Below are positions 1-64,000 of a stretch of DNA of 64,000 nt, one piece after another (within the stretch, counting starts at the first letter, position 1; each line of letters starts with the position of its first letter). A program made the position numbers and the translations under genes. Location of the stretch: the IMG/VR virus record IMGVR_UViG_2852743531_000003, positions 32,001 through 96,000 of that record. One strand, 5' to 3'. The notes beneath the pieces are model-generated. The model made no database searches, had not been told where the DNA came from, and saw only the letters and a list, made by a program, of their open reading frames with translations. The stretch is from a virus (taxonomy: Duplodnaviria > Caudoviricetes).

Positions 1-179
1 ACTATCGCAAGCCCCGGGAGCCAGACACGATGAAACCAGCATTGCCAGGTGAGCGCCGGAGCGCAAGCCAGATGCTTCGGGATCTGATCTACCACTCGCC
101 GCGAGGATGTGGACAAGCGCACATCCGTGAACGGAAAAGGTATCGGCAATGCAATCGCAAGTCTCATGAGTCGACTTCA

Positions 180-707
180 ATGAAACCGCCATACTCGATC
201 TATCACAGAACATCGCCCCAGATTCTTCGCGATCTGGTCTATTTTACCTCCGGTTTTCTTCTGCCAGAACAGGGCGTGATCTATGGGAAGCCTGTAGCTA
301 AAAAGCCCGTTCACGGAGATACGATCAAACGGGATACCGTAATCGAAATAGGGATAGAAAGAGGAGGCGCCTGCAGCCAGCGCATTCGGGGCAGAAGGTC
401 GTTCTGGTACAGGCGGATCGATCTCGGCTTGCTTGATCCTCCAGAAGCAGGTCACGAGCCGATCCCCATAACGGCTTACCCATTTGATACGTATAACATC
501 CTGCCTGCCATCAACGAATACTACGGGCTGAAACTCGGCCAAAACGATGTCGAAAACCGCGTATGCGGGCCAACGGACGTCGCTTACCTAGTAGCCAGCA
601 GCGGATCGCTGGCGTTTTCGGGGTGCAAGGAACTCCAGTTGACCCTGCCGGATATCGCGAGTCTGGTCGATACAGCAAGTATCGGGGAGTTTGAAGCTGC
701 TGCCTGA
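180..707 (+). CDS. putative jumbo-phage virion (tail/baseplate-associated) protein
   Basis: ORF 30..707, likely start MKPPYS at 180. Motifs YRRIDL, ILPAINEYYGLKL and SLAFSG resemble paralogous jumbo-phage virion protein families. Confidence 0.5.
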   Translation: MKPPYSIYHRTSPQILRDLVYFTSGFLLPEQGVIYGKPVAKKPVHGDTIKRDTVIEIGIERGGACSQRIRGRRSFWYRRIDLGLLDPPEAGHEPIPITAYPFDTYNILPAINEYYGLKLGQNDVENRVCGPTDVAYLVASSGSLAFSGCKELQLTLPDIASLVDTASIGEFEAAA

Positions 708-723
708 AGAAGGCGTCTGCCGG

Positions 724-2043
724 TCAGCTTCCCGAACCGGCCTCCGTATTCCATGCGAGATAGCTGGCCGGCACGGCATTGATGAACGCGCTATTGCCGG
801 GATTGAACGTGACCTGATCCGCGACCTGCCAGGTTGACGCGGCCGGAAACACCTGGGCGGCCTGAGCGTTGTGCCGGCAAATGCTCTGGATGGAGATCCC
901 GCCGACGTTGCCAACGGGATTCTGGCTGTTCGGCGCATCGCCGTTCCACTGCTGGGTGATCGGGTTGTAGAACCAGATGAGCGCGTCGGTGAGGTTGACC
1001 GCCATGCCCACCGTGATGCCCTGCGATGGCGGCTGCGCGCCGGTCGAATCCACGACGGCGCCCAGGTAGTAGACGCCGCTCGTGGCCTTGGCCACGTTGG
1101 TGAACATCATGATGCTGTTCGCGTCTGCGCCCAGCTCGCCTACCGGTGCCCCGAACTGGTTAGTGAGACCAAACCCTACAGCCCCCGTCAGACGGTCATA
1201 GGTCGCCTCGGCGTAGAAGTAGCCCGAAACCTGCCCGTAAGTCGTGCGCGCAGTGAGCCATTCGTTCGCGCTCGCCGCCACCGTCATGTTGCTGTTTGCG
1301 AGTTCCATGCCGTCTGGCAGCAATTCGGGATCAAACGTCGCCGTCACTGTCGGCAGGATTTTCGTACCGCCTCCCGTGCCAGGAATATCGCCACCGGGAA
1401 TCGTTCCGTCATCGACCAGACTCTGGATGAACTGCGAGAGCATCGCGATCTGCTGCTGCAGTGTCGCGATCTGGGCGCGCGCTGCGGCCAACTGGGCTGT
1501 AGGCGTGCCCTTGCTACCCATCAGCGCCTCACGGCTCGCGGTGATCGAGGCATCCTCCTGCGGGCTGATCAGGGTCTTCGACGTCACGGCAAGCGATGTC
1601 ACCGCGCCTGGGTGCACACCGATCGCGTCCTGCACTGCGGCGCTCACCTGCGACTTCACGTAGGTCAGGTCGAGCGAATCCGGCAACGCACCGAGATTGA
1701 CGCCAAGCACGATACCCCGATACGGGATGTTGTTCGCGTTAGGCATCTGGCTGATGTACGTGCTCGGTACATACACCCAGTTGCCGCCCGTGGCCTGCAG
1801 TGAAACGATGGCGGCGCCAGCGGCGACATCATTCTGGTAGTCGGTCTGGGTCAGGTCCTGCGGCTGATAGTAGAGCGTAAAGGGATCGCCGCCGGCCGCG
1901 ATAATATCGACAAGCAGGCGTACCGCCACGCAACTGTACGCCAATGCGGGCGAGATCAGCTGGTCGAATGGTGCAACCAGCGACCACAGACCCGATGCAC
2001 CGACGTTCGGATTCAGGGGTGTCGTCATGGCAGGCTGGTTCAC
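724..2043 (-). CDS. phage virion protein with coiled coil and C-terminal SPRY/ConA-like beta domain
   Basis: 439 aa, start overlaps the stop of the upstream gene. Coiled coil LAAARAQIATLQQQIAML, Gly-rich linker, then SGYFYAEAT...VGFGL...TVGMAVNL, a SPRY-like pattern. Confidence 0.55.
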   Translation of the reverse strand: MNQPAMTTPLNPNVGASGLWSLVAPFDQLISPALAYSCVAVRLLVDIIAAGGDPFTLYYQPQDLTQTDYQNDVAAGAAIVSLQATGGNWVYVPSTYISQMPNANNIPYRGIVLGVNLGALPDSLDLTYVKSQVSAAVQDAIGVHPGAVTSLAVTSKTLISPQEDASITASREALMGSKGTPTAQLAAARAQIATLQQQIAMLSQFIQSLVDDGTIPGGDIPGTGGGTKILPTVTATFDPELLPDGMELANSNMTVAASANEWLTARTTYGQVSGYFYAEATYDRLTGAVGFGLTNQFGAPVGELGADANSIMMFTNVAKATSGVYYLGAVVDSTGAQPPSQGITVGMAVNLTDALIWFYNPITQQWNGDAPNSQNPVGNVGGISIQSICRHNAQAAQVFPAASTWQVADQVTFNPGNSAFINAVPASYLAWNTEAGSGS

Positions 2044-3419
2044 GAAGTGAGCGATGCAGTGTCGGCGGGCTGTACGGGAGCCGGCACACCGGGAAGGGGG
2101 AAGTTTGACAGCGTGACCATCAGATAGCTGATGCCCCCATAACTGGAGACGAGATACAGAATATTGTTGCGCACGAGCTTGGTCATGCCTGCCGGGACGC
2201 TACCGAACTGCGTCAGCGTTTCCGCGGTTTTGAGCATGTCAACGAGGAGCAGCAGGAAGTTTTGCGTGTCGACCGCCATGCGGTTGAAATCCACGCTTTG
2301 CGTGGGCACCGAAAGGATATCCGGAAACACGTTCACGATCTGGAATGCGCCGTTCCTGTTATTCGGTGAACCGCAGCTCACGAGCGCTACGCATTTATAC
2401 GGCACGGTCTGCACACACGCGTTCGAATCAATATGATTCGAACCATACGCCGCGACCTGATTGATCATGGCATTGGCACGGCTGAGGTTGGCGACTGGCG
2501 AGTAAATCCCGCGTTGCTGGCTACGATCCGGAATCGCGAACTGGTCCCACATCGGCACGAGAGTGAATTCCGTTCGTCTGAAAATGTCCGGCAGGATCGT
2601 TTCCCAGTCGGCCTGGTCATGCGCGCTGTTGGCCAGAATGAAATTGATGATGGCATTGGCAATCGAGTCGATATTGTTGCCGGCCAGTCCGTAAATCAGG
2701 ATCGTCCAGTTTGTCGGTATCGTATTGGCCGGGTTATTCGGATCGATGTAATTGAAGCTCAGTGCCTCAATCATTGTTTCCGGATTATTGCCTCTGGCCG
2801 CGTTGACCAGCGCAATGGTATCGGTATAGGACTGCGCCGCGACAAGTGCGGCGACGTTGGAGGAGGTCGTGAAAAAGTCATCGAGATTCTGGATCGGCGG
2901 CACGACGAGGATCGTGTAGTCATCGTACTGTGCAGCGAACGCCGCATCGGTGAACCAGATCCGGATGAGGCAGGTGCTACCCGTCGTGATCGAGCCATAA
3001 ACCGGATCCGTGAGGTTTTCCCATTGCAGCCATTCCGGCACCCAGTACGTGCCGTCGGTCACCATGGTGCCGCACGTGAAATTCTGTGCCTCGGTCTGGA
3101 ACTGGCCCAATAACCCGTCGAGCAGGGTTTGTGCCGCGATCTCGCCGGGGTTCGGGATGGCCTGCGTCTGCGCGTACACCCAAGCGGCGAACCGGAGTAC
3201 CTGTGTCGCGATTCCCGGCGGTGGTTGCACCGTGCCGGTGTCGTCCGCGCTGGTAAAGCTCACGAAGAAGAGGTCTGGACTCGACTCCTCAAAAAACATG
3301 GATTTCGTGATCGCGTAGGTACTCGAGAGTTCCGAAAGCGCGCCGATCACGGCAAGCGTGCCCGCAGGAGCGGCGCTCGCGAGCTTCGAATTATTGATGA
3401 AACCTTTGAGCAGATACAT
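2040..3419 (-). CDS. virion structural protein (phiKZ gp157-like)
   Basis: 459 aa. N-terminus MYLLKGF...IGALSELSSTY and WETILPDIFRRTEF resemble the phiKZ-like virion protein located near RNase H. TATG motif upstream. Confidence 0.65.
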   Translation of the reverse strand: MYLLKGFINNSKLASAAPAGTLAVIGALSELSSTYAITKSMFFEESSPDLFFVSFTSADDTGTVQPPPGIATQVLRFAAWVYAQTQAIPNPGEIAAQTLLDGLLGQFQTEAQNFTCGTMVTDGTYWVPEWLQWENLTDPVYGSITTGSTCLIRIWFTDAAFAAQYDDYTILVVPPIQNLDDFFTTSSNVAALVAAQSYTDTIALVNAARGNNPETMIEALSFNYIDPNNPANTIPTNWTILIYGLAGNNIDSIANAIINFILANSAHDQADWETILPDIFRRTEFTLVPMWDQFAIPDRSQQRGIYSPVANLSRANAMINQVAAYGSNHIDSNACVQTVPYKCVALVSCGSPNNRNGAFQIVNVFPDILSVPTQSVDFNRMAVDTQNFLLLLVDMLKTAETLTQFGSVPAGMTKLVRNNILYLVSSYGGISYLMVTLSNFPLPGVPAPVQPADTASLTS

Positions 3420-3510
3420 CGCGTTCGCGCTCCCGCCAGAGTGTCGTTAATGAGGCAAAAGGGGCATCCAGCGTCCCGCCTTTCCAGGACCATAAAATTC
3501 GAGGTGCTGC

Positions 3511-3900
3511 ATGCCTGTTTTCCAGTACGTCACAAAGCTGTTCACCGTGACATGGTCAGTCGTGCGGGAGATGGTGCTCAACGACCAGCCTTTCACACAG
3601 GTTCTCAGGGGCAACCGGCGACGTGCGATCTTCAGCGTCCTCGTGATGTCGAGCTTTATTTTCAGCGTGGTCAGTCTCGGCGCGGACGCGAGATTCGTGT
3701 CCATCCTGATCAGTTATGTACGACTGCAGCGTCAGTATCAGGAACTCGCAACGCAGTACAGGGAGCATGACGGGGAACACGCTTCAGATCATCGCGCCGC
3801 GGACGCTGGTCACGAGGCCGCGGCTTCCGCATCCGCGGCGCAATCCGATCCGGTCGACCGGCTACGCGCGGCGCTCACCGACTGGGAACCTGACAACTGA
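3511..3900 (+). CDS. membrane-anchored coiled-coil protein, candidate inner-membrane spanin
   Basis: 129 aa. Basic RRR, then hydrophobic AIFSVLVMSSFIFSVVSL, then helical LQRQYQELATQY. Lies directly upstream of a lipoprotein gene. Confidence 0.45.
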   Translation: MPVFQYVTKLFTVTWSVVREMVLNDQPFTQVLRGNRRRAIFSVLVMSSFIFSVVSLGADARFVSILISYVRLQRQYQELATQYREHDGEHASDHRAADAGHEAAASASAAQSDPVDRLRAALTDWEPDN

Positions 3901-3914
3901 CGATAGGTCCGACC

Positions 3915-4403
3915 ATGCTCCAGTACGGATGGATTCTCCCGGGCATCACGCTTGCCCTGCTACCAGGTTGCATCACGATCAATCCTGTCAGCACAGCACC
4001 TCCCTCCTCCGCTCCCACCGTGCTCTATGTTTTCACGCTGCCATCACCCGCGAATAATGCCGAGCACCCCGCCATCCGTCCTCCAGAAGTGCCGGAAACG
4101 CACCGCGCCACATCGACGCACACGCCGCCAGGAGCACCGGCGAGCTCACAGACCAACCATGAGGCCCACGAGGGCATCAATGCGCAGGACGTCTGTACCC
4201 GCTTTGTCATGCCCGATCTCCCGGCCGTACCCAAAGCGCCACTCAAGGAACTCGACGCGGTCCTTCCCGGCGATACCGCGTCGGCGCTCGCCATTTCCGA
4301 CCGGCACATCATCGACCTGCATCATTACATCGTCCGCCTGAAGCGCTCGCTGGACACCGCATATCAGGATTACCTGCATCGCTGCCGCGTCACCGCACCG
4401 TAA
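3915..4403 (+). CDS. lipoprotein, candidate outer-membrane spanin
   Basis: 162 aa. Hydrophobic signal ending in lipobox-like LLPG-C, Pro-rich linker, C-terminal region with two Cys. Confidence 0.5.
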   Translation: MLQYGWILPGITLALLPGCITINPVSTAPPSSAPTVLYVFTLPSPANNAEHPAIRPPEVPETHRATSTHTPPGAPASSQTNHEAHEGINAQDVCTRFVMPDLPAVPKAPLKELDAVLPGDTASALAISDRHIIDLHHYIVRLKRSLDTAYQDYLHRCRVTAP

Positions 4404-4454
4404 AACGTTACCGGCTCCTTCCATCGTGTGGTCCGGACTTGATGGGGAGGCGTG

Positions 4455-6059
4455 ATGTACGCAGAAGACGGGTTTCTCGAGAAGGAAGCCAGGGACGCAG
4501 ACGCGGCAGACACGCCCCCGGTCAATTCGTCCAGTCGTCCCGCAGATGACGTCCCGGACAGGCTTGCGAGTGAGGTAACGACCGGTCTCGTTCTGTATAC
4601 GGACGCTGGCAGCAACCCGAATCCGGGGCCAACGGGATGGGGGGTCCACGGCTACCTCTACGCCGACTCCGCGCCGTCGAAAGGCAGCGGCAACAGCCGC
4701 TGGCTGCTCACCCGCAAGGGCTACGTCGAAAAGTACGATGCCGCGAAGCGCGTCGGTCTCACTGAAGTCACGCCGATCCACTATGTCGACGGCTACGGCT
4801 CCATGCTCATCACTGGCGAGCGCAGACCCAGCAACGACATCGGCGAGCTGACGGCCGCCGCGCGCGCGCTCGAGTATGCCCAGGACTTTGACGTGAAGCG
4901 CGTTGTCATCAGGGTTGATAGTGAATATGTACGCCGGGGAATGGAAAGCTGGGTTGACACGTGGGAGAAGAATGGCTGGATCAGACGCGGCGGCAGGCCC
5001 GTTTCCAATGTGGAACTCTGGAAGGAGTTGACCGCTGCGAGAACGCGCCTTCTGGAACGTGGCGTGGACGTCAGGTTCATCTGGGTCAAAGCCCATAGTC
5101 ATCATCTGGGCAACGTGCTGGCCGACAAGCTCGCCACGATCGGCATTGCGCTGTCCGCCCAGGGACTTCCCAGAAACGAGATAAGCTCGGCAGCCGCACA
5201 GGGATACTGGAAATACGATACCGGCCGTCATCCGATGCTCGCCAACCGGTGTCTGTACTTCAACAGCGTGGCACAGTACCAGCAGCCTGGCGTCTACTAT
5301 CTCGGAGATCATGGCAAGGAAGACGAGCTGCTCGGCAAGCGCATCAGCGACGGCGCGCATACGGTCACGAGACTCAGCGCACCCGATCCGGCAATCGAGC
5401 TCATCCGCAACTACACCACGGAACTGGCGGCCGGCCTCGACTCGATCATCATTGTGCGTCTGGACCAGCTTTTCAGTCCCACTACCCACCGCGAACTGAT
5501 TACCTGGGGCACAGCTGCCCTGCTGAGGCCTAACACATGGAGGCTGGACCTGAACTGCCTCGATGAAGAGCCCGGCGGCCATACCCACAAGCCGCTGTCG
5601 CGGGAATGCCGGCCGCCGCGCATCGCCATGCGTGCGATCGAAGCGATATCCGGCCTCATTGAGCGTCTGCGCCTGTATGAAGCGCATGATGCGTCCATCA
5701 CCACCACAGACCTTACCGGCCATCTCTACGAAACGAAGGAAAAACCCGCTGCGAAAAAAGGAGAGCCACAGGTCGTTATGGAATTGCGGCCAGAGTATGG
5801 CGTCGGCTTTGCCTCGATGAGCGTTTGCGCAAATTATCACGCAGCCGACAGCGTAGCTTCGATTCCCCTGACCCTGACGCTTGGCATCGACCTGCTCAAT
5901 CGCAACTCGCTCAAGCGTCTGGAGAAGTCCAGCCCCACGGTAACGCTGATCACATGGCCCGAATCAGGGCGATCCTTCCGGTATGCGACGGTGGTCAAGG
6001 CGGGCGAGGACATCTGCATCAGCGCCGGCACGTATTCGAACCTGCGGGTGATCCCCTGA
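4455..6059 (+). CDS. ribonuclease H (RNase HI fold) with long C-terminal domain, phiKZ gp155-like
   Basis: LYTDAGSNPNPGPTGWG, NDIGELTAA, VDSEYV, NVELW and WVKAHSHHLGNVLADKLA match RNase HI catalytic motifs. GGAGG RBS upstream. Confidence 0.9.
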   Translation: MYAEDGFLEKEARDADAADTPPVNSSSRPADDVPDRLASEVTTGLVLYTDAGSNPNPGPTGWGVHGYLYADSAPSKGSGNSRWLLTRKGYVEKYDAAKRVGLTEVTPIHYVDGYGSMLITGERRPSNDIGELTAAARALEYAQDFDVKRVVIRVDSEYVRRGMESWVDTWEKNGWIRRGGRPVSNVELWKELTAARTRLLERGVDVRFIWVKAHSHHLGNVLADKLATIGIALSAQGLPRNEISSAAAQGYWKYDTGRHPMLANRCLYFNSVAQYQQPGVYYLGDHGKEDELLGKRISDGAHTVTRLSAPDPAIELIRNYTTELAAGLDSIIIVRLDQLFSPTTHRELITWGTAALLRPNTWRLDLNCLDEEPGGHTHKPLSRECRPPRIAMRAIEAISGLIERLRLYEAHDASITTTDLTGHLYETKEKPAAKKGEPQVVMELRPEYGVGFASMSVCANYHAADSVASIPLTLTLGIDLLNRNSLKRLEKSSPTVTLITWPESGRSFRYATVVKAGEDICISAGTYSNLRVIP

Positions 6060-6111
6060 TTCTCAATGCCCCGGCGTACGGCTCTGATGCCCGCCGCTGC
6101 ACGCGTGACGG

Positions 6112-6798
6112 TTAGTCCTGCCGGAACTGCGCATCACTCAGACGCTCGGCCTTGACGTAGTGAACGTGCCAGTACGGATCGTCCAGTCTTTCAACGCGCA
6201 CATGACCGCCGGACGACGGCGCGTGAACGAACTTTCCGTGGCCGAGGTATAGACCCACGTGGGAAATCCCCCGTCCGTAGGTATGAAAGAAGACGAGATC
6301 ACCCAGCTTCAGGTTACTGCGCCCGACCTGCTGTCCCGCTGTCGCCTGGCTCGCCGCCGTACGGCCAAGCTGCAGCCCGGCCGCATGGCGCATCACGTAC
6401 TGCACAAAGCCGCTGCAATCGAATCCGCTCAATGGAGAACTTCCGCCATACCGATACCGCACACCGACGAGGCTCATAGCTTTTTCCTGCACCCGCTCGA
6501 GCGCCGTGGTGGACTCATCGGCCACCTCAGTCTGCGGCTCGGCGGTTGCCACTGGACTTGACCCCATGTCCTGTACAACGAGAGGCGTCGAATCCTCGTC
6601 GGGGGAGTGGACAAAACCCCGCTTTGGCTGCGGGTGCGCGTCGAGCGCAACGCGCCGGTGTCCCGGCTCACGATGCAGGTTGTGCGGGCGGTGATGCGCC
6701 CAGGCAGGTGCGGCCGTCGTGGCTGCTGCCGTGACAACAATAGCCGCGCCGGCTTTCGAAATAAATTTTGCCGTATTACCTGGAAGAGTCAGCCGCAT
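6112..6798 (-). CDS. NlpC/P60 (C40) peptidoglycan endopeptidase with signal peptide
   Basis: YRYGGSSPLSGFDCSGF, GDLVFF, SHVGLYLG and FVHAPSSG give the Cys-His-His triad. Ala-rich signal ending AWA. Confidence 0.9.
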   Translation of the reverse strand: MRLTLPGNTAKFISKAGAAIVVTAAATTAAPAWAHHRPHNLHREPGHRRVALDAHPQPKRGFVHSPDEDSTPLVVQDMGSSPVATAEPQTEVADESTTALERVQEKAMSLVGVRYRYGGSSPLSGFDCSGFVQYVMRHAAGLQLGRTAASQATAGQQVGRSNLKLGDLVFFHTYGRGISHVGLYLGHGKFVHAPSSGGHVRVERLDDPYWHVHYVKAERLSDAQFRQD

Positions 6799-6992
6799 GG
6801 ATGCCGTGGCCCATAGGGCCGGAAATCACGGCTGGTCATCTCGCAGCTCGACCGGAGTGTTAGCCAGTCCGCCAGATTCCAAGGCAAGAGCAATCAGCAC
6901 GTCATGAAAGGAAGCTCGCGAGAATAACAGGCATATTTTTGCGATACCGTGTCATGACCTTATTTAACAAAAATGGTTCGATTACCGGATTG

Positions 6993-7826
6993 CTACCGGC
7001 TCGCCTGCTCCTTGCCAACAAACGCCCGGAGCACGACCTCGGCACTGAAGTCCACAGCCGTCACGAACGTCTGCACCTTGTACCAGACGGCGCTGTACAT
7101 CTCGAGCTGCGAGGCCATCTGGAATGCCCCTTCCGAGAGCTCCGTCACGATCCCGGGTGAGACGCCCTCCAGCTCCTCCCGGACAATCTTCTTTTCGATC
7201 ACGTCGAGCAGGTGCACCGATTCCGCGATCTTCTTCGTGATGATCGAGCGATCGACCCGGTTAATATCCGCTGTGAGCCTGTTGGCGACCTCGAACACGG
7301 TCTTCCAGTCAGCATTGCGCGAGACGACGTCCGCATAGGTGCGCTCCGTCCTCGTCGATCCCGTCTGGTAGCACTGTCCGAGCTTCTGGTTGTCGTCCTC
7401 ACGCTGGCGCTGCAGTTCCCTGTAGTAGGCGGGGTCGTACTCCGCGCTGTACTGGAATTCGTGGCTTGTCACGAGCCTGCCAAGAAAGAGCGTATAGCGC
7501 GAAAGCTCTTCATTGATCTGCGCCGCGTGAGATACGGCATCCGATAGTGCTTCCGCATAGACCAGATACGGTACCTTCAGTCCCTGGGGGACGCGCGCCG
7601 GCAGTGGCGAAAGCGTGACGTAGTTGTGTCCCGCGAGCAGCCCGAGAAACGTCTTCTGGTCTGCGCTCAGGACTACCGGACGATCATCGGGTGAGATGAG
7701 CCCCGCCAGATCCTCAAAGCCCTTCCTGATGGCCGGAAAGGCCCGGCGCAGCAATCCGGCGATATCCTGAAGGGCAAATGCCTCCAGCGCCACCACCTTG
7801 CGCTGGTTCTTGAGCAGGGTCGTCAT
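6993..7826 (-). CDS. virion head protein (phiKZ gp153-like)
   Basis: 277 aa helical protein divergent from UvsX. N-terminal VALE/AF matches the S/A/G-X-E prohead protease site. TATG motif upstream. Confidence 0.6.
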   Translation of the reverse strand: MTTLLKNQRKVVALEAFALQDIAGLLRRAFPAIRKGFEDLAGLISPDDRPVVLSADQKTFLGLLAGHNYVTLSPLPARVPQGLKVPYLVYAEALSDAVSHAAQINEELSRYTLFLGRLVTSHEFQYSAEYDPAYYRELQRQREDDNQKLGQCYQTGSTRTERTYADVVSRNADWKTVFEVANRLTADINRVDRSIITKKIAESVHLLDVIEKKIVREELEGVSPGIVTELSEGAFQMASQLEMYSAVWYKVQTFVTAVDFSAEVVLRAFVGKEQASR

Positions 7827-7935
7827 GGTCTGTGTCCCCTCATGCGGGCGCCCGGCGGGCGGTCATAAAATCTAACTTTCGAAGATCATCATCTGTAAGC
7901 AGTCCAGATCAGTTTGCAATTGACACGGAGGCGAG

Positions 7936-9450
7936 ATGACCCAGGACATTGATCTTCGGTCGAGGATGACGCCTGCGCCCAACGTCAAGCTCATGATCAA
8001 TCTCGGCGCGTGTCTGGACATCCCGACCGGGCACTACATCGAGGGACGACGCGGCGAATCGATCCTCAATGGCGGACTCGGATTTATCACCGGCATCGTT
8101 GGCATCGGCAACAACTTCAAATCGACGATCGAGCGCTTCATGATGCTCACCGCCATGGCGCGCATGATGCATTCCACCGCCAAGACCTATGACACCGAGA
8201 CCAACATTCATGAAGAGCATCAGGTCAAGGTTGCCGCGAATATCGGCGATTTTCATGACGAAAACATTCTGCGCAACGGCCGCTGGATCATTACCGACAA
8301 AACTGTCTATGTGGGCGACGAGTGGTATCGCATTCACAAGGAGGAACTGGAGGAGAAGGGAAAGCGCCGTGACATCGCTGTGAACACGCCGCACTGGAAC
8401 CGCGAGCATTCCGGCCCCTTCCGGATGCTCATCCCGACCTTCACGGAAATTGATTCCTTCAGTGAATTCGAGACCAGCAACATCATCGAGATGCAGGACG
8501 ATATCGAACTCGGCGAGGCGAAGGGCAATACCATCGACATGCAGCAGGGGCGCGTGAAGAACCGCATCCTGATGGAAGTGCCGCGCACCCATACCAGTGT
8601 CTACGACTATCTTCTGATGACGGCCCATATCGGCAAGGTGATCGACCTGGGCGGGCCACCCGGTGCTGGCGTTCAATCCAGCATGCTCAAGTATCTGCGC
8701 AACGGCGACAAGATCAAGGGCGTACCGGCCAAGTTCACATTCCTCACGCACAACTGCTGGCACGCATTCAGTGCCGCGCCCCTGCTGAACCAGGGAACGA
8801 AAGGGCCGGAGTATCCGCGCAACAGCAGCGATGACATGGCGCACGATACCGACCTGAATGCCGTACAGATCCGTAACCTGCGCGGCAAAGCCGGGCCGTC
8901 GGGCATGCCCGTCACCCTCATCGTGTCGCAGGCCGACGGCGTGCTGCCGTCGCTGACCGAGTTTCATCACATCCGGGAAAACGCCCGCTATGGGCTGGAA
9001 GGCAGCAACACCAGCTATGCGCTCGCGCTCTACCCCGACGTGAAGCTGCAACGCACCTCCGTGCGCGCCCGGATCGATGCCGATCCTCTTTTGCGGCGGG
9101 CGCTTGCGATCACTTCGGAGATGTGCCAGATGGGCTATCTCTGGCACTCCCAGCCGGAAAAGTACCGCATTGGTCCGAAAGCGCTGTATGAGAACCTGAA
9201 GTCGCAGGGCTACGACTGGACGGTTTTGCTGACCACACGCGGGTGGTGGACCCATGAACCGGGGGAAGCACGGGAGCTCCCCTACCTCTCGACGATGGAT
9301 CTGCTCCGCATGAGCCTGCCCGTTGGCGATCCCAAACGTTACGTGCCGTACTGGCTCGAGGAGGACAGGAAGACTGTCAGGCCGCGATACCAGGCATGCA
9401 TGGAACAGTACCGCGCACGGGACGCAGAACGCGCAACCGTGCATGCGTGA
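7936..9450 (+). CDS. uvsX: UvsX/RecA-like recombinase ATPase (phiKZ gp152-like)
   Basis: Walker A GIGNNFKST, YDTE, Walker B-like EIDSFS, RGKAGPSG. GGAGG RBS upstream. Confidence 0.8.
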   Translation: MTQDIDLRSRMTPAPNVKLMINLGACLDIPTGHYIEGRRGESILNGGLGFITGIVGIGNNFKSTIERFMMLTAMARMMHSTAKTYDTETNIHEEHQVKVAANIGDFHDENILRNGRWIITDKTVYVGDEWYRIHKEELEEKGKRRDIAVNTPHWNREHSGPFRMLIPTFTEIDSFSEFETSNIIEMQDDIELGEAKGNTIDMQQGRVKNRILMEVPRTHTSVYDYLLMTAHIGKVIDLGGPPGAGVQSSMLKYLRNGDKIKGVPAKFTFLTHNCWHAFSAAPLLNQGTKGPEYPRNSSDDMAHDTDLNAVQIRNLRGKAGPSGMPVTLIVSQADGVLPSLTEFHHIRENARYGLEGSNTSYALALYPDVKLQRTSVRARIDADPLLRRALAITSEMCQMGYLWHSQPEKYRIGPKALYENLKSQGYDWTVLLTTRGWWTHEPGEARELPYLSTMDLLRMSLPVGDPKRYVPYWLEEDRKTVRPRYQACMEQYRARDAERATVHA

Positions 9451-9476
9451 TGGACGTGCCTGGAATGCACGCGCGG

Positions 9477-9491
9477 TGAAACCTATATTAC
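9477..9491 (+). promoter_or_regulatory. phiKZ-type early promoter (TGAAACCTATATTAC)
   Basis: Exact TATATTAC at 9484-9491, 21 nt before ORF 9513. 13/15 identical to the copy at 45367. Confidence 0.6.
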
Positions 9492-9512
9492 TTACTGGAC
9501 AGAGCGCTCATC

Positions 9513-9869
9513 ATGAGTCACCCGATCGACACCTCCGGCGGGCCTGAACCCATGCCGGCTGCGCCAGACAATCTTGCTGCTTTTGTGACCGGCCTGCTGG
9601 CCGAAAACCTTCATCCGGAGCCACAGGCCTGGCTGAGATTTCTCCAGTCAGGGGTCGATACGCTATCTGACCCCCACTATCAGCGCTTCGCCATCAATCG
9701 TGCGTGGCGCGTTATCTTCGCCAAACTGAATCAACGTGAACGTATCGACACCATCGACGTGCGGTACTGCCTGGTAGACAAGGAAGGGAGTATTCAGGAT
9801 TGGAAAAAACTTTTCGAAACGGGCGTGCTGCCGTTCATTCTGGAGCATCAGCTTCCCGGCTCGCTTTGA
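9513..9869 (+). CDS. hypothetical phage protein
   Basis: 118 aa globular-looking ORF downstream of an early promoter motif. Confidence 0.65.
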   Translation: MSHPIDTSGGPEPMPAAPDNLAAFVTGLLAENLHPEPQAWLRFLQSGVDTLSDPHYQRFAINRAWRVIFAKLNQRERIDTIDVRYCLVDKEGSIQDWKKLFETGVLPFILEHQLPGSL

Positions 9870-9934
9870 GCTCCCGGGTTGCTCCCCGGTTGCCGCCGCC
9901 GGCGCCGTCCCGGCTGACCGCCCTGCCGCCCCTG

Positions 9935-10477
9935 ATGATCGGCCACACTGCGCTCAGCCACACCGCGATTCGCTCGTTCGACGAAGCGGTCGTCGTCGCG
10001 GGTAGCCGTACCTTCAACGACGACCGCGTTTTCGCCGAACTTCTCGAGTCGTGGCTTGACAGGAACGTGCGCCCCGGCGCATCGGTGATCTTCATCTCGG
10101 GCAAGGCTCCCAGCGGTCCTGACGAGATGATCATCCGCTGGTGCCGTGCCCGTGGTCAGGCGTGGACCGAATATCCTGCGGACTGGGAGAACCTGGGCGC
10201 GCCGAACTCCTACATCAAGAAGAGCGCCGTGACGGGCAGACCCTACAACGCGCGCGCAGGCCATCAGCGAAACCGCGAGATGGCCCGCGTGGCCACACGC
10301 GTCGTCTGTTTCTGGGATGGCGTCTCGCCCGGCACCCGCAACATGATCGAGGAGGCCGAAGACCACCAGATCAAACCCTCCATCTTTCTGATCAACCGCG
10401 ATCCGGAGCAATGGAATGAGCACCGCAATGGACAGCCCACCCGGAAAAAGAAAGGAGACAGAGAAGTTCCTTCTTGA
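9935..10477 (+). CDS. SLOG-superfamily (YspA/DUF2493-like) nucleotide-binding protein
   Basis: VVVAGSRTFND, ISGKAPSGPD, AGHQRNREM and FWDGVSPGTRNMI motifs. Likely start ATG 9935. Confidence 0.75.
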   Translation: MIGHTALSHTAIRSFDEAVVVAGSRTFNDDRVFAELLESWLDRNVRPGASVIFISGKAPSGPDEMIIRWCRARGQAWTEYPADWENLGAPNSYIKKSAVTGRPYNARAGHQRNREMARVATRVVCFWDGVSPGTRNMIEEAEDHQIKPSIFLINRDPEQWNEHRNGQPTRKKKGDREVPS

Positions 10478-11111
10478 GTATATCGGCAAGCTTATTCCCG
10501 GCTCTGACAGCAACGTCAGGATCTACCGGGCGCTCTTTGCCGGCATGGACGATGAGGCATTCCACGCCTTCATGGGCAGGCTCGAGCGCCGTGAAATCCG
10601 GCTTGCCATCGTGGCGCCCAACCTTTCGAAGGAGAAAGTCACCGTCGCCAACAACCTGGCGATCGCCGACGAGCTCGGCCACAATTTTTTCGAACGCATC
10701 TGGATCGACAACGGTAACGATGCCCCGCCCTATCTCTCGCCGGTCCGGTATCTGGTGTGCGATCTCACGCTGTGCCGCCAGGCGCAGCTGCTCGTGAAGA
10801 AGATCTCGATTCCCGAGGATAACCGCAGCGTCGACGATCTCACCGGCCAGCCTTCCGGCAAGTCGGAAGCGAGCAAGATTTCGTTTCCTGAAAACCAGGT
10901 GCTCGCCGCCTTCCATCTGGACAAGACCCTGCACGAGCTGATCACCCTGCGAGGTGGCGACACCCAGGGATTCAACGCCATGAACGAGAGCTTCGCCCGC
11001 ACGGGCGGCGCCTCGCAGAAGGCGATCGAACCGTTCCGCGGTGGCGTGAAGTCGACCCAGGCGCTGCGCGTCATGCTGCTGTCCATGCACCTCGATGCTG
11101 AGGGACTGTAA
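10416..11111 (+). CDS. virion RNA polymerase beta subunit, C-terminal piece (phiKZ gp149-like)
   Basis: QAQLLVKKISIP...DDLTGQPSGKSEASKISFPE...LHELITLRGGD aligns by eye with the RpoB C-terminal region (HLVDDK...TQQPLGG...QRFGEME...QEMLTVKSDD). Confidence 0.8.
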   Translation: MSTAMDSPPGKRKETEKFLLEYIGKLIPGSDSNVRIYRALFAGMDDEAFHAFMGRLERREIRLAIVAPNLSKEKVTVANNLAIADELGHNFFERIWIDNGNDAPPYLSPVRYLVCDLTLCRQAQLLVKKISIPEDNRSVDDLTGQPSGKSEASKISFPENQVLAAFHLDKTLHELITLRGGDTQGFNAMNESFARTGGASQKAIEPFRGGVKSTQALRVMLLSMHLDAEGL

Positions 11112-11148
11112 TGGCGCTCACCAGGGGACAGGAGGAGGGAATTGGGCC

Positions 11149-11685
11149 ATGTCTCTCACAAGCGACGAGTGGCGCGACACAGCGCTGATCTTTACGGAAA
11201 GCGTGGAATTTGTGCTGAACAACATCGCGGCAGGCAACGAGGAGCTGCATGAAAAGCTCACGGATTTCCTGATGTCGCTGATCCTCGCCGACAAGCCCTA
11301 TCTGCTCGCGAGCGCGAAGGGACTCGACCGGGCGGTGAATCTCGCCTTTGTGGATCCGCAGGTGTGCGACTTCATCCTCATGATCGTGTTCGTATTTTTT
11401 TCAAGATGGGGTGCATCGTTCAGCCGGTACATGCACCTTGTCGAATCGCTCGCGTTTGCCGTCGCGGGAGACGCCCCATTTTCCCCACCGGGCTCCCAGA
11501 CCACGCAGCGCCAGGTGCTCGTCGCAACACCCTCCGAAATTCACGAATCGCTGCCCGACCCGGCTCTCACCCAGGACCTGTTGCTGCAGAACAAGTGGCT
11601 CAGCGTGCTGCTGCTCATCCATCTTTTCGTTGGGGCGCCTCGCGCAAAGCGTCAGAAGGCCACCCGCAATGAAGTCCAGCCATGA
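11149..11685 (+). CDS. hypothetical phage protein
   Basis: ATG 11149 preceded by GGAGGAGG. Co-directional with the RNAP subunit. Confidence 0.65.
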   Translation: MSLTSDEWRDTALIFTESVEFVLNNIAAGNEELHEKLTDFLMSLILADKPYLLASAKGLDRAVNLAFVDPQVCDFILMIVFVFFSRWGASFSRYMHLVESLAFAVAGDAPFSPPGSQTTQRQVLVATPSEIHESLPDPALTQDLLLQNKWLSVLLLIHLFVGAPRAKRQKATRNEVQP

Positions 11686-11692
11686 AAACGCG

Positions 11693-12418
11693 ATGAAAGA
11701 TGGAACGAATTTTGCCACTGTCCTGATCTTCCTCGACTGCCTGCTCGATACCCGTCTGGGCACCCTCGCGCGCATGAGCGATACGCTCGCGTGTCGCGCG
11801 CTCTCAGCCAGCTATCACCAGCGCGAAGAAGATGTTTTTGAAGGCGTGGACACTGCGGAATTTCGCCAGATGTACCGGGCACGCGATGTCGAGACGCTCA
11901 AACGTTCGACGATCACCACGCTGACCACCCTGCTGGGTGACTTCTCCCGCACGCTCTCGCGGATCGTGGGCACCCGTCCATGGCTTGATGGGGTGCGCAT
12001 CCTCGTGAACACCTGGCCATACCGGCTCGATGCACCCACGCTCGACGCATTGCAGGGGGTCATTGCACTCTGGAGCGGTGGATCTTCGCCAGTTGAAATG
12101 GTCGACTACGCGCCCGGCCAGCTGACACCGGCGTTCGTGAAAGCGAACTTCGACATTCTCTTCATGTATGAATATGAAGAGTGGCTTCACATGCATGGCG
12201 AGGCCTTCAGCAAGACCTCGCTTGCGGACATCAACGTGATCGTTCCCGCGCTCTATTTCAACCACAGACCCGACGAGAAAACATTTGATGAACTGGTCCG
12301 TGACGGCGCCCATCCGTTTGCCGCCATCACGATGCTGACGTCCGGATTTGTCGGACTGGAACTGATCGACGTGAAGTACTTCAGTATCGCAGAGCCTGCC
12401 GGCATACCGGCGGCATAG
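11693..12418 (+). CDS. conserved jumbo-phage protein (phiKZ gp147-like, HAD-like start)
   Basis: IFLDCLLDTRLGTL...YHQREEDVF...ILVNTWPYRL. Follows directly after the previous ORF. Confidence 0.65.
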   Translation: MKDGTNFATVLIFLDCLLDTRLGTLARMSDTLACRALSASYHQREEDVFEGVDTAEFRQMYRARDVETLKRSTITTLTTLLGDFSRTLSRIVGTRPWLDGVRILVNTWPYRLDAPTLDALQGVIALWSGGSSPVEMVDYAPGQLTPAFVKANFDILFMYEYEEWLHMHGEAFSKTSLADINVIVPALYFNHRPDEKTFDELVRDGAHPFAAITMLTSGFVGLELIDVKYFSIAEPAGIPAA

Positions 12419-12460
12419 TCCGCCTCCGCGGGGTGGCAGGAGGCGGACGCTGGTCATGCC
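12411..12460. terminator. CGGCATAG-led hairpin between convergent genes
   Basis: Stem GTCCGCCTCC/GGAGGCGGAC with outer GGCAT/ATGCC. Confidence 0.5.
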
Positions 12461-12487
12461 TGCAGGGCGCCCTTCGGCTCGTCACAT

Positions 12488-12988
12488 TCACCCAGCAGTG
12501 CCCAAGCCGGCCATGAACGAGTCAACATTCATCTGCGCGGCTTCCATGTCCGTTTCCCCTGGCACGAAGACGGGTTCGGGCACATCACACGGCAGCATCG
12601 GAATCGCAGGGCGCAGTTCGCCTGAGTGCTGATCTGACTGCCCGCCCGGCCTCGGCGCAGCCTGCCCGATTCCGGGTGTACCGAGAATCTTTGCGATGAC
12701 GGCAGCAGCGGCAGCCTGGTTGGCCAGCGCAATGTTTTCCGACTTCAGACGCTTCCTGCCAAGCGCGACACGATCCATACCGTCGAGCGCGGCGAGTACA
12801 ACGTCCATCTCGCGCGGGGAGAGCTTGCTGAGGCTCTCCCCGCTGTTTCCCGCCATGGTCACGATGATTGCCTGACGCTGGCGCAATGTGTAATCGAGGA
12901 CTTTATCCTCATCGTCGGGCACCTCGAATACGGGCACGGCATGTTCTGGCCCGTCATCCTGATCCGCCCGCAAAACAGTACTGGACAT
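12488..12988 (-). CDS. hypothetical phage protein
   Basis: ORF to 13024, probable start MSSTV at 12988 after a GAGG RBS. Helical core, TATG motif upstream. Confidence 0.6.
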   Translation of the reverse strand: MSSTVLRADQDDGPEHAVPVFEVPDDEDKVLDYTLRQRQAIIVTMAGNSGESLSKLSPREMDVVLAALDGMDRVALGRKRLKSENIALANQAAAAAVIAKILGTPGIGQAAPRPGGQSDQHSGELRPAIPMLPCDVPEPVFVPGETDMEAAQMNVDSFMAGLGTAG

Positions 12989-13056
12989 GGCATTCCTCAC
13001 GAATTCAATCCTGGCGACTATCATAGAAATGAACGATTGCGCTAAAACCCGGGCGT

Positions 13057-13611
13057 ATGAGGTACTCCATGCAATCGTGGCGCTTTCGACTCTCCCACTG
13101 GTTTCGCAGCAAACGCACGGATCGGCTGGTCACCAGATTGATCCGCGAAGAACGGGCGATGTCCAGTCACGAGGCAGGCCGCGCGATGCTCGAAGTGCTA
13201 TGCCAGTGCCTGGACATCGAGAGGTTCCAGCGCTTCGGTCTGTCCGATTCGTTCGGCTTCGATATCCGGCCGTTCTACGCAACGATTGGCCAGTACTGCG
13301 ACGAACTGAAGGCCATCAATGCGAGACTCGCGACAGGCACGCCACTGCCGCCGCAATGGGCGATGCTGGATGGCAACGCCACCACCCTTGACCGGTTCTT
13401 CGAATCAAAGGAGGGCTTCTACATCAATGTCCCGGAGCACCTTGCCCGGTTCAAAAACGAAATCCTGATTTTATGCACGCTGATGCGTGAGAGCGATGGA
13501 GCCGAGACCGGCATTCATCAATACAACCTGCGCATGCTCACTCGGGTATTCGTCAATCTCAGACGGCTCGTCATCGTACTGATCGGAATGAGTCACGAAA
13601 TCGGGCGCTGA
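13057..13611 (+). CDS. hypothetical phage protein
   Basis: 184 aa ORF with protein-like composition. Confidence 0.6.
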   Translation: MRYSMQSWRFRLSHWFRSKRTDRLVTRLIREERAMSSHEAGRAMLEVLCQCLDIERFQRFGLSDSFGFDIRPFYATIGQYCDELKAINARLATGTPLPPQWAMLDGNATTLDRFFESKEGFYINVPEHLARFKNEILILCTLMRESDGAETGIHQYNLRMLTRVFVNLRRLVIVLIGMSHEIGR

Positions 13612-13710
13612 ACGAGACCGCAAGCCGGACAATCTGCGCAGGCGCGCCCGTCGCCCATCACAAGCCGCTTCACACGTTTTCTCACAAGTTTTTCTGCAAG
13701 GAATGCGATC

Positions 13711-14517
13711 ATGGCTTCGCAACAGCTCGGTCACATCCTCAAATCCAGCGACAAGGACGTCCACCGCACCGCCGGTCCCAATGGAATTCTGGCCAATCTT
13801 TACCGCAAGATGCTGGTCGAACTCAACGTTGGTCCAGGGCGTTTCAGCGATTTTCTGCGCGAGTACGTGACCGACCCGCGACACGGCATTGCGCAGACCC
13901 AGAAGGATCTCACCACTGCACGTGGCAACCTGATGAAGGAGCTGTCGCGCTCAGGAATGACGTTCAAGGTCTTCCTCAAAGGCATGCGCTTTCTGCAGGT
14001 CAGGAAGTTCGACTTCTGCGTCAGGTGCCACTACTACACCGGCAGCCCATCGATCCATCAAGCCCTGATCGACTTCGGTAGCAGAAGGGATCATCAGGTG
14101 GTTTCGCCCAACGGCATCCTCGCTGATCTCTTTCGCCAGATGCTGGTCGATCTCGACATCGGCCCCGGGCGGTTCAGCGATCTGCTCGACGACTATGTCA
14201 ACGATCCACGAAACGGCGTTCCCCGGACACCGAAAGACTTCACCACTGCGCGTGGCAATCTGACCAAGGAGCTTTCCCGGGACGGGATGACGTTCAAGGT
14301 CTTCCTCAAGGGCCTGCGTTTTCTGCAGGTCATAAAAGTCGAGTTCTCGGTGAGATGCCACTATTACAGTGGCCGCGTCTCGATTCACGGAACCACCGTC
14401 GAATTCGCAAAACGCCCCGAGCTCCTTGATGAATCTGGCGAGCCCGTTCGTAACGAGGAAGAAACGGCGTCACTGCTGTCCAATGCCGTGCCGCAATCCC
14501 TGATTGCGCTTGCCTGA
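13711..14517 (+). CDS. hypothetical phage protein with two tandem ~94-aa domain repeats
   Basis: PNGILA...TTARGNL.KELSR.GMTFKVFLKG.RFLQV...RCHYY occurs twice, 330 bp apart. Confidence 0.75.
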   Translation: MASQQLGHILKSSDKDVHRTAGPNGILANLYRKMLVELNVGPGRFSDFLREYVTDPRHGIAQTQKDLTTARGNLMKELSRSGMTFKVFLKGMRFLQVRKFDFCVRCHYYTGSPSIHQALIDFGSRRDHQVVSPNGILADLFRQMLVDLDIGPGRFSDLLDDYVNDPRNGVPRTPKDFTTARGNLTKELSRDGMTFKVFLKGLRFLQVIKVEFSVRCHYYSGRVSIHGTTVEFAKRPELLDESGEPVRNEEETASLLSNAVPQSLIALA

Positions 14518-14613
14518 GATACGGCGTAAGGCGTCCTGATAGCTACCCGGGGCTGGCGTCACCAGCCAGAAAGGACAGTTCACAAGCGACACAATCCCGT
14601 CAGAGATCGAGTC

Positions 14614-15168
14614 ATGACTACGGCATTCCATGAAACCGCCCTGTCGCCATCCATCACCTTTGCTGGCATGAAACCCGAGGACGATGGCATCACCCATATC
14701 AACATTTCGACAAGCGGACAAACAGCACTCGGAAGAAAGCTTGCCCATTACAGCGTCACCCCGTTCATTCATCCGGTCTATGGACCTTTTCGCTCGATGG
14801 AGGGCTTCTGGTATTACATCAAGTGCGAAAGACCTGATGACGAGTTTCGCAACCTGTGCGGCAGCCGCGCAAAGGCGCACGCGAAAACGAAAAGGATGGT
14901 CTGGAGAGAGCACTTCAGCCAGATCATCAACGAAGCGAACTTTTACCGCATCGTGCAGAACGATGATATTCGCGAGGCCATGATCGCCTCAACGCTGCCG
15001 TTCGGCTATTACTACCTGCATGGGCCACAGCAGCTTCAGATCCACAGCCCGATTTCCGGGTGGCTCTGTGATGGCCTGGAGGAAATCCGCCGCCACCTGA
15101 AGGCGAGCTTTCCCTGGCCGCCGGCGCCCGTCGTGAAGTTCGACGTAACCCAGCATTGGCAGGAGTAA
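14614..15168 (+). CDS. conserved phage protein, possibly NADAR-like
   Basis: THINIS...LGRKLAHYSVTPF...GPFRSMEGFWYYIK loosely resembles the NADAR N-terminal LSNF...F.SVE.YY motif. Confidence 0.5.
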   Translation: MTTAFHETALSPSITFAGMKPEDDGITHINISTSGQTALGRKLAHYSVTPFIHPVYGPFRSMEGFWYYIKCERPDDEFRNLCGSRAKAHAKTKRMVWREHFSQIINEANFYRIVQNDDIREAMIASTLPFGYYYLHGPQQLQIHSPISGWLCDGLEEIRRHLKASFPWPPAPVVKFDVTQHWQE

Positions 15169-15185
15169 CGCAGCAGGAGTCAAAC

Positions 15186-16493
15186 ATGCCATCCGGCGCA
15201 CTGGCCAATCCAGGCTTCCTGACGGGTCCCGGAGACAACCTCGCGGCTGTCGACGTCTACAGCGGTACTGCAGCTGGCATCATCAACTCGATCCAGAGCC
15301 TTGCGGCAAAATACGACGTCAACCTGATCGGCATGCTGCGTGCAGGCGCCGCGGCTGCGCAGTTGCTACCGCTGGTGCAAGGCGTAGCCAACGGTCAGCT
15401 GCTCATGAACCCGCAGAACACGATCGCGCGCATTCTCACGGCGTCGAACACTCTTGTGCAGGCCGCTTCAGGCGGCACGCTCAGTGGCACCGTCAACAGC
15501 GCCTTTACTGCACTCTCCCCTTCGATCCAGAGCAGCATCGGAGCGTCGGCCCAGGTGGTCGGCAGCGTGCAGACGAGCGTGGGCGGCGTCATGAGCAGCA
15601 TCACGAACGGTGCGATCGGCGACATCCAGAGCCTGGGCAAGCTCATCAACAGTTTCTCCGGATCCTCGTCGTTCATGATGATCGACAACCAGGCGCTCGG
15701 CGGTGTCGCCGCAGGGGTCATCAACCAGTGTGCGAGTCTTGGCGTCAGCGGAGTCTTCCAGCCGCTCGTAAGCCAGATCACGAGTCCGACCGTACTGTCG
15801 GCGATCGTCAAACAGACGCTGCCCAGTCTCGTCCGCACGGGCGACCTCGCCAGTCTCCAGAGCCTCGTGGCGGTGGCGGGGGCCGCCGGTATTGCCGCAG
15901 TGAATCCCGGCGTGATCTCGCAGTTCGCGCAGACCTACGTCCGCACGGCATCGGGCAATGTCACCCAGGCTACGCCAGCGCTCGATTCGACGACGTACAC
16001 GCAGATGATGTCCGTCTTCGATACCGCCGCGCCCTCGTGGAACGTCTGCACACGCTCGACCCCTAGTGCGGACGACAATACCATCGACATCTCGTCGATC
16101 ATTGGCGGCACAGACAACTTCAACAGCGTGCTCGCAGCAGGCGTTGCCAGCAGCAGCGATCTCGGGGAACAGTTATACGGCCTCGCCGCGGCATGCCCCG
16201 TCACCAATGTCGATTTGCTGCTCAAGAACACGTACCCGGGCTCCTACATCGATCCGGCACTGCGCAGCACCGGAACGCCGGTCGATCCCTCACAGGCCGG
16301 CATTTCCGCCGGGGTCAACGCGGCGACGAGCACGACAGCCGTCCAGGTGACATCCGGCATCGCAGTCACTCAATCGCTTCCCAACGACCCGGTCTGTAGC
16401 CAGCCCAATGCGGGTACGATCGGTCTCCTCTCATCCAACTCAGCAACCCAGGTCACCATGACCAATACCCAGATCAACTGGCTCACTGGCTGA
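15186..16493 (+). CDS. virion structural protein (phiKZ gp139-like)
   Basis: FLTGPGDNLAAVDVY N-terminus, Ala/Ser/Gly/Thr-rich. AGGAG RBS upstream. Confidence 0.55.
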   Translation: MPSGALANPGFLTGPGDNLAAVDVYSGTAAGIINSIQSLAAKYDVNLIGMLRAGAAAAQLLPLVQGVANGQLLMNPQNTIARILTASNTLVQAASGGTLSGTVNSAFTALSPSIQSSIGASAQVVGSVQTSVGGVMSSITNGAIGDIQSLGKLINSFSGSSSFMMIDNQALGGVAAGVINQCASLGVSGVFQPLVSQITSPTVLSAIVKQTLPSLVRTGDLASLQSLVAVAGAAGIAAVNPGVISQFAQTYVRTASGNVTQATPALDSTTYTQMMSVFDTAAPSWNVCTRSTPSADDNTIDISSIIGGTDNFNSVLAAGVASSSDLGEQLYGLAAACPVTNVDLLLKNTYPGSYIDPALRSTGTPVDPSQAGISAGVNAATSTTAVQVTSGIAVTQSLPNDPVCSQPNAGTIGLLSSNSATQVTMTNTQINWLTG

Positions 16494-16786
16494 AACCGAT
16501 TCACCGGCCTGACAAGCGACAGGTCATGCACGTGCGGCCCTGCCGTCGGAACCAGCCTTCCTACTTGAGGTTGATGCGCCCAGAACCCCGGCGTGCGCTT
16601 GATGCGGCTGCTCTCCGAACCGCAGCAAGCGCATCAGACAGACGCAAGCCGGACTGCGTTGTTGCCGTCATGTGTTCCCTGATCAATTCTGTCTGGAAGC
16701 GACAGATGGTAGCAGAGAGGTACAATATTAGCCTTCACGGAGGCCGCCGGTCGAGCCGTCTAGTTGAGCGAACTGTCACATAAAAC

Positions 16787-18157
16787 ATGCTAATCGATCT
16801 AAAAAAATTCCCGAAGTATAAGAGAACTGACACAAGCGCCAAACTCGATACGTTGCGCCGACTGATCCAAGAAAATGTTTTGGCATCAAAGTATATGGAT
16901 GCCCCGGCCGCGCGCCGGCTTATTGGAACGGCAATCAACTCTTTTAAAGAATTGCTAATTAAGGACCAGCAGGGCGCTAATCCAAATACCGTGCCGGACG
17001 CGAAACTCGTGCTCGCGTTTTTGTTCGACCTGACCTGCAATGCCGAATATTTGCACGACCGGCTAACCAATGATCGATGGATTTACTGCGACGCTCATGT
17101 TGAAGGTGAATCGCGGCAGCATGAGGCGTATTTTTCATTCCTTAAACAATGCCCGGACTGCTGTCTTTCGATGGGTCTTGATGCTAGAATTGAAAAAGCA
17201 CAGCACAAACCGACCAGTCATCACATTGGGGAAATCACCTCTACCATAACGGTACTTCTACTGACGTTGCTTGCGAAGGCCACGGATGAAAATATTCAGC
17301 TCGCACCCATTGCGAAACAATCTCACGATGTGGACGCAGTTGTATTCAACGAAGATCTGTTGGTGCTCCTAGAGGTCAAGTCCTCACCTCTCGTGACTTT
17401 CCCGGTTGCCGCCAAGCTAGACGGATCGCTCACGAAGGAAGGCGAAGATGGACCGATTGAAGAAGCGCGACACGCTTTAGTGAACGTGGATTTTCGTAAG
17501 TATCCTTTGAGTCTATTTATTCCCCATCGTCAATTACATATTCCTCTGCCACACGTCGACGAAAAAGACTGGCCCTACGTTCCCCTCACCGACTGGATAA
17601 GTGTGCCGGAGAATTTTCTCGTGCTGTTTGAAGCATGGAAAGAGATATTCGAGGCTTACAGTGTTCCCAAAACCCAGCGTACCGGCTCACAGATATCACT
17701 TGGCTACATCGCTAATGGTTGGGGTGATGAGATCGACTCCAATAAAACGAAACCCGGTCTTGGGCGTACAGACGACGTTAAGAAAGGAACCTACCAGCTC
17801 ATCAAATACGGTGCCTACTATGCACTGCAAACGCCGGATCTGACAATTAAGTCGGCGCTCGTCGCCAATTTGGATCCCCTCTTTATGCATGCGGCCTACC
17901 TTGAGAAACTCCTCGATATTCGCTGGGGCAAAAATGTCGACTTTCGTGATCTGCCAGAATTCGAGGAGTTTGCTATCAAGCGGGACCGCCTTAAATGGCT
18001 CTATGAGGGGATACTAACTTTCAACAACCCTCATATCAATGACGAGACGCTGCGGAAATTATTTAATTTTGATCGACTAGGCGAGTCGTTGCGTTACGGT
18101 CGTTTAAACACATTAATTGAGGAATGGATGACCATTCCCGTAGGTGGAAAAAATTAA
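16787..18157 (+). CDS. putative type II restriction endonuclease (PD-(D/E)XK)
   Basis: HDVDAVVF...LLEVKSSP nuclease motif and CPDC. Lower GC than flanks. Adjacent to a DNA methyltransferase. Confidence 0.7.
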   Translation: MLIDLKKFPKYKRTDTSAKLDTLRRLIQENVLASKYMDAPAARRLIGTAINSFKELLIKDQQGANPNTVPDAKLVLAFLFDLTCNAEYLHDRLTNDRWIYCDAHVEGESRQHEAYFSFLKQCPDCCLSMGLDARIEKAQHKPTSHHIGEITSTITVLLLTLLAKATDENIQLAPIAKQSHDVDAVVFNEDLLVLLEVKSSPLVTFPVAAKLDGSLTKEGEDGPIEEARHALVNVDFRKYPLSLFIPHRQLHIPLPHVDEKDWPYVPLTDWISVPENFLVLFEAWKEIFEAYSVPKTQRTGSQISLGYIANGWGDEIDSNKTKPGLGRTDDVKKGTYQLIKYGAYYALQTPDLTIKSALVANLDPLFMHAAYLEKLLDIRWGKNVDFRDLPEFEEFAIKRDRLKWLYEGILTFNNPHINDETLRKLFNFDRLGESLRYGRLNTLIEEWMTIPVGGKN

Positions 18158-18159
18158 TT

Positions 18160-19944
18160 ATGCCTGTTCTTAATGCATTAGCAATTCTGCGGAGCAACGT
18201 TGAGCAAGAAACCGATTTTTCACTAGCGCTTGAGGAAGCCAAAGCTCTATGCGGCGACGATTGCAAACCCGTCAAGAATGCGGACGCTCTCAGGCGGTCT
18301 CTGCCTGCTGAGCTTCGTGTGGTTGCAGAGAACGCACTTCTTGCGAACAACTTAAGCGCAGTAGCGGTCCGCATTAACAACGTTACATCTGCAACTCTGG
18401 CCGCCTTCGCTCTACGGACTGCATTTTTTCAAGAAATTGCGTTTTGGAGCAGCACTACGACGCTCCCGCAGTTTCCGCATCTACCAGCGACCGAATTGCC
18501 CGGTGGTCGCGCTATGGTTACCCTGTCCCTGTATTATGTCCTGGAGATCGAAGGGGTCTCCGCGGTGCAAGGCGATCTGCTCCGAGGACGACTTGAGTGC
18601 CTGTATGAGATTTTGCTATCTGAGGTCACGAATCCCGTGCCGAAATCGCATCGAATTGGTGGTGCGAAGCGGACGACACTGACACTCACACACGATCTCC
18701 ACATCTATAAGGCGAAATTTTTCCCCCGAATGATTCGAGCGCTTCTAAATATTTATGCGCCGGAGCATGCCCGCGTGGTAGATCCTTTTTGCGGTAGCGG
18801 CACCGCATTGCTTGAAGCGAGCTTACTTGGGCTCGAGTCATACGGCATAGATTTCGACCCCATCTGCGAGCTCATCTCATCCTCGAAAGTCACGCCGTTT
18901 TTGAGTGCGACTGCGCTGAAGCAGGACCTTCATTTAGCACAAAAAGCGTTCGAAACGATAACGCCAACCGCTGACGATCATTCGGCGTTTCCCGAAGAGC
19001 TAGGAATAAAGCTTAAGAACCGCGATCGGAAATTCGGGACCCGCGAGTTCGAGGAAGTAACCAGCGATGCTGTGCTCTTGAGGGGGCTTTACCGCTCGAT
19101 CAAAAACGTGTTGTCGACGGCAATCGTACCGGTGCTCGCAAGCGATGCCCTTACGAAAAAAGTGCGCTACCGCTATGTGGGTATCGGCAACGGGGCTTAC
19201 ACCGTTGAGGTCCTTCGATTACGAGCAGTCGACCGTTTCCGCGAAAAGGCAATGCGCTGCGTCGAGCTATGTGATGTATTCGCCGAACTCTCAGGGATTT
19301 TGCCGTGGAAGCTGGGCAAGACCAGCGCACGAAGAGGGTCGGCCGGCGACTTCTCCACTTGGGGCTTGAAAAAGGCGGTAGACATAGTCATAACCAGCCC
19401 ACCGTATTTGCCAGCGTCTTCTGGACGTGAACACTATACGTCGTCACGTGCGCTGTCCTTTTTTGCAGTCGACGCCCCAGCGATGGCTTCGAAGGCGCCT
19501 CCCTCTTCAACGGAATGTCCCAGCGAAGAATGGTTCGATGCGCCCGAGATTGCCGCCTTAATCCAGTACCTAGGTGCCGATCAAGGAATTGGGAATCTGC
19601 AGACTGATGCAATGCGCTCGATCTGGAAGCTCAAGCCCACTATCGAGTATCTGCACCTGATCAAAGATTTTTTCTCGGCGGCGAAGACCGCCCTTAAAGG
19701 AGATGGCCTGTTGCTGTTAGTTGTTGCGACGCAGCACGTCTTCTACTCTCACAAAAGAAAAGAGATTGAGCACGTGGTGAATTGCGGCCAACTCTACTCG
19801 GCACTGGCGATTTCATCTGGATTTAGACTGGAGCGCGAAATCAAACTCCAACTTACGAAACACGCAGCAAGTATGGCTCGGCCTCAGGCAAAGGACGAAT
19901 ACTTCGAAAGCGTGCTGGTGTTCAGACAACAGTCGTTACAGTGA
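18160..19944 (+). CDS. amino-DNA methyltransferase (probably N4-cytosine, motif I before motif IV)
   Basis: THDLHIYKAKFFP, VDPFCGSGT (SAM binding) and ITSPPY (catalytic). ATG lies 2 nt after the REase stop. Confidence 0.85.
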   Translation: MPVLNALAILRSNVEQETDFSLALEEAKALCGDDCKPVKNADALRRSLPAELRVVAENALLANNLSAVAVRINNVTSATLAAFALRTAFFQEIAFWSSTTTLPQFPHLPATELPGGRAMVTLSLYYVLEIEGVSAVQGDLLRGRLECLYEILLSEVTNPVPKSHRIGGAKRTTLTLTHDLHIYKAKFFPRMIRALLNIYAPEHARVVDPFCGSGTALLEASLLGLESYGIDFDPICELISSSKVTPFLSATALKQDLHLAQKAFETITPTADDHSAFPEELGIKLKNRDRKFGTREFEEVTSDAVLLRGLYRSIKNVLSTAIVPVLASDALTKKVRYRYVGIGNGAYTVEVLRLRAVDRFREKAMRCVELCDVFAELSGILPWKLGKTSARRGSAGDFSTWGLKKAVDIVITSPPYLPASSGREHYTSSRALSFFAVDAPAMASKAPPSSTECPSEEWFDAPEIAALIQYLGADQGIGNLQTDAMRSIWKLKPTIEYLHLIKDFFSAAKTALKGDGLLLLVVATQHVFYSHKRKEIEHVVNCGQLYSALAISSGFRLEREIKLQLTKHAASMARPQAKDEYFESVLVFRQQSLQ

Positions 19945-20261
19945 GCGAAGAACATGCGATACAGGAGCAGAATCGTGCCCGGGTCGGGTACGTAGCGCCC
20001 CCAGCGACGCTGTGGCTCGCGTCTGCGCTGGGCGCGCCCGCGCTGCTCAGCATTCACCACTACATTTCCTCCTTCGAAGCGCTCTGGTAAGCGAACACGC
20101 CTTTCGAGCCCGGATGGCGGATTTTGTTTTTCCCTGTTCAGAAGCCGGACCTGGTTGGTATTCGGAGAGTTGCGGCCGGACCAATAGGTCCGTCGCAACG
20201 ACTCTGATGCCCTACCATTGGGGGCTATGTGTTTTTCTTTTTTCCGTAGGGAATGCTCTTT

Positions 20262-22532
20262 TCAGATATTCGAATCAATACCCTTGAAAAATCCCGAGAT
20301 CAAACGCGCCGGCATCAGGTCTCCCGCGAAGCTCGCCCAGTGCGCGGGTGAAAGCCAGGACTTCCACTGCGCCATCTGCATCGTCAGATTGAGTTTCAGC
20401 TTTCTGAAAACATAGATCTGGTCCGCAAGACCAAGACCACCCAGCACGGCCATATAGTCGGTGAAGGGATTGTCGCCATCGAAGATATTGTCGAGTGACG
20501 TTGCAACGTTCGATACCGTGTCCACCACGGTTCCAAGCGCCGCTCCCGCGGCCGAGACTGCGGCTGCCACCGGCAGCGCCGCGGCAGCCGCACCCGCCCC
20601 ACCCGCGACCGCCCCCACCGGACCCGCGATAGCACCACCTCCCACGGCACCGGCAACCGCAGCCGCGCCTTCTGTCACGGCGAACCCGAGACTCGCCCCC
20701 GTCTGCGCGGCCGCCGTGCTCAAGCCCTGGCTGATCGGCAGATACACCAGCGACGAAAGATCGGCAACCGTAAACGTTACGTCGATCGCCAGTGCCCGCC
20801 CATCGTTATTGAATCCGAGATTGCCCGTGCCTCGTGTCACGGAGAGACTGTCGATGATGCCGAGCCGTATCTGGCAGCGACCACGGTCGTACAGTTCGCA
20901 GATGAATGGTGCCGTATAGGACTGCCGGCCGGTGGCAAGTGGCAACGCGCCTGCGATCAGCATCGCGAGCGGGATGTAGAGGTTGATGAGCTGCGAGACC
21001 GGATTGCCGTAGGGGCTTACGAGGTTGACGGTATAGCTCGTGCGGGCGAGTGATGCCGAGGCCGACTGCCAGTGCCGCGGGATATCGACGAAGGCCGAGC
21101 CGCCCAGCGCGGCCAGGCCCGATAGCCCCATGCCGCCGGCGATACCGGACGCAAAGTCGAGTGCATCGTTCACCGCACTGCCGACGAGTCCCAGCACGCC
21201 ACCACTCGCGAGATTGCCACCAGCCGCATCGAAGCGCGTCGTGCGTGCCTGGCTCGACATGCTGTTGATCTTGTTTGCGATCTCGGAATCCGCCGTCTGG
21301 TTCTGGAATGAATCCGTGACCGCCCCGGTCGCGTTCACGCGGAAACTGACGAACGATCCGCCATCGTTGAGCTCCGCGTTCAGGAAATCGAAAAACCCGG
21401 CGTTCTCGCTCTGGGACTGTGAAAAGTTCTCCGTGACCGAATCCAGCGTCGCGTTATCCTGCGTCTGGGTAACGGCTGTTGACGCGCCTGATGTGTCGGC
21501 GCTGGTTGTGCCGGTGGAGTCTGCTGGCGCGCTCGTGCCTGGCGCACTGTCATCGCCGCCGCCGGCCGGCTTCACCTGCGCATTGGCGACCGTGCCAAAC
21601 CACTGCGAGATATAGTCGCTGAATGAGCGTGCGCCGGTATCGGCGAGCTTGTTGCCAGGACTGAAGAGGTTCTGGATGACCGAGGCGAGATTCTGGCTCG
21701 TAAGCGCACCGGTATCCATCGCAGCCTGATACATCGCAATCTGCTTCGCCTCCAGCCGCCGTGCACGCGTCGACATCTTGTAGACGTCGATTCCGCCTCC
21801 ATTGAAAAAGATGTCCGGCCACGCCGCCTGCATTTGTGCAATACCTGCTGCATCAAACTGGTACTGATCGCCAAGCCCCGGAATGTTCGTCACGTCCGCG
21901 CCAACCACCGCGTCGCCGGCGCGCGGAATGACCCCGAGGTTCACGGCAATCTGGTTGACGATCGTCTGCACGATCTGCCAGTACACAGGCATCGTGCGCT
22001 TCAGGTAATAGAACTTCGAGGAGGGCTTGTTCATGAGGAAATTCAGGCCCACGCCGGCCAGATGAAACGCGAGCAGCCTCCAGCTCATGAGCGACACGAC
22101 GAACCCGGCTGCCTTGCCCAGCGTGTAGAAGAAGGTCGTGCCGCGCCCGGTTCTTGCGAGCACTCCTGCTCCACTGTTATAAAAGCTCGTAAAGAACTGC
22201 GTGAGTGAATTGAACTGGGGCACGCCAAAGCTCATGTGGATGACCTGGGCGTTGTCGTCGATCGCCTCGCTGTAGTAGATGCCAAGACCGTTGCTGCCAT
22301 TCAGTCGCGAAGGTGCCTTGGGATCGGCATGACGCGTGAATTGCGGCGGTGGATTGATGGCGATGTTGCCGCCCGGGCGCGTGTCGACATACTTGAGCGC
22401 CGCGCTCGTGAAAAAACGGTTCGAGGCATCGGGGCTGCCCGTTGCAAAACTGGATGAAGGCACGAGAAACGACTGCCTCACCCAGCTGACGTCACTGCCC
22501 TGGGTATCGAGTGTGTTGAGATTGGATATCAT
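20262..22532 (-). CDS. tail/baseplate virion protein (phiKZ gp182-like)
   Basis: 756 aa directly downstream of the gp181-like gene. PGGNIAINPPPQFTRHADP and YYSEAIDDNAQVIHMSFGVP. GRQSYTAPF...GIIDSLSVTRG is tube-initiator-like. Confidence 0.65.
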   Translation of the reverse strand: MISNLNTLDTQGSDVSWVRQSFLVPSSSFATGSPDASNRFFTSAALKYVDTRPGGNIAINPPPQFTRHADPKAPSRLNGSNGLGIYYSEAIDDNAQVIHMSFGVPQFNSLTQFFTSFYNSGAGVLARTGRGTTFFYTLGKAAGFVVSLMSWRLLAFHLAGVGLNFLMNKPSSKFYYLKRTMPVYWQIVQTIVNQIAVNLGVIPRAGDAVVGADVTNIPGLGDQYQFDAAGIAQMQAAWPDIFFNGGGIDVYKMSTRARRLEAKQIAMYQAAMDTGALTSQNLASVIQNLFSPGNKLADTGARSFSDYISQWFGTVANAQVKPAGGGDDSAPGTSAPADSTGTTSADTSGASTAVTQTQDNATLDSVTENFSQSQSENAGFFDFLNAELNDGGSFVSFRVNATGAVTDSFQNQTADSEIANKINSMSSQARTTRFDAAGGNLASGGVLGLVGSAVNDALDFASGIAGGMGLSGLAALGGSAFVDIPRHWQSASASLARTSYTVNLVSPYGNPVSQLINLYIPLAMLIAGALPLATGRQSYTAPFICELYDRGRCQIRLGIIDSLSVTRGTGNLGFNNDGRALAIDVTFTVADLSSLVYLPISQGLSTAAAQTGASLGFAVTEGAAAVAGAVGGGAIAGPVGAVAGGAGAAAAALPVAAAVSAAGAALGTVVDTVSNVATSLDNIFDGDNPFTDYMAVLGGLGLADQIYVFRKLKLNLTMQMAQWKSWLSPAHWASFAGDLMPARLISGFFKGIDSNI

Positions 22533-22604
22533 GGAGGAGTCCTATGTTTCATGATGTGCCCGGAGGAGTGGCATGCTTCCCCGGGCGGCCGTCAGACCAT
22601 GCCG

Positions 22605-25600
22605 TCAGGCCATCTTCGCCATGGAGACGGGAGCCGTTGGCATCGGTCGCGACGTTGAAGGCAGCGACTGGACCGTGCTGGCTGCCGCCGCATTGGCACC
22701 CGCCGCCAGGTTTCCGGCACCGGAGCGCGCACCCTGCTTCACCGCCTGCTGCATCAGGTCGTACATGGCCTTCAGAACGTCCAGTGCCTGTTCGTGAACC
22801 TTGAGCGACCTGTCCAGCGTTTCTCCCACCCCACCCAGCGCGTCCATGTGCTCGTCATGCTGGGCCTGCTGGATCGTCATGAGGGATTTCGGGCCCTGGT
22901 CGATCAGCTTGACGGACCCCGGCCCGAAACCAAACTGCGCGAACGGCGCGGCTGGCGAACCGCCCGCGAAGGGGATTTTCGAGGGCACATTGCTGATCGC
23001 CCCAGCCAACCTGGTCCGCGCAACCGAGGCGTCAGCCAGGGTCACCGCCGCGGCAACTGCTGGCTGCCTGGGTACGACGCTCAGAGGGTCACCCTGCGAG
23101 GTGTTCGTTACCGGGATCATGGCCCCCGCCGTCGCGGATTTCGACGCGGTGGCTGGACCAGCAGCGGAAGCGGCGGTGGCACTTCCCGCACCGCCGACTC
23201 CAGTCATGCCCGGCGTTGTTGGGGCGATTGCCGCCGCGCCCGTCGCAGGACTGGGCGCTTTCGCAGATGCCGGCGAAGCCGGTTTCGCCGGTCCGGCGTC
23301 CGCCGGAGCGTTAGTTGCATTTGCACCTACCCCCGAGGCACCCGGCGCCGGCGCCTTGATGGCGGTGTCCGCAACGCCCGCGCCCTTGCCGGTTTTAACT
23401 GGCGCGGATGCAACGTCAACCGCGCCTGTCGTCACCCCTGTCTGCTTCAGGCCGAGCTGGACCCGCCGGCCGATCTCCGCATAGACCCCGGCCACCGAGC
23501 GATGGGAACCATCCCTGTTGAAGAAGATCGACCGATTCGCGGCCGCGGGCCCTGGCATGAGCGCTACAGCGTCCGTGCCGGGATCGGCCTTGAGAAGCTG
23601 CTTCGCACCACCGGGACCCAGAAAGTGCGCGAGATAGACATCCGTCGGTGTGATGGTAGCCTTCACGCCCTTGAGCGCCGCGACGTTTTCCTTGATGAAC
23701 TCGGCACCCATGAGGGCGCTCGCGCGCGGATCGGTCTGTGGCGTGTTGGGCGGAATGTCGTACTTCGACCCGTACTTCCTGAGCATCGTCTGCCAGGTGC
23801 TGTTGATGAACTGGAACAGACCCGACGCGCTGCTCGTGCCCGCCTTCGCGGACGGATTGAACGCGGACTCGATCGCACCGATCGCTGCGAGCAGGATCGG
23901 ATCGACGCCCACCATCGACGCGGCCTTGCCGATCAGATCCTTGACGGCGCTCCAGCCGCGGCCGATCGGCAGCGGCAACTGGCCAATCCTGCCGCCCAGT
24001 GCCTGCAAGCCCGTGCGGATCGCACCGCCTGCAGCACCCGCCACACCGGCTACGGTTTCCTTCACGCCGGAAACAACCTTCCCCGCCATAGTTCCAACCG
24101 CGGTGCCCGCGCGCTTCGCGACATCCCATGCCCTGCTGGCACCACCTGCGGCAGCACTCTCCACCCCCGAGATCAGGTTGCCCGCCACATCCTTGACGCT
24201 GTCCCACATGCCAGCCATGAGGCTCCCAACCGTTCCCACGCCCGACTGGATCCTGTCGGTCAGCAGGTCGGTCCAGCCCTTGCCCTGATCCCTGGCTGGT
24301 GTCGACGCGGGTGTTACGTCCCGTGCCGTTTGCAATCGCTGCGCGGCGTCGGCTTTCTTCTTCTGGTCGGCTGCTGCCTTGCCCGCTTCGGTTGCAACAC
24401 TACTTGCGGCCGCGGCACCCACCTTCAGCGCGGCCGCCTTTCCCGTCGAAGGTTGATCCGCGCGCATGCTGTCGATCGCAGCCTGCGCGGCGGCAACGTA
24501 GGTGGCCACCTCCTTTGGCCCCGCATCGAGCGTCAGGCTACGGTGAAGCGTGAGAATCGATCCATGAAATGGCGAGCGCATTTCCTTGTATGGACCAGTG
24601 GGCCACGAAACCGCCTTCAGATATTGCTGCCGGTCCTCCTTCCTGCGCAGCCGCTCGTCGACCTCAGGAAGACTGATGTTCTGCCCCATCGATTTCAGAA
24701 CCGTCAGGTGCGTGCAGAAAACCGGCTTGAAACGACGCAGATACCAGGTCGCGAAGTTCGCCACTTCGCCCCTGTTGGCCGGGTCGATGTCAAACGGAGC
24801 GACGATCTCTCTGAAATTGATGGATTTGCCACTGACGTCCGCGCGGCCGTTCCGGTAGTACACACCCTTCATCAGGGTGTCCTCGAGAGTAAGGATTGCC
24901 TTGACGCTGTCGTGGTCATCGGGCAGGAAGCCATACTGGGCGATGCGCACACTGGCGAGCGCCCCAGGCTTCTTCTCGAGCAGTCGCCTGATACCGCGAT
25001 ATGCCAGATAGCCCGCCCCCGCGACGGCAGCAGCACCGAGCACCACGGGCAGAGACAGAAAGCTGCCCACCGCGGCAAGCCCACCACCAATCACTTCGCC
25101 CGCAGTGGCGAGTCCTCCTGCCAATCCTCCCATCCCGGCAAGCGATCCACCCAGGCCGAGTGTCCCGGTCGCGCCGGCGGCGGCAAGACCTTCGCCGGCA
25201 AGCGCCTCGGCGCCCCCCGTCAGTGCGGTGCGCCCCAGCACGCTCCCAATGCCCCGGCCCAGCAGCTTCCTGCCACCACCAGCGAGCGCTCCCAGACCAC
25301 GCCCCGCCCGCTTCACACCCTTCATCGCTCCCTTTAGCAGCCTGCCGCCTCCCCATCTGCCAAGCTTGCGTTCCAGCCAGTTTTGCGCGTCGCCCATCAG
25401 ACCGCTGCCGTCCTTCCCATCCTCACCTTCACCATCGCGCTTGCCGCGCCCCCTGAGCCGGCCAAGCAGGCTGCCGAGCCCGGCAAGGAGCCCCTTGCTG
25501 CCGCCTGCCTCTCCGGTCGCAGCGCCACCGGGCTTTTCCCTGTCAGCAAGACGGCGTTTACGCTCGAGGTCTTCCCATGAGTTGGTGATAACGCCGGTGC

Positions 25601-28600
25601 CCTCCTGATCGCCGACGAGACGCTTGCGTGGCTTTGGCAGACGCTCGAACAGGATGTCGCGGATTTCGGTCAGGCGCTGCGTGATGGTCTTCGAACCGGC
25701 AAAGACAATGCCGTCCGGTCCCATCATCCTGTTGAACCAATCCGAAAGCCCCCTGAATGGCGAAAGCGCGAGATCCTTGAGAACGCCAGCCCCCTTTCTG
25801 ATCGCCTTGAAATAGCCCTTTACCGGCGCCATGACCAACGCCGCGAGCTTCATGAGCGGCGTGCGGATGGGATGCCCCTGTGCATCGACCAGGCCGCGCG
25901 CGAGGTCCTCTTTCCTCAGTACGACCTTCGGATAGCTCCGGTCGCTATAGTCGACTACCGGCCCGTCGATCATGCCGGGGCGCAGGATGACCTTGTCTTC
26001 GTGCAACTGTGAGCGGTAGGCGCCCGCGCGCATCATGATGGCCAGCAACCTCGGCTCGGTCTCGCCCTTGACGTAGATGTCGACGGGCGGGTCGAGATAT
26101 TCGAGACCACGTCTGGCAAGCGCAATGCCCTTTGTGACGGTCTTCGCCGCCATCGAGAAGACGTCGCCCGTCATGAACTCAGCAGCGCGGCCAATGAGCT
26201 TGCGGCCCGCGCCAAAAGCCGAGATGAGTTTTGCCTTCAACCGCCCCTTCGCATAGGCGCGTTTGATGTCTTTCGATTGCAGCACGACATTGTCATTGTC
26301 GGCGCTGTCAATCACATCGCCCTTGATGTCCTTGTACGAACGGATGACGGCACCGGTCGCCCTGTCGCGGTAGTGGCCAAGTCGCATTTTCCAGGCAAGC
26401 AGTACCGGCTCGCTGGATTCGGGCAGGTAGACATCCTTCAGGCTCGCGACGTAATCGAGCCCCTTCTGGCCGCCCTCCTTCGCGAGATCAACGCCACCGC
26501 GAATCATGCGCGCGCCGAGATGTTCGGACTTCGTCATCCAGTCCCAGCCCGTGCGCACAGCCGATGTCGCTGCCTGCCGCGCGCCCCGCAGCGTGTCGAC
26601 ACCCGCGCTGGCAAGATCGCGCACGGTCCAGTCCGAAAAGCGCTTGCCCCAGCGCGAACCTTTCAGCCTCTCACCGAGTTCGCCAAGCCTGCCTGCCGCA
26701 CCGCTTGCTGCACGACCGGCGGCGCCCTTGATGCGACCGCCGATTCCGGAGACATCCGGTACGTGAAACAGCCCCTCCTCGATCTTTTTCTGGATGACAA
26801 GGAGCGTCTCGTAGATTTTCGCGACCAATGGCTTGCTGCTGTGCTCCCTGAATTGCTCCCTGAGCACATCAATGACGGCGCCCATCGGTCCATGCACCGC
26901 GCCCGCGGTATCGGCAGGCGTGAAGCGCCGCCCCGCCCCGAACGCCGGAACCGCGCCAGGCTGCAACGACCTTCCCCACTTCTGCTGCAGGAAGCGTTCA
27001 ACATCGTGCGCGGTACTGCCATGCCGCTGCACAGGCATGGGCTCTTCCTGCAGCGCCATGCTCGCCGTTTGCACCTGCGCGGACGGCTGGATGCTGGCGA
27101 TGCCTGTGACACCTGCGGCAGGAGCGATGGCTGGAACCACGCGGCGCGCGCCACCCGTGAACGGTTGGGAAACGACAACGCCGGCACGCCGTGTCTTCGT
27201 GGTTGCCTTCGCGCGGTGCGGCGGCACGCGCGCGAATGTCCTGATGGGGCGCGGAGCATGACGACGCGCGGCCATCGGCGCGACACCTGAAATCCCTGCA
27301 GAGCCCGGGGTTCCCCGCAGATCGCCTGCGCCCGGCTCAACGCCCGGCGTGTATTCTCCGGACAGGTACCAGTCAATCAGCCGGTTCTGGTCGATCATGC
27401 CGTCCTTAACGATACCGGCGTCTTCGGCGAACTCGAGCATGCCGGCATTGATGAGGCTCTGGACCATCTCGCGCGGATCGGCAATGCCCCCACCCAGATA
27501 GGCGAAGCGCGCATGAAACGCCTTCTGCCTCTCCTCCCGATCCTGCGAGGCATAGTTCTGGAACAGCTGGGCAAACGTGCCCGCGTGCTTCGCCTCGTCG
27601 CCGGCATAGCTCCACAGATCGCTGTAACGTTTGAGCGACCCGGTACGGTTGGCAAAGTTGTCGCGCACAAGGCGCCGGATCAACATCTGCCGCTGCTCCG
27701 CGCTCAGCTTTACGCCACTGTTTTTTTCCAGATCATCGATGAGTGAGCCGGCGTGCTCCTGGACGTGTTGCCGGTCGCGCGGCTGCACAATCGACTCGAA
27801 TGCGCGTTTGAAGGTCAGTGAACGCTCGCGGAACCGGTTGCCTGACCAGTCGAACGATGTAAGCTCGACTTTCGTGTCTCCCGTGCGCAGGATCTGCAAC
27901 TCGCGATAGATCCGCGCGAGAAACCCGGGGATGATTTCGGTGATCGACTTTCTGACGAGATGCGTAAAAGGTGCGGGCTCCTGCAGGTTGCGCAGGTTGT
28001 CGACGTGGACGCCCGTCTGCACCGCGTTCGCCCTGATGATCTGGTTCTTCAGCCACTGTACGGCCGAGCCCACCACCGGCGTGTCGTTGAGCCTGTCCGA
28101 ATACGCGAACTCGGTCAGATGCTGGGGCACGCTCTGCGCGAAGTGACCGGCCGTGTGGCCGTGCCGCTCAATGAAGTCGCCAACGCGCGTGCCCTTGAGC
28201 GTGCGGCCAATGCGTGACCCGAGCACAGAAGCGAGACCCTGGGCCGCAAGACCGCCCGCCATGTCCCCGGCCATCTCCGCCTTCGATGGCCCGATTCCGT
28301 CCATCCCCGACATGCCGGCGCCCACGTCTGCCATGCCAAGACCCATCTGTGCGCTACCGACGAGGTTGCGCAGCGATGAGGTAAGTGACGACCTGATCTG
28401 TCCGGTCAGTGCCCGCATGAAGTTGCTGCGCTGACCGAGAAACCAACTGCCCGCATTGCCCATGAACTTGTTGCGCAACAGCGTCGGCCAGTCCTCGCGC
28501 ATCTTCACCTTGAGCAGATCGGGCAGCGCGGTGTTCTTCTGGATGTTTTCGAGCAGCTCACGCGTGGCCACGCCCTGTTTTCTCTGCTCCATCAGCGCAT

Positions 28601-29306
28601 CCATCGCCACGAAGTAGTGGCGCAGCTGCACTTCAAGCGACTTGCGCTGGTAGTTGACCGTCACACGGTCCTGATAGTCTGCAAGCCGCTGCAGCGCGAG
28701 TCTGATCGAGTTCAGATGTCCAAGCTGGCTGTTCGTGCGATCGGTCTCGATCTGCTTCAGGATATCGGCTTCGGCCTTGTCCTCGGCACGTTGTTGCGCC
28801 TGCGTCTGCGCCTGGTAGCTGAAGATGTCCCCGAGTGTCGCCTGCAGCGAGGCATGACGCGCGGCCTCGGCAGACAGGCCGGTGGTGCCTGTGTCCGCCG
28901 ATTCCGCCCAGGATTTGAGGCGGTCCTGCGCGCTTTTCGGCAAAAACTTACCGCCAGCCGGCAAAAGTTTGCCGACGGCGCGCTTGAGTTCATTCTGGAT
29001 CGGCTTTACTTCGCGTACCGAAGCATTGTATAGATCCCGGATCGATGATGCGGCCTCGTCTGCCCGGTCCAGCGCCTGTCCATAGCCGGTCGGCAATGCC
29101 GAGCGCAGCGTCCTGTTCAGAAATGACTTGCTGCGCACCCCCTCCCAGACACCGCCTGCACCGCCCTTGACGAACTCTTTCGCGTGCTTCGCGACCGGCA
29201 CGCGATCATCCCGCTTTGCTTTCTCCCTGTAATTGAATTCCGGAATATCCAGATCTGCATCGAAGCCGAAACCGTCGTCGGCCTTGAACGATTTCTTTCT
29301 GAACAT
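22605..29306 (-). CDS. giant tail protein with lytic transglycosylase domain (phiKZ gp181-like)
   Basis: 2233 aa. SLT motifs VDPILLAAIGAIESAFNP, SSASGLFQFINSTW and YLAHFLGPGGA. Hydrophobic Gly/Ala segment. Divergent from the RNAP beta' gene as in phiKZ. Confidence 0.85.
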   Translation of the reverse strand: MFRKKSFKADDGFGFDADLDIPEFNYREKAKRDDRVPVAKHAKEFVKGGAGGVWEGVRSKSFLNRTLRSALPTGYGQALDRADEAASSIRDLYNASVREVKPIQNELKRAVGKLLPAGGKFLPKSAQDRLKSWAESADTGTTGLSAEAARHASLQATLGDIFSYQAQTQAQQRAEDKAEADILKQIETDRTNSQLGHLNSIRLALQRLADYQDRVTVNYQRKSLEVQLRHYFVAMDALMEQRKQGVATRELLENIQKNTALPDLLKVKMREDWPTLLRNKFMGNAGSWFLGQRSNFMRALTGQIRSSLTSSLRNLVGSAQMGLGMADVGAGMSGMDGIGPSKAEMAGDMAGGLAAQGLASVLGSRIGRTLKGTRVGDFIERHGHTAGHFAQSVPQHLTEFAYSDRLNDTPVVGSAVQWLKNQIIRANAVQTGVHVDNLRNLQEPAPFTHLVRKSITEIIPGFLARIYRELQILRTGDTKVELTSFDWSGNRFRERSLTFKRAFESIVQPRDRQHVQEHAGSLIDDLEKNSGVKLSAEQRQMLIRRLVRDNFANRTGSLKRYSDLWSYAGDEAKHAGTFAQLFQNYASQDREERQKAFHARFAYLGGGIADPREMVQSLINAGMLEFAEDAGIVKDGMIDQNRLIDWYLSGEYTPGVEPGAGDLRGTPGSAGISGVAPMAARRHAPRPIRTFARVPPHRAKATTKTRRAGVVVSQPFTGGARRVVPAIAPAAGVTGIASIQPSAQVQTASMALQEEPMPVQRHGSTAHDVERFLQQKWGRSLQPGAVPAFGAGRRFTPADTAGAVHGPMGAVIDVLREQFREHSSKPLVAKIYETLLVIQKKIEEGLFHVPDVSGIGGRIKGAAGRAASGAAGRLGELGERLKGSRWGKRFSDWTVRDLASAGVDTLRGARQAATSAVRTGWDWMTKSEHLGARMIRGGVDLAKEGGQKGLDYVASLKDVYLPESSEPVLLAWKMRLGHYRDRATGAVIRSYKDIKGDVIDSADNDNVVLQSKDIKRAYAKGRLKAKLISAFGAGRKLIGRAAEFMTGDVFSMAAKTVTKGIALARRGLEYLDPPVDIYVKGETEPRLLAIMMRAGAYRSQLHEDKVILRPGMIDGPVVDYSDRSYPKVVLRKEDLARGLVDAQGHPIRTPLMKLAALVMAPVKGYFKAIRKGAGVLKDLALSPFRGLSDWFNRMMGPDGIVFAGSKTITQRLTEIRDILFERLPKPRKRLVGDQEGTGVITNSWEDLERKRRLADREKPGGAATGEAGGSKGLLAGLGSLLGRLRGRGKRDGEGEDGKDGSGLMGDAQNWLERKLGRWGGGRLLKGAMKGVKRAGRGLGALAGGGRKLLGRGIGSVLGRTALTGGAEALAGEGLAAAGATGTLGLGGSLAGMGGLAGGLATAGEVIGGGLAAVGSFLSLPVVLGAAAVAGAGYLAYRGIRRLLEKKPGALASVRIAQYGFLPDDHDSVKAILTLEDTLMKGVYYRNGRADVSGKSINFREIVAPFDIDPANRGEVANFATWYLRRFKPVFCTHLTVLKSMGQNISLPEVDERLRRKEDRQQYLKAVSWPTGPYKEMRSPFHGSILTLHRSLTLDAGPKEVATYVAAAQAAIDSMRADQPSTGKAAALKVGAAAASSVATEAGKAAADQKKKADAAQRLQTARDVTPASTPARDQGKGWTDLLTDRIQSGVGTVGSLMAGMWDSVKDVAGNLISGVESAAAGGASRAWDVAKRAGTAVGTMAGKVVSGVKETVAGVAGAAGGAIRTGLQALGGRIGQLPLPIGRGWSAVKDLIGKAASMVGVDPILLAAIGAIESAFNPSAKAGTSSASGLFQFINSTWQTMLRKYGSKYDIPPNTPQTDPRASALMGAEFIKENVAALKGVKATITPTDVYLAHFLGPGGAKQLLKADPGTDAVALMPGPAAANRSIFFNRDGSHRSVAGVYAEIGRRVQLGLKQTGVTTGAVDVASAPVKTGKGAGVADTAIKAPAPGASGVGANATNAPADAGPAKPASPASAKAPSPATGAAAIAPTTPGMTGVGGAGSATAASAAGPATASKSATAGAMIPVTNTSQGDPLSVVPRQPAVAAAVTLADASVARTRLAGAISNVPSKIPFAGGSPAAPFAQFGFGPGSVKLIDQGPKSLMTIQQAQHDEHMDALGGVGETLDRSLKVHEQALDVLKAMYDLMQQAVKQGARSGAGNLAAGANAAAASTVQSLPSTSRPMPTAPVSMAKMA

Positions 29307-29386
29307 GACGTTTCCCAGATCAGGTTGAAACCAGTGACTCCCTCATAGTTCTTCTCCGCTTGCATTCATTAACGGAGGATGTGCGC

Positions 29387-31015
29387 ATGCCCGAGCGTTC
29401 TGCCATCCCCTTCAATATCCGGCTACTCGACCTCACTCCCGCGCGGCTGCAGAACATCCGCCCCGTCACCTCGCTCGAATTCTTCGATGGAAACAGCCAG
29501 AACTTTCATCCGGAAGGGCTTTTTTCGACGCTGATCTTTGGCAGGGTTGGTGACGAAAAGCGCTCGCTGCGGTTTTCGTATATCGATATCCGGGTACCGG
29601 TCTTTCACCCCGTCATCTATCGCGCGCTCACGAGCCTCAAGCAGCTGTACAAGGACGTTATCGCGGGCAGCCAGTACGCTGTGTGGAATGACGTAACGAA
29701 AGACTTCGATCGTAGCGACACACTTAACGGACAGACCGGGTTTCATTTCTTTGTTTCGCACTGGCACGACATCCAGTTCTCCGAAACAAAAAGCGACGAG
29801 CGTCAGGCAAAACTCCAGCTGCTCCAGAAATATCGCGAGAAGGCAATGACCTCGAAGATTGTCGTCATGCCAGCCGGCATGCGTGACCTCGAATTTACCG
29901 ACGACGGGCGCATCCGGGAAGACGAGACGAACACGATCTACCGCTCGATCATCGCCCGCTCGAACAGCGTCAACGAAAACACCGTCAGACGCAATCCCGA
30001 ACTCATCGACACCGTCCGCTACAGCCTCCAGACCACCTTCAACCAGCTCTATGACCATCTCGAAAGCATGGTCGAAGGCAAGCACAAGCTGCTGCTGGGG
30101 AGGTGGGCAAGCCGCCGGATCTTCGATGGCACCCGCAACGTTGTTACTGCCATGGATGCCTCGCAGAGCTATCTGGGCTCGACCGGCTCCACCGGTCTGA
30201 ACGATCATGTGGCGGGCCTGTACCAGACGCTCAAGGCCGCCAGACCGCTCGCGGTCTATCACATCCGCGCGGGGTTTCTGCAGTCGGTTTTCCCGGGACC
30301 CAACGAGCCGGCCCGGCTCGTCAACCGGAAGACGCTCGGGAGCGAACCCGTGCAGTTACGGCCTGAATACTACGATCGATGGGCGACCATCGAGGGCATC
30401 GAGAAGCTGCTCACGCTCTTCGGCGAGGAGAGCCTGCGCCATCGGGTCATCGAGATCGATGGCCGCTATCTGGGTCTCATTTACAAGGGGCCCGACATGA
30501 CCTTCCGGCTCATGAACAATATCGATGAACTGCCCGGCCATCTTGACCAGCAGCACGTCTTTCCCCTCACGTTCTGCGAGCTCCTTTACTGCTCCACCTA
30601 CCGGCATATGAACAAGGTGGCGGCCTTTCTCACGCGCTATCCCATCACGGGCCTGGGGTCGGTTGTGCCGGGAAAGATCCACATGCGCACCACCATCCGC
30701 AACGAGATTCGCCGCGAGCTCGGCGCGGACTGGACGCCACTCGGCGAGGACTACGTTGCTCACGAGTTTCCTATCAGGGATGGTGAATTCATCAACAGCA
30801 TTGTGGTCGCGCCCGCGCTTCTTGGCGAGCTCGGTATGGATTTCGATGGCGACACCGGATCGCTCAATCTCGCCTACACGGACGACTCGATCCAGGAGGT
30901 CGACGCGTTTCTCAGAAGCCGCAAGGCCTACATCGGACCCGATGGCAGACCGCTCAAGAGCTGCGCCGTCTCCACGGTCGATCTCGTCCTGCACAACATG
31001 ACCGGCGACGCCTGA
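29387..31015 (+). CDS. virion RNA polymerase beta' subunit, catalytic piece (phiKZ gp180-like)
   Basis: GLFSTLIFG at the N-terminus, TRYP, and catalytic LGMDFDGDT. GGAGG RBS upstream. Confidence 0.9.
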   Translation: MPERSAIPFNIRLLDLTPARLQNIRPVTSLEFFDGNSQNFHPEGLFSTLIFGRVGDEKRSLRFSYIDIRVPVFHPVIYRALTSLKQLYKDVIAGSQYAVWNDVTKDFDRSDTLNGQTGFHFFVSHWHDIQFSETKSDERQAKLQLLQKYREKAMTSKIVVMPAGMRDLEFTDDGRIREDETNTIYRSIIARSNSVNENTVRRNPELIDTVRYSLQTTFNQLYDHLESMVEGKHKLLLGRWASRRIFDGTRNVVTAMDASQSYLGSTGSTGLNDHVAGLYQTLKAARPLAVYHIRAGFLQSVFPGPNEPARLVNRKTLGSEPVQLRPEYYDRWATIEGIEKLLTLFGEESLRHRVIEIDGRYLGLIYKGPDMTFRLMNNIDELPGHLDQQHVFPLTFCELLYCSTYRHMNKVAAFLTRYPITGLGSVVPGKIHMRTTIRNEIRRELGADWTPLGEDYVAHEFPIRDGEFINSIVVAPALLGELGMDFDGDTGSLNLAYTDDSIQEVDAFLRSRKAYIGPDGRPLKSCAVSTVDLVLHNMTGDA

Positions 31016-31037
31016 CAGGCACCGTGACCTGAACCGG

Positions 31038-31063
31038 GCATCGCATCGGAGCATCGCATCGGA
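31038..31063 (+). repeat. 13-bp tandem duplication GCATCGCATCGGA x2
   Basis: Exact adjacent copies at 31038-31050 and 31051-31063, between the beta' and beta genes. Confidence 0.8.
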
Positions 31064-31070
31064 GCAGCTC

Positions 31071-34000
31071 ATGGCCGTCCTCTTCGAGACGTGGTACCGG
31101 CAGTTTGGTGTACGTCGCTCCAACCAGCTCGTCCAGCCACCGCTGCCCGGCATGGACCGCCTCATCCTTCCACGACGCAGCCTGTTTCACTATCCTGGCA
31201 CGGGCCCGCTCGATGACGGACCCGATGCGACACAGCTGGAGTTCAGGGGGATCACCCGCCCCATCCTCGTGCACCACGTGGTCAGGCAGTCCGTCAATCT
31301 GGGTAACCCGCGACCGTTACCCACGCCCGTCGCCACCCTCGCCTCACGCTTCTTCCAGAAGAAGCGCCGCTACAAGAAGCTGGTGAATTTCGAAACCGCC
31401 ACGAGGGACGACAACACGCTATGCGTTTTCAACTATGCGTTCCTGTGGCGCACGTACCGCTATGCGCGCTCGATCTACGCCGGTACCTGGCAGTGGCACA
31501 ACATCAACGAAACCCTCTGGATGCAGGTCACGGAAGTCGCCAGCCGCTCGAACCGCAACCAGTTCATACCCGTGGCGTTGCCAGCCGTCCTGCCATGTCT
31601 GACCGACCTTAAGCTCGGCGAAATGGGACAGCCGATGGGTCAAATGAGCCAGCGTCTGGTCAAGCGCTTTGCCGCCCACGAATCGCTCATGATCCTCGAG
31701 ATCTGGAAATGGCTGGGAGAAAACCGCAAGGCTTCGATGATCTCCCATGTTCCCGACGACAGGCTCAGCCGCGTAAACCTGATCCTTGAGGAAAGCGGTC
31801 GCTGGTTCGTCGTCAATCTTGGCACGCTCAACGGCTGGCGCGTAGCCACGAAGGAAGAGCTCGAAGCGAATCCCGAAGCGAACCGGCACGGGTTCGAGCC
31901 CAACCGCATCCAGCGTTATTTCCTGCGCATGCTCATGACGCTCATGGAAGTGCGCACAGCCGCCGCGCCCGAAGTCAGCGCGCAAAGCGGCGCGGCGCGG
32001 GAGCCGTCGGCCGCACCGCCCGAAGAACCCGTAAATGTGGTGGACGAAACCAGTGCCGAGGCTGGCCCCGCCGGTGCCCACTTCGGTGATCAGGTCACCC
32101 GGACCGTCCAGCAGCCGCAGCAGCTACCCGACTCGCCTGCGTTCCATGCGACGCATCCCAGGCAGGCGCACGACGATCAGGAGGACGAACGCGAAGAAGA
32201 CAACGCCAGGGTCGGGCGCGTCGCCGCCCGCCTGGCCGTTGCCCAGCATGAACCCGATGAACGCGGCGTCGACATCCACCCTGATGAGGAACTGGAGCAG
32301 CAGATCGAGGCCGACCTGCAGCAGCTCGAGCATATTGCTGGCCTCACGTTCTCCGACGAAGACACGACGGCCGGTCCGGCCGCACCAGCCGAAACAGCGG
32401 CGCCAGCTGGCCCCCTGGCACCAGAAGACGCGGTCATGAAAATCGCCGACCGTCTGGCCGCGCAGGGCATGATGAGCGCCGGCGAACACCGGCGCTACCA
32501 GACGCTCTCGCAGGCCTACAAAAAGATCGTTGCCCCGGATGGCAGGTCCACGCTCAGCGCCTTCGTCCAGATTCCGCCCGGGGACGTCCATATTGCCGAA
32601 TCCCCCGCGATTACCGACATCCCCACGGTGCTCGACAAGACGATGCTCAGGTCGTCACTGCTCACCTTCGATCCGAAGTACATCAGGACCGTGATGCAGA
32701 AGGACATCGCCGGCATGGTCCTGAACCTCCAGCACGCGGGGCTGTGTGTCACCGGCTATGACGTCGAGGATGTCGACGACGTCATGGGCGCATACCGGAT
32801 CCATACCGCACGCGTGGTGCCTATCGAAGGTGCAGCTTCCACCCTTCGCTTCCGGCTGCCCGTCGTCGACGAGGACGGTACCTTCACCAGCAACGGCGTG
32901 AAATACCGCATGCGCAAGCAGAAGGGGGACCTGCCCATCCGCAAGATCGCGCCGGGGCGCGTGGCGCTCACGAGCTATTACGGCAAGGTGTTCGTCTCAC
33001 GCTCGACGAAACGGGTCAACGACTATGCTACGTGGCTCACCAACGCCATCATGGCAGCCGGGCTCGATCCGCACGCCGGTCTGGTTACGCAGATGCATAC
33101 GGCGCCGGTGTTCGACAACCTCTTCGCGTGCCCACGCCTCTACAGCACGCTGGCCACGTCGTTCAGAAGTTTCCAGCTTGCTGGCTTCGAGTGGAACTTC
33201 GATCACACACGGCGCGAGACCCTCTATGGCACCGATACCCTGAGGCGCTACGAGCAACATGGTGAGCATGAAGGCGCCATCGTCTGCGGACAGTCGCTCA
33301 CCGACCCGGCCGCGCTGGCTGTCATGGACCAGCATGGCGCGCTGCGCGAAGTGCGAGAGGGCAAGGAACAGCCGCTGCCCACCTTCGAAGCGATGCTGCA
33401 GCTCGATGCCACAAAAGCGCCAGTCGATTTCGCCGAAGTGATGGTGCTCGGGCGCGCTATTCCGCTTGGTCTCGTGCTCGGCTACGAGATGGGGCTGGAG
33501 CCCCTCATGAAGCTGCTGCGCGTCACGCCGCGGCGCGTGCCCGCTGGCCAGCGTGTGAGCCTGCAGCCCGAAGAATATGCCCTGGTGTTCGCGGACGAAA
33601 CGCTCGTCTTTCCGAAGGCTAACACCTTCGCCTCGATGGTGCTCGCGGGCTTTAACGAATACCACCGCAGCATCCGCACCTTCAACGTTCACGAATTCGA
33701 CCGCCGCGGCGTCTACCTGAATGTGCTCGAGTCCGGCGGACAGTCGCAACGCTACCTGCGCGAGATCGACCTGCAGTACCAGCTCTTTGTCGACCCGATT
33801 ACGCGCGAGCTGCTCGTCGACATGAAGGAGCCCACGGACTATCAGGGACTGCTGCTGCGCGCCTGCGCGATGCTGCTCGCCGACCACCACCCCGACGAAC
33901 TCGATTCGGCCTGGATGCGCATCAAGGGCTACGAGCGCATGGCCGGTGCGGTCTATTCGGAAATCGTGCGCTCGATCCGGGTGCATCACGGCCGGCCCGG

Positions 34001-35498
34001 GAGAAACCGTCTGCCCATCGACCTGAATCCGTTCCAGGTCTGGAAGAACGTGACGCAGGATCCCGCCAAGCTCCAGATCTCGGAAATCAACCCGATCCAG
34101 AACATCAAGGAGATGGAAGCCGTTACCTATTCGGGTGTCGGCGGACGTGGCGCGCGCAGCATGGTCAAGCACACGCGAGCCTATCACCGCAACGACATGG
34201 GCACGATCTCCGAGGCAACGACGGACTCAAGCGATGTCGGTGTCAATACGTACACGAGTGCGGATCCCCAGTTCACGTCGCTGCGTGGCATCTCGCGCCG
34301 CTACGAGACAGGCAGGACCGGTGCCACCGCCCTTTTCTCGACGTCGGCGTTGCTTGCGCCGGCCGCCGACCGCGACGACCCCAAGCGGGTGAACTTCATC
34401 AGCATCCAGGGCAGCCACAAGATCGCCTGCCGGGGCTATCACCAGCCCGCGCTGCGCACTGGCTACGAGCAGGTGATCGCCCACCGGACCGGCGATATGT
34501 TCGCCGTGACGGCGAAAAAACCCGGCCGCGTGATCTCGGTCGGCCCCGAGGGGATGAAGGTCCAGTACGAGGACGGTGAAACCCAGGGCATCGAGCTCGG
34601 GCGGCGTTTTGGCAACGCGGCGGGTCTCGTTGTTCCCCACCAGATCAGGACGCAGATGCGCGCGGGCCAGACGTTCAGTCCTGGCGACGTAATCGCCTGG
34701 AACGAGGGTTTCTTCGAGCCAGACATCCTCAACCCCGCGAACGTCGTCATGAAAACCGGCGTCTCCATCAAGACGGTTTTCATGGAGAACCCGATGACGC
34801 TGGAAGACTCATCCGTCATCTCGAAGGAAACCGCGGCGCTCCTGATGACGAAGCAGACCCGGGTAAGAACCATCGTCATCAATTTCGACCAGGAGGTCCA
34901 CAAGCTGCGCAAGGTGGGAGACGAGGTTGGGTCCGACGATATTTTATGCGTCATTGAAGACGCTGTAACGGCTGGCAATCGCCTTTTTGATGAGGCATCG
35001 CTCGACACGCTACGCGTGCTGAGTGCGCAGACACCCCAGGCCAAGGCAAAGGGCGTCATTGAGCGCGTGGATGTGTTCTATCACGGTGAGGTCGAGGACA
35101 TGTCGCCGACGCTCGCGAAGATCGTGGCGACAACGGACGCGCAGATGATTCGCCGCGCGCGTGCAACCGGAAGGAAGGCCTTCACGGGAAGCGTTGACGA
35201 GGCGTTCCGGGTCGAGGGCAATCCGCTACAGCTAGACACAGCCGCGATCCAGATCTATATCACCTCGGATGTGCCGGCGGGCGTGGGCGACAAGGGCGTG
35301 TTCGGCAACCAGCTCAAGACCGTCTTCGGCGAGGTGATGGAGCGCGACATGTTCACCGAATCGGGTGTGAAGATCGGCGCCGTGTTTGGCGCCAAGTCGG
35401 TGGCCGACCGGATCGTCTCCTCACCCGAGCTCATTGGGACCACCACCACGGTACTCGACGTGATCGCGATGGCAGCGGTCGACCTGTATAGATCGTGA
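31071..35498 (+). CDS. virion RNA polymerase beta subunit, large piece (phiKZ gp178-like)
   Basis: 1475 aa. RpoB-like motifs DGTFTSNG, ISEATTDSSDVG, DDPKRVNFISIQ, TLEDSSVIS and GVGDKGVFGNQLKT. Confidence 0.9.
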   Translation: MAVLFETWYRQFGVRRSNQLVQPPLPGMDRLILPRRSLFHYPGTGPLDDGPDATQLEFRGITRPILVHHVVRQSVNLGNPRPLPTPVATLASRFFQKKRRYKKLVNFETATRDDNTLCVFNYAFLWRTYRYARSIYAGTWQWHNINETLWMQVTEVASRSNRNQFIPVALPAVLPCLTDLKLGEMGQPMGQMSQRLVKRFAAHESLMILEIWKWLGENRKASMISHVPDDRLSRVNLILEESGRWFVVNLGTLNGWRVATKEELEANPEANRHGFEPNRIQRYFLRMLMTLMEVRTAAAPEVSAQSGAAREPSAAPPEEPVNVVDETSAEAGPAGAHFGDQVTRTVQQPQQLPDSPAFHATHPRQAHDDQEDEREEDNARVGRVAARLAVAQHEPDERGVDIHPDEELEQQIEADLQQLEHIAGLTFSDEDTTAGPAAPAETAAPAGPLAPEDAVMKIADRLAAQGMMSAGEHRRYQTLSQAYKKIVAPDGRSTLSAFVQIPPGDVHIAESPAITDIPTVLDKTMLRSSLLTFDPKYIRTVMQKDIAGMVLNLQHAGLCVTGYDVEDVDDVMGAYRIHTARVVPIEGAASTLRFRLPVVDEDGTFTSNGVKYRMRKQKGDLPIRKIAPGRVALTSYYGKVFVSRSTKRVNDYATWLTNAIMAAGLDPHAGLVTQMHTAPVFDNLFACPRLYSTLATSFRSFQLAGFEWNFDHTRRETLYGTDTLRRYEQHGEHEGAIVCGQSLTDPAALAVMDQHGALREVREGKEQPLPTFEAMLQLDATKAPVDFAEVMVLGRAIPLGLVLGYEMGLEPLMKLLRVTPRRVPAGQRVSLQPEEYALVFADETLVFPKANTFASMVLAGFNEYHRSIRTFNVHEFDRRGVYLNVLESGGQSQRYLREIDLQYQLFVDPITRELLVDMKEPTDYQGLLLRACAMLLADHHPDELDSAWMRIKGYERMAGAVYSEIVRSIRVHHGRPGRNRLPIDLNPFQVWKNVTQDPAKLQISEINPIQNIKEMEAVTYSGVGGRGARSMVKHTRAYHRNDMGTISEATTDSSDVGVNTYTSADPQFTSLRGISRRYETGRTGATALFSTSALLAPAADRDDPKRVNFISIQGSHKIACRGYHQPALRTGYEQVIAHRTGDMFAVTAKKPGRVISVGPEGMKVQYEDGETQGIELGRRFGNAAGLVVPHQIRTQMRAGQTFSPGDVIAWNEGFFEPDILNPANVVMKTGVSIKTVFMENPMTLEDSSVISKETAALLMTKQTRVRTIVINFDQEVHKLRKVGDEVGSDDILCVIEDAVTAGNRLFDEASLDTLRVLSAQTPQAKAKGVIERVDVFYHGEVEDMSPTLAKIVATTDAQMIRRARATGRKAFTGSVDEAFRVEGNPLQLDTAAIQIYITSDVPAGVGDKGVFGNQLKTVFGEVMERDMFTESGVKIGAVFGAKSVADRIVSSPELIGTTTTVLDVIAMAAVDLYRS

Positions 35499-35517
35499 TG
35501 TCCCGGAGGGATGGACC

Positions 35518-35706
35518 ATGAAATCGCGGGAATCGGAAAAGACGCTCGTCACGCTCGCCAATGCCACGACGCTCGTGCGCTGCATCGTCCAGGGCGTAGT
35601 GGGCAACGATCTGGCCGACACCTTCGCCGGCGCGCCGCTGACGAACGACGTCATCGACCAGCTGGCCCAGGCCCGCTTTCAGGCGGCCGTTCAGCAATAC
35701 CTGTAG
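35518..35706 (+). CDS. small hypothetical protein
   Basis: 62 aa, fills the gap between two co-directional genes. GGAGG upstream. Confidence 0.45.
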   Translation: MKSRESEKTLVTLANATTLVRCIVQGVVGNDLADTFAGAPLTNDVIDQLAQARFQAAVQQYL

Positions 35707-35721
35707 AAGGGTCTCGCCATC

Positions 35722-37158
35722 ATGCTCAATGAACGCACCCTGCTCGCATCGCTCGCGCTGACCGAGCGGCTGGACGCGGCCGGCTTCGCTCTCCACCCGG
35801 TCGCGGGCACACCGCTCGCCGCCATGTGCGCGGCGACCACCTACGATACGGGACTCGCCCAGGTGCCGGACGGCAATTTCCAGACATATGCCACCCAGCT
35901 TGCGCAGAGAACCAGTCAGATCGATCCGCTCATGGACTGCTCCGAGCACGACGCGGTGCTCGATTCGATTGCGAACACCGCGATCGACGCAGTCAGGCGT
36001 CACGTCGCCTTTGCGCGCTCGGTCGTCGCACCCACAATCCAGAATCTCTACGAGCGCGTCAGGAACTCCGTCGAGAACCTGAGCGTCTCCTCCCTGCTCG
36101 GTCTTGAGGTGGAAGTCTGGCGCGAGCCAAAACCGGTGTTCAATACAGCGCTGCAAAGCGAGCTGCGCAAACTCGAAGACATCGCGCTCGATGATCCTCC
36201 CCTTTCCATGCGCATGCCCGACCTCACGATTGCGGAACTGATGGAGCTCATCAAGACCGGCAATGGCGGGCTTGACGCGGATATTGCCGAATGGGTCGCG
36301 ACCATTGGTGACGAGTTCTTCATGCAGGTCTGGCGCGACTTCTTCCAGCAGCACATGCCCGAAGATGGCGAGCGCAATCGCACCTTCACCGAGCGGGTGA
36401 CCGATCGTTTTACCGGCATGCCCGTCGCGCTCGCTGTCTACCTCCTTGCCCGCAAGCTACTCGACGAGAAGCCGCCTGAAGGTGTAGAGATGCCGCTGGC
36501 CAATTATCGTGCGCAGCTCGCCGGGTTCCGCAACCAGGCCGGCGGGGCGCTCACACGTGCGCTCGAGCGCATCGAGCGCGCGCTGAAAAATGGCCTTCTT
36601 GTCCGCGAGATCGCGGGCAGCAAGACCGTCGTCTACGAACCGGTCTACCGCGACTATCTGGAAAAAGGCGGCAGCAACGAAATGCTTTTCGCCAACGCCC
36701 TCTCGCGCCCTTTCATGATGTCCACCACCGATCTGCTCGAACACAAGAATGCACTCGCGAGCCGCTGGGCTACCCACAGCGCGCTGATCAGCACGGCAGA
36801 GTCCAACCAGCGTTACAACAAGGTCATCGAACTGCTGGAGCTGCATTTCCGTTCACAACTGAACGAAGCGACCGAAGGCGAAGACACCACGGCGCAGAAC
36901 CGCGACACGGTGCTCAAGCTTTTTCGCGACTGCCTGAAGCACGTCACGGAGAGCGATCTGAACGACCTGTACGCCGTATGCCTGAAGCTCGTGTGCCGGG
37001 CGAGGTTCTACACCACCGACGCCGAGCGCATCCTGACCGGCATGGAGCTTGCGAGGGCGCGCAATCCCTCACTCTCGCCGCGCGAAGCCGCCACGGCCAG
37101 TATCGTCGACTACATCGCCTGGTGGGTCGCCACGCAGATGCGGCTTGCGAGCTGTTAG
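35722..37158 (+). CDS. conserved jumbo-phage protein (phiKZ gp177-like)
   Basis: 478 aa helical protein downstream of the gp178-like gene. Assignment rests on synteny. Confidence 0.65.
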   Translation: MLNERTLLASLALTERLDAAGFALHPVAGTPLAAMCAATTYDTGLAQVPDGNFQTYATQLAQRTSQIDPLMDCSEHDAVLDSIANTAIDAVRRHVAFARSVVAPTIQNLYERVRNSVENLSVSSLLGLEVEVWREPKPVFNTALQSELRKLEDIALDDPPLSMRMPDLTIAELMELIKTGNGGLDADIAEWVATIGDEFFMQVWRDFFQQHMPEDGERNRTFTERVTDRFTGMPVALAVYLLARKLLDEKPPEGVEMPLANYRAQLAGFRNQAGGALTRALERIERALKNGLLVREIAGSKTVVYEPVYRDYLEKGGSNEMLFANALSRPFMMSTTDLLEHKNALASRWATHSALISTAESNQRYNKVIELLELHFRSQLNEATEGEDTTAQNRDTVLKLFRDCLKHVTESDLNDLYAVCLKLVCRARFYTTDAERILTGMELARARNPSLSPREAATASIVDYIAWWVATQMRLASC

Positions 37159-37463
37159 CTCCGGAGCCGGTTACACGCATTTTCAGGCCGATCGCGACTT
37201 CGGCTATTACGCGCAGCTAACCGCCGAAAAGATCACGATTAAGGACTTCGCCGGGCATCAGTTCTGGGAGGGAGGTGGGAATTGCCGCTCGGCCCTGCCA
37301 ACGAGGCGCTGGATTACCGTGTGCATCGCTACGTAGCCCGGTGCGGAACTGCATTATCGTTTGCGGCTCACCGTCTACACCGAACGTGCGGCGCCTCCCT
37401 ATGTTGAGGCGGTTGCAGGTTCGCAGCTAGCAGCGCCCCACGCTCACTTGTATTGCTGTTCGC

Positions 37464-37919
37464 TTAATTGTTTGGCAAGACTATCCACGTCAATCCGCCT
37501 TCCTGCGATTCGACAATTTTCGCGTTGTAGTTTGGAGTGATCACACGTGGGCGAGATTTGACGATGTCAGCAACTTTCCTGACTATCGGTTCATCCGCTT
37601 CGGACCAATCTAGTGCTGCGATGTCAGTGCCACTACCGGACAAAACAACCCGCTTCTCGCACTTGTACACTGCTGTAGGGATTCCTTCTGGAGCGCACTC
37701 GAGCAATATCACGCGCTCCGCATTGCGCAGTTCATCTAGGGTAGCTTTCCGTACAAGTACGCTGTAATCAAACGGGACGCCGTTGACGTCCAACGTGCAA
37801 ACAAATTTTGCGTCTCCTTCTATCCTGGTTGGATTTACCTCAATTAGCCAGCGGCCACAATCTGATTGAAGAAATGCCGCCAGTATCTCGTCCGCGTTAC
37901 TTTGTTTCACCTTTACCAC
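37464..37919 (-). CDS. hypothetical protein (low-GC insertion)
   Basis: 151 aa, GTG start with AGGAGG RBS. Opposite strand to its neighbours and more AT-rich. Confidence 0.65.
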   Translation of the reverse strand: MVKVKQSNADEILAAFLQSDCGRWLIEVNPTRIEGDAKFVCTLDVNGVPFDYSVLVRKATLDELRNAERVILLECAPEGIPTAVYKCEKRVVLSGSGTDIAALDWSEADEPIVRKVADIVKSRPRVITPNYNAKIVESQEGGLTWIVLPNN

Positions 37920-38209
37920 ACTAGCCTCCTAATCTCAGCAGCAAACACTCGTGGCCGATAGAACTACCGGCGTGACTTTAGCATCCCCGGCCCAGTAACA
38001 CCGTGTTGTCCCTCCTTCTCGATATTGGACGGGATAACCCGAGCTCAACTGGAGGCCTCCCGCGCGGCGGTGCAAGCAAGTGTGTATCCGGGTCGGCATC
38101 AGTCCATCAACCCGCGAAATTCCTGTATTGCAGCGCAACTGCGGCAGCTGACATCAAACCGGAATGCAGACTCACTCTTTTTATATCGCGACAGCTCGCA
38201 GAGGGTGCG

Positions 38210-38935
38210 ATGGACCCGAAACACCTGGTACGCGACCCCGAGCGGGTCAGGAACGCCCTCGTGGAAACACCGGACGGCAAACTGGTGGCCCGGGATACCG
38301 TCAGGATCTACATCCCGGCCCGATTTGCGGAGCGGGGACTCGCCGAGGTTGGTATTGAAACATTCATCTACGGCGTCTATGCCATCACGGTCGAAGACAG
38401 CTACTACGGCGTCTCGCTCGTGAACGCCATGATCCGCATCGAGCCGACTTCCATGATGAAGATGCTCATCGGTGAGGACGAATACTACGAGTTTGAATTT
38501 GAGAAAGGCGCGGTCATCACGCCCTCGCTGAACCTGGTCAAGAACGATGCACTCGTCTACCGGATTTTCAACGAGATGCTCGCCGGTGCCCATGTGCCCT
38601 GGTACATCGGCTATAACGAAATGGCGTGCCTGCTCGACAGCGCGAAGTATCACGCCGGCGCCAATGTCGGTCGAAACCACGACATCACGGAGCTGCTTGT
38701 GTCGATCGTCTCGCGCAATCCGCACGATCGCCACGAGTTCTATCGTACGGTGGTGAAGGGGCAGCACGACCTGCTAGCCAACCCACCCGTTTTCATCCCC
38801 CTGCGTTCGATTGAATTCGCGGCCACCAGTGCGCTGAACAAGGTCGCGGGCAGCTATTTCAGCCGCGGCGTCGTCAGCGCGCTCGTGAGTCCCAGTACAC
38901 GCGTCGAGCGGCTCAATGACATTCTCGCCCGATAG
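38210..38935 (+). CDS. conserved jumbo-phage protein (phiKZ gp176-like)
   Basis: LVRDPERV...IYIPARF...HVPWYIGYNE...LNKVAGSYF. Synteny with the gp177- and gp175-like genes. Confidence 0.65.
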   Translation: MDPKHLVRDPERVRNALVETPDGKLVARDTVRIYIPARFAERGLAEVGIETFIYGVYAITVEDSYYGVSLVNAMIRIEPTSMMKMLIGEDEYYEFEFEKGAVITPSLNLVKNDALVYRIFNEMLAGAHVPWYIGYNEMACLLDSAKYHAGANVGRNHDITELLVSIVSRNPHDRHEFYRTVVKGQHDLLANPPVFIPLRSIEFAATSALNKVAGSYFSRGVVSALVSPSTRVERLNDILAR

Positions 38936-38940
38936 CCGCC

Positions 38941-39618
38941 TTATGCTTCCAGGGTTGCTCGTGTGAAAGCTTCCACGTTGTCGATCAGTTGATCCAGCCC
39001 AGCGCGCGAGGCCTCGATGTCGCCTGTGCTGATGGCGGACGCAATCACGGCATGCAGACGCGCGGTCTCCCCGAGATTCGCAAAGCGCTCGTAATGCGCG
39101 TACCAGAAGCGCCGCGAGAGCCCCTGCATCAGCTTCATCGTCGACGTCGCGTATTCGTTGTTGCCGCTTTCAAGCAGCATCCTGTTGAACTGGCGATCCA
39201 GCGACAAAAACTCCGTGCCGTTGTTGGACTTTCCCGCCGCCGCCATCAGATCGGCGATCAGTGCGAACCGGGCTTTCTGCGAAGGTGTTGCGTTTCTTGC
39301 CGCAGCGCCGACGAGCAGTCGCTCGACTTCACGGCGTACCTCAAGCAATCGCAACTGCTTGCGAACGTCGAGCTCGGAAACCATGATGCCGAGCTTTGGC
39401 ATGATCACGACCAGCCCTTCGCGCGATAACTGCTGCAGGGCTTCACGAACGGGTGTGCGACCCAAACCCAGGAGTTTGGACAGACTGTTCTCCGACACAA
39501 TCTGTCCAGGCCGCAAGGCGAGCGTGGCAATCCGCTCCTCGATCTGGGCATATGCCTGATCGGCAAGACTCTGCTCTTCCAGTGAATCGGGAGAAGGCAG
39601 CGGATTGGGTCCATTCAT
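38941..39618 (-). CDS. GntR/FadR-family transcriptional regulator
   Basis: LADQAYAQIEERI...LRPGQ...LGLGRTPVREALQQL winged HTH plus FCD domain. Start MNGP at 39618. Confidence 0.9.
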   Translation of the reverse strand: MNGPNPLPSPDSLEEQSLADQAYAQIEERIATLALRPGQIVSENSLSKLLGLGRTPVREALQQLSREGLVVIMPKLGIMVSELDVRKQLRLLEVRREVERLLVGAAARNATPSQKARFALIADLMAAAGKSNNGTEFLSLDRQFNRMLLESGNNEYATSTMKLMQGLSRRFWYAHYERFANLGETARLHAVIASAISTGDIEASRAGLDQLIDNVEAFTRATLEA

Positions 39619-39634
39619 AGCTACATCCAGTAAG

Positions 39635-41332
39635 TTATCGGCGGCTGCCGGGCACCTCGCGCTCCCCCAGCACCGCGCCCTTTGAAAGCGGTTGTACCAG
39701 TTGCCGGTACATGGCAAGCCAGCCCTTTTCCTGGGTCGGCGGCAGCGGCGGCAGTGCAGCCATTCTTTCCCTGAGCACGGCGTCCGACAGTTCGAGGTCA
39801 ATCGTCTTGCGGTTCAGGTCGATCACAATCGTATCGCCGTTCTGTATTGCGGCAAGCGGGCCACCTTCGGCCGCCTCTGGCATCACCTGCCCGATCGTGA
39901 TGCCGCTGTTCAGGCCGGAGAGTTCACCATCGGTCACGACCGCAACGGACTCGCCCAGTCCCGCGCCCACGAGCGCTGCCATGAAACTCGCGGCAAATAC
40001 GGTGCCGGGTCCCCCCTTCGGGCCAAGCATACGCAGTACCACGACTGAACCGCGCTCGATTTTACCCTGCTCGATCGCATTAATCGCATCGTTCTCGTTT
40101 TCGTACACGGCCGCCGGGCCGATGAAACGCCGCACGCTCGCGGGCACCGCGGACAGCTTGACGATCGCCCCGTCGGGGGCCACATTGCCGCGAATGATGA
40201 CGAGGCCGGGCTCCGGGCGCATCGGTTGCGCCAGCGGCGCAATCACGCGTTCGTCCGGCGCGGGCTGCCCGGCCAGATTGTCGGCGAGGGTCCTTCCCGT
40301 CACGGTCAGCACCGACGTATCGAGCACGCTCGCAAGCTGCTTCATCGCACCCGCGCAGCCGCCGGCGGCCGCGAAGTCCTCGATGCGGTCCGGCCCGTTC
40401 GGGCGCACCTTCGTGATCTGCGGGACCAGGTGCGCGGCGAGTTCGAATTCGCGGATGATGTCGACATCGCACTCCGACTCGATCGCCGCGGCGATCAGGT
40501 GACGCATCACATTGACCGACGCGCCGATCGCCACTGCCACTCGCACCGCGTTGCGGAACGCGGCCGCCGTCATGATCTGCCGGGGCCGAAGATCCTGTTC
40601 GACCAGGGCCATGATCGCCTTGCCGGCGCTCGCAGCATACCCGTTGAGCTCGTCGCTGCCCGCGCGGATGGGCGCATTGCCGGTCAGCGCCATACCCAGT
40701 GCCTCGGCCATGCAGTGCATCGAGTTTGCCGTCGCGAGTCCCGCGCATACCCCCGGCCCCTTGATCGCATGACAGGTCATGTCGGTCAGTTTCTCGAGCG
40801 TGATCGTACGGGCCTTGTATGCGCCCACCGATTTATAGACTTCCTCGATATCAACGTGGTGGTCGCCGCACTGCGAGCCCAGCTGGAAGCCGCACGTCAC
40901 GATCAGCGACGGTACGTTGAGCCGGCCGGCCGCCATCAGCTGTGCCGGCGTGGTCTTGTCGCACGACGCAAGCAGCACCATGCCGTCGAGCTCGGCACCT
41001 TCAACCTGCACCTCGACGTCGTTGACGAGCAGATCGCGGGTCGGCATCAGGTAGCGGCCCTGCTTGCCCGCGCTGGTCACGAAATCGGACGGGGCAACCG
41101 TGCGGATTTCAAGCGGCACGCCGCCTGCGGCACGCACGGCGTCCTGCACGACCTGGGACACGCCGTCGAGATGCTGATAGCAGACCGACAGCTTGCTCGA
41201 CGAGTTCACGATCGCGATCTTCGGCTTTTCGAAATCCTCTTCGGACAGACCCATCGCGAGCCATTGCGCACGGCGCACGGCCCAGCGCGTGGTTCCAGGC
41301 GTAAAGCTGCTGCGGAGTTTCGGCTTGTTCAT
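39635..41332 (-). CDS. IlvD/Edd-family dihydroxy-acid / sugar-acid dehydratase
   Basis: KPKIAIVNS, SCDKTTPA, GPGVCAGLATANSM, GPKGGPG, TDGELSG and PEAAEGGP. Confidence 0.9.
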   Translation of the reverse strand: MNKPKLRSSFTPGTTRWAVRRAQWLAMGLSEEDFEKPKIAIVNSSSKLSVCYQHLDGVSQVVQDAVRAAGGVPLEIRTVAPSDFVTSAGKQGRYLMPTRDLLVNDVEVQVEGAELDGMVLLASCDKTTPAQLMAAGRLNVPSLIVTCGFQLGSQCGDHHVDIEEVYKSVGAYKARTITLEKLTDMTCHAIKGPGVCAGLATANSMHCMAEALGMALTGNAPIRAGSDELNGYAASAGKAIMALVEQDLRPRQIMTAAAFRNAVRVAVAIGASVNVMRHLIAAAIESECDVDIIREFELAAHLVPQITKVRPNGPDRIEDFAAAGGCAGAMKQLASVLDTSVLTVTGRTLADNLAGQPAPDERVIAPLAQPMRPEPGLVIIRGNVAPDGAIVKLSAVPASVRRFIGPAAVYENENDAINAIEQGKIERGSVVVLRMLGPKGGPGTVFAASFMAALVGAGLGESVAVVTDGELSGLNSGITIGQVMPEAAEGGPLAAIQNGDTIVIDLNRKTIDLELSDAVLRERMAALPPLPPTQEKGWLAMYRQLVQPLSKGAVLGEREVPGSRR

Positions 41333-41341
41333 TGATGTTCC

Positions 41342-42691
41342 TCAGTTGGTAAGTTGTGCACCATCGCGATTCAGGAGCACGCGAACGTCGGCTCCATCGA
41401 GCCGACGCACGTCGATATGTTCGTTCACTGCAAGCGCCGCGGCGTGTCCTATTGCGTGCCCATACGAGAAGCACTGCGCGGTCACGCGCGCCGACGCGAC
41501 GGCTTCGTGCTCAGCCGACAGGCAGCGCCCGGCCACCAGCAGGTTCGTCCCGGACTCGGGTACGAAGCAGCCGAACGGAACCTCGTAGTAGTCGTTGAGC
41601 AGCCACTCGACACGCGGCTTGCTGCCGCTGTGCAGCTCGATCGGCCACGGCGAGCGCGCGATGCCATCACGAAATTTCGTGCCTGCGAGAATGTCCACAT
41701 TGCGCAGCGTGCTGACACCGGCCACCTGACGTGTCTGCCGCACGCCGACCTGCACGCCGGTATCGATGACGAAGCTCGCTTCGCAGCCGGTCAGATAATC
41801 CCGGAAGAAACGCGCGTATTCGCGGACCTGCAGACGGCCCTCGAATTCGGCCTCGGTAAAGTCGCGATGGATCACCGGATTCAGTTCGCGCCCATCGGCG
41901 CCCGTCACGCGCGTGCAGTTGCACAGCAGCTCGCCGGGCTGCGGCGTCGGAAAGAGCCAGATCTTGCCGCGCGGCAACCGGTAGCCCCGTGTGTTGGCTT
42001 GCGCGATCTGCTCCGAGACAGACGGCGGCATGATCGTGTCTGCGCCATACGCCTGAAGGAAACGGGCCACATCGACGCCGCCCAGCCGGAAGATCATCGT
42101 CGGGTTCTGCACGCGGCCGTTGTCGCCAATGGTCGTGCCGAGACCCGCCATGGACACGAGATCCGCATCGCCGCTGGCATCGATCGTCAGCGGCGTAAGC
42201 ACGCGCACCTTGCCCTGCCCGGTATGGAGCTGCGCGCCGCGGATTGCATCGCCCTCCTTCAGCACATCGGTTACCGTCGCGTGATAGATAACCGTCACGC
42301 CGGCATCGCGCAGCATCGCGTCAGCGACCTCCCGCCACACCAGCGGGTCGTGCACAAGCGTCCACGTCTTGCCGTATTTGACCGGCGCGCCAAGTCCGTT
42401 GCGCGCCCTCATCCGCGCGATGAAGTCATCGACGAAGCCGTGTACGACCTGCGTCGGGCCCGCCCCTGATTCCGTTGCCTCGTACAGTCCGCACACCGTG
42501 CCTGATAGGCCGGCGACGGCCCCACCACCGCAGAAGCCGTAGCGCTCTGCGAGCACAACGCGCAAGCCGTTTTTCGCGGCGGTAACTGCGGCCGCAAGCC
42601 CGGCGGCGCCACCGCCCGCGACAAACAGGTCGGCGTCAATTGTCTCCCTCACGCGGTCGTCGACGACCGCCATACCCATGAACTCGCTCAT
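41342..42691 (-). CDS. FAD-dependent oxidoreductase
   Basis: GGGAAG Rossmann motif, IDASGDAD, GVRQTR and NLLVAGRCLS. GGAGGAG RBS before ATG 42691. Confidence 0.9.
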   Translation of the reverse strand: MSEFMGMAVVDDRVRETIDADLFVAGGGAAGLAAAVTAAKNGLRVVLAERYGFCGGGAVAGLSGTVCGLYEATESGAGPTQVVHGFVDDFIARMRARNGLGAPVKYGKTWTLVHDPLVWREVADAMLRDAGVTVIYHATVTDVLKEGDAIRGAQLHTGQGKVRVLTPLTIDASGDADLVSMAGLGTTIGDNGRVQNPTMIFRLGGVDVARFLQAYGADTIMPPSVSEQIAQANTRGYRLPRGKIWLFPTPQPGELLCNCTRVTGADGRELNPVIHRDFTEAEFEGRLQVREYARFFRDYLTGCEASFVIDTGVQVGVRQTRQVAGVSTLRNVDILAGTKFRDGIARSPWPIELHSGSKPRVEWLLNDYYEVPFGCFVPESGTNLLVAGRCLSAEHEAVASARVTAQCFSYGHAIGHAAALAVNEHIDVRRLDGADVRVLLNRDGAQLTN

Positions 42692-42713
42692 CTCTCCTCC
42701 ATCACAATCCATG

Positions 42714-42750
42714 GTTGACACTTTAGATATGGTGGCGATACTCTGTCAAC
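42714..42750. promoter_or_regulatory. overlapping divergent sigma70-type promoters
   Basis: + strand TTGACA (42715-20) N16 GATACT. - strand TTGACA (42749-44) N18 TAAAGT. Together they form the inverted repeat GTTGACA/TGTCAAC. Confidence 0.55.
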
Positions 42751-42804
42751 ATGGTACTAACATATTAGCCAGATACAAGGCTTCACCACCTACAGGAGAC
42801 AGGT

Positions 42805-44136
42805 ATGAGATTACGTGTGGGCTATCGATGGATCATTGCGGTAGTACTGTTTATTGCGTACAGCATCCAGTATCTCGATCGCGTGAAAAGCAGCGTCCTG
42901 AACCCGGCGATCGCGCACGACATCGGCCTCACCACGGCTGACATCGGAACCGGCGCATTCCTGATGCTGCTGTTCTACGGACCGGCGCAGTACGTGTCAG
43001 GGCTGCTGACTGACCGCTTCGGCGCAAAGAAGATGCTGATTTTTTCGGTGGTGGCGTGGTCGGTGATGACCATGTTCATGGGGCTGATCCAGACGCGCGA
43101 TGAATATCTGTGGCGGATGGCGTTATTCGGCGTACTGGTCGGCACGGAGTACGTGCCGTCGGCTCGCGTGCTGATGCGCTGGTTCAACAAGGAAGGGCGG
43201 GCCCGCGCGCAATCGGTGCTGGCCTGGGCGTGGATCCTGACGCCGGCATGGGCGAGTGTGCTCGCGACACAGTTTGCCGCACATGCGAACAGCTGGCGTA
43301 TCGTTTTCTTCGTCACCGGTGCGCTTGGTGTCGTCCCCCTGCTGATGATCATCCTGTTCGTGTACGATCGGCCAGAGCAGTATCGTCATGCAACCGAGGC
43401 CGACCTCGAATACGCGTACCGTGACGAGCTCGAGGCGGGCACGATCCGGCGTGGGGAATATGCGTCAGCGCAAAAGACGATCCTGAAGGCAAGTAGTGTC
43501 CGCTTCCTCGATTTGTTCAAGAATCCTACCTACGTCGCCGTCATCTTTGTCGATATCGTGATGCAGATCACGCTATATGGTGCACTGGTCTGGATTCCGC
43601 TTTATCTTTCCGACACCTTCGGCTTCAAGCTGCAGACGATGGGCTGGTGGAGCAGCCTGTATTTTGCGGCGGGCGCGATCGGCAGCTTCGTGTCGTCCTG
43701 GCTGTCGGACAAGGTCTTCAGGGGCAACCGGAAGATCATGATCCTCGTGTGCTTCATCGGTCTCGCACCGTTTGTCGTTCTGCTCGGCACGCTGCAGCAC
43801 GCGAATCACATGCTGCTTGCGGTGGCGCTGTGTGGCATGGGCTTCTTCGGCAACATGGCATGGGGGCCGTTCCTCGCGCTGCCGGCGGAGATTTTCACGC
43901 CTGAGGTCTACGGAAAGGCGATGGGCTTTGTGAACGGCGCCGGCTATTTCGTTGCCGCATTCTCGGCGAAAATCTTTGCCGCGCTGGTGATGGTCGATGC
44001 ACTGGGCCACAAGGACTACACCTACGGGTGGTACTTCATCGCACTTTGCGTGGTGGCCGGGATCGTGGCGGCCAGCAGGATCAGGTCGACGCGCAAACCG
44101 GATCAACGGGTGAAGCAGGTGGCGGCGAGTCTTTAG
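42805..44136 (+). CDS. MFS transporter (anion:cation symporter-like)
   Basis: YRWII...IQYLDR, GLLTDRFGAK and WFNKEGRARA, about 12 hydrophobic segments. AGGAG RBS. Confidence 0.92.
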   Translation: MRLRVGYRWIIAVVLFIAYSIQYLDRVKSSVLNPAIAHDIGLTTADIGTGAFLMLLFYGPAQYVSGLLTDRFGAKKMLIFSVVAWSVMTMFMGLIQTRDEYLWRMALFGVLVGTEYVPSARVLMRWFNKEGRARAQSVLAWAWILTPAWASVLATQFAAHANSWRIVFFVTGALGVVPLLMIILFVYDRPEQYRHATEADLEYAYRDELEAGTIRRGEYASAQKTILKASSVRFLDLFKNPTYVAVIFVDIVMQITLYGALVWIPLYLSDTFGFKLQTMGWWSSLYFAAGAIGSFVSSWLSDKVFRGNRKIMILVCFIGLAPFVVLLGTLQHANHMLLAVALCGMGFFGNMAWGPFLALPAEIFTPEVYGKAMGFVNGAGYFVAAFSAKIFAALVMVDALGHKDYTYGWYFIALCVVAGIVAASRIRSTRKPDQRVKQVAASL

Positions 44137-44179
44137 CACATCAGCAGTACATCCGTATCTTCAACCGGCTGAGCGATAA

Positions 44180-44250
44180 AGCGGGTGAAGGGAATCGAAC
44201 CCTCATCGAGAGTCCGGCATGGCTCTACCCTATCCCTAGGCTACACCAGC
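44180..44250 (-). tRNA. degenerate tRNA-Gly(GCC)-like pseudo-tRNA
   Basis: Minus strand reads GCTGGTGTAGCCTAGGGATAGGGTAGAGCCATGCCGGACTCTCGATGAGGGTTCGATTCCCTTCACCCGCT: acceptor stem 6/7, canonical T arm, TGCC in an irregular anticodon loop, U discriminator, no CCA. Confidence 0.55.
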
Positions 44251-44292
44251 GGATGACCCCCGCTTAAGCATCCGCAATCGCGGAAGACCAAG

Positions 44293-44326
44293 AGGCCCAG
44301 CGATCCCACATCGCCGGGCCTTTTTT
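44293..44326 (+). terminator. intrinsic terminator
   Basis: Imperfect stem AGGCCCAGCGAT-CCCAC-ATCGCCGGGCCT followed by a T run. Confidence 0.7.
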
Positions 44327-44532
44327 CATGGCGCTCGCACGTGAAGCATGTCAGCTAACGCCATATGGCCCGCAGCATATCGGACTGGCTATCCCGATGT
44401 AATAGAAGAATGTCGAACCTTGCACGGATATCTGATCGTGCGCAGCGGTTTCAGATGTCATGCCATCTCCCAGGCTAACCGGCAGGCCCACCTCCCAAAT
44501 TCTATGTCCTGAACATCGCGCGAGGCCCGGTC

Positions 44533-45288
44533 ATGACCAACTATGTGCGCTTTGGCCTCACGGCACTGAACGGCATGAACAAATCGGGCACCCTCAAGCC
44601 CGACGCCAACGGCTACTATCCCGTGGTCCTCGGCGGGTTGAACATGTTCAACTCGGTCAACCAGTACTACCCCTACGAGCCGGCCAGGGAGTTTTTCGAG
44701 GGTTCCAGCCAGTTCATGCGGCGCGTGCATTCCGGCAACCTGCGCGGCGAATATGGTCATCCGCGACGTTTGCCTGGCCAGAACATCGAAGATTACGCCC
44801 GGCGCATTCTCGATATCGACGTCAACAACGTTTCGCATCATATTGCCGAAGTCACGCTCGATTTCGAAAACTACAAGGACCCCGAAGGTCGCAACATCAT
44901 CGCGATCCTCGGACAGGTCAAACCTTCCGGCCCCCAGGGCGCCCATCTGAAAAACTCGCTCGACAACCCGAAGGAGAACGTGTGCTTCTCGATACGCTCC
45001 TTCACGCTTGACGTGCCAGTCGGGCGCACCGTGCGGCGCGAGCTCAGGAACGTGGTGACGTGGGACTACGTCAACGAGCCGGGGCTTTTCATCGCGAGTA
45101 AATTCAATTCGCCCGCGCTCGAGGAAATTGACGAGGCAATGTTTTCCAGGCCGCAGCTGGATCGCGCAGTCGCTGCGGCAAACGCCACGAATATCGGCAT
45201 GGAATCAGCCCAGCTGACCCTGGACGATCTCTATCAGTCGCTTGGATGGCTCACCGAAACCGTCACCCCGCCGTGGCTCGGATGGTAA
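44533..45288 (+). CDS. prohead (head maturation) serine protease (phiKZ gp175-like)
   Basis: LRGEYGHP (His), FSIRS (Ser), TWDYVNEPG. C-terminal SPALE and GMES are candidate autocleavage sites. Confidence 0.85.
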   Translation: MTNYVRFGLTALNGMNKSGTLKPDANGYYPVVLGGLNMFNSVNQYYPYEPAREFFEGSSQFMRRVHSGNLRGEYGHPRRLPGQNIEDYARRILDIDVNNVSHHIAEVTLDFENYKDPEGRNIIAILGQVKPSGPQGAHLKNSLDNPKENVCFSIRSFTLDVPVGRTVRRELRNVVTWDYVNEPGLFIASKFNSPALEEIDEAMFSRPQLDRAVAAANATNIGMESAQLTLDDLYQSLGWLTETVTPPWLGW

Positions 45289-45304
45289 CTATACTGAATT
45301 AAAT

Positions 45305-45333
45305 GGGGCTGGCGCAGCCGGCCCCTATGCCGT
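45305..45333. terminator. hairpin ending in CTATGCCG (CGGCATAG on the minus strand)
   Basis: GGGGCTGGC-GCA-GCCGGCCCC just downstream of the protease gene. Confidence 0.5.
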
Positions 45334-45366
45334 CCACCGTTCGCTCCACCCCGATTCAATCCAGTT

Positions 45367-45381
45367 TGAACCCTATATCAC
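45367..45381 (+). promoter_or_regulatory. phiKZ-type early promoter (TGAACCCTATATCAC)
   Basis: 13/15 match to the 9477 motif. Heads a run of small co-directional ORFs. Confidence 0.55.
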
Positions 45382-45474
45382 TGCACTGAGCCGCAAGTGG
45401 AAATCTGGCATGGAAAATTCTTACCGCGCCGAAATTTCCTATGCAGTGAATTCTTTCCTTCAACTGGAACACGT

Positions 45475-46014
45475 ATGGACACCGTCACCGTAACCGAACA
45501 CGTTGAACCCGTATTCATTTTCAAGGCACAGGAATACCGGCTCGAGGCCCTCAAGGCACAACTGCCGCGCGCACCGCTGGTTGAAATCAGCACGGCGGAC
45601 CTCAATCCGCCGGGAGTCGGGGAAGGTCCGTTTCAGGTGCAGTTCTTTTCCGGTGCAATGGATGGTGCGGGCGAGGAGGTCACGTTCTTCAGGCAGGAGG
45701 GCAAATTCACCGTCCTGCTGGGTCAGTCATATGTCCAGGCGCCGCTCAAAGACGGGACCCGGCACGTGCGCGGCCGCATCATTTCAAGCCCTGCGCTCAA
45801 GCGCGCCAGAATCGGATCGCCTTTCATCGAAGGATCCGCGCAGGCGCTGCAGGAACCCGTGCGCGAGCCTGTCGCCGTTCAGACCCCGGCTAATCGCCGC
45901 AACACCGGTCTAGCACGCACTGAACCTCGGCGCTGGCACACGAACCCGCGTCCACGGAATGGCGCTGGCGCCCGCGGGCAATCCGCAACGTCACGCTATC
46001 GCAAGGGAGGCTAA
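45475..46014 (+). CDS. hypothetical phage protein
   Basis: Likely start MDTVTV. Globular N-terminal part and Arg-rich tail. Confidence 0.6.
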   Translation: MDTVTVTEHVEPVFIFKAQEYRLEALKAQLPRAPLVEISTADLNPPGVGEGPFQVQFFSGAMDGAGEEVTFFRQEGKFTVLLGQSYVQAPLKDGTRHVRGRIISSPALKRARIGSPFIEGSAQALQEPVREPVAVQTPANRRNTGLARTEPRRWHTNPRPRNGAGARGQSATSRYRKGG

Positions 46015-46105
46015 CCGGACCACTATCACGGCGCCCCATGTTCACCGCCTCAGGCCCGGACCGAATCCCGGCCAGCCCATCTCTTCATTACCAGGAAATC
46101 CAGCA

Positions 46106-46573
46106 ATGAGCACAACCACACTGAGCCCTGACAAGCATGCGACATCCGCCGCGATCAGGAAGGATCTGAAGGTCAACGAAAAGGGCAGGACCGAGGTGCC
46201 CGACGACCTCTACGAAAAGCACCTGCCAGACGGCATCACCATCGAGACCGTCAATCGTCTCCACGAGCACAATCGCACCTTCTTTCTTGCAAGCCTCGAA
46301 GCCTTCGGAGAAGTCTCCGAAAGCGCGCTGAAGAAGCACAAGGATATCGATCGCACGTCAATGCAGATCAACGCAGGCGATGGTGCGCGTTTTTCGGCGC
46401 AGTATGCCCGATCGGTCAAGCGGGCTGCGACCGGCGAGGATGGCAAGGTCGGCAGCGAAACGACCTACGGCGCGCTCACCGGCAAGTACGTAATCAAGGG
46501 CGGCAATGCGGACGACTACAACGCCGTCAAGGAGCGGTTTGCGAAGCAGGCAAAGAAGCTGTTCGCGGAATAG
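46106..46573 (+). CDS. hypothetical phage protein
   Basis: 155 aa from MSTTTL, AGGA upstream, followed by a strong terminator. Confidence 0.7.
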   Translation: MSTTTLSPDKHATSAAIRKDLKVNEKGRTEVPDDLYEKHLPDGITIETVNRLHEHNRTFFLASLEAFGEVSESALKKHKDIDRTSMQINAGDGARFSAQYARSVKRAATGEDGKVGSETTYGALTGKYVIKGGNADDYNAVKERFAKQAKKLFAE

Positions 46574-46601
46574 ATCGCTACACGAGGGATCGCTACACGA
46601 G
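46573..46601 (+). repeat. 14-bp direct repeat GATCGCTACACGAG x2
   Basis: Copies at 46573-46586 and 46588-46601. Confidence 0.8.
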
Positions 46602-46604
46602 TCT

Positions 46605-46639
46605 GGCGGGATGGGCTTTCCCATCCCGCCTTTCTTTTT
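46605..46639 (+). terminator. intrinsic terminator
   Basis: Perfect 11-bp stem GGCGGGATGGG/CCCATCCCGCC plus T-rich tail. Confidence 0.85.
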
Positions 46640-46697
46640 GCCCTTCTTCTTTCCGACTCTCATAGCCGGATCTCGTCAATTTTCACCGGAGTCAACA

Positions 46698-47153
46698 ATG
46701 CCAGTCGTCGTCACAGGGGAGTTTTTCAAGAAGGATGTGCATGCGCCCATGCAGACGCATTGCCGCCTCGATGGCGGTCCCCGTCTAAAGCGCGCCGTGC
46801 GCGTCGTCCTGATACGCAAGGCCAATACGCAGCGCTGGGTGGGCCTCGTGTCGGATAGTCCGGCGCAGGTTGGGGTATCGGTCTCGAACGCCGCTCAGGA
46901 GTACATCGAGGCCGCCTGCAGGCTCCCGTCCCGGCCACTTTTCCCCACATCCGTCGCATGGTTTCAGCGAGACTCGCAAGGAAGCTTCGATCGGCTTCAG
47001 TATTCCGGCAATGGTGTCGGGTTCACGGAACTGCAGATGCCAAACGTTCCTGCGCGAAGCTATGAGGCGATGGCCGCGGCCTTCCAGCACGAAGGCATCG
47101 ATGCGGATAACGCGTACGTGTCTGAAGCAATTCGTTGGGCACTCACTGACTGA
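46698..47153 (+). CDS. hypothetical protein
   Basis: Start MPVVV after GGAG. 151 aa. Confidence 0.55.
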   Translation: MPVVVTGEFFKKDVHAPMQTHCRLDGGPRLKRAVRVVLIRKANTQRWVGLVSDSPAQVGVSVSNAAQEYIEAACRLPSRPLFPTSVAWFQRDSQGSFDRLQYSGNGVGFTELQMPNVPARSYEAMAAAFQHEGIDADNAYVSEAIRWALTD

Positions 47154-47203
47154 TCATGCTCGTTGACAGTGCGCCGCCATGCCTTGCTGGCATGGGAGTA
47201 GGC

Positions 47204-47422
47204 ATGACACAAAACATCCTCACCGTTCTCGCCATTCTTCTGTGGTGCCTGATCGGCACCGTACGTCTGAATCGCATCCCCCTTCTCTCCGACGCCCGTC
47301 TCTACGCCAGGTACCGTCACGGCCCAGCTATCAACCAGCTTGTGATCGTGATTGTTCTCATCGCGCTCTGGCCAGCAAGCAGGCCCATCAGCGCATGGTT
47401 GACGAGCCGGATATCTCATTAG
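47204..47422 (+). CDS. small two-TM membrane protein
   Basis: MTQNILTVLAILLWCLIG and LVIVIVLIALW hydrophobic segments. GGAG upstream. Confidence 0.45.
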   Translation: MTQNILTVLAILLWCLIGTVRLNRIPLLSDARLYARYRHGPAINQLVIVIVLIALWPASRPISAWLTSRISH

Positions 47423-47482
47423 CCTCGCGGCGACACAAGGCCGCGACTTCCCTTCTGCACCCATCCAAACAGGAAACATGCC

Positions 47483-47983
47483 ATGTCCATGCTCGACAGG
47501 AAAGAGGTGGATCAACTCTTCCTCGCGCACAGCACCTTCATCGTGCCGGCGGACGGCCGCGGCTCACACGCCGTCATGTCCGTCGACCAGTTTCACGCGG
47601 CAATCGCGCAACTTGAATCGTCACTGCAGGCACACCAGCCCGTGGCCCCCGAAGCTGCAGGTGTTGTGAAGCTGCCCGACGGCAGCGCCTGCGCAATCGT
47701 GAGTCTTCCGCTACCAAAGGACCACTGGCTTTACGCGCCACACACCTACTCCGCGAACAGGCCTGGCCACGAGCCTGACGAGTTACGCGAGCCGGTACTG
47801 GGACCGCAATACCGTGATGCTGTCGTGGCCGCTGCGCGCTATGCGGTTCGCGCTGCAACGATGTGCGGCCAAGAGCCCGATTTCGATCCTGACGCGCTCG
47901 TACGCAATACCGTCTGCGCGCTCTGTGGTCCATACGCTCACGGCTCGCTCGCCAGGGATGACCGCACGCCCTCATCCACCTGA
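47483..47983 (+). CDS. hypothetical phage protein
   Basis: LPDGS...LPLPKDHWLY...AARYAVRAATMCGQEPDFDPDA resembles a domain seen in temperate-phage early proteins. Confidence 0.6.
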   Translation: MSMLDRKEVDQLFLAHSTFIVPADGRGSHAVMSVDQFHAAIAQLESSLQAHQPVAPEAAGVVKLPDGSACAIVSLPLPKDHWLYAPHTYSANRPGHEPDELREPVLGPQYRDAVVAAARYAVRAATMCGQEPDFDPDALVRNTVCALCGPYAHGSLARDDRTPSST

Positions 47984-48038
47984 TCACAACGCACCGCGAA
48001 GCAGCCCTGGCCGGCTTTCCGATCCTTCACAAGGGCCT

Positions 48039-48494
48039 ATGCCATCCCACCTCGTCATCATGGCGTGTTCCGCAACCAAGGGCGTGGTCGCTGCACCCGC
48101 AGTTGATCTCTACCAGGGCGTGATGTATTCGACATTGCGTGCGAACATGCCTGCACGGCCACCGCCCATTCTCATCCTGTCGGCAAGGCACGGCTTCGTC
48201 CTGCCAGACCAGCTTATTGGGCCCTATGAACAGCGGATGACGGAGGCACGTGCCAGCGAAATGCTCGCAAACCTGCCCGCCTTCGACACGGTCCAGTGGC
48301 CCTCAGATCCGGGCTCAATACTGTTAGCCGGTGGAGCAGCCTACCGGCGCGTAATGCGGGCGGCTATCCAGCGCCGTGTCCATCTCGGCCTGATCCCGGC
48401 CACCGCAACGACGGTCGAGACGACGGGCAGCATTGGCTATCAGCGGGCGCAGCTAGGTGCGTATCTGAGGTCCATGGCAGCGGGCGACGCATGA
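48039..48494 (+). CDS. DUF6884-like protein
   Basis: LVIMACSATK, PAVDLYQG, ILSARHG, IGPYEQRM and GSIGYQ. Confidence 0.6.
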   Translation: MPSHLVIMACSATKGVVAAPAVDLYQGVMYSTLRANMPARPPPILILSARHGFVLPDQLIGPYEQRMTEARASEMLANLPAFDTVQWPSDPGSILLAGGAAYRRVMRAAIQRRVHLGLIPATATTVETTGSIGYQRAQLGAYLRSMAAGDA

Positions 48495-48564
48495 CATCCG
48501 ACCCTGCATTCTGCCGGTTACAAGGGCGCATCAAAATTTAATGTACCTCATTGAAAGACACCGC

Positions 48565-48837
48565 ATGAAAACCATCACCATGCCGGTCATCGCGACCTGC
48601 CACATCACCCGGGCAACCGACCGGCTTCTGCAGGACGAAGGCGACCGCAACCCATGGACCATTGCCGCACCGTATGACGAAGGCGTTTTCATTTACGTCC
48701 AGTCCGAAGATGGGGAAGGCCAACCCGCGGAACTGGGTGATATCTTTGCCTGGGCCCGCAGGCACGGCCACGAGTGGGTTTGCATCGACGCGGCCGGAGA
48801 CGTCGTCGACGGGCTTCCGTTGTACGACTGGGACTGA
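48565..48837 (+). CDS. small conserved mobile-element protein (DUF5983-like)
   Basis: IATCHI...YDEGVFIYV...WARRHGHEWVCIDAAGDVVDGLPLYDW. Confidence 0.55.
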   Translation: MKTITMPVIATCHITRATDRLLQDEGDRNPWTIAAPYDEGVFIYVQSEDGEGQPAELGDIFAWARRHGHEWVCIDAAGDVVDGLPLYDWD

Positions 48838-48887
48838 CGCCAGGCGGGAAGCACGACAGGCACATCGTTTACAGATCATTTTCCAGA

Positions 48888-48940
48888 CGGCATAGTGCCC
48901 TCCCCATTGGGGAGGGCACTGATCACCTTTCTTTTTTTCT
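48888..48940. terminator. CGGCATAG-led terminator hairpin between convergent genes
   Basis: Perfect 12-bp stem AGTGCCCTCCCC-ATT-GGGGAGGGCACT with a downstream T tract. Confidence 0.75.
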
Positions 48941-48958
48941 TAACCCCAACCACCGCAA

Positions 48959-49933
48959 TCAGGACGTCACTGCGCTGCTTGGCGGCGTATTGACCGCGGC
49001 GAGCGCCGCGGCCGCGAGCGCGGCCGTCACATCCTGTCCTGTGGGCAGCACCGAGGTCGGGCTAACCTGATTCGCCGCGATCTGCGCGATCTCGTTCTGG
49101 TAGCCGGTCGTCGTGGCAGCCACATCCGGGTTGATCGCGTTGATGAACGCGTTCTGCGTGTAGGGATTGGCGTTCACGATGCTGATCGAGCTGAGCACCT
49201 GCTGTGCGAACGCATCCACCCCCAGACTCCATTGCGCGATGCCCGAGTAGGTAATGTCGACTGTCAGGTTCTCGAGCGCACTGGCCTGATCGCGCGAGCC
49301 CAGGATGTCACCGGTGCCCGTCGGGTACATGTTGGTCACGAGCCACGACTTCACCACCCGCGTATGTGTCGGGTCAGGCTCCATGAACAGCATCGTCGCC
49401 GAGTACATGTCAGCGAGCATGTCCGGTGGCGGACTCATGCCCGTGATGCCAGAGAGCGTGGCAATATTCGCAAACTTGGTGTCAGGGTCCATCATGAGAT
49501 TCGTGATCCACCCCTGATGAAACATCGACACCGGCATGCCGTATTTCTCGTTCCAGCTGAACTGAGGCTGCGAACGCTCGCGTTTGACATCCGTGAAGTC
49601 CTGCTGCATGTTCCCGCCGCCACCGACTGGCGTCTCCGCCATCTCCACCGTCAGGTGTGCGTTCAGGCCTGTGATACGCAGCGCGTGCAGCTCCACGAGC
49701 GCGCGCAGGGTGCCGATCCATACGTCCGGATTTGGCAGGTAGCTGAAACCCAGCGGAGCCTCGACCAGAATGCAGATCAGGTTGCGCCGGACGTACTGCT
49801 GGTTGCTGACCCACTGAACGTAGTTCGGAACGAACCCCATCTGACCACCAAAGCGGGGATCAAGCATCGGGTTGTTATGACCTTGCGCGAAACCGAACTG
49901 GTTTTGCAGAATCGCATTTGCGACGCGCCCCAT
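48959..49933 (-). CDS. tail tube / major virion protein (phiKZ gp30-like)
   Basis: GGQMG...YVRRNLIC...WNEKYG...EPDPTH..VVKSWLVTNMYP. Directly downstream of the sheath gene. Confidence 0.75.
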   Translation of the reverse strand: MGRVANAILQNQFGFAQGHNNPMLDPRFGGQMGFVPNYVQWVSNQQYVRRNLICILVEAPLGFSYLPNPDVWIGTLRALVELHALRITGLNAHLTVEMAETPVGGGGNMQQDFTDVKRERSQPQFSWNEKYGMPVSMFHQGWITNLMMDPDTKFANIATLSGITGMSPPPDMLADMYSATMLFMEPDPTHTRVVKSWLVTNMYPTGTGDILGSRDQASALENLTVDITYSGIAQWSLGVDAFAQQVLSSISIVNANPYTQNAFINAINPDVAATTTGYQNEIAQIAANQVSPTSVLPTGQDVTAALAAAALAAVNTPPSSAVTS

Positions 49934-50005
49934 GACCGTATCTCCCTTTGCTCAGCATTGCTTACCGTTGCAGACGCTTCCCCAACGGGGCGAACTGGCT
50001 TGCGC

Positions 50006-52111
50006 TCAGGTCGTCGCTGTCGATGACTGGTCCAGCCGCACGGACTGGATCACGATGGTGGCAACCGTCTTCATGCCGGCGGCCGCGATCTGCAGGATCG
50101 AGGTCCAGCTGTAGTTGCGCTGCGCGTCCATGCCGGTGATCGTCGTGGTCGGCGTGATCGTGAAGCGGTTATCGAAGATGTTCGCCACGCGCGTCGTGAT
50201 GAAGTTGTTCACGTTCTTGATGAGCTGCGCGTTGGTCATCGATGACACTCCGCTGAACTGACGGCGTGCGAGGTCGCCGATCTTCTCGAGCGTGCAGATG
50301 GCACTGACCGTGAAGAAGCTGTTGAGCACCGACGTGTCGTTGTCGTAGATCGTCTTGAGCGCAGGGAAATACGCCTGACGGCGCGCGCAGGCTTCGACTC
50401 CCACCATGCCGTTGGCCCAGTCCTGGTTGCGCGCGGTCGCACTCCAGAAGGTCACGTTGATGTTCGAGAAGAGGTTGATCTGCGAGCCCGGCTGCATGTC
50501 GAAGGCGTAGCCAGACTTCCACTTGCCGCTGCTCGCGCCCATGTAGGCCGCAGCCTTCGACGCAAGCTCGATGGTGAGTGGCAGCTGGCCGGTGTAGAGC
50601 GAGCCCGTGAGCGAGCCCGAGCCTGGCACCACCATGCCCCGTGCGCAGGGCGTGCCAAAGTAGTCCGACTCGGGGTACTGCTGCAGGAACGCCTTGAGCG
50701 CCACCGCCATGGACGATTCCTCGGAGGCAGTAAGCGGCGGCGAGAGCGTCGAATAGGTCGACAGCGTGATGAACGTGTCCGGCCGTTGCGAGATGAACTG
50801 CGCCAGCGCCTTCTTGGTGTCGATCGGAAAACCCGAGTCCCAGAAGTGGGAATACGGATACATCACCATTTCCTGGATCGGATCAGCCGCGTCCGCAAAG
50901 CGCGCGGCATCCTCTGCCACGAGCGCCGCAAAGCTTGCATCGTCCATCGTGCCGTCGCTGCCGCCCGATGCCCACAGCGTGCTCGCCTGCCCCAGATACG
51001 CCGCATCCGGGTCCGACGTGTTGAGCTGGAAAGTCGAATAGGGCGCTCCCTTCGACGAGACGCCGCTGACGAAGTTGAAAAGCCACTGCTCGCCATGCGC
51101 ACCGGTAAAGTCAGAAAACGAATTGATGGCCGCGGCCTCCGCCGCGTAGAACATCCCGATGAGCGTGGCGAGATTGTCGTCGTAGACGTGCAGGCTGCCG
51201 AACAGGCCGTAGACGTCAGCCGTGCCCGCCGGATTGTTCAGGTCCTGCCAGGCATTCAGGAAGATGTCCTGGATGGATATCTGCGCATCAAGGGCCGTAT
51301 CGATCGCGTTGGGCTTGAACGTGACGTCGAGATACGTCGAGCCGTTGATCATGCGCGTGAGCGTACCCGTGCTCGAAGCCGAGGCGCGTGTAACGCACGA
51401 GACACGAAACGGATAGACGAGATCGTCCTCGATGAAGTTCGAATTGGCCGGCGTTGAGGAATTCACCGTCGGCGCCCACAGGCGCAAGCCATCGTTGTTG
51501 CCATACGCGCCAAAGCTTGGCACCAGCAGGTCCATCACCGGATAGCGCTGCGACGTATCTGAACCCGAGGATTGATCACCAGCCAGAATCTGTGCCTCGC
51601 CATAGTCGCTTGACCCGTCGGGGCTGTACGTCACCGTCGACACAACCCATTTCGCGATATAGCCCGCAAGCGTTGAGCCCGCGCCCGTAACCGGAACAGG
51701 CGCACCGCTCTCACCCGTCATGAATGAGCCGTCGGTATTGCGCTGGTACTGCTGGATTTGTGCCGGGAGCACATCCAGGCACAGACGCAACGACGCGGGC
51801 GGATTCGCGTCTCCCGGTTGCAGGCGCCTCACCATGATCGCGTTGCCCTGGGCATTTACTGCATTGGCAAGCACTGTCGCGTGATTGGCCCACGGTTTGC
51901 GCAGATCGAATGAATCGGCGCCATACAGGTTGGTCAGATCGACACCCGACACGACTTCCTCGGTTGTCGGGCCCATCTGCGTGTACAGATAGATGTAAGG
52001 GAGGTGCTGGGGAATCTGCTCCGGGGCCGGGGTCACCTGCTGCGTACTGAGATCATCGGTACGCTGGAAGATGGTCATCGGAGCGCCATTGACAATCATG
52101 GCTGTTGTCAT
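50006..52111 (-). CDS. contractile tail sheath protein (phiKZ gp29-like)
   Basis: IVNGAP, PQHLP, YGADSFD...NHAT, GGSDG, WDSGF and FPALKTIYDNDTSVLNS. Start MTTAM at 52111. Confidence 0.85.
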   Translation of the reverse strand: MTTAMIVNGAPMTIFQRTDDLSTQQVTPAPEQIPQHLPYIYLYTQMGPTTEEVVSGVDLTNLYGADSFDLRKPWANHATVLANAVNAQGNAIMVRRLQPGDANPPASLRLCLDVLPAQIQQYQRNTDGSFMTGESGAPVPVTGAGSTLAGYIAKWVVSTVTYSPDGSSDYGEAQILAGDQSSGSDTSQRYPVMDLLVPSFGAYGNNDGLRLWAPTVNSSTPANSNFIEDDLVYPFRVSCVTRASASSTGTLTRMINGSTYLDVTFKPNAIDTALDAQISIQDIFLNAWQDLNNPAGTADVYGLFGSLHVYDDNLATLIGMFYAAEAAAINSFSDFTGAHGEQWLFNFVSGVSSKGAPYSTFQLNTSDPDAAYLGQASTLWASGGSDGTMDDASFAALVAEDAARFADAADPIQEMVMYPYSHFWDSGFPIDTKKALAQFISQRPDTFITLSTYSTLSPPLTASEESSMAVALKAFLQQYPESDYFGTPCARGMVVPGSGSLTGSLYTGQLPLTIELASKAAAYMGASSGKWKSGYAFDMQPGSQINLFSNINVTFWSATARNQDWANGMVGVEACARRQAYFPALKTIYDNDTSVLNSFFTVSAICTLEKIGDLARRQFSGVSSMTNAQLIKNVNNFITTRVANIFDNRFTITPTTTITGMDAQRNYSWTSILQIAAAGMKTVATIVIQSVRLDQSSTATT

Positions 52112-52258
52112 GGTTGTGATCCTGAAATGAAATGCTATGGCTGGAAAGCGATGCGGCGCATCATATAAATTTGTGCGCTTCGTAATCCTCAGTAATTCAC
52201 GCGATACGGCATCGCGGGTCACAGGGCGGGCCGTTTCTTCTGGACGAGGGCGTGGAGA

Positions 52259-53215
52259 ATGAAACGCTATGCGACGGCGTACGACACCACGCAGTGCAGT
52301 GGCTACGTACTGGACAGGCTGGACTCAGGACTGAAGGCGGCGCTGCTCGCGGGAGCGCTTGCACCTTCCAACGAGGCGGCCACGATACTGGAGGTGCACG
52401 GAGGACAGCCGCTCGCGGACGCGGTGCCCGAGTTTGCCCACCCGTGGCTGATTACGCACGAAAAAGAACGCGAACAAACACATGGACACGATTGGCGCGG
52501 GACCATCGTGTTCGATGCCCGCCCGTTCGGCGCCTTCGACAGGATCAAGGGGCAATTTCTTGTCCGCAACGAGATCGAATACGGCCTGCAACGGCGCCGC
52601 GCGCAACTGAACGACATCTGGGTCAATGACGATCCGGCGCTGCTGCGTGATGTCTCTCCGGTGGCGATGAGCCTCTTCGCAGGCTGGATCAGCGAGAACC
52701 TGGCAAGACGCTTCGCGCTCGATCCCCGCGAGCAGTTGAACATGGCCATCCTCTCGGCCATTCACTACCTTTCGCTCTTTTCCGACGATGGGAACATCGA
52801 TACGCCCCAACGCATAAAGATGGCGATGCAGGTGTCGCGTGGCTTGCGCTGTCCGGCTGAGGAAGTCATGACGCTGCTCGAGAAGCGGCAGCACGAGGGG
52901 CCAGGGATCATCGGCCTGTGCGGGGCTGCCGCAGATGCCACCGGTAGCGTGAGACTGCGTGAGCTCAACCCCGGCATCCTGATCAGCATCGTCAAGGGCA
53001 CGTGGTTCGGCATCAACGCCGCCGAAATGCTGGCCGTGGCGCTTGAACATCCGCCCACCTGGCTGGCCCTCCTTGCCGCCGCGCACATCGAACGGACCTA
53101 CCGGAATTCAGGCCTCGCGCGCATGGTCGAGCGTCAGGCCCACAAGGAACCCAACCAGCTCTTCCTGCGCGCCGTGCTCAATCTTGCACAACTGGCCGAT
53201 CGCGGTTCGCGCTAA
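52259..53215 (+). CDS. conserved virion protein (phiKZ gp28-like)
   Basis: TAYDTT, PEFAHP and ALEHPPTW. Divergent from the sheath gene as in phiKZ. Confidence 0.65.
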   Translation: MKRYATAYDTTQCSGYVLDRLDSGLKAALLAGALAPSNEAATILEVHGGQPLADAVPEFAHPWLITHEKEREQTHGHDWRGTIVFDARPFGAFDRIKGQFLVRNEIEYGLQRRRAQLNDIWVNDDPALLRDVSPVAMSLFAGWISENLARRFALDPREQLNMAILSAIHYLSLFSDDGNIDTPQRIKMAMQVSRGLRCPAEEVMTLLEKRQHEGPGIIGLCGAAADATGSVRLRELNPGILISIVKGTWFGINAAEMLAVALEHPPTWLALLAAAHIERTYRNSGLARMVERQAHKEPNQLFLRAVLNLAQLADRGSR

Positions 53216-53282
53216 GCGCCGCCCCCTTGCCCAGGCTTCGTTTCTGTCGCCCTTCGCGACGCTCTTTGTCCGGGATACGAGC

Positions 53283-55925
53283 ATGTACGACTATCTCGTC
53301 GATAACGCTTTGCGCAATGTCTGGTGTGCTCCCACCCAGGACCGGCAGGCCATACTCCAGCCTGCGCGGCTCACCCCCGATGGCGGGGTCGTCAATAGCG
53401 TGCAGATCGACTGGTCCCAGTACCGCCTGCCGGTCAGCAACACCGCGTATCACATCTACCAGATCGGACAGATCAGTCCATTCCTGCTGGGCCTGCTGTC
53501 GTGGGCCCGAACATGGACGCCGTTTGCTGTCGCCATGAACCGGCTGAACCTGATCGTGGATCTGTACGTCAACTCCGGCATCCAGCTCGCACGCTTCCAG
53601 TCGTACTTCATGATCACCCGTGACAACAATCTGGTCGTCGCGGTGCAGTTGCAGTCCACCATCGACATCAACCTGGATCACGAACCCCTGTGCCTGCGGC
53701 TCTACAGCAATGCCTTTTTCCAGAGCCCACGCGCTACCGCCGGCGCGACACAAAACTACATCCAGACCGGCGGCATCGTCCCCAGGATCAAGACCGATAT
53801 CCTGCCCGTCCAGAATACCGTGACGGCACTCAGGGCGCAGCCAGGCACCGTGTACTGCTTCGTGAATGGGTTCAAGGTCGACACGATCAACGTGGTTACC
53901 GCGCAGCCTGGTGACGTGATCGAGTACGTCTATGACAGCTCGGTCTATCGCGTCGCGGATTTCGCACTCACCGGATTGCCGGTGTTCAACAGTACGCTCG
54001 ACAGCAAGTACAAGTACCTGCTTCACTACAACGGACGCGGACGCCACACCATCGACTACGAGGACGACATCGACGTGTGGGTCATCTACACGCTGCCCAG
54101 TGGGCTCACACAGGGCGTCTTCTACCACCACAACGAGACAGATGCGATCCGCAACGTCACGCACCGCGACTACGCGTTGCCCACGGCCTATGTCGCAGGC
54201 TATCTGTCTGCACGCGGAAACTGGAACTCGGAGTCGAACGTCACGATCCGCCTCCACATTCGCAAGGCCGGACTCGAGCGGCCACTCATCCATGAGAACA
54301 ACCGCATCTTCGAGCTCTACAAGCTCGATGACGACCAGATTGTCAGCGCGATGGCGGGCGTCGATGCGACGCTCGAAAACTGGCAGGCAGCCACACTGGA
54401 AGCCGCGCCCTATACCCGGATCATGCGCGCATGCAGTGACAGAAGCGGTAACAGCATGTTTGATCGCCGGACGGTCGAGGAAGCGTACGGGTACAACGCG
54501 ACGAGCCGGCTGGTTGGCATGAGCCCTCTCATTCCGGTACTGGAATCGGGCCAGCTGATCGTCAGCCTGCCCTACAACCTGCAGAGCAACGTCACGGCGT
54601 GGGAATACAACGAAGACGGCACCCTGCTTGGGTATTACCCGCATGCAAGCGGTGGCGTGTATGTCTGCCAGAACAGCGACTGTGCACTCGTCGAGGTGAT
54701 CTACGGTGCGGCCAGCCAGCTGCCCGACGACACCTACGGACAGGCGTCGCAGGTGATCGACCCGCGGCTCGACTACCGGATGTACACGTGCGACATCGCG
54801 TCGGTGACTGGCAAGCCGCTCCTGAACTGGACCGATGTGACCGGCAGCAGCCAGTATGCGATCCAGGACGGCATTCTTACCTGGCTAATCGACACCACGA
54901 AGACTTACACTTGCGTGAGAAGCAACCGGACGATGCTCGCGTACACGCTCTACATCCAGCCGCAGGAAGGCATCCTGCCGATCACGATCCAGCAGCAGGG
55001 CATTCTTGACTACGTGCTCCAGCTCTTCTCGATGCAGATCCCGATGGGCCAGCTCGACGTGTTCGTGAACGGCCGCTCGATGATCCAGGACCTGGACTAT
55101 GTGATGCGGTTTCCGGTGATCATGATTAACAACGTCTCGGCCCTCTCCTTTCCGCAAGACAGACAGCAACAGATCACACTACGCTGGACGGGCTTCTGCA
55201 ATAGTGATCTGTCAATTCCGCTGCATCGCGATGTCGGCTGGGTGCAGTATGGGCTTCTGTCGAACAATAACCGCTACAACATCCGCGACGACGATGTCAC
55301 GCGCATCGTGGTCGGTGGCGGTGTATTTCCGAAGTCGAACCTGAAGTTCGCCGAGGATGACGCCAACATTCTCTCGCCGCTGCCGATCAATGGCCTGCCC
55401 TATCAGGTCCAGAAGGTGATCGTGCCGATGCTCGGCGTCACGAACGAGGACACCTGGACCTACTTCGACCGCGCCCTTGCCGTCGACCGCGCGGTCGAGG
55501 ACTACATGACCCTCTACTATCCACTGCCTGCACCTGGCGTAGCAAGTGGCCCCGATGTCATCGAAGCACTCTATCCGCTGTTCAGCCCCTTCTGCTGCAA
55601 GATCATCTACGACCTCGTGCTCGGCATCATCGACGAGACGCCCCTCCAGTCGTTCTACAACGACGACTTCGTGCGCGAGGTCTGTCAACCCTATGAGTAC
55701 CTGCTGGCGTTCGACCCGACCCAGCCAGCCAATACACAGGATCCGCGGTTCGTGACGATCCGGCCGCACAACCTCACGGTGACCATTGCGCTCGAGATCT
55801 ATGCGTACAACTTCGTGAATAACGCGATCCGGATCTACCTTGGAAACCAGGTGCTGCTGAACAACTACGTCTCCATCGCCGACCTCACGGGTAGCAACGC
55901 GATCACCAGCGCAACCAGCAGTTGA
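53283..55925 (+). CDS. virion structural/baseplate protein (phiKZ gp27-like)
   Basis: MYDYLVDNALRNVWCAPTQDRQ, RNVTHRDY and EEAYGYNA. About 880 aa. Confidence 0.7.
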   Translation: MYDYLVDNALRNVWCAPTQDRQAILQPARLTPDGGVVNSVQIDWSQYRLPVSNTAYHIYQIGQISPFLLGLLSWARTWTPFAVAMNRLNLIVDLYVNSGIQLARFQSYFMITRDNNLVVAVQLQSTIDINLDHEPLCLRLYSNAFFQSPRATAGATQNYIQTGGIVPRIKTDILPVQNTVTALRAQPGTVYCFVNGFKVDTINVVTAQPGDVIEYVYDSSVYRVADFALTGLPVFNSTLDSKYKYLLHYNGRGRHTIDYEDDIDVWVIYTLPSGLTQGVFYHHNETDAIRNVTHRDYALPTAYVAGYLSARGNWNSESNVTIRLHIRKAGLERPLIHENNRIFELYKLDDDQIVSAMAGVDATLENWQAATLEAAPYTRIMRACSDRSGNSMFDRRTVEEAYGYNATSRLVGMSPLIPVLESGQLIVSLPYNLQSNVTAWEYNEDGTLLGYYPHASGGVYVCQNSDCALVEVIYGAASQLPDDTYGQASQVIDPRLDYRMYTCDIASVTGKPLLNWTDVTGSSQYAIQDGILTWLIDTTKTYTCVRSNRTMLAYTLYIQPQEGILPITIQQQGILDYVLQLFSMQIPMGQLDVFVNGRSMIQDLDYVMRFPVIMINNVSALSFPQDRQQQITLRWTGFCNSDLSIPLHRDVGWVQYGLLSNNNRYNIRDDDVTRIVVGGGVFPKSNLKFAEDDANILSPLPINGLPYQVQKVIVPMLGVTNEDTWTYFDRALAVDRAVEDYMTLYYPLPAPGVASGPDVIEALYPLFSPFCCKIIYDLVLGIIDETPLQSFYNDDFVREVCQPYEYLLAFDPTQPANTQDPRFVTIRPHNLTVTIALEIYAYNFVNNAIRIYLGNQVLLNNYVSIADLTGSNAITSATSS

Positions 55926-55943
55926 AGCACAGCGGAGATTTTC

Positions 55944-57653
55944 ATGGCCGACATCTTATCCGGTGCCGTCGAGCTGCCGGTCGGCACCGACGGCGGCGTC
56001 CCGATCAGGGGTCCTGACAACAGTCTGTGGGAGATATGGGCATACCAGAATCTCTGGCTCGGCGCCGCGGGCACTAACAAGTACATCCCGAAGGTCAACG
56101 ACTACGTCTGTGACTACACCATCAACCAGTGGTGGCGCGTGACGCTCATCGACCCCATCACGTATGTACCGACACTGGTGCCGCTCACCACCACGCCCAA
56201 CGCGGCCATGACCGAAGGAGACCTGCTGCAGGGTGTAGGCCCGGGCACACTTGCCGACACCTTTCGTGTGTATCTGGACACCAGCGTCATTCCCTTCATT
56301 CTGGCCGTCGATGGCCGACTCTGGTACCCGGGGCCCGATGTGGCTTCGGTCAAGCTGTTCACGGGGTCGGATTTCACGACCAACGAAAACTGCGTCAGCG
56401 GCTACTACGATCAGTCCGGCACGCTCGTCTCCCAGGCCATCACACTCGCGCCCGTCACAGTCCAGTTTCCCGATGGTTCGACCGGCACCGTTTCAGGTGT
56501 GCCGGTTTGCTATACGAACGTGCGTCTGGCCGACGCCACGCCGGTGACCGCCGTCGCCTATTCATCGACAGGCGCGGTCGTCTCCATCCGCCAGTTGCTG
56601 ATCCAGAATACCGGCTGCATCCGCCTGGCCGACTCCGGCGTGAAGTATGTCGTCGGCATCGAGCTCAGGACACCCTTCCTGTCGAGCTCAGACCCGACGC
56701 TCATCCAGTTCCCCATTAACGTGATCCTCGCGAACCTGAACCTGATGGGCATCGTGCGGTACAGCGACGGCACGAGCGCCATGCTGCCAGTCGACAACAC
56801 AAAATTCCAGATACTCGGCTTCAACGCCTTCGTCTCGACGATCGTCGGGCAGTCGTTTGACGTGGTGCTCAAGTACAACCTTTCACCCGACGAAGCGGTC
56901 TTCAATGCGAACTCGGTCGATCAGGTCGGCTTCATCACGCGGGCCTACCGCATGACGTCCATCAATTCGGCCGGCGCCTACGCGCTGAAGCTTCTCGCGT
57001 TTCCCGTGTGGCGTGACAGCATCACGGGTTACCGGCTCGACTGGTTCCTGTACAACCTCGATCGCAGCACGTGGTGGAACGTCACGAGCCTGGTGCAGTT
57101 CTCGCCGGCGTTCCCGCCATTCCAGCCGCTGCAATATGGTGTCCAGCAGGACATCAACGCGCAGGTACAGTTGAACAAGGTGGATCCCAGCTTTACGAAC
57201 TATCTGTTCAGCGCAACCGTGGCCATCACCCTGCTCGGGCCCGGTATGCAGGATTCCCCGTGGCAGATCCAGTTCGAACCCGGGCAGATGCCCCCTTACG
57301 GTCCCGGCAACGTCGCGGCCGTTAATGAAGTTCAGGCCAACCAGTACACCATCAATATCGCGAGCGGCTACCGGAAGCAGGCTGACTGGCTGCAGGCCCT
57401 CTACTACAACACGCTGCCTCTCACCGACCCGGCCACCGAGGCGCAACTGCCCGTGCCGACGCATTTCGCCATCCAGATGCCAGATGGCAGTGCTCCGATC
57501 GTGTGCCCGATTTCGCAATGGGCGTCGACCTTCAGCACAGGCGTGACGATTCCCGACGACAGCACGCTCTATGTGACCTTCTACATGCGCACGACGACAA
57601 ACGACCTGCAGCTGAGCATCTGCGGCCTGCCGGTGCGCTATCCAGGTACGTAG
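55944..57653 (+). CDS. virion structural/baseplate protein (phiKZ gp26-like)
   Basis: 569 aa beta-rich protein with KYIPKVNDYV. Lies between the gp27-like gene and the terminase. Confidence 0.7.
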   Translation: MADILSGAVELPVGTDGGVPIRGPDNSLWEIWAYQNLWLGAAGTNKYIPKVNDYVCDYTINQWWRVTLIDPITYVPTLVPLTTTPNAAMTEGDLLQGVGPGTLADTFRVYLDTSVIPFILAVDGRLWYPGPDVASVKLFTGSDFTTNENCVSGYYDQSGTLVSQAITLAPVTVQFPDGSTGTVSGVPVCYTNVRLADATPVTAVAYSSTGAVVSIRQLLIQNTGCIRLADSGVKYVVGIELRTPFLSSSDPTLIQFPINVILANLNLMGIVRYSDGTSAMLPVDNTKFQILGFNAFVSTIVGQSFDVVLKYNLSPDEAVFNANSVDQVGFITRAYRMTSINSAGAYALKLLAFPVWRDSITGYRLDWFLYNLDRSTWWNVTSLVQFSPAFPPFQPLQYGVQQDINAQVQLNKVDPSFTNYLFSATVAITLLGPGMQDSPWQIQFEPGQMPPYGPGNVAAVNEVQANQYTINIASGYRKQADWLQALYYNTLPLTDPATEAQLPVPTHFAIQMPDGSAPIVCPISQWASTFSTGVTIPDDSTLYVTFYMRTTTNDLQLSICGLPVRYPGT

Positions 57654-57720
57654 CGGACACAGAGCCGGCATGCGGCCCCCTCCCCTGCGAGGGAGGCAAG
57701 CCTCAAGCGGAGGCGACCAG

Positions 57721-59967
57721 ATGATCCTCTTCCTCGACGACTTCAGACAGTATCCGCAGGCGATCATCGACACCGACACTTCCAACCAGAGCTTTCTGAG
57801 GCTTGCGACGATCTACCGCCGGATGTCGGTGCACAACAATGCGTTTCTCCTCGCCCTCATCAACCCGGATCTTCAGGGCGTGGATCCCTTCTCCGCCGAT
57901 CTCACGCTCGAACAGATGGCTGCAATCGCGCTCGAGTGCAAGTCAAACCCCTTCTATTTCTTCCGCGAGGTATGCCGTATCCCGGTGAGCGGCACCAACG
58001 AGGCAGTCCCCTTCCAGGCCAACCGCGGCAACATCGCGCTCATCTGGTGTTTCTTCAATCACCTGATGATCTTCCTGATGATGATCCGGCAGACCGGCAA
58101 GTCTGTGGCGGTCGACTCGCTCATGGTTCTGCTGCTGAATTTCATCTGCGTGAACACCGAGCTCAACCTGCTCACCAAGGACGAGGTCCTGCGCCGCACG
58201 AACGTCGACCGCGTCAAGAAGATCATCGACGAACTCCCTCCCTACCTCCAGCAGCGCACCCGCCAGGACACCCACAACGGCGAAGAGATCACGATCAACC
58301 GCCTTGGGAACAAGTACAAGACGCACGTGCCCCAGGGTTCCGAAAAGGGTGCCTACAAGGTCGGGCGCGGCCTTACCACCCCCGTGATACAGATCGACGA
58401 GGGGCCGTTCCAGCCGAACGTGAGCATTGCCGTTCCCTCGGCGCTTGCCGCGCGCAACGCGGCGGTCGACGCCGCGCGTGCGAACGGCTCGCCCTATGGC
58501 GTGATCTTCACCAACACCGCGGGCAAGATCGACGACCGTGATGGCGCCTTCATCTACCGGATGCAGGGCAGCGCCGCACCATGGACGGAGAAATTCTACG
58601 ACGCGGAAAACGCCGAAGAGCTCGAGCGTCTGGTGCGAAAGTCCTCGCATGGGGAAAAGACCCCGGACGGCAGCCGGCGCAGCGTGTACCGTGTCAATAT
58701 CACGTTCAATCACCGACAGCTCGGCAAGACGGACGGATGGTTGCGCGAGAAGATCGAGGAGGCCGCCGTAACCGGCGATGATGCGAACCGCGACTTCTTC
58801 AACATGTGGACCTCCGGCACGCAAACGCATCCCCTGCGGCGCGAGATCCTCGAGCTGATCGTGAGAAGCCGGCAGGAACCGAAACACATGGAGATCAGCC
58901 GGGAAGGCTACATCACACGCTGGTATGTGCAGGAGCGCGAGATCGAGGCCAGAATGCGCCTGGGCCGCTTCGTGATCGGACTCGATCCGTCCAACGCTTC
59001 GGGCGGCGACGACATCTCTCTCGTGGCACTGGACATCGACACCCTCGAAGTGATCGCCGCCGGCACCTACAATGAGACCAACATCCTGCTCTTCTGCGGC
59101 TGGGTAGCCCAGTGGCTTATCCGCTGGGATACCACGACACTCGTCATCGAGAACCGCAGCCTCGGCCAGGCGCTGATCGACTACCTGCTCTACATGCTGC
59201 CAGGCCACGGCATCGACCCGTTCCGGCGGCTCTTCAACCGCATCGTCCAGGAGTACGACGAGCTCCCGGCCCGCTATCATGAAATTCAGGTGCCCATGGG
59301 GCGCCGCCCGACGGATATCTACACACGCTACAAGAAGGCGTTCGGCTTTACGACCTCCGGCGGCGGCACCTATGCGCGCAGTGAGCTCTACTCGGCCTCG
59401 CTGCAGCTCGCCGCAAAACGTGCTGGCTCCAATGCCCACGATCCGGTGCTCATCCAGCAGGTCGCGCACCTGACCACCCGCAACGGCCGTATCGATCACG
59501 AAGAAGGGCTGCACGACGACATGGTGATTGGATGGCTCCTCGCGCACTGGCTGCTGACCCGCGGCAAGATGCTGTCCTTCTACGGCATCGACGATCGCCG
59601 CATCGGCTCGGCGCTGAATGCCGGAGGGCAGGAAACCATGATCGACCATCAGCGTCGCCGCGAACAGCAGGCGATCCAGGATGAAATCGGGCGTCTGGCC
59701 GACGAGCTCTCACGCGAGCCCAATGAATGGGTCGCCGCGCGCATCGAGCATCAGATGCGGCTACTCGATCGACGGATCGTGCTCGAGGAAGGAGAGATCT
59801 TCAGCATGGACACGCTTATCAACCAGGCCAAAGAGAAGAAGCGCGAGCGACGGCTCCTGCGCCGCGCAGCTACGCCGGCGGATCCCCCCAACCCGTCGCC
59901 CCTGGGATTCTTCAGCGATACCCCGCCCGGTGCCAACATCCACACCCTCAAACGTGGTGGCTGGTAG
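57721..59967 (+). CDS. terL: terminase large subunit (phiKZ gp25-like)
   Basis: Walker A IRQTGKS, Walker B IQIDE, nuclease IGLDPS and HDDMVIGWLL. GGAGG RBS before ATG 57721. Confidence 0.9.
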   Translation: MILFLDDFRQYPQAIIDTDTSNQSFLRLATIYRRMSVHNNAFLLALINPDLQGVDPFSADLTLEQMAAIALECKSNPFYFFREVCRIPVSGTNEAVPFQANRGNIALIWCFFNHLMIFLMMIRQTGKSVAVDSLMVLLLNFICVNTELNLLTKDEVLRRTNVDRVKKIIDELPPYLQQRTRQDTHNGEEITINRLGNKYKTHVPQGSEKGAYKVGRGLTTPVIQIDEGPFQPNVSIAVPSALAARNAAVDAARANGSPYGVIFTNTAGKIDDRDGAFIYRMQGSAAPWTEKFYDAENAEELERLVRKSSHGEKTPDGSRRSVYRVNITFNHRQLGKTDGWLREKIEEAAVTGDDANRDFFNMWTSGTQTHPLRREILELIVRSRQEPKHMEISREGYITRWYVQEREIEARMRLGRFVIGLDPSNASGGDDISLVALDIDTLEVIAAGTYNETNILLFCGWVAQWLIRWDTTTLVIENRSLGQALIDYLLYMLPGHGIDPFRRLFNRIVQEYDELPARYHEIQVPMGRRPTDIYTRYKKAFGFTTSGGGTYARSELYSASLQLAAKRAGSNAHDPVLIQQVAHLTTRNGRIDHEEGLHDDMVIGWLLAHWLLTRGKMLSFYGIDDRRIGSALNAGGQETMIDHQRRREQQAIQDEIGRLADELSREPNEWVAARIEHQMRLLDRRIVLEEGEIFSMDTLINQAKEKKRERRLLRRAATPADPPNPSPLGFFSDTPPGANIHTLKRGGW

Positions 59968-59978
59968 TGCGACTGTCA

Positions 59979-60010
59979 CGGCAGACAAGCCGCGTCGGGC
60001 TTTTCTGCCG
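59979..60010. terminator. hairpin between convergent terL and small exported protein gene
   Basis: CGGCAGACAAGCC/GGCTTTTCTGCCG stem with one mismatch. Confidence 0.55.
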
Positions 60011-60037
60011 CTATACCGCTAGTGCACGTACGAGCAC

Positions 60038-60301
60038 TTACTCGCCGGCCGGGCCCTGCGCTCGCTTCGCCGGGTGCTTTTTGTGATGGTGGTGAGCGCC
60101 CTTGCTAGGGACACCCTCATGAGCAGGCTGCGCGTCCTGATCGACTACAGGCGGCTGGGCCTGGACGTCCCTCGCATGTTGCACAATCTGTGCAGCGACA
60201 TTGTCGTCATGGGTCATGACAATGCCGTTTTCCGTCGTTTGTGCCGATGCTGCGCCTGCCACGAACAACGAAGCGAGCAGCGCAAAAGAGATTTTTTTCA
60301 T
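60038..60301 (-). CDS. small exported protein (host-type)
   Basis: Signal peptide MKKISFALLASLFVAGAASAQ and a His/Lys-rich tail, a style common in Burkholderia. Confidence 0.75.
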   Translation of the reverse strand: MKKISFALLASLFVAGAASAQTTENGIVMTHDDNVAAQIVQHARDVQAQPPVVDQDAQPAHEGVPSKGAHHHHKKHPAKRAQGPAGE

Positions 60302-60632
60302 GGTCAGTTTCTTCACGTTGACAATTGGTCGCGAGCCGCTCCACAAAAGTTTGTCACGGCCCGCGCCCGGATTATCCATCAGGGCGTATAGAAAGTGGAA
60401 CGAGATTCAGGTCAGGAATCGCGTCGTCAGGCAGCGTCCGGTCTCATTTATTTTGAGACAGTTGCGTCTTGACAAGAAATGACAATTCAAAGGGGTCCGA
60501 ACCGTTGATCCTGACACGATCAAACGTTATAAAGTCAGGTGGACCAATCGCGGTCGCAGTCACGGCTCATCTCAGATTGCAGTTCTACCCTCCGGGCCGT
60601 GCCTTCCTTAAATTCCAGGGAGCCACACGCCT

Positions 60633-63101
60633 ATGGCGGACTTGCTGAACGCATTGCAATCCATATCGGGACGGCAGGCGTATTTCCTCGAAGTACCCGG
60701 CACCGACACTGCGTCGGCACTGTCGGTCGTGTCATTTGACGCCAATGAGATGATGGGGGCGCCCAATGAAGTGAGCATCGAGATGACCCATCCGATGCAG
60801 CTCTCACGAGCGGACTATCTGAATCGCGATGCGGTCTTCACGATCGTGCCCGACGATGGTGTGCCAAAAAAATTCTCGGGCTACATCGAGCGCTTCTCGA
60901 CGATCCAGACAACAAAGGACTTCACCCGGTATCGGGCCGTACTGAAATCGCACTTCGGGCGCCTGCAGGCCGTCACGAACACGCAGGTCTTCCAGCACCT
61001 CACCACCCCGCAGATCATCAGGAAGATCCTCAGCGCCCACGGCATCCGGGATCACCAGATGTCGTTCCGGCTGCGCGGCAAGTACATGAAGCATCTGTGG
61101 CGCTTCCAGCACCAGATGACGGACTATGACTATGTGCACATGCTCATGGAGAAGGCCGGCATCTACTGCTATATCGTCGAGTCCGAATACGGCGACCAGA
61201 TCGTCTTTGGCGACGACATCGACCACTACATCTACGATCCGCGGTTGATTGTTCCTTACCGTGAAGCGGCCGGCCTCGAGGCGGGTGGCGTGGAAGCGGT
61301 AACGTCCATCAGCACGCACTCCGTGATCGTGCCGCAATCCGTCGTCGTTGCCGATTACAACCCTGAGCAGGCCTGGGAACGTCTTCGCGACCAGGCCAAT
61401 ATCGCACCGCAGGACGAGACCACTTATGGCCAGAGCTACGTCTATGGTACCAATCATCTGGACCAGGATGGCGCGAAGTGGGAAGCGCAACTGCGTCACG
61501 AGGCAGCCATCGCCCGCCAGGTAATCTTCGAAGGCAAGAGCACCGTTTTCGCTCTGCAGTGCGCCCGTGTGCTGGAGACCGACATCGCGCTGCCCGATGC
61601 GCCGAAGGGCGAAGTGATCGTTGAGATCAGCCACAGCGGCGCGCGCGACAAGGCCTATTCGAACAGCTACAAGGCCATCCCGGCCGACCGGCGCTTCCGG
61701 CTCCAACTGGAGCCGGCGAAGTGGGCAAAAATCGCGGGCACACTCAGTGCACGCGTTTGCAGCCCGGACAAGTACACGTATGGCTACCTGAATTCGGTTG
61801 GTTACTACGTGGTACGGCTCGATGCCGACTTCGGAGAGTGGCCCCGCGGTGGCGAGAGCGTGCCGCTGCGTCTGGCAAAGCCGTTTGCAGGCAAGCTGCA
61901 GACCGGCATGCATTTCGTCGCGCTGGATAATGACGAGGCAAAGATCTCATTCCGAAACGGGGATCCCGACAAGCCCGAAATCAGCGGCTTCCACCACCAC
62001 AGCCAGGCGCGCGACCTTGTCACCAACGATCGTCGCTGGCTCTCGCGCAACATGATCCGTACGCAGAAGAACAACAAGCTGCGCATGGAGGACTGGGAGG
62101 GCCAGGAAGGCATCAAGCTGAGCACGGAGCACTCGGGCAAATCACAGCTCAATCTGGGCTATCTGGTGAACCAGAAGCTCGAATACCGCGGTGAAGGCTA
62201 TGAGCTCAGGACATCGGGATACGGCGTAAACCGCGCAGGCAAAGGGCTCTATCTGACGGCGTACGATCGCCCGGCCGCCAATGGCGCCCAGCGCGAGATG
62301 CAGGAGTCGATGGCCCAGCTTGAAAGCGCACTGGAGCTCGCCAAAGCGCTTGCCAATTCGGCAAGCAGCGCGAAAGCGGAGCCTGCCGACACAACCGCCC
62401 AGCAGCAGGTCAAGGACGATCTCGACGGCCTGAAGAAGCCCGGCCTCCTCATGAGCACGCCAGCATCGGCGGGTCTCGTGGCGGCCGGGGGGATCCAGTT
62501 TTCGGCGAAAGACGACATCGCGGGCGTGGCCGGCCGGAATGCTGACTTCAGCGTTATGAAGCGCTTTACTGCGGCGGTGGGCGAAAGGATATCGCTCTTT
62601 GCGCAAAAGCTAGGCATCAAGATTTTCGCAGCGAAAGGCCCTGTTGAGTTTCAGGCGCAGGGCGGCCCGATGTCGCTCACTGCGGCCAAGGACGTCAACC
62701 TCGGCAGCGTCAACGGGAAGGTCAACCTGACAGCGGCCAAGGAGATCATCCTTGAGTGCGGCGGCGCTTTCATCCAGATCAAGGACGGCAGCATAACACT
62801 TGGCGGTCCGCTCGATCTTTTCATCAAGACCATCACGATCCAGAAGCAAGGCACAGCTTCGATGCAAACGGCGATGCCGACACTACCGAAGTTTATTGAA
62901 CACCTTTTCGATCGCCCTGTTTGGGTCGTAGACGAACGTGGATATTCGATTCCGAATCGGCCTGTTCGAGTCCATTTGAAGAACGGCGAAATCTTGAACG
63001 GAAAGACCGATCACGACGGAATTACGCAGCTCGCCATCAGTGACGAAGCCGACGTATTGAAAATCGAAGTGCTGAAAAAACTCAGCGGGAAAAACGTATG
63101 A
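60633..63101 (+). CDS. vgrG: type VI secretion system spike protein VgrG with DUF2345-like C-terminus
   Basis: gp27/gp5-like layout. GMHF...GDPDKP.I, GIKLSTEHSGKSQLNLG, GYELRT and SLFAQKLGIKIFAAKGPVEFQAQ. Confidence 0.93.
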   Translation: MADLLNALQSISGRQAYFLEVPGTDTASALSVVSFDANEMMGAPNEVSIEMTHPMQLSRADYLNRDAVFTIVPDDGVPKKFSGYIERFSTIQTTKDFTRYRAVLKSHFGRLQAVTNTQVFQHLTTPQIIRKILSAHGIRDHQMSFRLRGKYMKHLWRFQHQMTDYDYVHMLMEKAGIYCYIVESEYGDQIVFGDDIDHYIYDPRLIVPYREAAGLEAGGVEAVTSISTHSVIVPQSVVVADYNPEQAWERLRDQANIAPQDETTYGQSYVYGTNHLDQDGAKWEAQLRHEAAIARQVIFEGKSTVFALQCARVLETDIALPDAPKGEVIVEISHSGARDKAYSNSYKAIPADRRFRLQLEPAKWAKIAGTLSARVCSPDKYTYGYLNSVGYYVVRLDADFGEWPRGGESVPLRLAKPFAGKLQTGMHFVALDNDEAKISFRNGDPDKPEISGFHHHSQARDLVTNDRRWLSRNMIRTQKNNKLRMEDWEGQEGIKLSTEHSGKSQLNLGYLVNQKLEYRGEGYELRTSGYGVNRAGKGLYLTAYDRPAANGAQREMQESMAQLESALELAKALANSASSAKAEPADTTAQQQVKDDLDGLKKPGLLMSTPASAGLVAAGGIQFSAKDDIAGVAGRNADFSVMKRFTAAVGERISLFAQKLGIKIFAAKGPVEFQAQGGPMSLTAAKDVNLGSVNGKVNLTAAKEIILECGGAFIQIKDGSITLGGPLDLFIKTITIQKQGTASMQTAMPTLPKFIEHLFDRPVWVVDERGYSIPNRPVRVHLKNGEILNGKTDHDGITQLAISDEADVLKIEVLKKLSGKNV

Positions 63102-64000
63102 TCAACAACAACCCGTTCCAAATTCCGGAAGTATCTCAGACTGACGCAGATACGTTCCCGCCATTTACACGGCCCGTTCCTGCTGAGAATAGCGAGTACC
63201 GTAACGATCTTTACGGTACTCCGTTCGCTTACGAGTCAGGATTCGCCTGTACCGTTACACTTGCCGACGAGTTACTGGAAAAGCTTCGGAAGAACGGGGA
63301 GGACACCGAGGTGCAGCATCGCGACGACGTACCACTGACGCCAACAGCTGCCCCGGCATCGTCGAATGGACAGCCACCGCAAAGCTCTCCAAAGTCTCCA
63401 CCCTCTACTGGAGCACCGGCAGCACCTAACAAGAGAAACAAAAATGATGCGAATGATCATCAACAACTTATAAATAAATTAAATAAGAACCCGCACGTCG
63501 TTGAATTTAAAGGTGCGGTTCTAGATAGGAACGAACGTCTTAAGATTATCGCCGCTGTCGCAATGTGCGAAAGTGGGCGAGATCCATTTGGCGCCGAAAA
63601 TACCGACCAGGAATTTGTTGGCCGAAAAGACGGAAACAAGGGAATTGAAACTAGTTATTCACGTATTGTTCATATTGGGTTGTCGTATGGAATTATTCAA
63701 TTTACACAAGATGGCGGCGCCCTCGGAGGGGTGTTAAAGAAGTGTAATGAAAAGAATCATGAAAAATTCGTTGAGATTTTTGGTGACAACTGGCAAGAAT
63801 TGCTCACCCTAACGAGCCCCGGAATTTTTGTCCCCGGTGTTGATTATATATCTGGCCTTGACCACTGGCACGCGATCTCAAAAACCAAGGAAGGTGTCGA
63901 GATTAGCAAGTCGGCGTCAAAAGGCCAATTGCCAGTTGGGCGTGAAATTCGCGGGAAGCGCGTCCAGCCAATATCCGTACAGGTTGGTGGGGTGAAGCAG
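63098..64000 (+). CDS. putative T6SS lysozyme-like peptidoglycan hydrolase effector (partial, runs off window)
   Basis: ATGA overlap with the vgrG stop. Manual translation gives MINNNPFQ...KIIAAVAMCESGRDPFG...HIGLSYGIIQFTQDGGALG. AT-rich. Confidence 0.65.
   Translation, partial: MINNNPFQIPEVSQTDADTFPPFTRPVPAENSEYRNDLYGTPFAYESGFACTVTLADELLEKLRKNGEDTEVQHRDDVPLTPTAAPASSNGQPPQSSPKSPPSTGAPAAPNKRNKNDANDHQQLINKLNKNPHVVEFKGAVLDRNERLKIIAAVAMCESGRDPFGAENTDQEFVGRKDGNKGIETSYSRIVHIGLSYGIIQFTQDGGALGGVLKKCNEKNHEKFVEIFGDNWQELLTLTSPGIFVPGVDYISGLDHWHAISKTKEGVEISKSASKGQLPVGREIRGKRVQPISVQVGGVKQ

Follow-up and report, generated by a model that had tools for sequence, protein, structure and literature searches.

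How does the core of a phiKZ-like jumbo phage come to lie among bacterial genes, as a guest in a bacterial replicon or as a replicon of its own? The question is raised by the window, the whole 64,000-nucleotide stretch of DNA analysed here, which belongs to a 140,992-bp record flagged "provirus" in IMG/VR, that is, cut from a longer contig. We favour, with moderate confidence, the reading that the element is a phage-plasmid of the Chimalliviridae with built-in megaplasmid-type Rep and ParAB, kept as a low-copy extrachromosomal replicon in a Paraburkholderia-like host. If this is true, it represents an undescribed lifestyle in a phage family whose members are regarded as strictly lytic; no published description of a phage-plasmid lifestyle for Chimalliviridae was found in the literature searched.

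Phage backbone of the window

Intact and densely packed phiKZ-like genes filled the window, with three host-like islands between them, which carry in turn a DNA methylase pair, a cassette for sugar acids and a vgrG module of the T6SS, and the GC content ranged from 0.52 to 0.65. Phage genes were called by PHROG profile matches and host-like genes by Pfam. The backbone features are as follows.

30..707, plus strand: virion structural protein, weakly like tail-fibre paralogs (phrog_1037, E 2e-12)
724..3419, minus strand: two conserved phiKZ-like genes (phrog_3241, E 5e-54, dN/dS 0.08; virion structural protein phrog_3293, E 1e-123, dN/dS 0.07)
4452..6059, plus strand: RNase H-like ribonuclease (phrog_3265, E 3e-107; also phrog_531)
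6112..6798, minus strand: NlpC/P60 peptidoglycan peptidase, small tail-associated lysin (PF00877, E 2e-31; tail-protein PHROGs)
7936..9450, plus strand: UvsX-like recombinase (phrog_97, E 1e-36)
10416..11111, plus strand: small multisubunit-RNAP beta-type subunit (phrog_3233, E 7e-70; 96% amino acid identity to the P. adhaesiva element)
20262..22532, minus strand: conserved virion protein (phrog_3181, E 2e-205; dN/dS 0.033)
22605..29306, minus strand: 2233-aa giant tail protein with a C-terminal transglycosylase domain, tail lysin (phrog_3201, E 3e-265; phrog_4067, E 7e-45)
29360..31015, plus strand: large multisubunit-RNAP (beta-type) subunit, 551 aa (phrog_2986, E 4e-193)
31071..35498, plus strand: large multisubunit-RNAP (beta-type) subunit, 1475 aa (phrog_3148, E 0)
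38003..38935, plus strand: virion structural protein, the final backbone gene ahead of island 2 (phrog_2926, E 2e-79)
44180..44250, minus strand: tRNA gene with an odd anticodon loop (ARAGORN; Rfam RF00005, 35.1 bits)
44533..45288, plus strand: prohead maturation protease (phrog_3014, E 5e-80)
48959..49933, minus strand: tube-position virion protein, 324 aa (phrog_3185, E 4e-102; dN/dS 0.007)
50006..52222, minus strand: tail sheath, 738 aa (phrog_3242, E 3e-201; dN/dS 0.069)
52259..57653, plus strand: three conserved phiKZ-like genes (phrog_3227, E 8e-58; phrog_3184, 960 aa, E 2e-259; virion structural protein phrog_3430, E 2e-164)
57670..59967, plus strand: terminase large subunit, TerL (phrog_2, E 1e-49)

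By these matches, structure, packaging and virion RNAP are encoded in the window, which is the core of a nucleus-forming, phiKZ-like jumbo phage of the Chimalliviridae. An earlier note on this DNA had listed intact genes for split RNAP, terminase, sheath, tube, protease, UvsX, RNase H and tail lysin, and all of them were recovered, the tube being named by its position. The virion protein at 20262..22532 was considered as the major capsid protein and rejected, its tblastn matches being annotated as virion structural protein. Four tail-fibre-like paralogs lie just upstream of the window (record 24778-31980).

The placement of these proteins with phiKZ-like phages was borne out by comparison with the Burkholderiales Chimalliviridae, with which the element has multisubunit RNAPs, sheath, giant tail lysin and protease in common, in a similar local gene order. 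TerL was 55.7% identical to FLC9 and 53% to RP12/RP31 by tblastn, followed in the ranking by PA1C, PhiPA3 and 201phi2-1, and the virion protein at 20262-22532 was 48% identical to its counterpart in the Burkholderiales Chimalliviridae. In a quick TerL tree, the window's clade fell inside a wider, 98%-supported group with FLC9 and RP12, whose inner branching was not settled and outside of which PhiPA3 and 201phi2-1 were placed. FLC9, RP12 and RP31 are lytic. GC richness, which the earlier note had read as a sign of residence, is uninformative because the lytic relative FLC9 is GC-rich too (0.563 over its first 50 kb, 0.595 here).

Downstream of the window, the same record carries PhuZ (phrog_4733, E 3e-77), a DNA polymerase, non-virion RNAP, a parA-parB-rep operon and a chimallin homolog (record 113430-115508; phrog_4795, E 2e-68 over 649 residues). 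Four of the five related genomes or records compared had a chimallin homolog as well, and nucleus formation is predicted from gene content. Five RNAP-subunit PHROG matches were found in the record (window 10416, 29360 and 31071; record 115681 and 128566) and a sixth subunit at 198201 of the P. adhaesiva relative; the assignment of each to the virion or non-virion set is our assumption. The virion and packaging gene set looked complete, with the capsid gene seen in relatives only: the block that contains it falls outside the record, and the relatives' capsid protein is 53% identical to that of Chimalliviridae of Burkholderiales hosts.

Host-like islands

Three islands interrupt the backbone. 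All of them are absent from the closest relative, the P. adhaesiva element, and are therefore variable cargo.

16787..19944, plus strand: island 1, a 456-aa protein and a 606-aa N6/N4 DNA methyltransferase (GC about 0.52)
38941..44136: island 2, putative sugar-acid uptake/catabolism cassette (Pfam), with the following four genes
38941-39801: GntR/FCD regulator
39635-41332: IlvD/Edd-family dehydratase
41342-42721: FAD-dependent oxidoreductase
42805-44136: MFS transporter
60633..63101, plus strand: island 3 gene 1, T6SS-type VgrG (PF05954, E 3e-51; PF13296, E 1e-30; PF10106, E 3e-40)
63098..about 64450, plus strand: island 3 gene 2, 450-aa putative GH46/lysozyme-superfamily glycoside hydrolase effector (GC 0.48)

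Island 1, missing from G005 (a related element) as well, had been called a restriction-modification pair. The methylase half of this claim stood, since the 606-aa ORF contains the domain (PF01555, E 2e-10); its 456-aa partner matched nothing in Pfam, PHROG or the PDB, and an Atlas search led to type II restriction enzymes with scores of 0.79-0.80, below the level at which a family is named. Island 2, the catabolic cassette of the earlier note, probably serves sugar-acid uptake and catabolism, as judged from its domains. It was found only in the window's element, being absent from G005 too, and one 96-kb Logan contig covers it with zero differences. Its right edge is the 3' end of the tRNA gene, and the alignment with G005 picks up exactly at 44180.

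The VgrG of island 3 has the Phage_GPD, T6SS_Vgr and DUF2345 set (gp27/gp5-like core). It was 82% identical at the amino acid level to that of G005 and 72-79% identical to nine P. unamae copies, and had no match in phiKZ-like phages. The second gene, which overlaps vgrG at the stop codon, has a product that was modelled with a pLDDT of 80.7, and the nine best Foldseek rows were GH46 chitosanases, with E values of 0.0045-0.1 and thus all above 0.001; distant homologs carried PF01374 (GH46) or LysM domains, and we regard it as a putative GH46/lysozyme-superfamily effector. The 175-aa ORF that follows has a signal-peptide-like N-terminus, as judged by eye, and is a candidate immunity protein. The earlier note had placed a junction between phage and host at vgrG. 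Our results showed instead that island 3 is internal and shared with G005, lying between the TerL gene and the next backbone gene, with phage genes restarting about 3 kb past vgrG. In P. unamae, a remnant beside a T6SS cluster retains the C-terminal part of TerL (aa 601-765) together with vgrG and a phrog_2921 gene that is truncated.

The rep-parAB module and the form of the replicon

Three genes on one strand of the record form the rep-parAB module.

Record 138249-139451: parA (phrog_164, E 2e-55)
Record 137257-138276: parB (ParB PHROGs and a ParB_N match)
Record 135755-137005: rep, 416 aa (by homology)

By sequence identity, this operon is of the Burkholderiaceae megaplasmid type. Rep shared 54-59% identity with "Replication protein O" from plasmids of Caballeronia, Burkholderia and Paraburkholderia and had no match among 50,697 phage records, and ParA was 66% identical to a megaplasmid ParA. 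ParA matched 184 phage records, the best 25 of which were 29-35% identical, included N15, PY54 and phiKO2, and contained no phiKZ-like phage. Homology suggests that Rep and ParAB function in replication and partition; no convincing iterons or parS sites were found, and promoter matches were no more frequent than in shuffled sequences. The position of the module between phage blocks was conserved in P. adhaesiva (98%, 91%), in BCC1886 (46%, 44%, 48%) and in a metagenome record (ParA 90%, Rep 65%) of 278,988 bp with terminal repeats and a CheckV completeness of 100%, and its distance to TerL was about 48 kb in both this record and ours. Two complete close relatives are without the module, which therefore can be lost.

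The closest relative is contig 5 (284,264 bp) of a five-contig Paraburkholderia adhaesiva assembly. Phage makes up about 217 kb of this contig, and host-like cargo, with a T6SS cluster in it, about 67 kb. In 3 of the 26 relatives searched, the end and start of this contig were collinear and 15-27 bp apart, and the contig is therefore circular. Each of the five contigs had a ParB_N match, the single one of contig 5 being phage-embedded. The P. adhaesiva element, circular in a five-contig assembly and with a single ParB, is thus an extrachromosomal replicon; the window's own strain is represented by the 141-kb "provirus" record and a depth of about 1x, and there the element may be part of a larger replicon. 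In run X1, the Logan contig over window 37001-57000 had a depth of 114, compared with 130-133 in three other contigs, and in run X2 a depth of 56, compared with 52-58; relative to these three contigs, the depth would correspond to about one copy per chromosome. Both runs probably come from the source strain and are therefore not independent. The term "plasmid-like" of the earlier note fits these observations, and its picture of a guest in a bacterial replicon does not, since the element looks like a replicon of its own with its own rep-parAB. The phage-plasmid reading is also supported by gene integrity and by purifying selection on the genes for virion, RNAP and replication functions (median dN/dS 0.11, defined in 69 of 71 ortholog pairs): of the relative's 110 backbone proteins, 83 matched the record unbroken, with no long gene split.

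In the quiescent state of such a phage-plasmid, the genome would be replicated and segregated by Rep and ParAB, with rep, par and cargo expressed by the host RNA polymerase. In phiKZ-like phages, the phage genes depend for their transcription on virion-packaged and non-virion RNAPs that the phage itself encodes, and here these genes would stay largely silent until some switch turned them on, after which the usual lytic cycle with nucleus formation and release of virions would follow; neither a repressor nor a lysis-lysogeny switch was recognised. The cargo may repay the host for carriage through T6SS competition (vgrG, effector and immunity genes), sugar-acid catabolism and DNA methylation.

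Alternative readings and known systems

The alternative that survives best, an integrated prophage in the host chromosome or a megaplasmid with rep-parAB as a passenger or the recipient replicon's own, is in our judgement unlikely. It agrees with the "provirus" class given by IMG/VR to both the record and G005, with the depth of about 1x, with the 70-82% identity of both P. adhaesiva phage flanks to chromosomal DNA of related species, and with the start of the record at the phage-map point where the P. adhaesiva cargo begins. However, rep-parAB lies about 130 kb within the phage part in at least three elements with different cargo, and in P. adhaesiva the 284-kb contig closes into a circle whose single ParB is phage-embedded. 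The PF00589 search for a tyrosine integrase gave no match in the record or the BCC1886 contig; the three matches in P. adhaesiva are a recombinase trio within a 3.6-kb insertion that the record does not have, and the one match in G005 is weak (35 bits) and lies beyond the record-aligned region. No empty site was found in relatives, in which the left and right P. adhaesiva flanks match different contigs.

That the element is domesticated or defective, a giant tailocin, a GTA-like particle or a phage-capturing plasmid without infectious virions, as the earlier note had allowed, we hold to be improbable. Decay does happen in the lineage, as the P. unamae remnant shows, and purifying selection alone fits a phage and a domesticated particle alike. 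But chimallin, PhuZ, the DNA polymerases and both RNAP sets, which a tailocin would not need, are intact and constrained, and the same holds for the terminase and protease genes and for the capsid gene of relatives.

Even less probable is a strictly lytic phage that persisted as a pseudolysogen or in a carrier state and was co-assembled with its host. Lytic chimalliviruses are common in isolate assemblies according to the accessible text of two reports (PMC12768965; bioRxiv 10.1101/2024.12.31.630880), the latter of which, in that text, proposes a carrier-like state seen as separate contigs; the C. arationis and BCC1886 contigs had no host-like flanks in a gene-by-gene comparison with the other elements. 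For the chimallivirus contigs screened for plasmid genes there, the same portion of the preprint reports only ParB hits unaccompanied by ParA, and a replication protein in none (bioRxiv 10.1101/2024.12.31.630880), whereas the full parA-parB-rep set is present here. Moreover, host cargo and phage DNA are continuous on one circular contig in P. adhaesiva, and the depth equalled that of other contigs in two runs. These observations agree with the earlier view of an element resident in isolate genomes and not a free lytic genome.

A chimeric assembly of phage and bacterial DNA is hardly credible: the GC content of the islands is unlike that of the backbone and the Logan contig ends within vgrG, a multi-copy gene, but this contig matches window 37001-57000 without difference and by coordinates continues to about 61900, across the TerL-vgrG junction whose continuity had been questioned, every sampled word of 55000-64000 was present in both runs, and the junction recurs in G005 (about 80% nucleotide identity) and in the P. 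unamae remnant.

The phage-plasmid that we favour resembles P1, N15, PY54 and phiKO2, which likewise combine a phage genome with plasmid replication and partition genes and are extrachromosomal at low copy; the ParA proteins of the last three are about 30% identical to that of the element. In contrast, their virion and replication machinery is unrelated, those among the ParA matches listed measure 42-60 kb against about 280 kb here, and the rep-par genes of the element are of its host family's megaplasmid type. To our knowledge, none of these four, nor pBtic235, forms a chimallin nucleus or uses multisubunit RNAPs of its own. pBtic235 of Bacillus thuringiensis, a phage-plasmid of jumbo size, is described in the accessible part of its report as a circular jumbo prophage (PMC9700832). 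The BAPS or "persistent virulent phages", in the portions of the literature available, are also Chimalliviridae genomes in isolate assemblies, and differ from the full rep-parAB and about 1x depth seen here and from the host cargo on the same circle in the P. adhaesiva relative. FLC9, RP12 and RP31 are isolated phages without a T6SS VgrG. Island 3 is like the vgrG-effector-immunity islands of Burkholderiaceae T6SS in its common VgrG domain set, in its 72-79% identity to chromosomal P. unamae VgrGs, and in the putative effector gene overlapping the vgrG stop, followed by a small signal-peptide-like protein. It differs from them in sitting inside a jumbo phage, after the terminase gene, and in the P. 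adhaesiva relative a whole T6SS cluster is carried on the same replicon.

Gene content and integrity of the record

The 140,992-bp IMG/VR record that contains the window is classed as a 'provirus' with a CheckV completeness estimate of 53%, and its GC content was 0.595 (0.52-0.65 across the window). Profile scans of the window covered 40 ORFs with PHROGs and 10 ORFs with Pfam. The phiKZ-like (nucleus-forming jumbo phage) genes that the earlier note had listed were all found intact and with strong scores in the PHROG scan, including three multisubunit RNA polymerase (RNAP) subunits, the terminase (TerL), the prohead protease, a UvsX-like recombinase, and an RNase H-like ribonuclease. The tail sheath was present with an adjoining virion protein in the tube position, and the tail lysin corresponded to a 2233-aa tail protein with a transglycosylase domain, in addition to an NlpC/P60 lysin. 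The protein encoded at window 20262-22532 was weighed as a capsid protein and rejected. The catabolic cassette was borne out by Pfam, as was vgrG, which encodes a bona fide VgrG of the type VI secretion system (T6SS). From the proposed restriction-modification pair, the DNA methylase was recovered and the restriction half, assigned to the adjoining 456-aa ORF, was not. The phage does not end where it meets vgrG: its genes go on downstream, so that vgrG is an internal island, not a phage/host border. The rest of the record was inspected for PhuZ, chimallin, additional RNAP subunits, and rep/par genes, all of which were found downstream of the window.

Window 18124-19944: DNA methylase of island 1
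Window 38941-44136: island 2, a probable sugar-acid cassette with GntR/FCD, IlvD/Edd dehydratase, FAD oxidoreductase, and MFS genes
Window 44180-44250 (-): phage tRNA gene
Window 60633-63101: vgrG of island 3
Record, upstream of the window: four tail-fibre paralogs, baseplate, SbcC-like, and RuvC-like genes
Record, downstream of the vgrG island: phrog_2921, PhuZ tubulin, DNA polymerase, chimallin
Record, further downstream: two more RNAP subunits, SbcD, helicase
Record, 3' end: parA-parB-rep module

The backbone was compared with the closest relative element, on contig 5 of Paraburkholderia adhaesiva. The dN/dS ratio, calculated by the Nei-Gojobori method and defined for 69 of the 71 ortholog pairs, had a median of 0.11 with a typical dS of ~0.75, and strong constraint was seen in the tube-position protein (0.007), the sheath (0.069), TerL (0.074), and the large RNAP subunit (0.088). 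Backbone proteins of 120 aa or longer numbered 110 in the relative; of these, 83 had a single unbroken match to the record with a cover of at least 85%, 16 were strain-specific ORFs with no match in the record, and 11 showed extra paralog pieces or partial cover, these being mostly small ORFs and one being cut by the record's end. No long gene split by a frameshift was found in this set. Chimallin (record 113430-115508, that is, window-relative 81430-83508, outside the window) was 58% identical at the amino acid level, compared with 83-90% for the flanking genes; its dN/dS against the P. adhaesiva element was 0.38 (dN 0.29), and it was just 50% identical to that of G005, a second 'provirus' record. 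Diversifying selection may account for this divergence, as may replacement of the gene for the nuclear shell.

The P. adhaesiva replicon and the parA-parB-rep module

The TerL of the isolate P. adhaesiva ZD32-2, encoded on the 284,264-bp contig 5, was 90% identical to that of the window, and further relatives were found in Caballeronia arationis (63%), Paraburkholderia sp. BCC1886 (61%, on a contig of 286,074 bp), a Sulfuriferula MAG (49%), and, as a fragment, P. unamae, as well as at 36 further IMG/VR loci. Among phages, the nearest TerL was that of Burkholderia phage FLC9 (55.7%), followed by Ralstonia phages RP12 and RP31 (53%), and the sole match of 24 kb to phage records by megablast was 128 nt long, to FLC9.

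The record was collinear with contig 5 over 49.7-185.5 kb at ~80% nucleotide identity. The phage-homologous part of contig 5 spans 49.6-266.2 kb (~217 kb) and continues past the par-rep module with an RNAP subunit, part of the DNA polymerase, internal head proteins, and a tail fibre; the block adjoining the 266-kb end contains its major capsid gene and, by synteny, falls outside the window's record. The host-like rest of the contig (~67 kb) is in two parts, each of which matches chromosomal contigs from related species at 70-82% identity.

Contig 5, 1-49.6 kb: T6SS cluster with TssM, TssF, ClpV, an OmpA-type protein, and a VgrG paralog
Contig 5, 266-284 kb: DUF3597, amidohydrolase, MFS transporter

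In a search for the empty site, the flanks of the phage part matched chromosomal contigs of relatives, never at adjacent positions. The P. adhaesiva assembly comprises five contigs in all, four of 3.38, 1.91, 0.91, and 0.49 Mb and the 284-kb contig 5. In 3 of the 26 relatives searched, the last and first bases of contig 5 mapped 15-27 bp apart, collinear and within one gene, so contig 5 is a closed circle. A ParB_N match was present on all five contigs, and the only one on contig 5 lies inside the phage part. Contig 5 is thus a 284-kb circular replicon, and the one partition and replication module detected on it is part of the phage backbone.

The record carries the same module at its 3' end: ParA and ParB genes and, on the same strand, a 416-aa ORF (Rep). 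Rep was 54-59% identical to plasmid-encoded proteins named 'Replication protein O' in Caballeronia, Burkholderia, and Paraburkholderia and had no match among 50,697 phage records. ParA was 66% identical to megaplasmid ParA of Caballeronia and Burkholderia; it matched 184 phage records, of which the best 25 were 29-35% identical and included N15, PY54, and phiKO2, with no phiKZ-like phage among those 25. Rep was searched for in 15 further genomes or records and was found in 2 of the 13 virus records: G046, a 278,988-bp record with terminal repeats and a CheckV completeness of 100%, and G058, a 79,841-bp fragment. G046 shared 90% identity with the record in ParA and 65% in Rep, and the module lies ~48 kb from TerL in both. 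Rep was also present on five small contigs of C. arationis, where no link to the phage contig is possible, and Rep, ParA, and ParB_N had no match in four complete or near-complete relatives (G047-G050). The dS of parA (record 138249-139451) was 0.30 compared with ~0.75 for the backbone, and the gene is 90% identical in G046 although the TerL of G046 is only 61% identical, so the partition gene seems to have been exchanged between elements or to be unusually constrained. Repeats in the parB-rep spacer were just 14-nt two-copy families, maybe due to chance, and promoter and terminator scans gave no excess over shuffles.

No PF00589 integrase was detected in the record or in the BCC1886 contig, and the three found in P. 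adhaesiva were all in one tandem trio of tyrosine recombinase genes (contig 5, 57.7-60.1 kb), which sits in a 3.6-kb insertion in the phage backbone that the record lacks. At 130.3-133.3 kb of contig 5, the homolog of the window gene at 55944-57653, whole in the window, is split by an opposite-strand 334-aa ORF, which may be a homing-endonuclease or intron-type insertion.

Variable islands in the backbone

The alignment of contig 5 with the record breaks exactly at the three host-like islands. G005 shares the TerL-vgrG arrangement (vgrG 82% identical at the amino acid level) and has neither the cassette nor the methylase island. These breaks and absences show the islands to be strain-variable cargo in a conserved backbone. 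Island 2 was inserted exactly at the 3' end of the phage tRNA gene; among 31 related genomes, its DNA had a match in a single one (72%). No att-like direct repeat of the tRNA 3' end was found at the far side of the island, just short repeats at chance level, and the insertion has neither an integrase nor a repeat. The tRNA itself was given a two-base anticodon by ARAGORN, and its Rfam score was above the threshold.

The VgrG of island 3 was 72-79% identical to nine P. unamae copies. Directly after vgrG, and overlapping its stop codon, is a gene with a GC content of 0.48 that encodes a 450-aa protein. Homologs of this protein in Burkholderiaceae are annotated as hypothetical, one under the name 'lysozyme family protein', and more distant homologs have LysM or GH46 domains. 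In Foldseek, the nine best rows for the predicted model of the 450-aa protein (pLDDT 80.7) were GH46 chitosanases, with E values of only 0.0045-0.1. The 175-aa ORF that follows has a signal-peptide-like N-terminal segment. Together, these features suggest a putative module of VgrG, a periplasm-acting glycoside hydrolase, and an immunity protein. PDB sequence searches with the 450-aa candidate effector and the 456-aa protein of island 1 gave no useful match. At ~48-62 kb of P. unamae contig 43, a T6SS cluster that looks chromosomal gives way to phage relics, namely a C-terminal fragment of TerL (aa 601-765), a vgrG of the window type (79%), and a truncated phrog_2921 gene, showing that DNA has been exchanged between these phages and T6SS loci.

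Copy number, clade, and lifestyle

All sampled words of window 55000-64000 were present in two public runs, which are probably from the source strain and therefore not independent. Each run yielded one 96,257-nt Logan contig that covered window 37001-57000 with zero differences and whose coordinates place its ends ~2.3 kb left of the record start and near window 61900, within vgrG. The depth of this contig was 114.4 in one run, compared with 129.5-132.6 for three other contigs, and 56.2 in the other, compared with 52.2-57.6, which places the element at about one copy per chromosome. No RNA read set was among those listed as containing the stretch.

A quick TerL tree of 41 rows was built with a length cut of 600 aa; two loci fell below the cut, and one TerL fragment and two duplicate loci were omitted. 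All Rep-bearing elements fell inside one 14-member clade (SH-aLRT 100%), which also holds two complete records without Rep, so the module is either old in this clade and losable or was gained more than once. The wider group, including FLC9 and RP12, had 98% support with its inner branching not resolved, and PhiPA3 and 201phi2-1 lay outside it.

Chimalliviridae are treated as obligately lytic. Members described as lytic have been reported in bacterial assemblies, where a carrier-like state was proposed (PMC12768965; bioRxiv 10.1101/2024.12.31.630880), and the plasmid-gene screen in the available part of the latter (bioRxiv 10.1101/2024.12.31.630880) gave nothing beyond lone ParB hits. In the accessible text of a 2026 jumbo-phage review and a 2025 review of nucleus-forming phages, word searches met no discussion of temperate or lysogenic members; such words were confined to reference titles, and the sole in-text 'prophage' was Pf1. 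No description of an element of this kind was found in the main texts searched; contig lists in supplementary files may already name these Paraburkholderia contigs.

The best-supported reading is that the window belongs to a Chimalliviridae phage-plasmid carrying variable host-benefit cargo, a state clearly demonstrated for the P. adhaesiva relative and one that we infer for the window's own strain. A bolder proposal, which we regard as rather unlikely, is that a whole clade of nucleus-forming jumbo phages in Paraburkholderia and Caballeronia is truly temperate, its members persisting as ~280-kb single-copy plasmids. Latency would then need no classical repressor, because the phage genes would be readable by the phage RNAPs alone, which would be absent in the plasmid-state cell, and the headful-sized genome would carry tens of kb of host cargo, up to a complete T6SS cluster, between strains inside virions. 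A family member with plasmid replication and partition genes of its own, as in the best-supported reading, would add a lysogeny-like lifestyle to Chimalliviridae. It would provide a tractable system for studying the silencing and reawakening of a phage that relies on a protein nucleus and on RNAP brought in with its DNA, and it would affect how safe these phages can be assumed to be in therapy and biocontrol. It would also reveal a possible route for very large cargo, such as T6SS weapons and catabolic genes, among soil- and plant-associated Burkholderiaceae.

Rearrangements and gene arrays were also observed among the relatives. The BCC1886 contig carries one-strand arrays of genes with no assigned function at 1-15 kb and 259-286 kb; these include several ORFs of 700-1359 aa, and both the tube-position protein and the prohead protease have weak paralogs there (25-33%). 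When its ends were joined, an 823-codon open frame crossed the junction; this frame had no homolog in the local set, so circularity is only hinted at. Across record 12608-48346, G005 differs by the in-place inversion of each of two neighbouring stretches of backbone, at 12.6-31.9 kb and 32.7-48.3 kb of the record.
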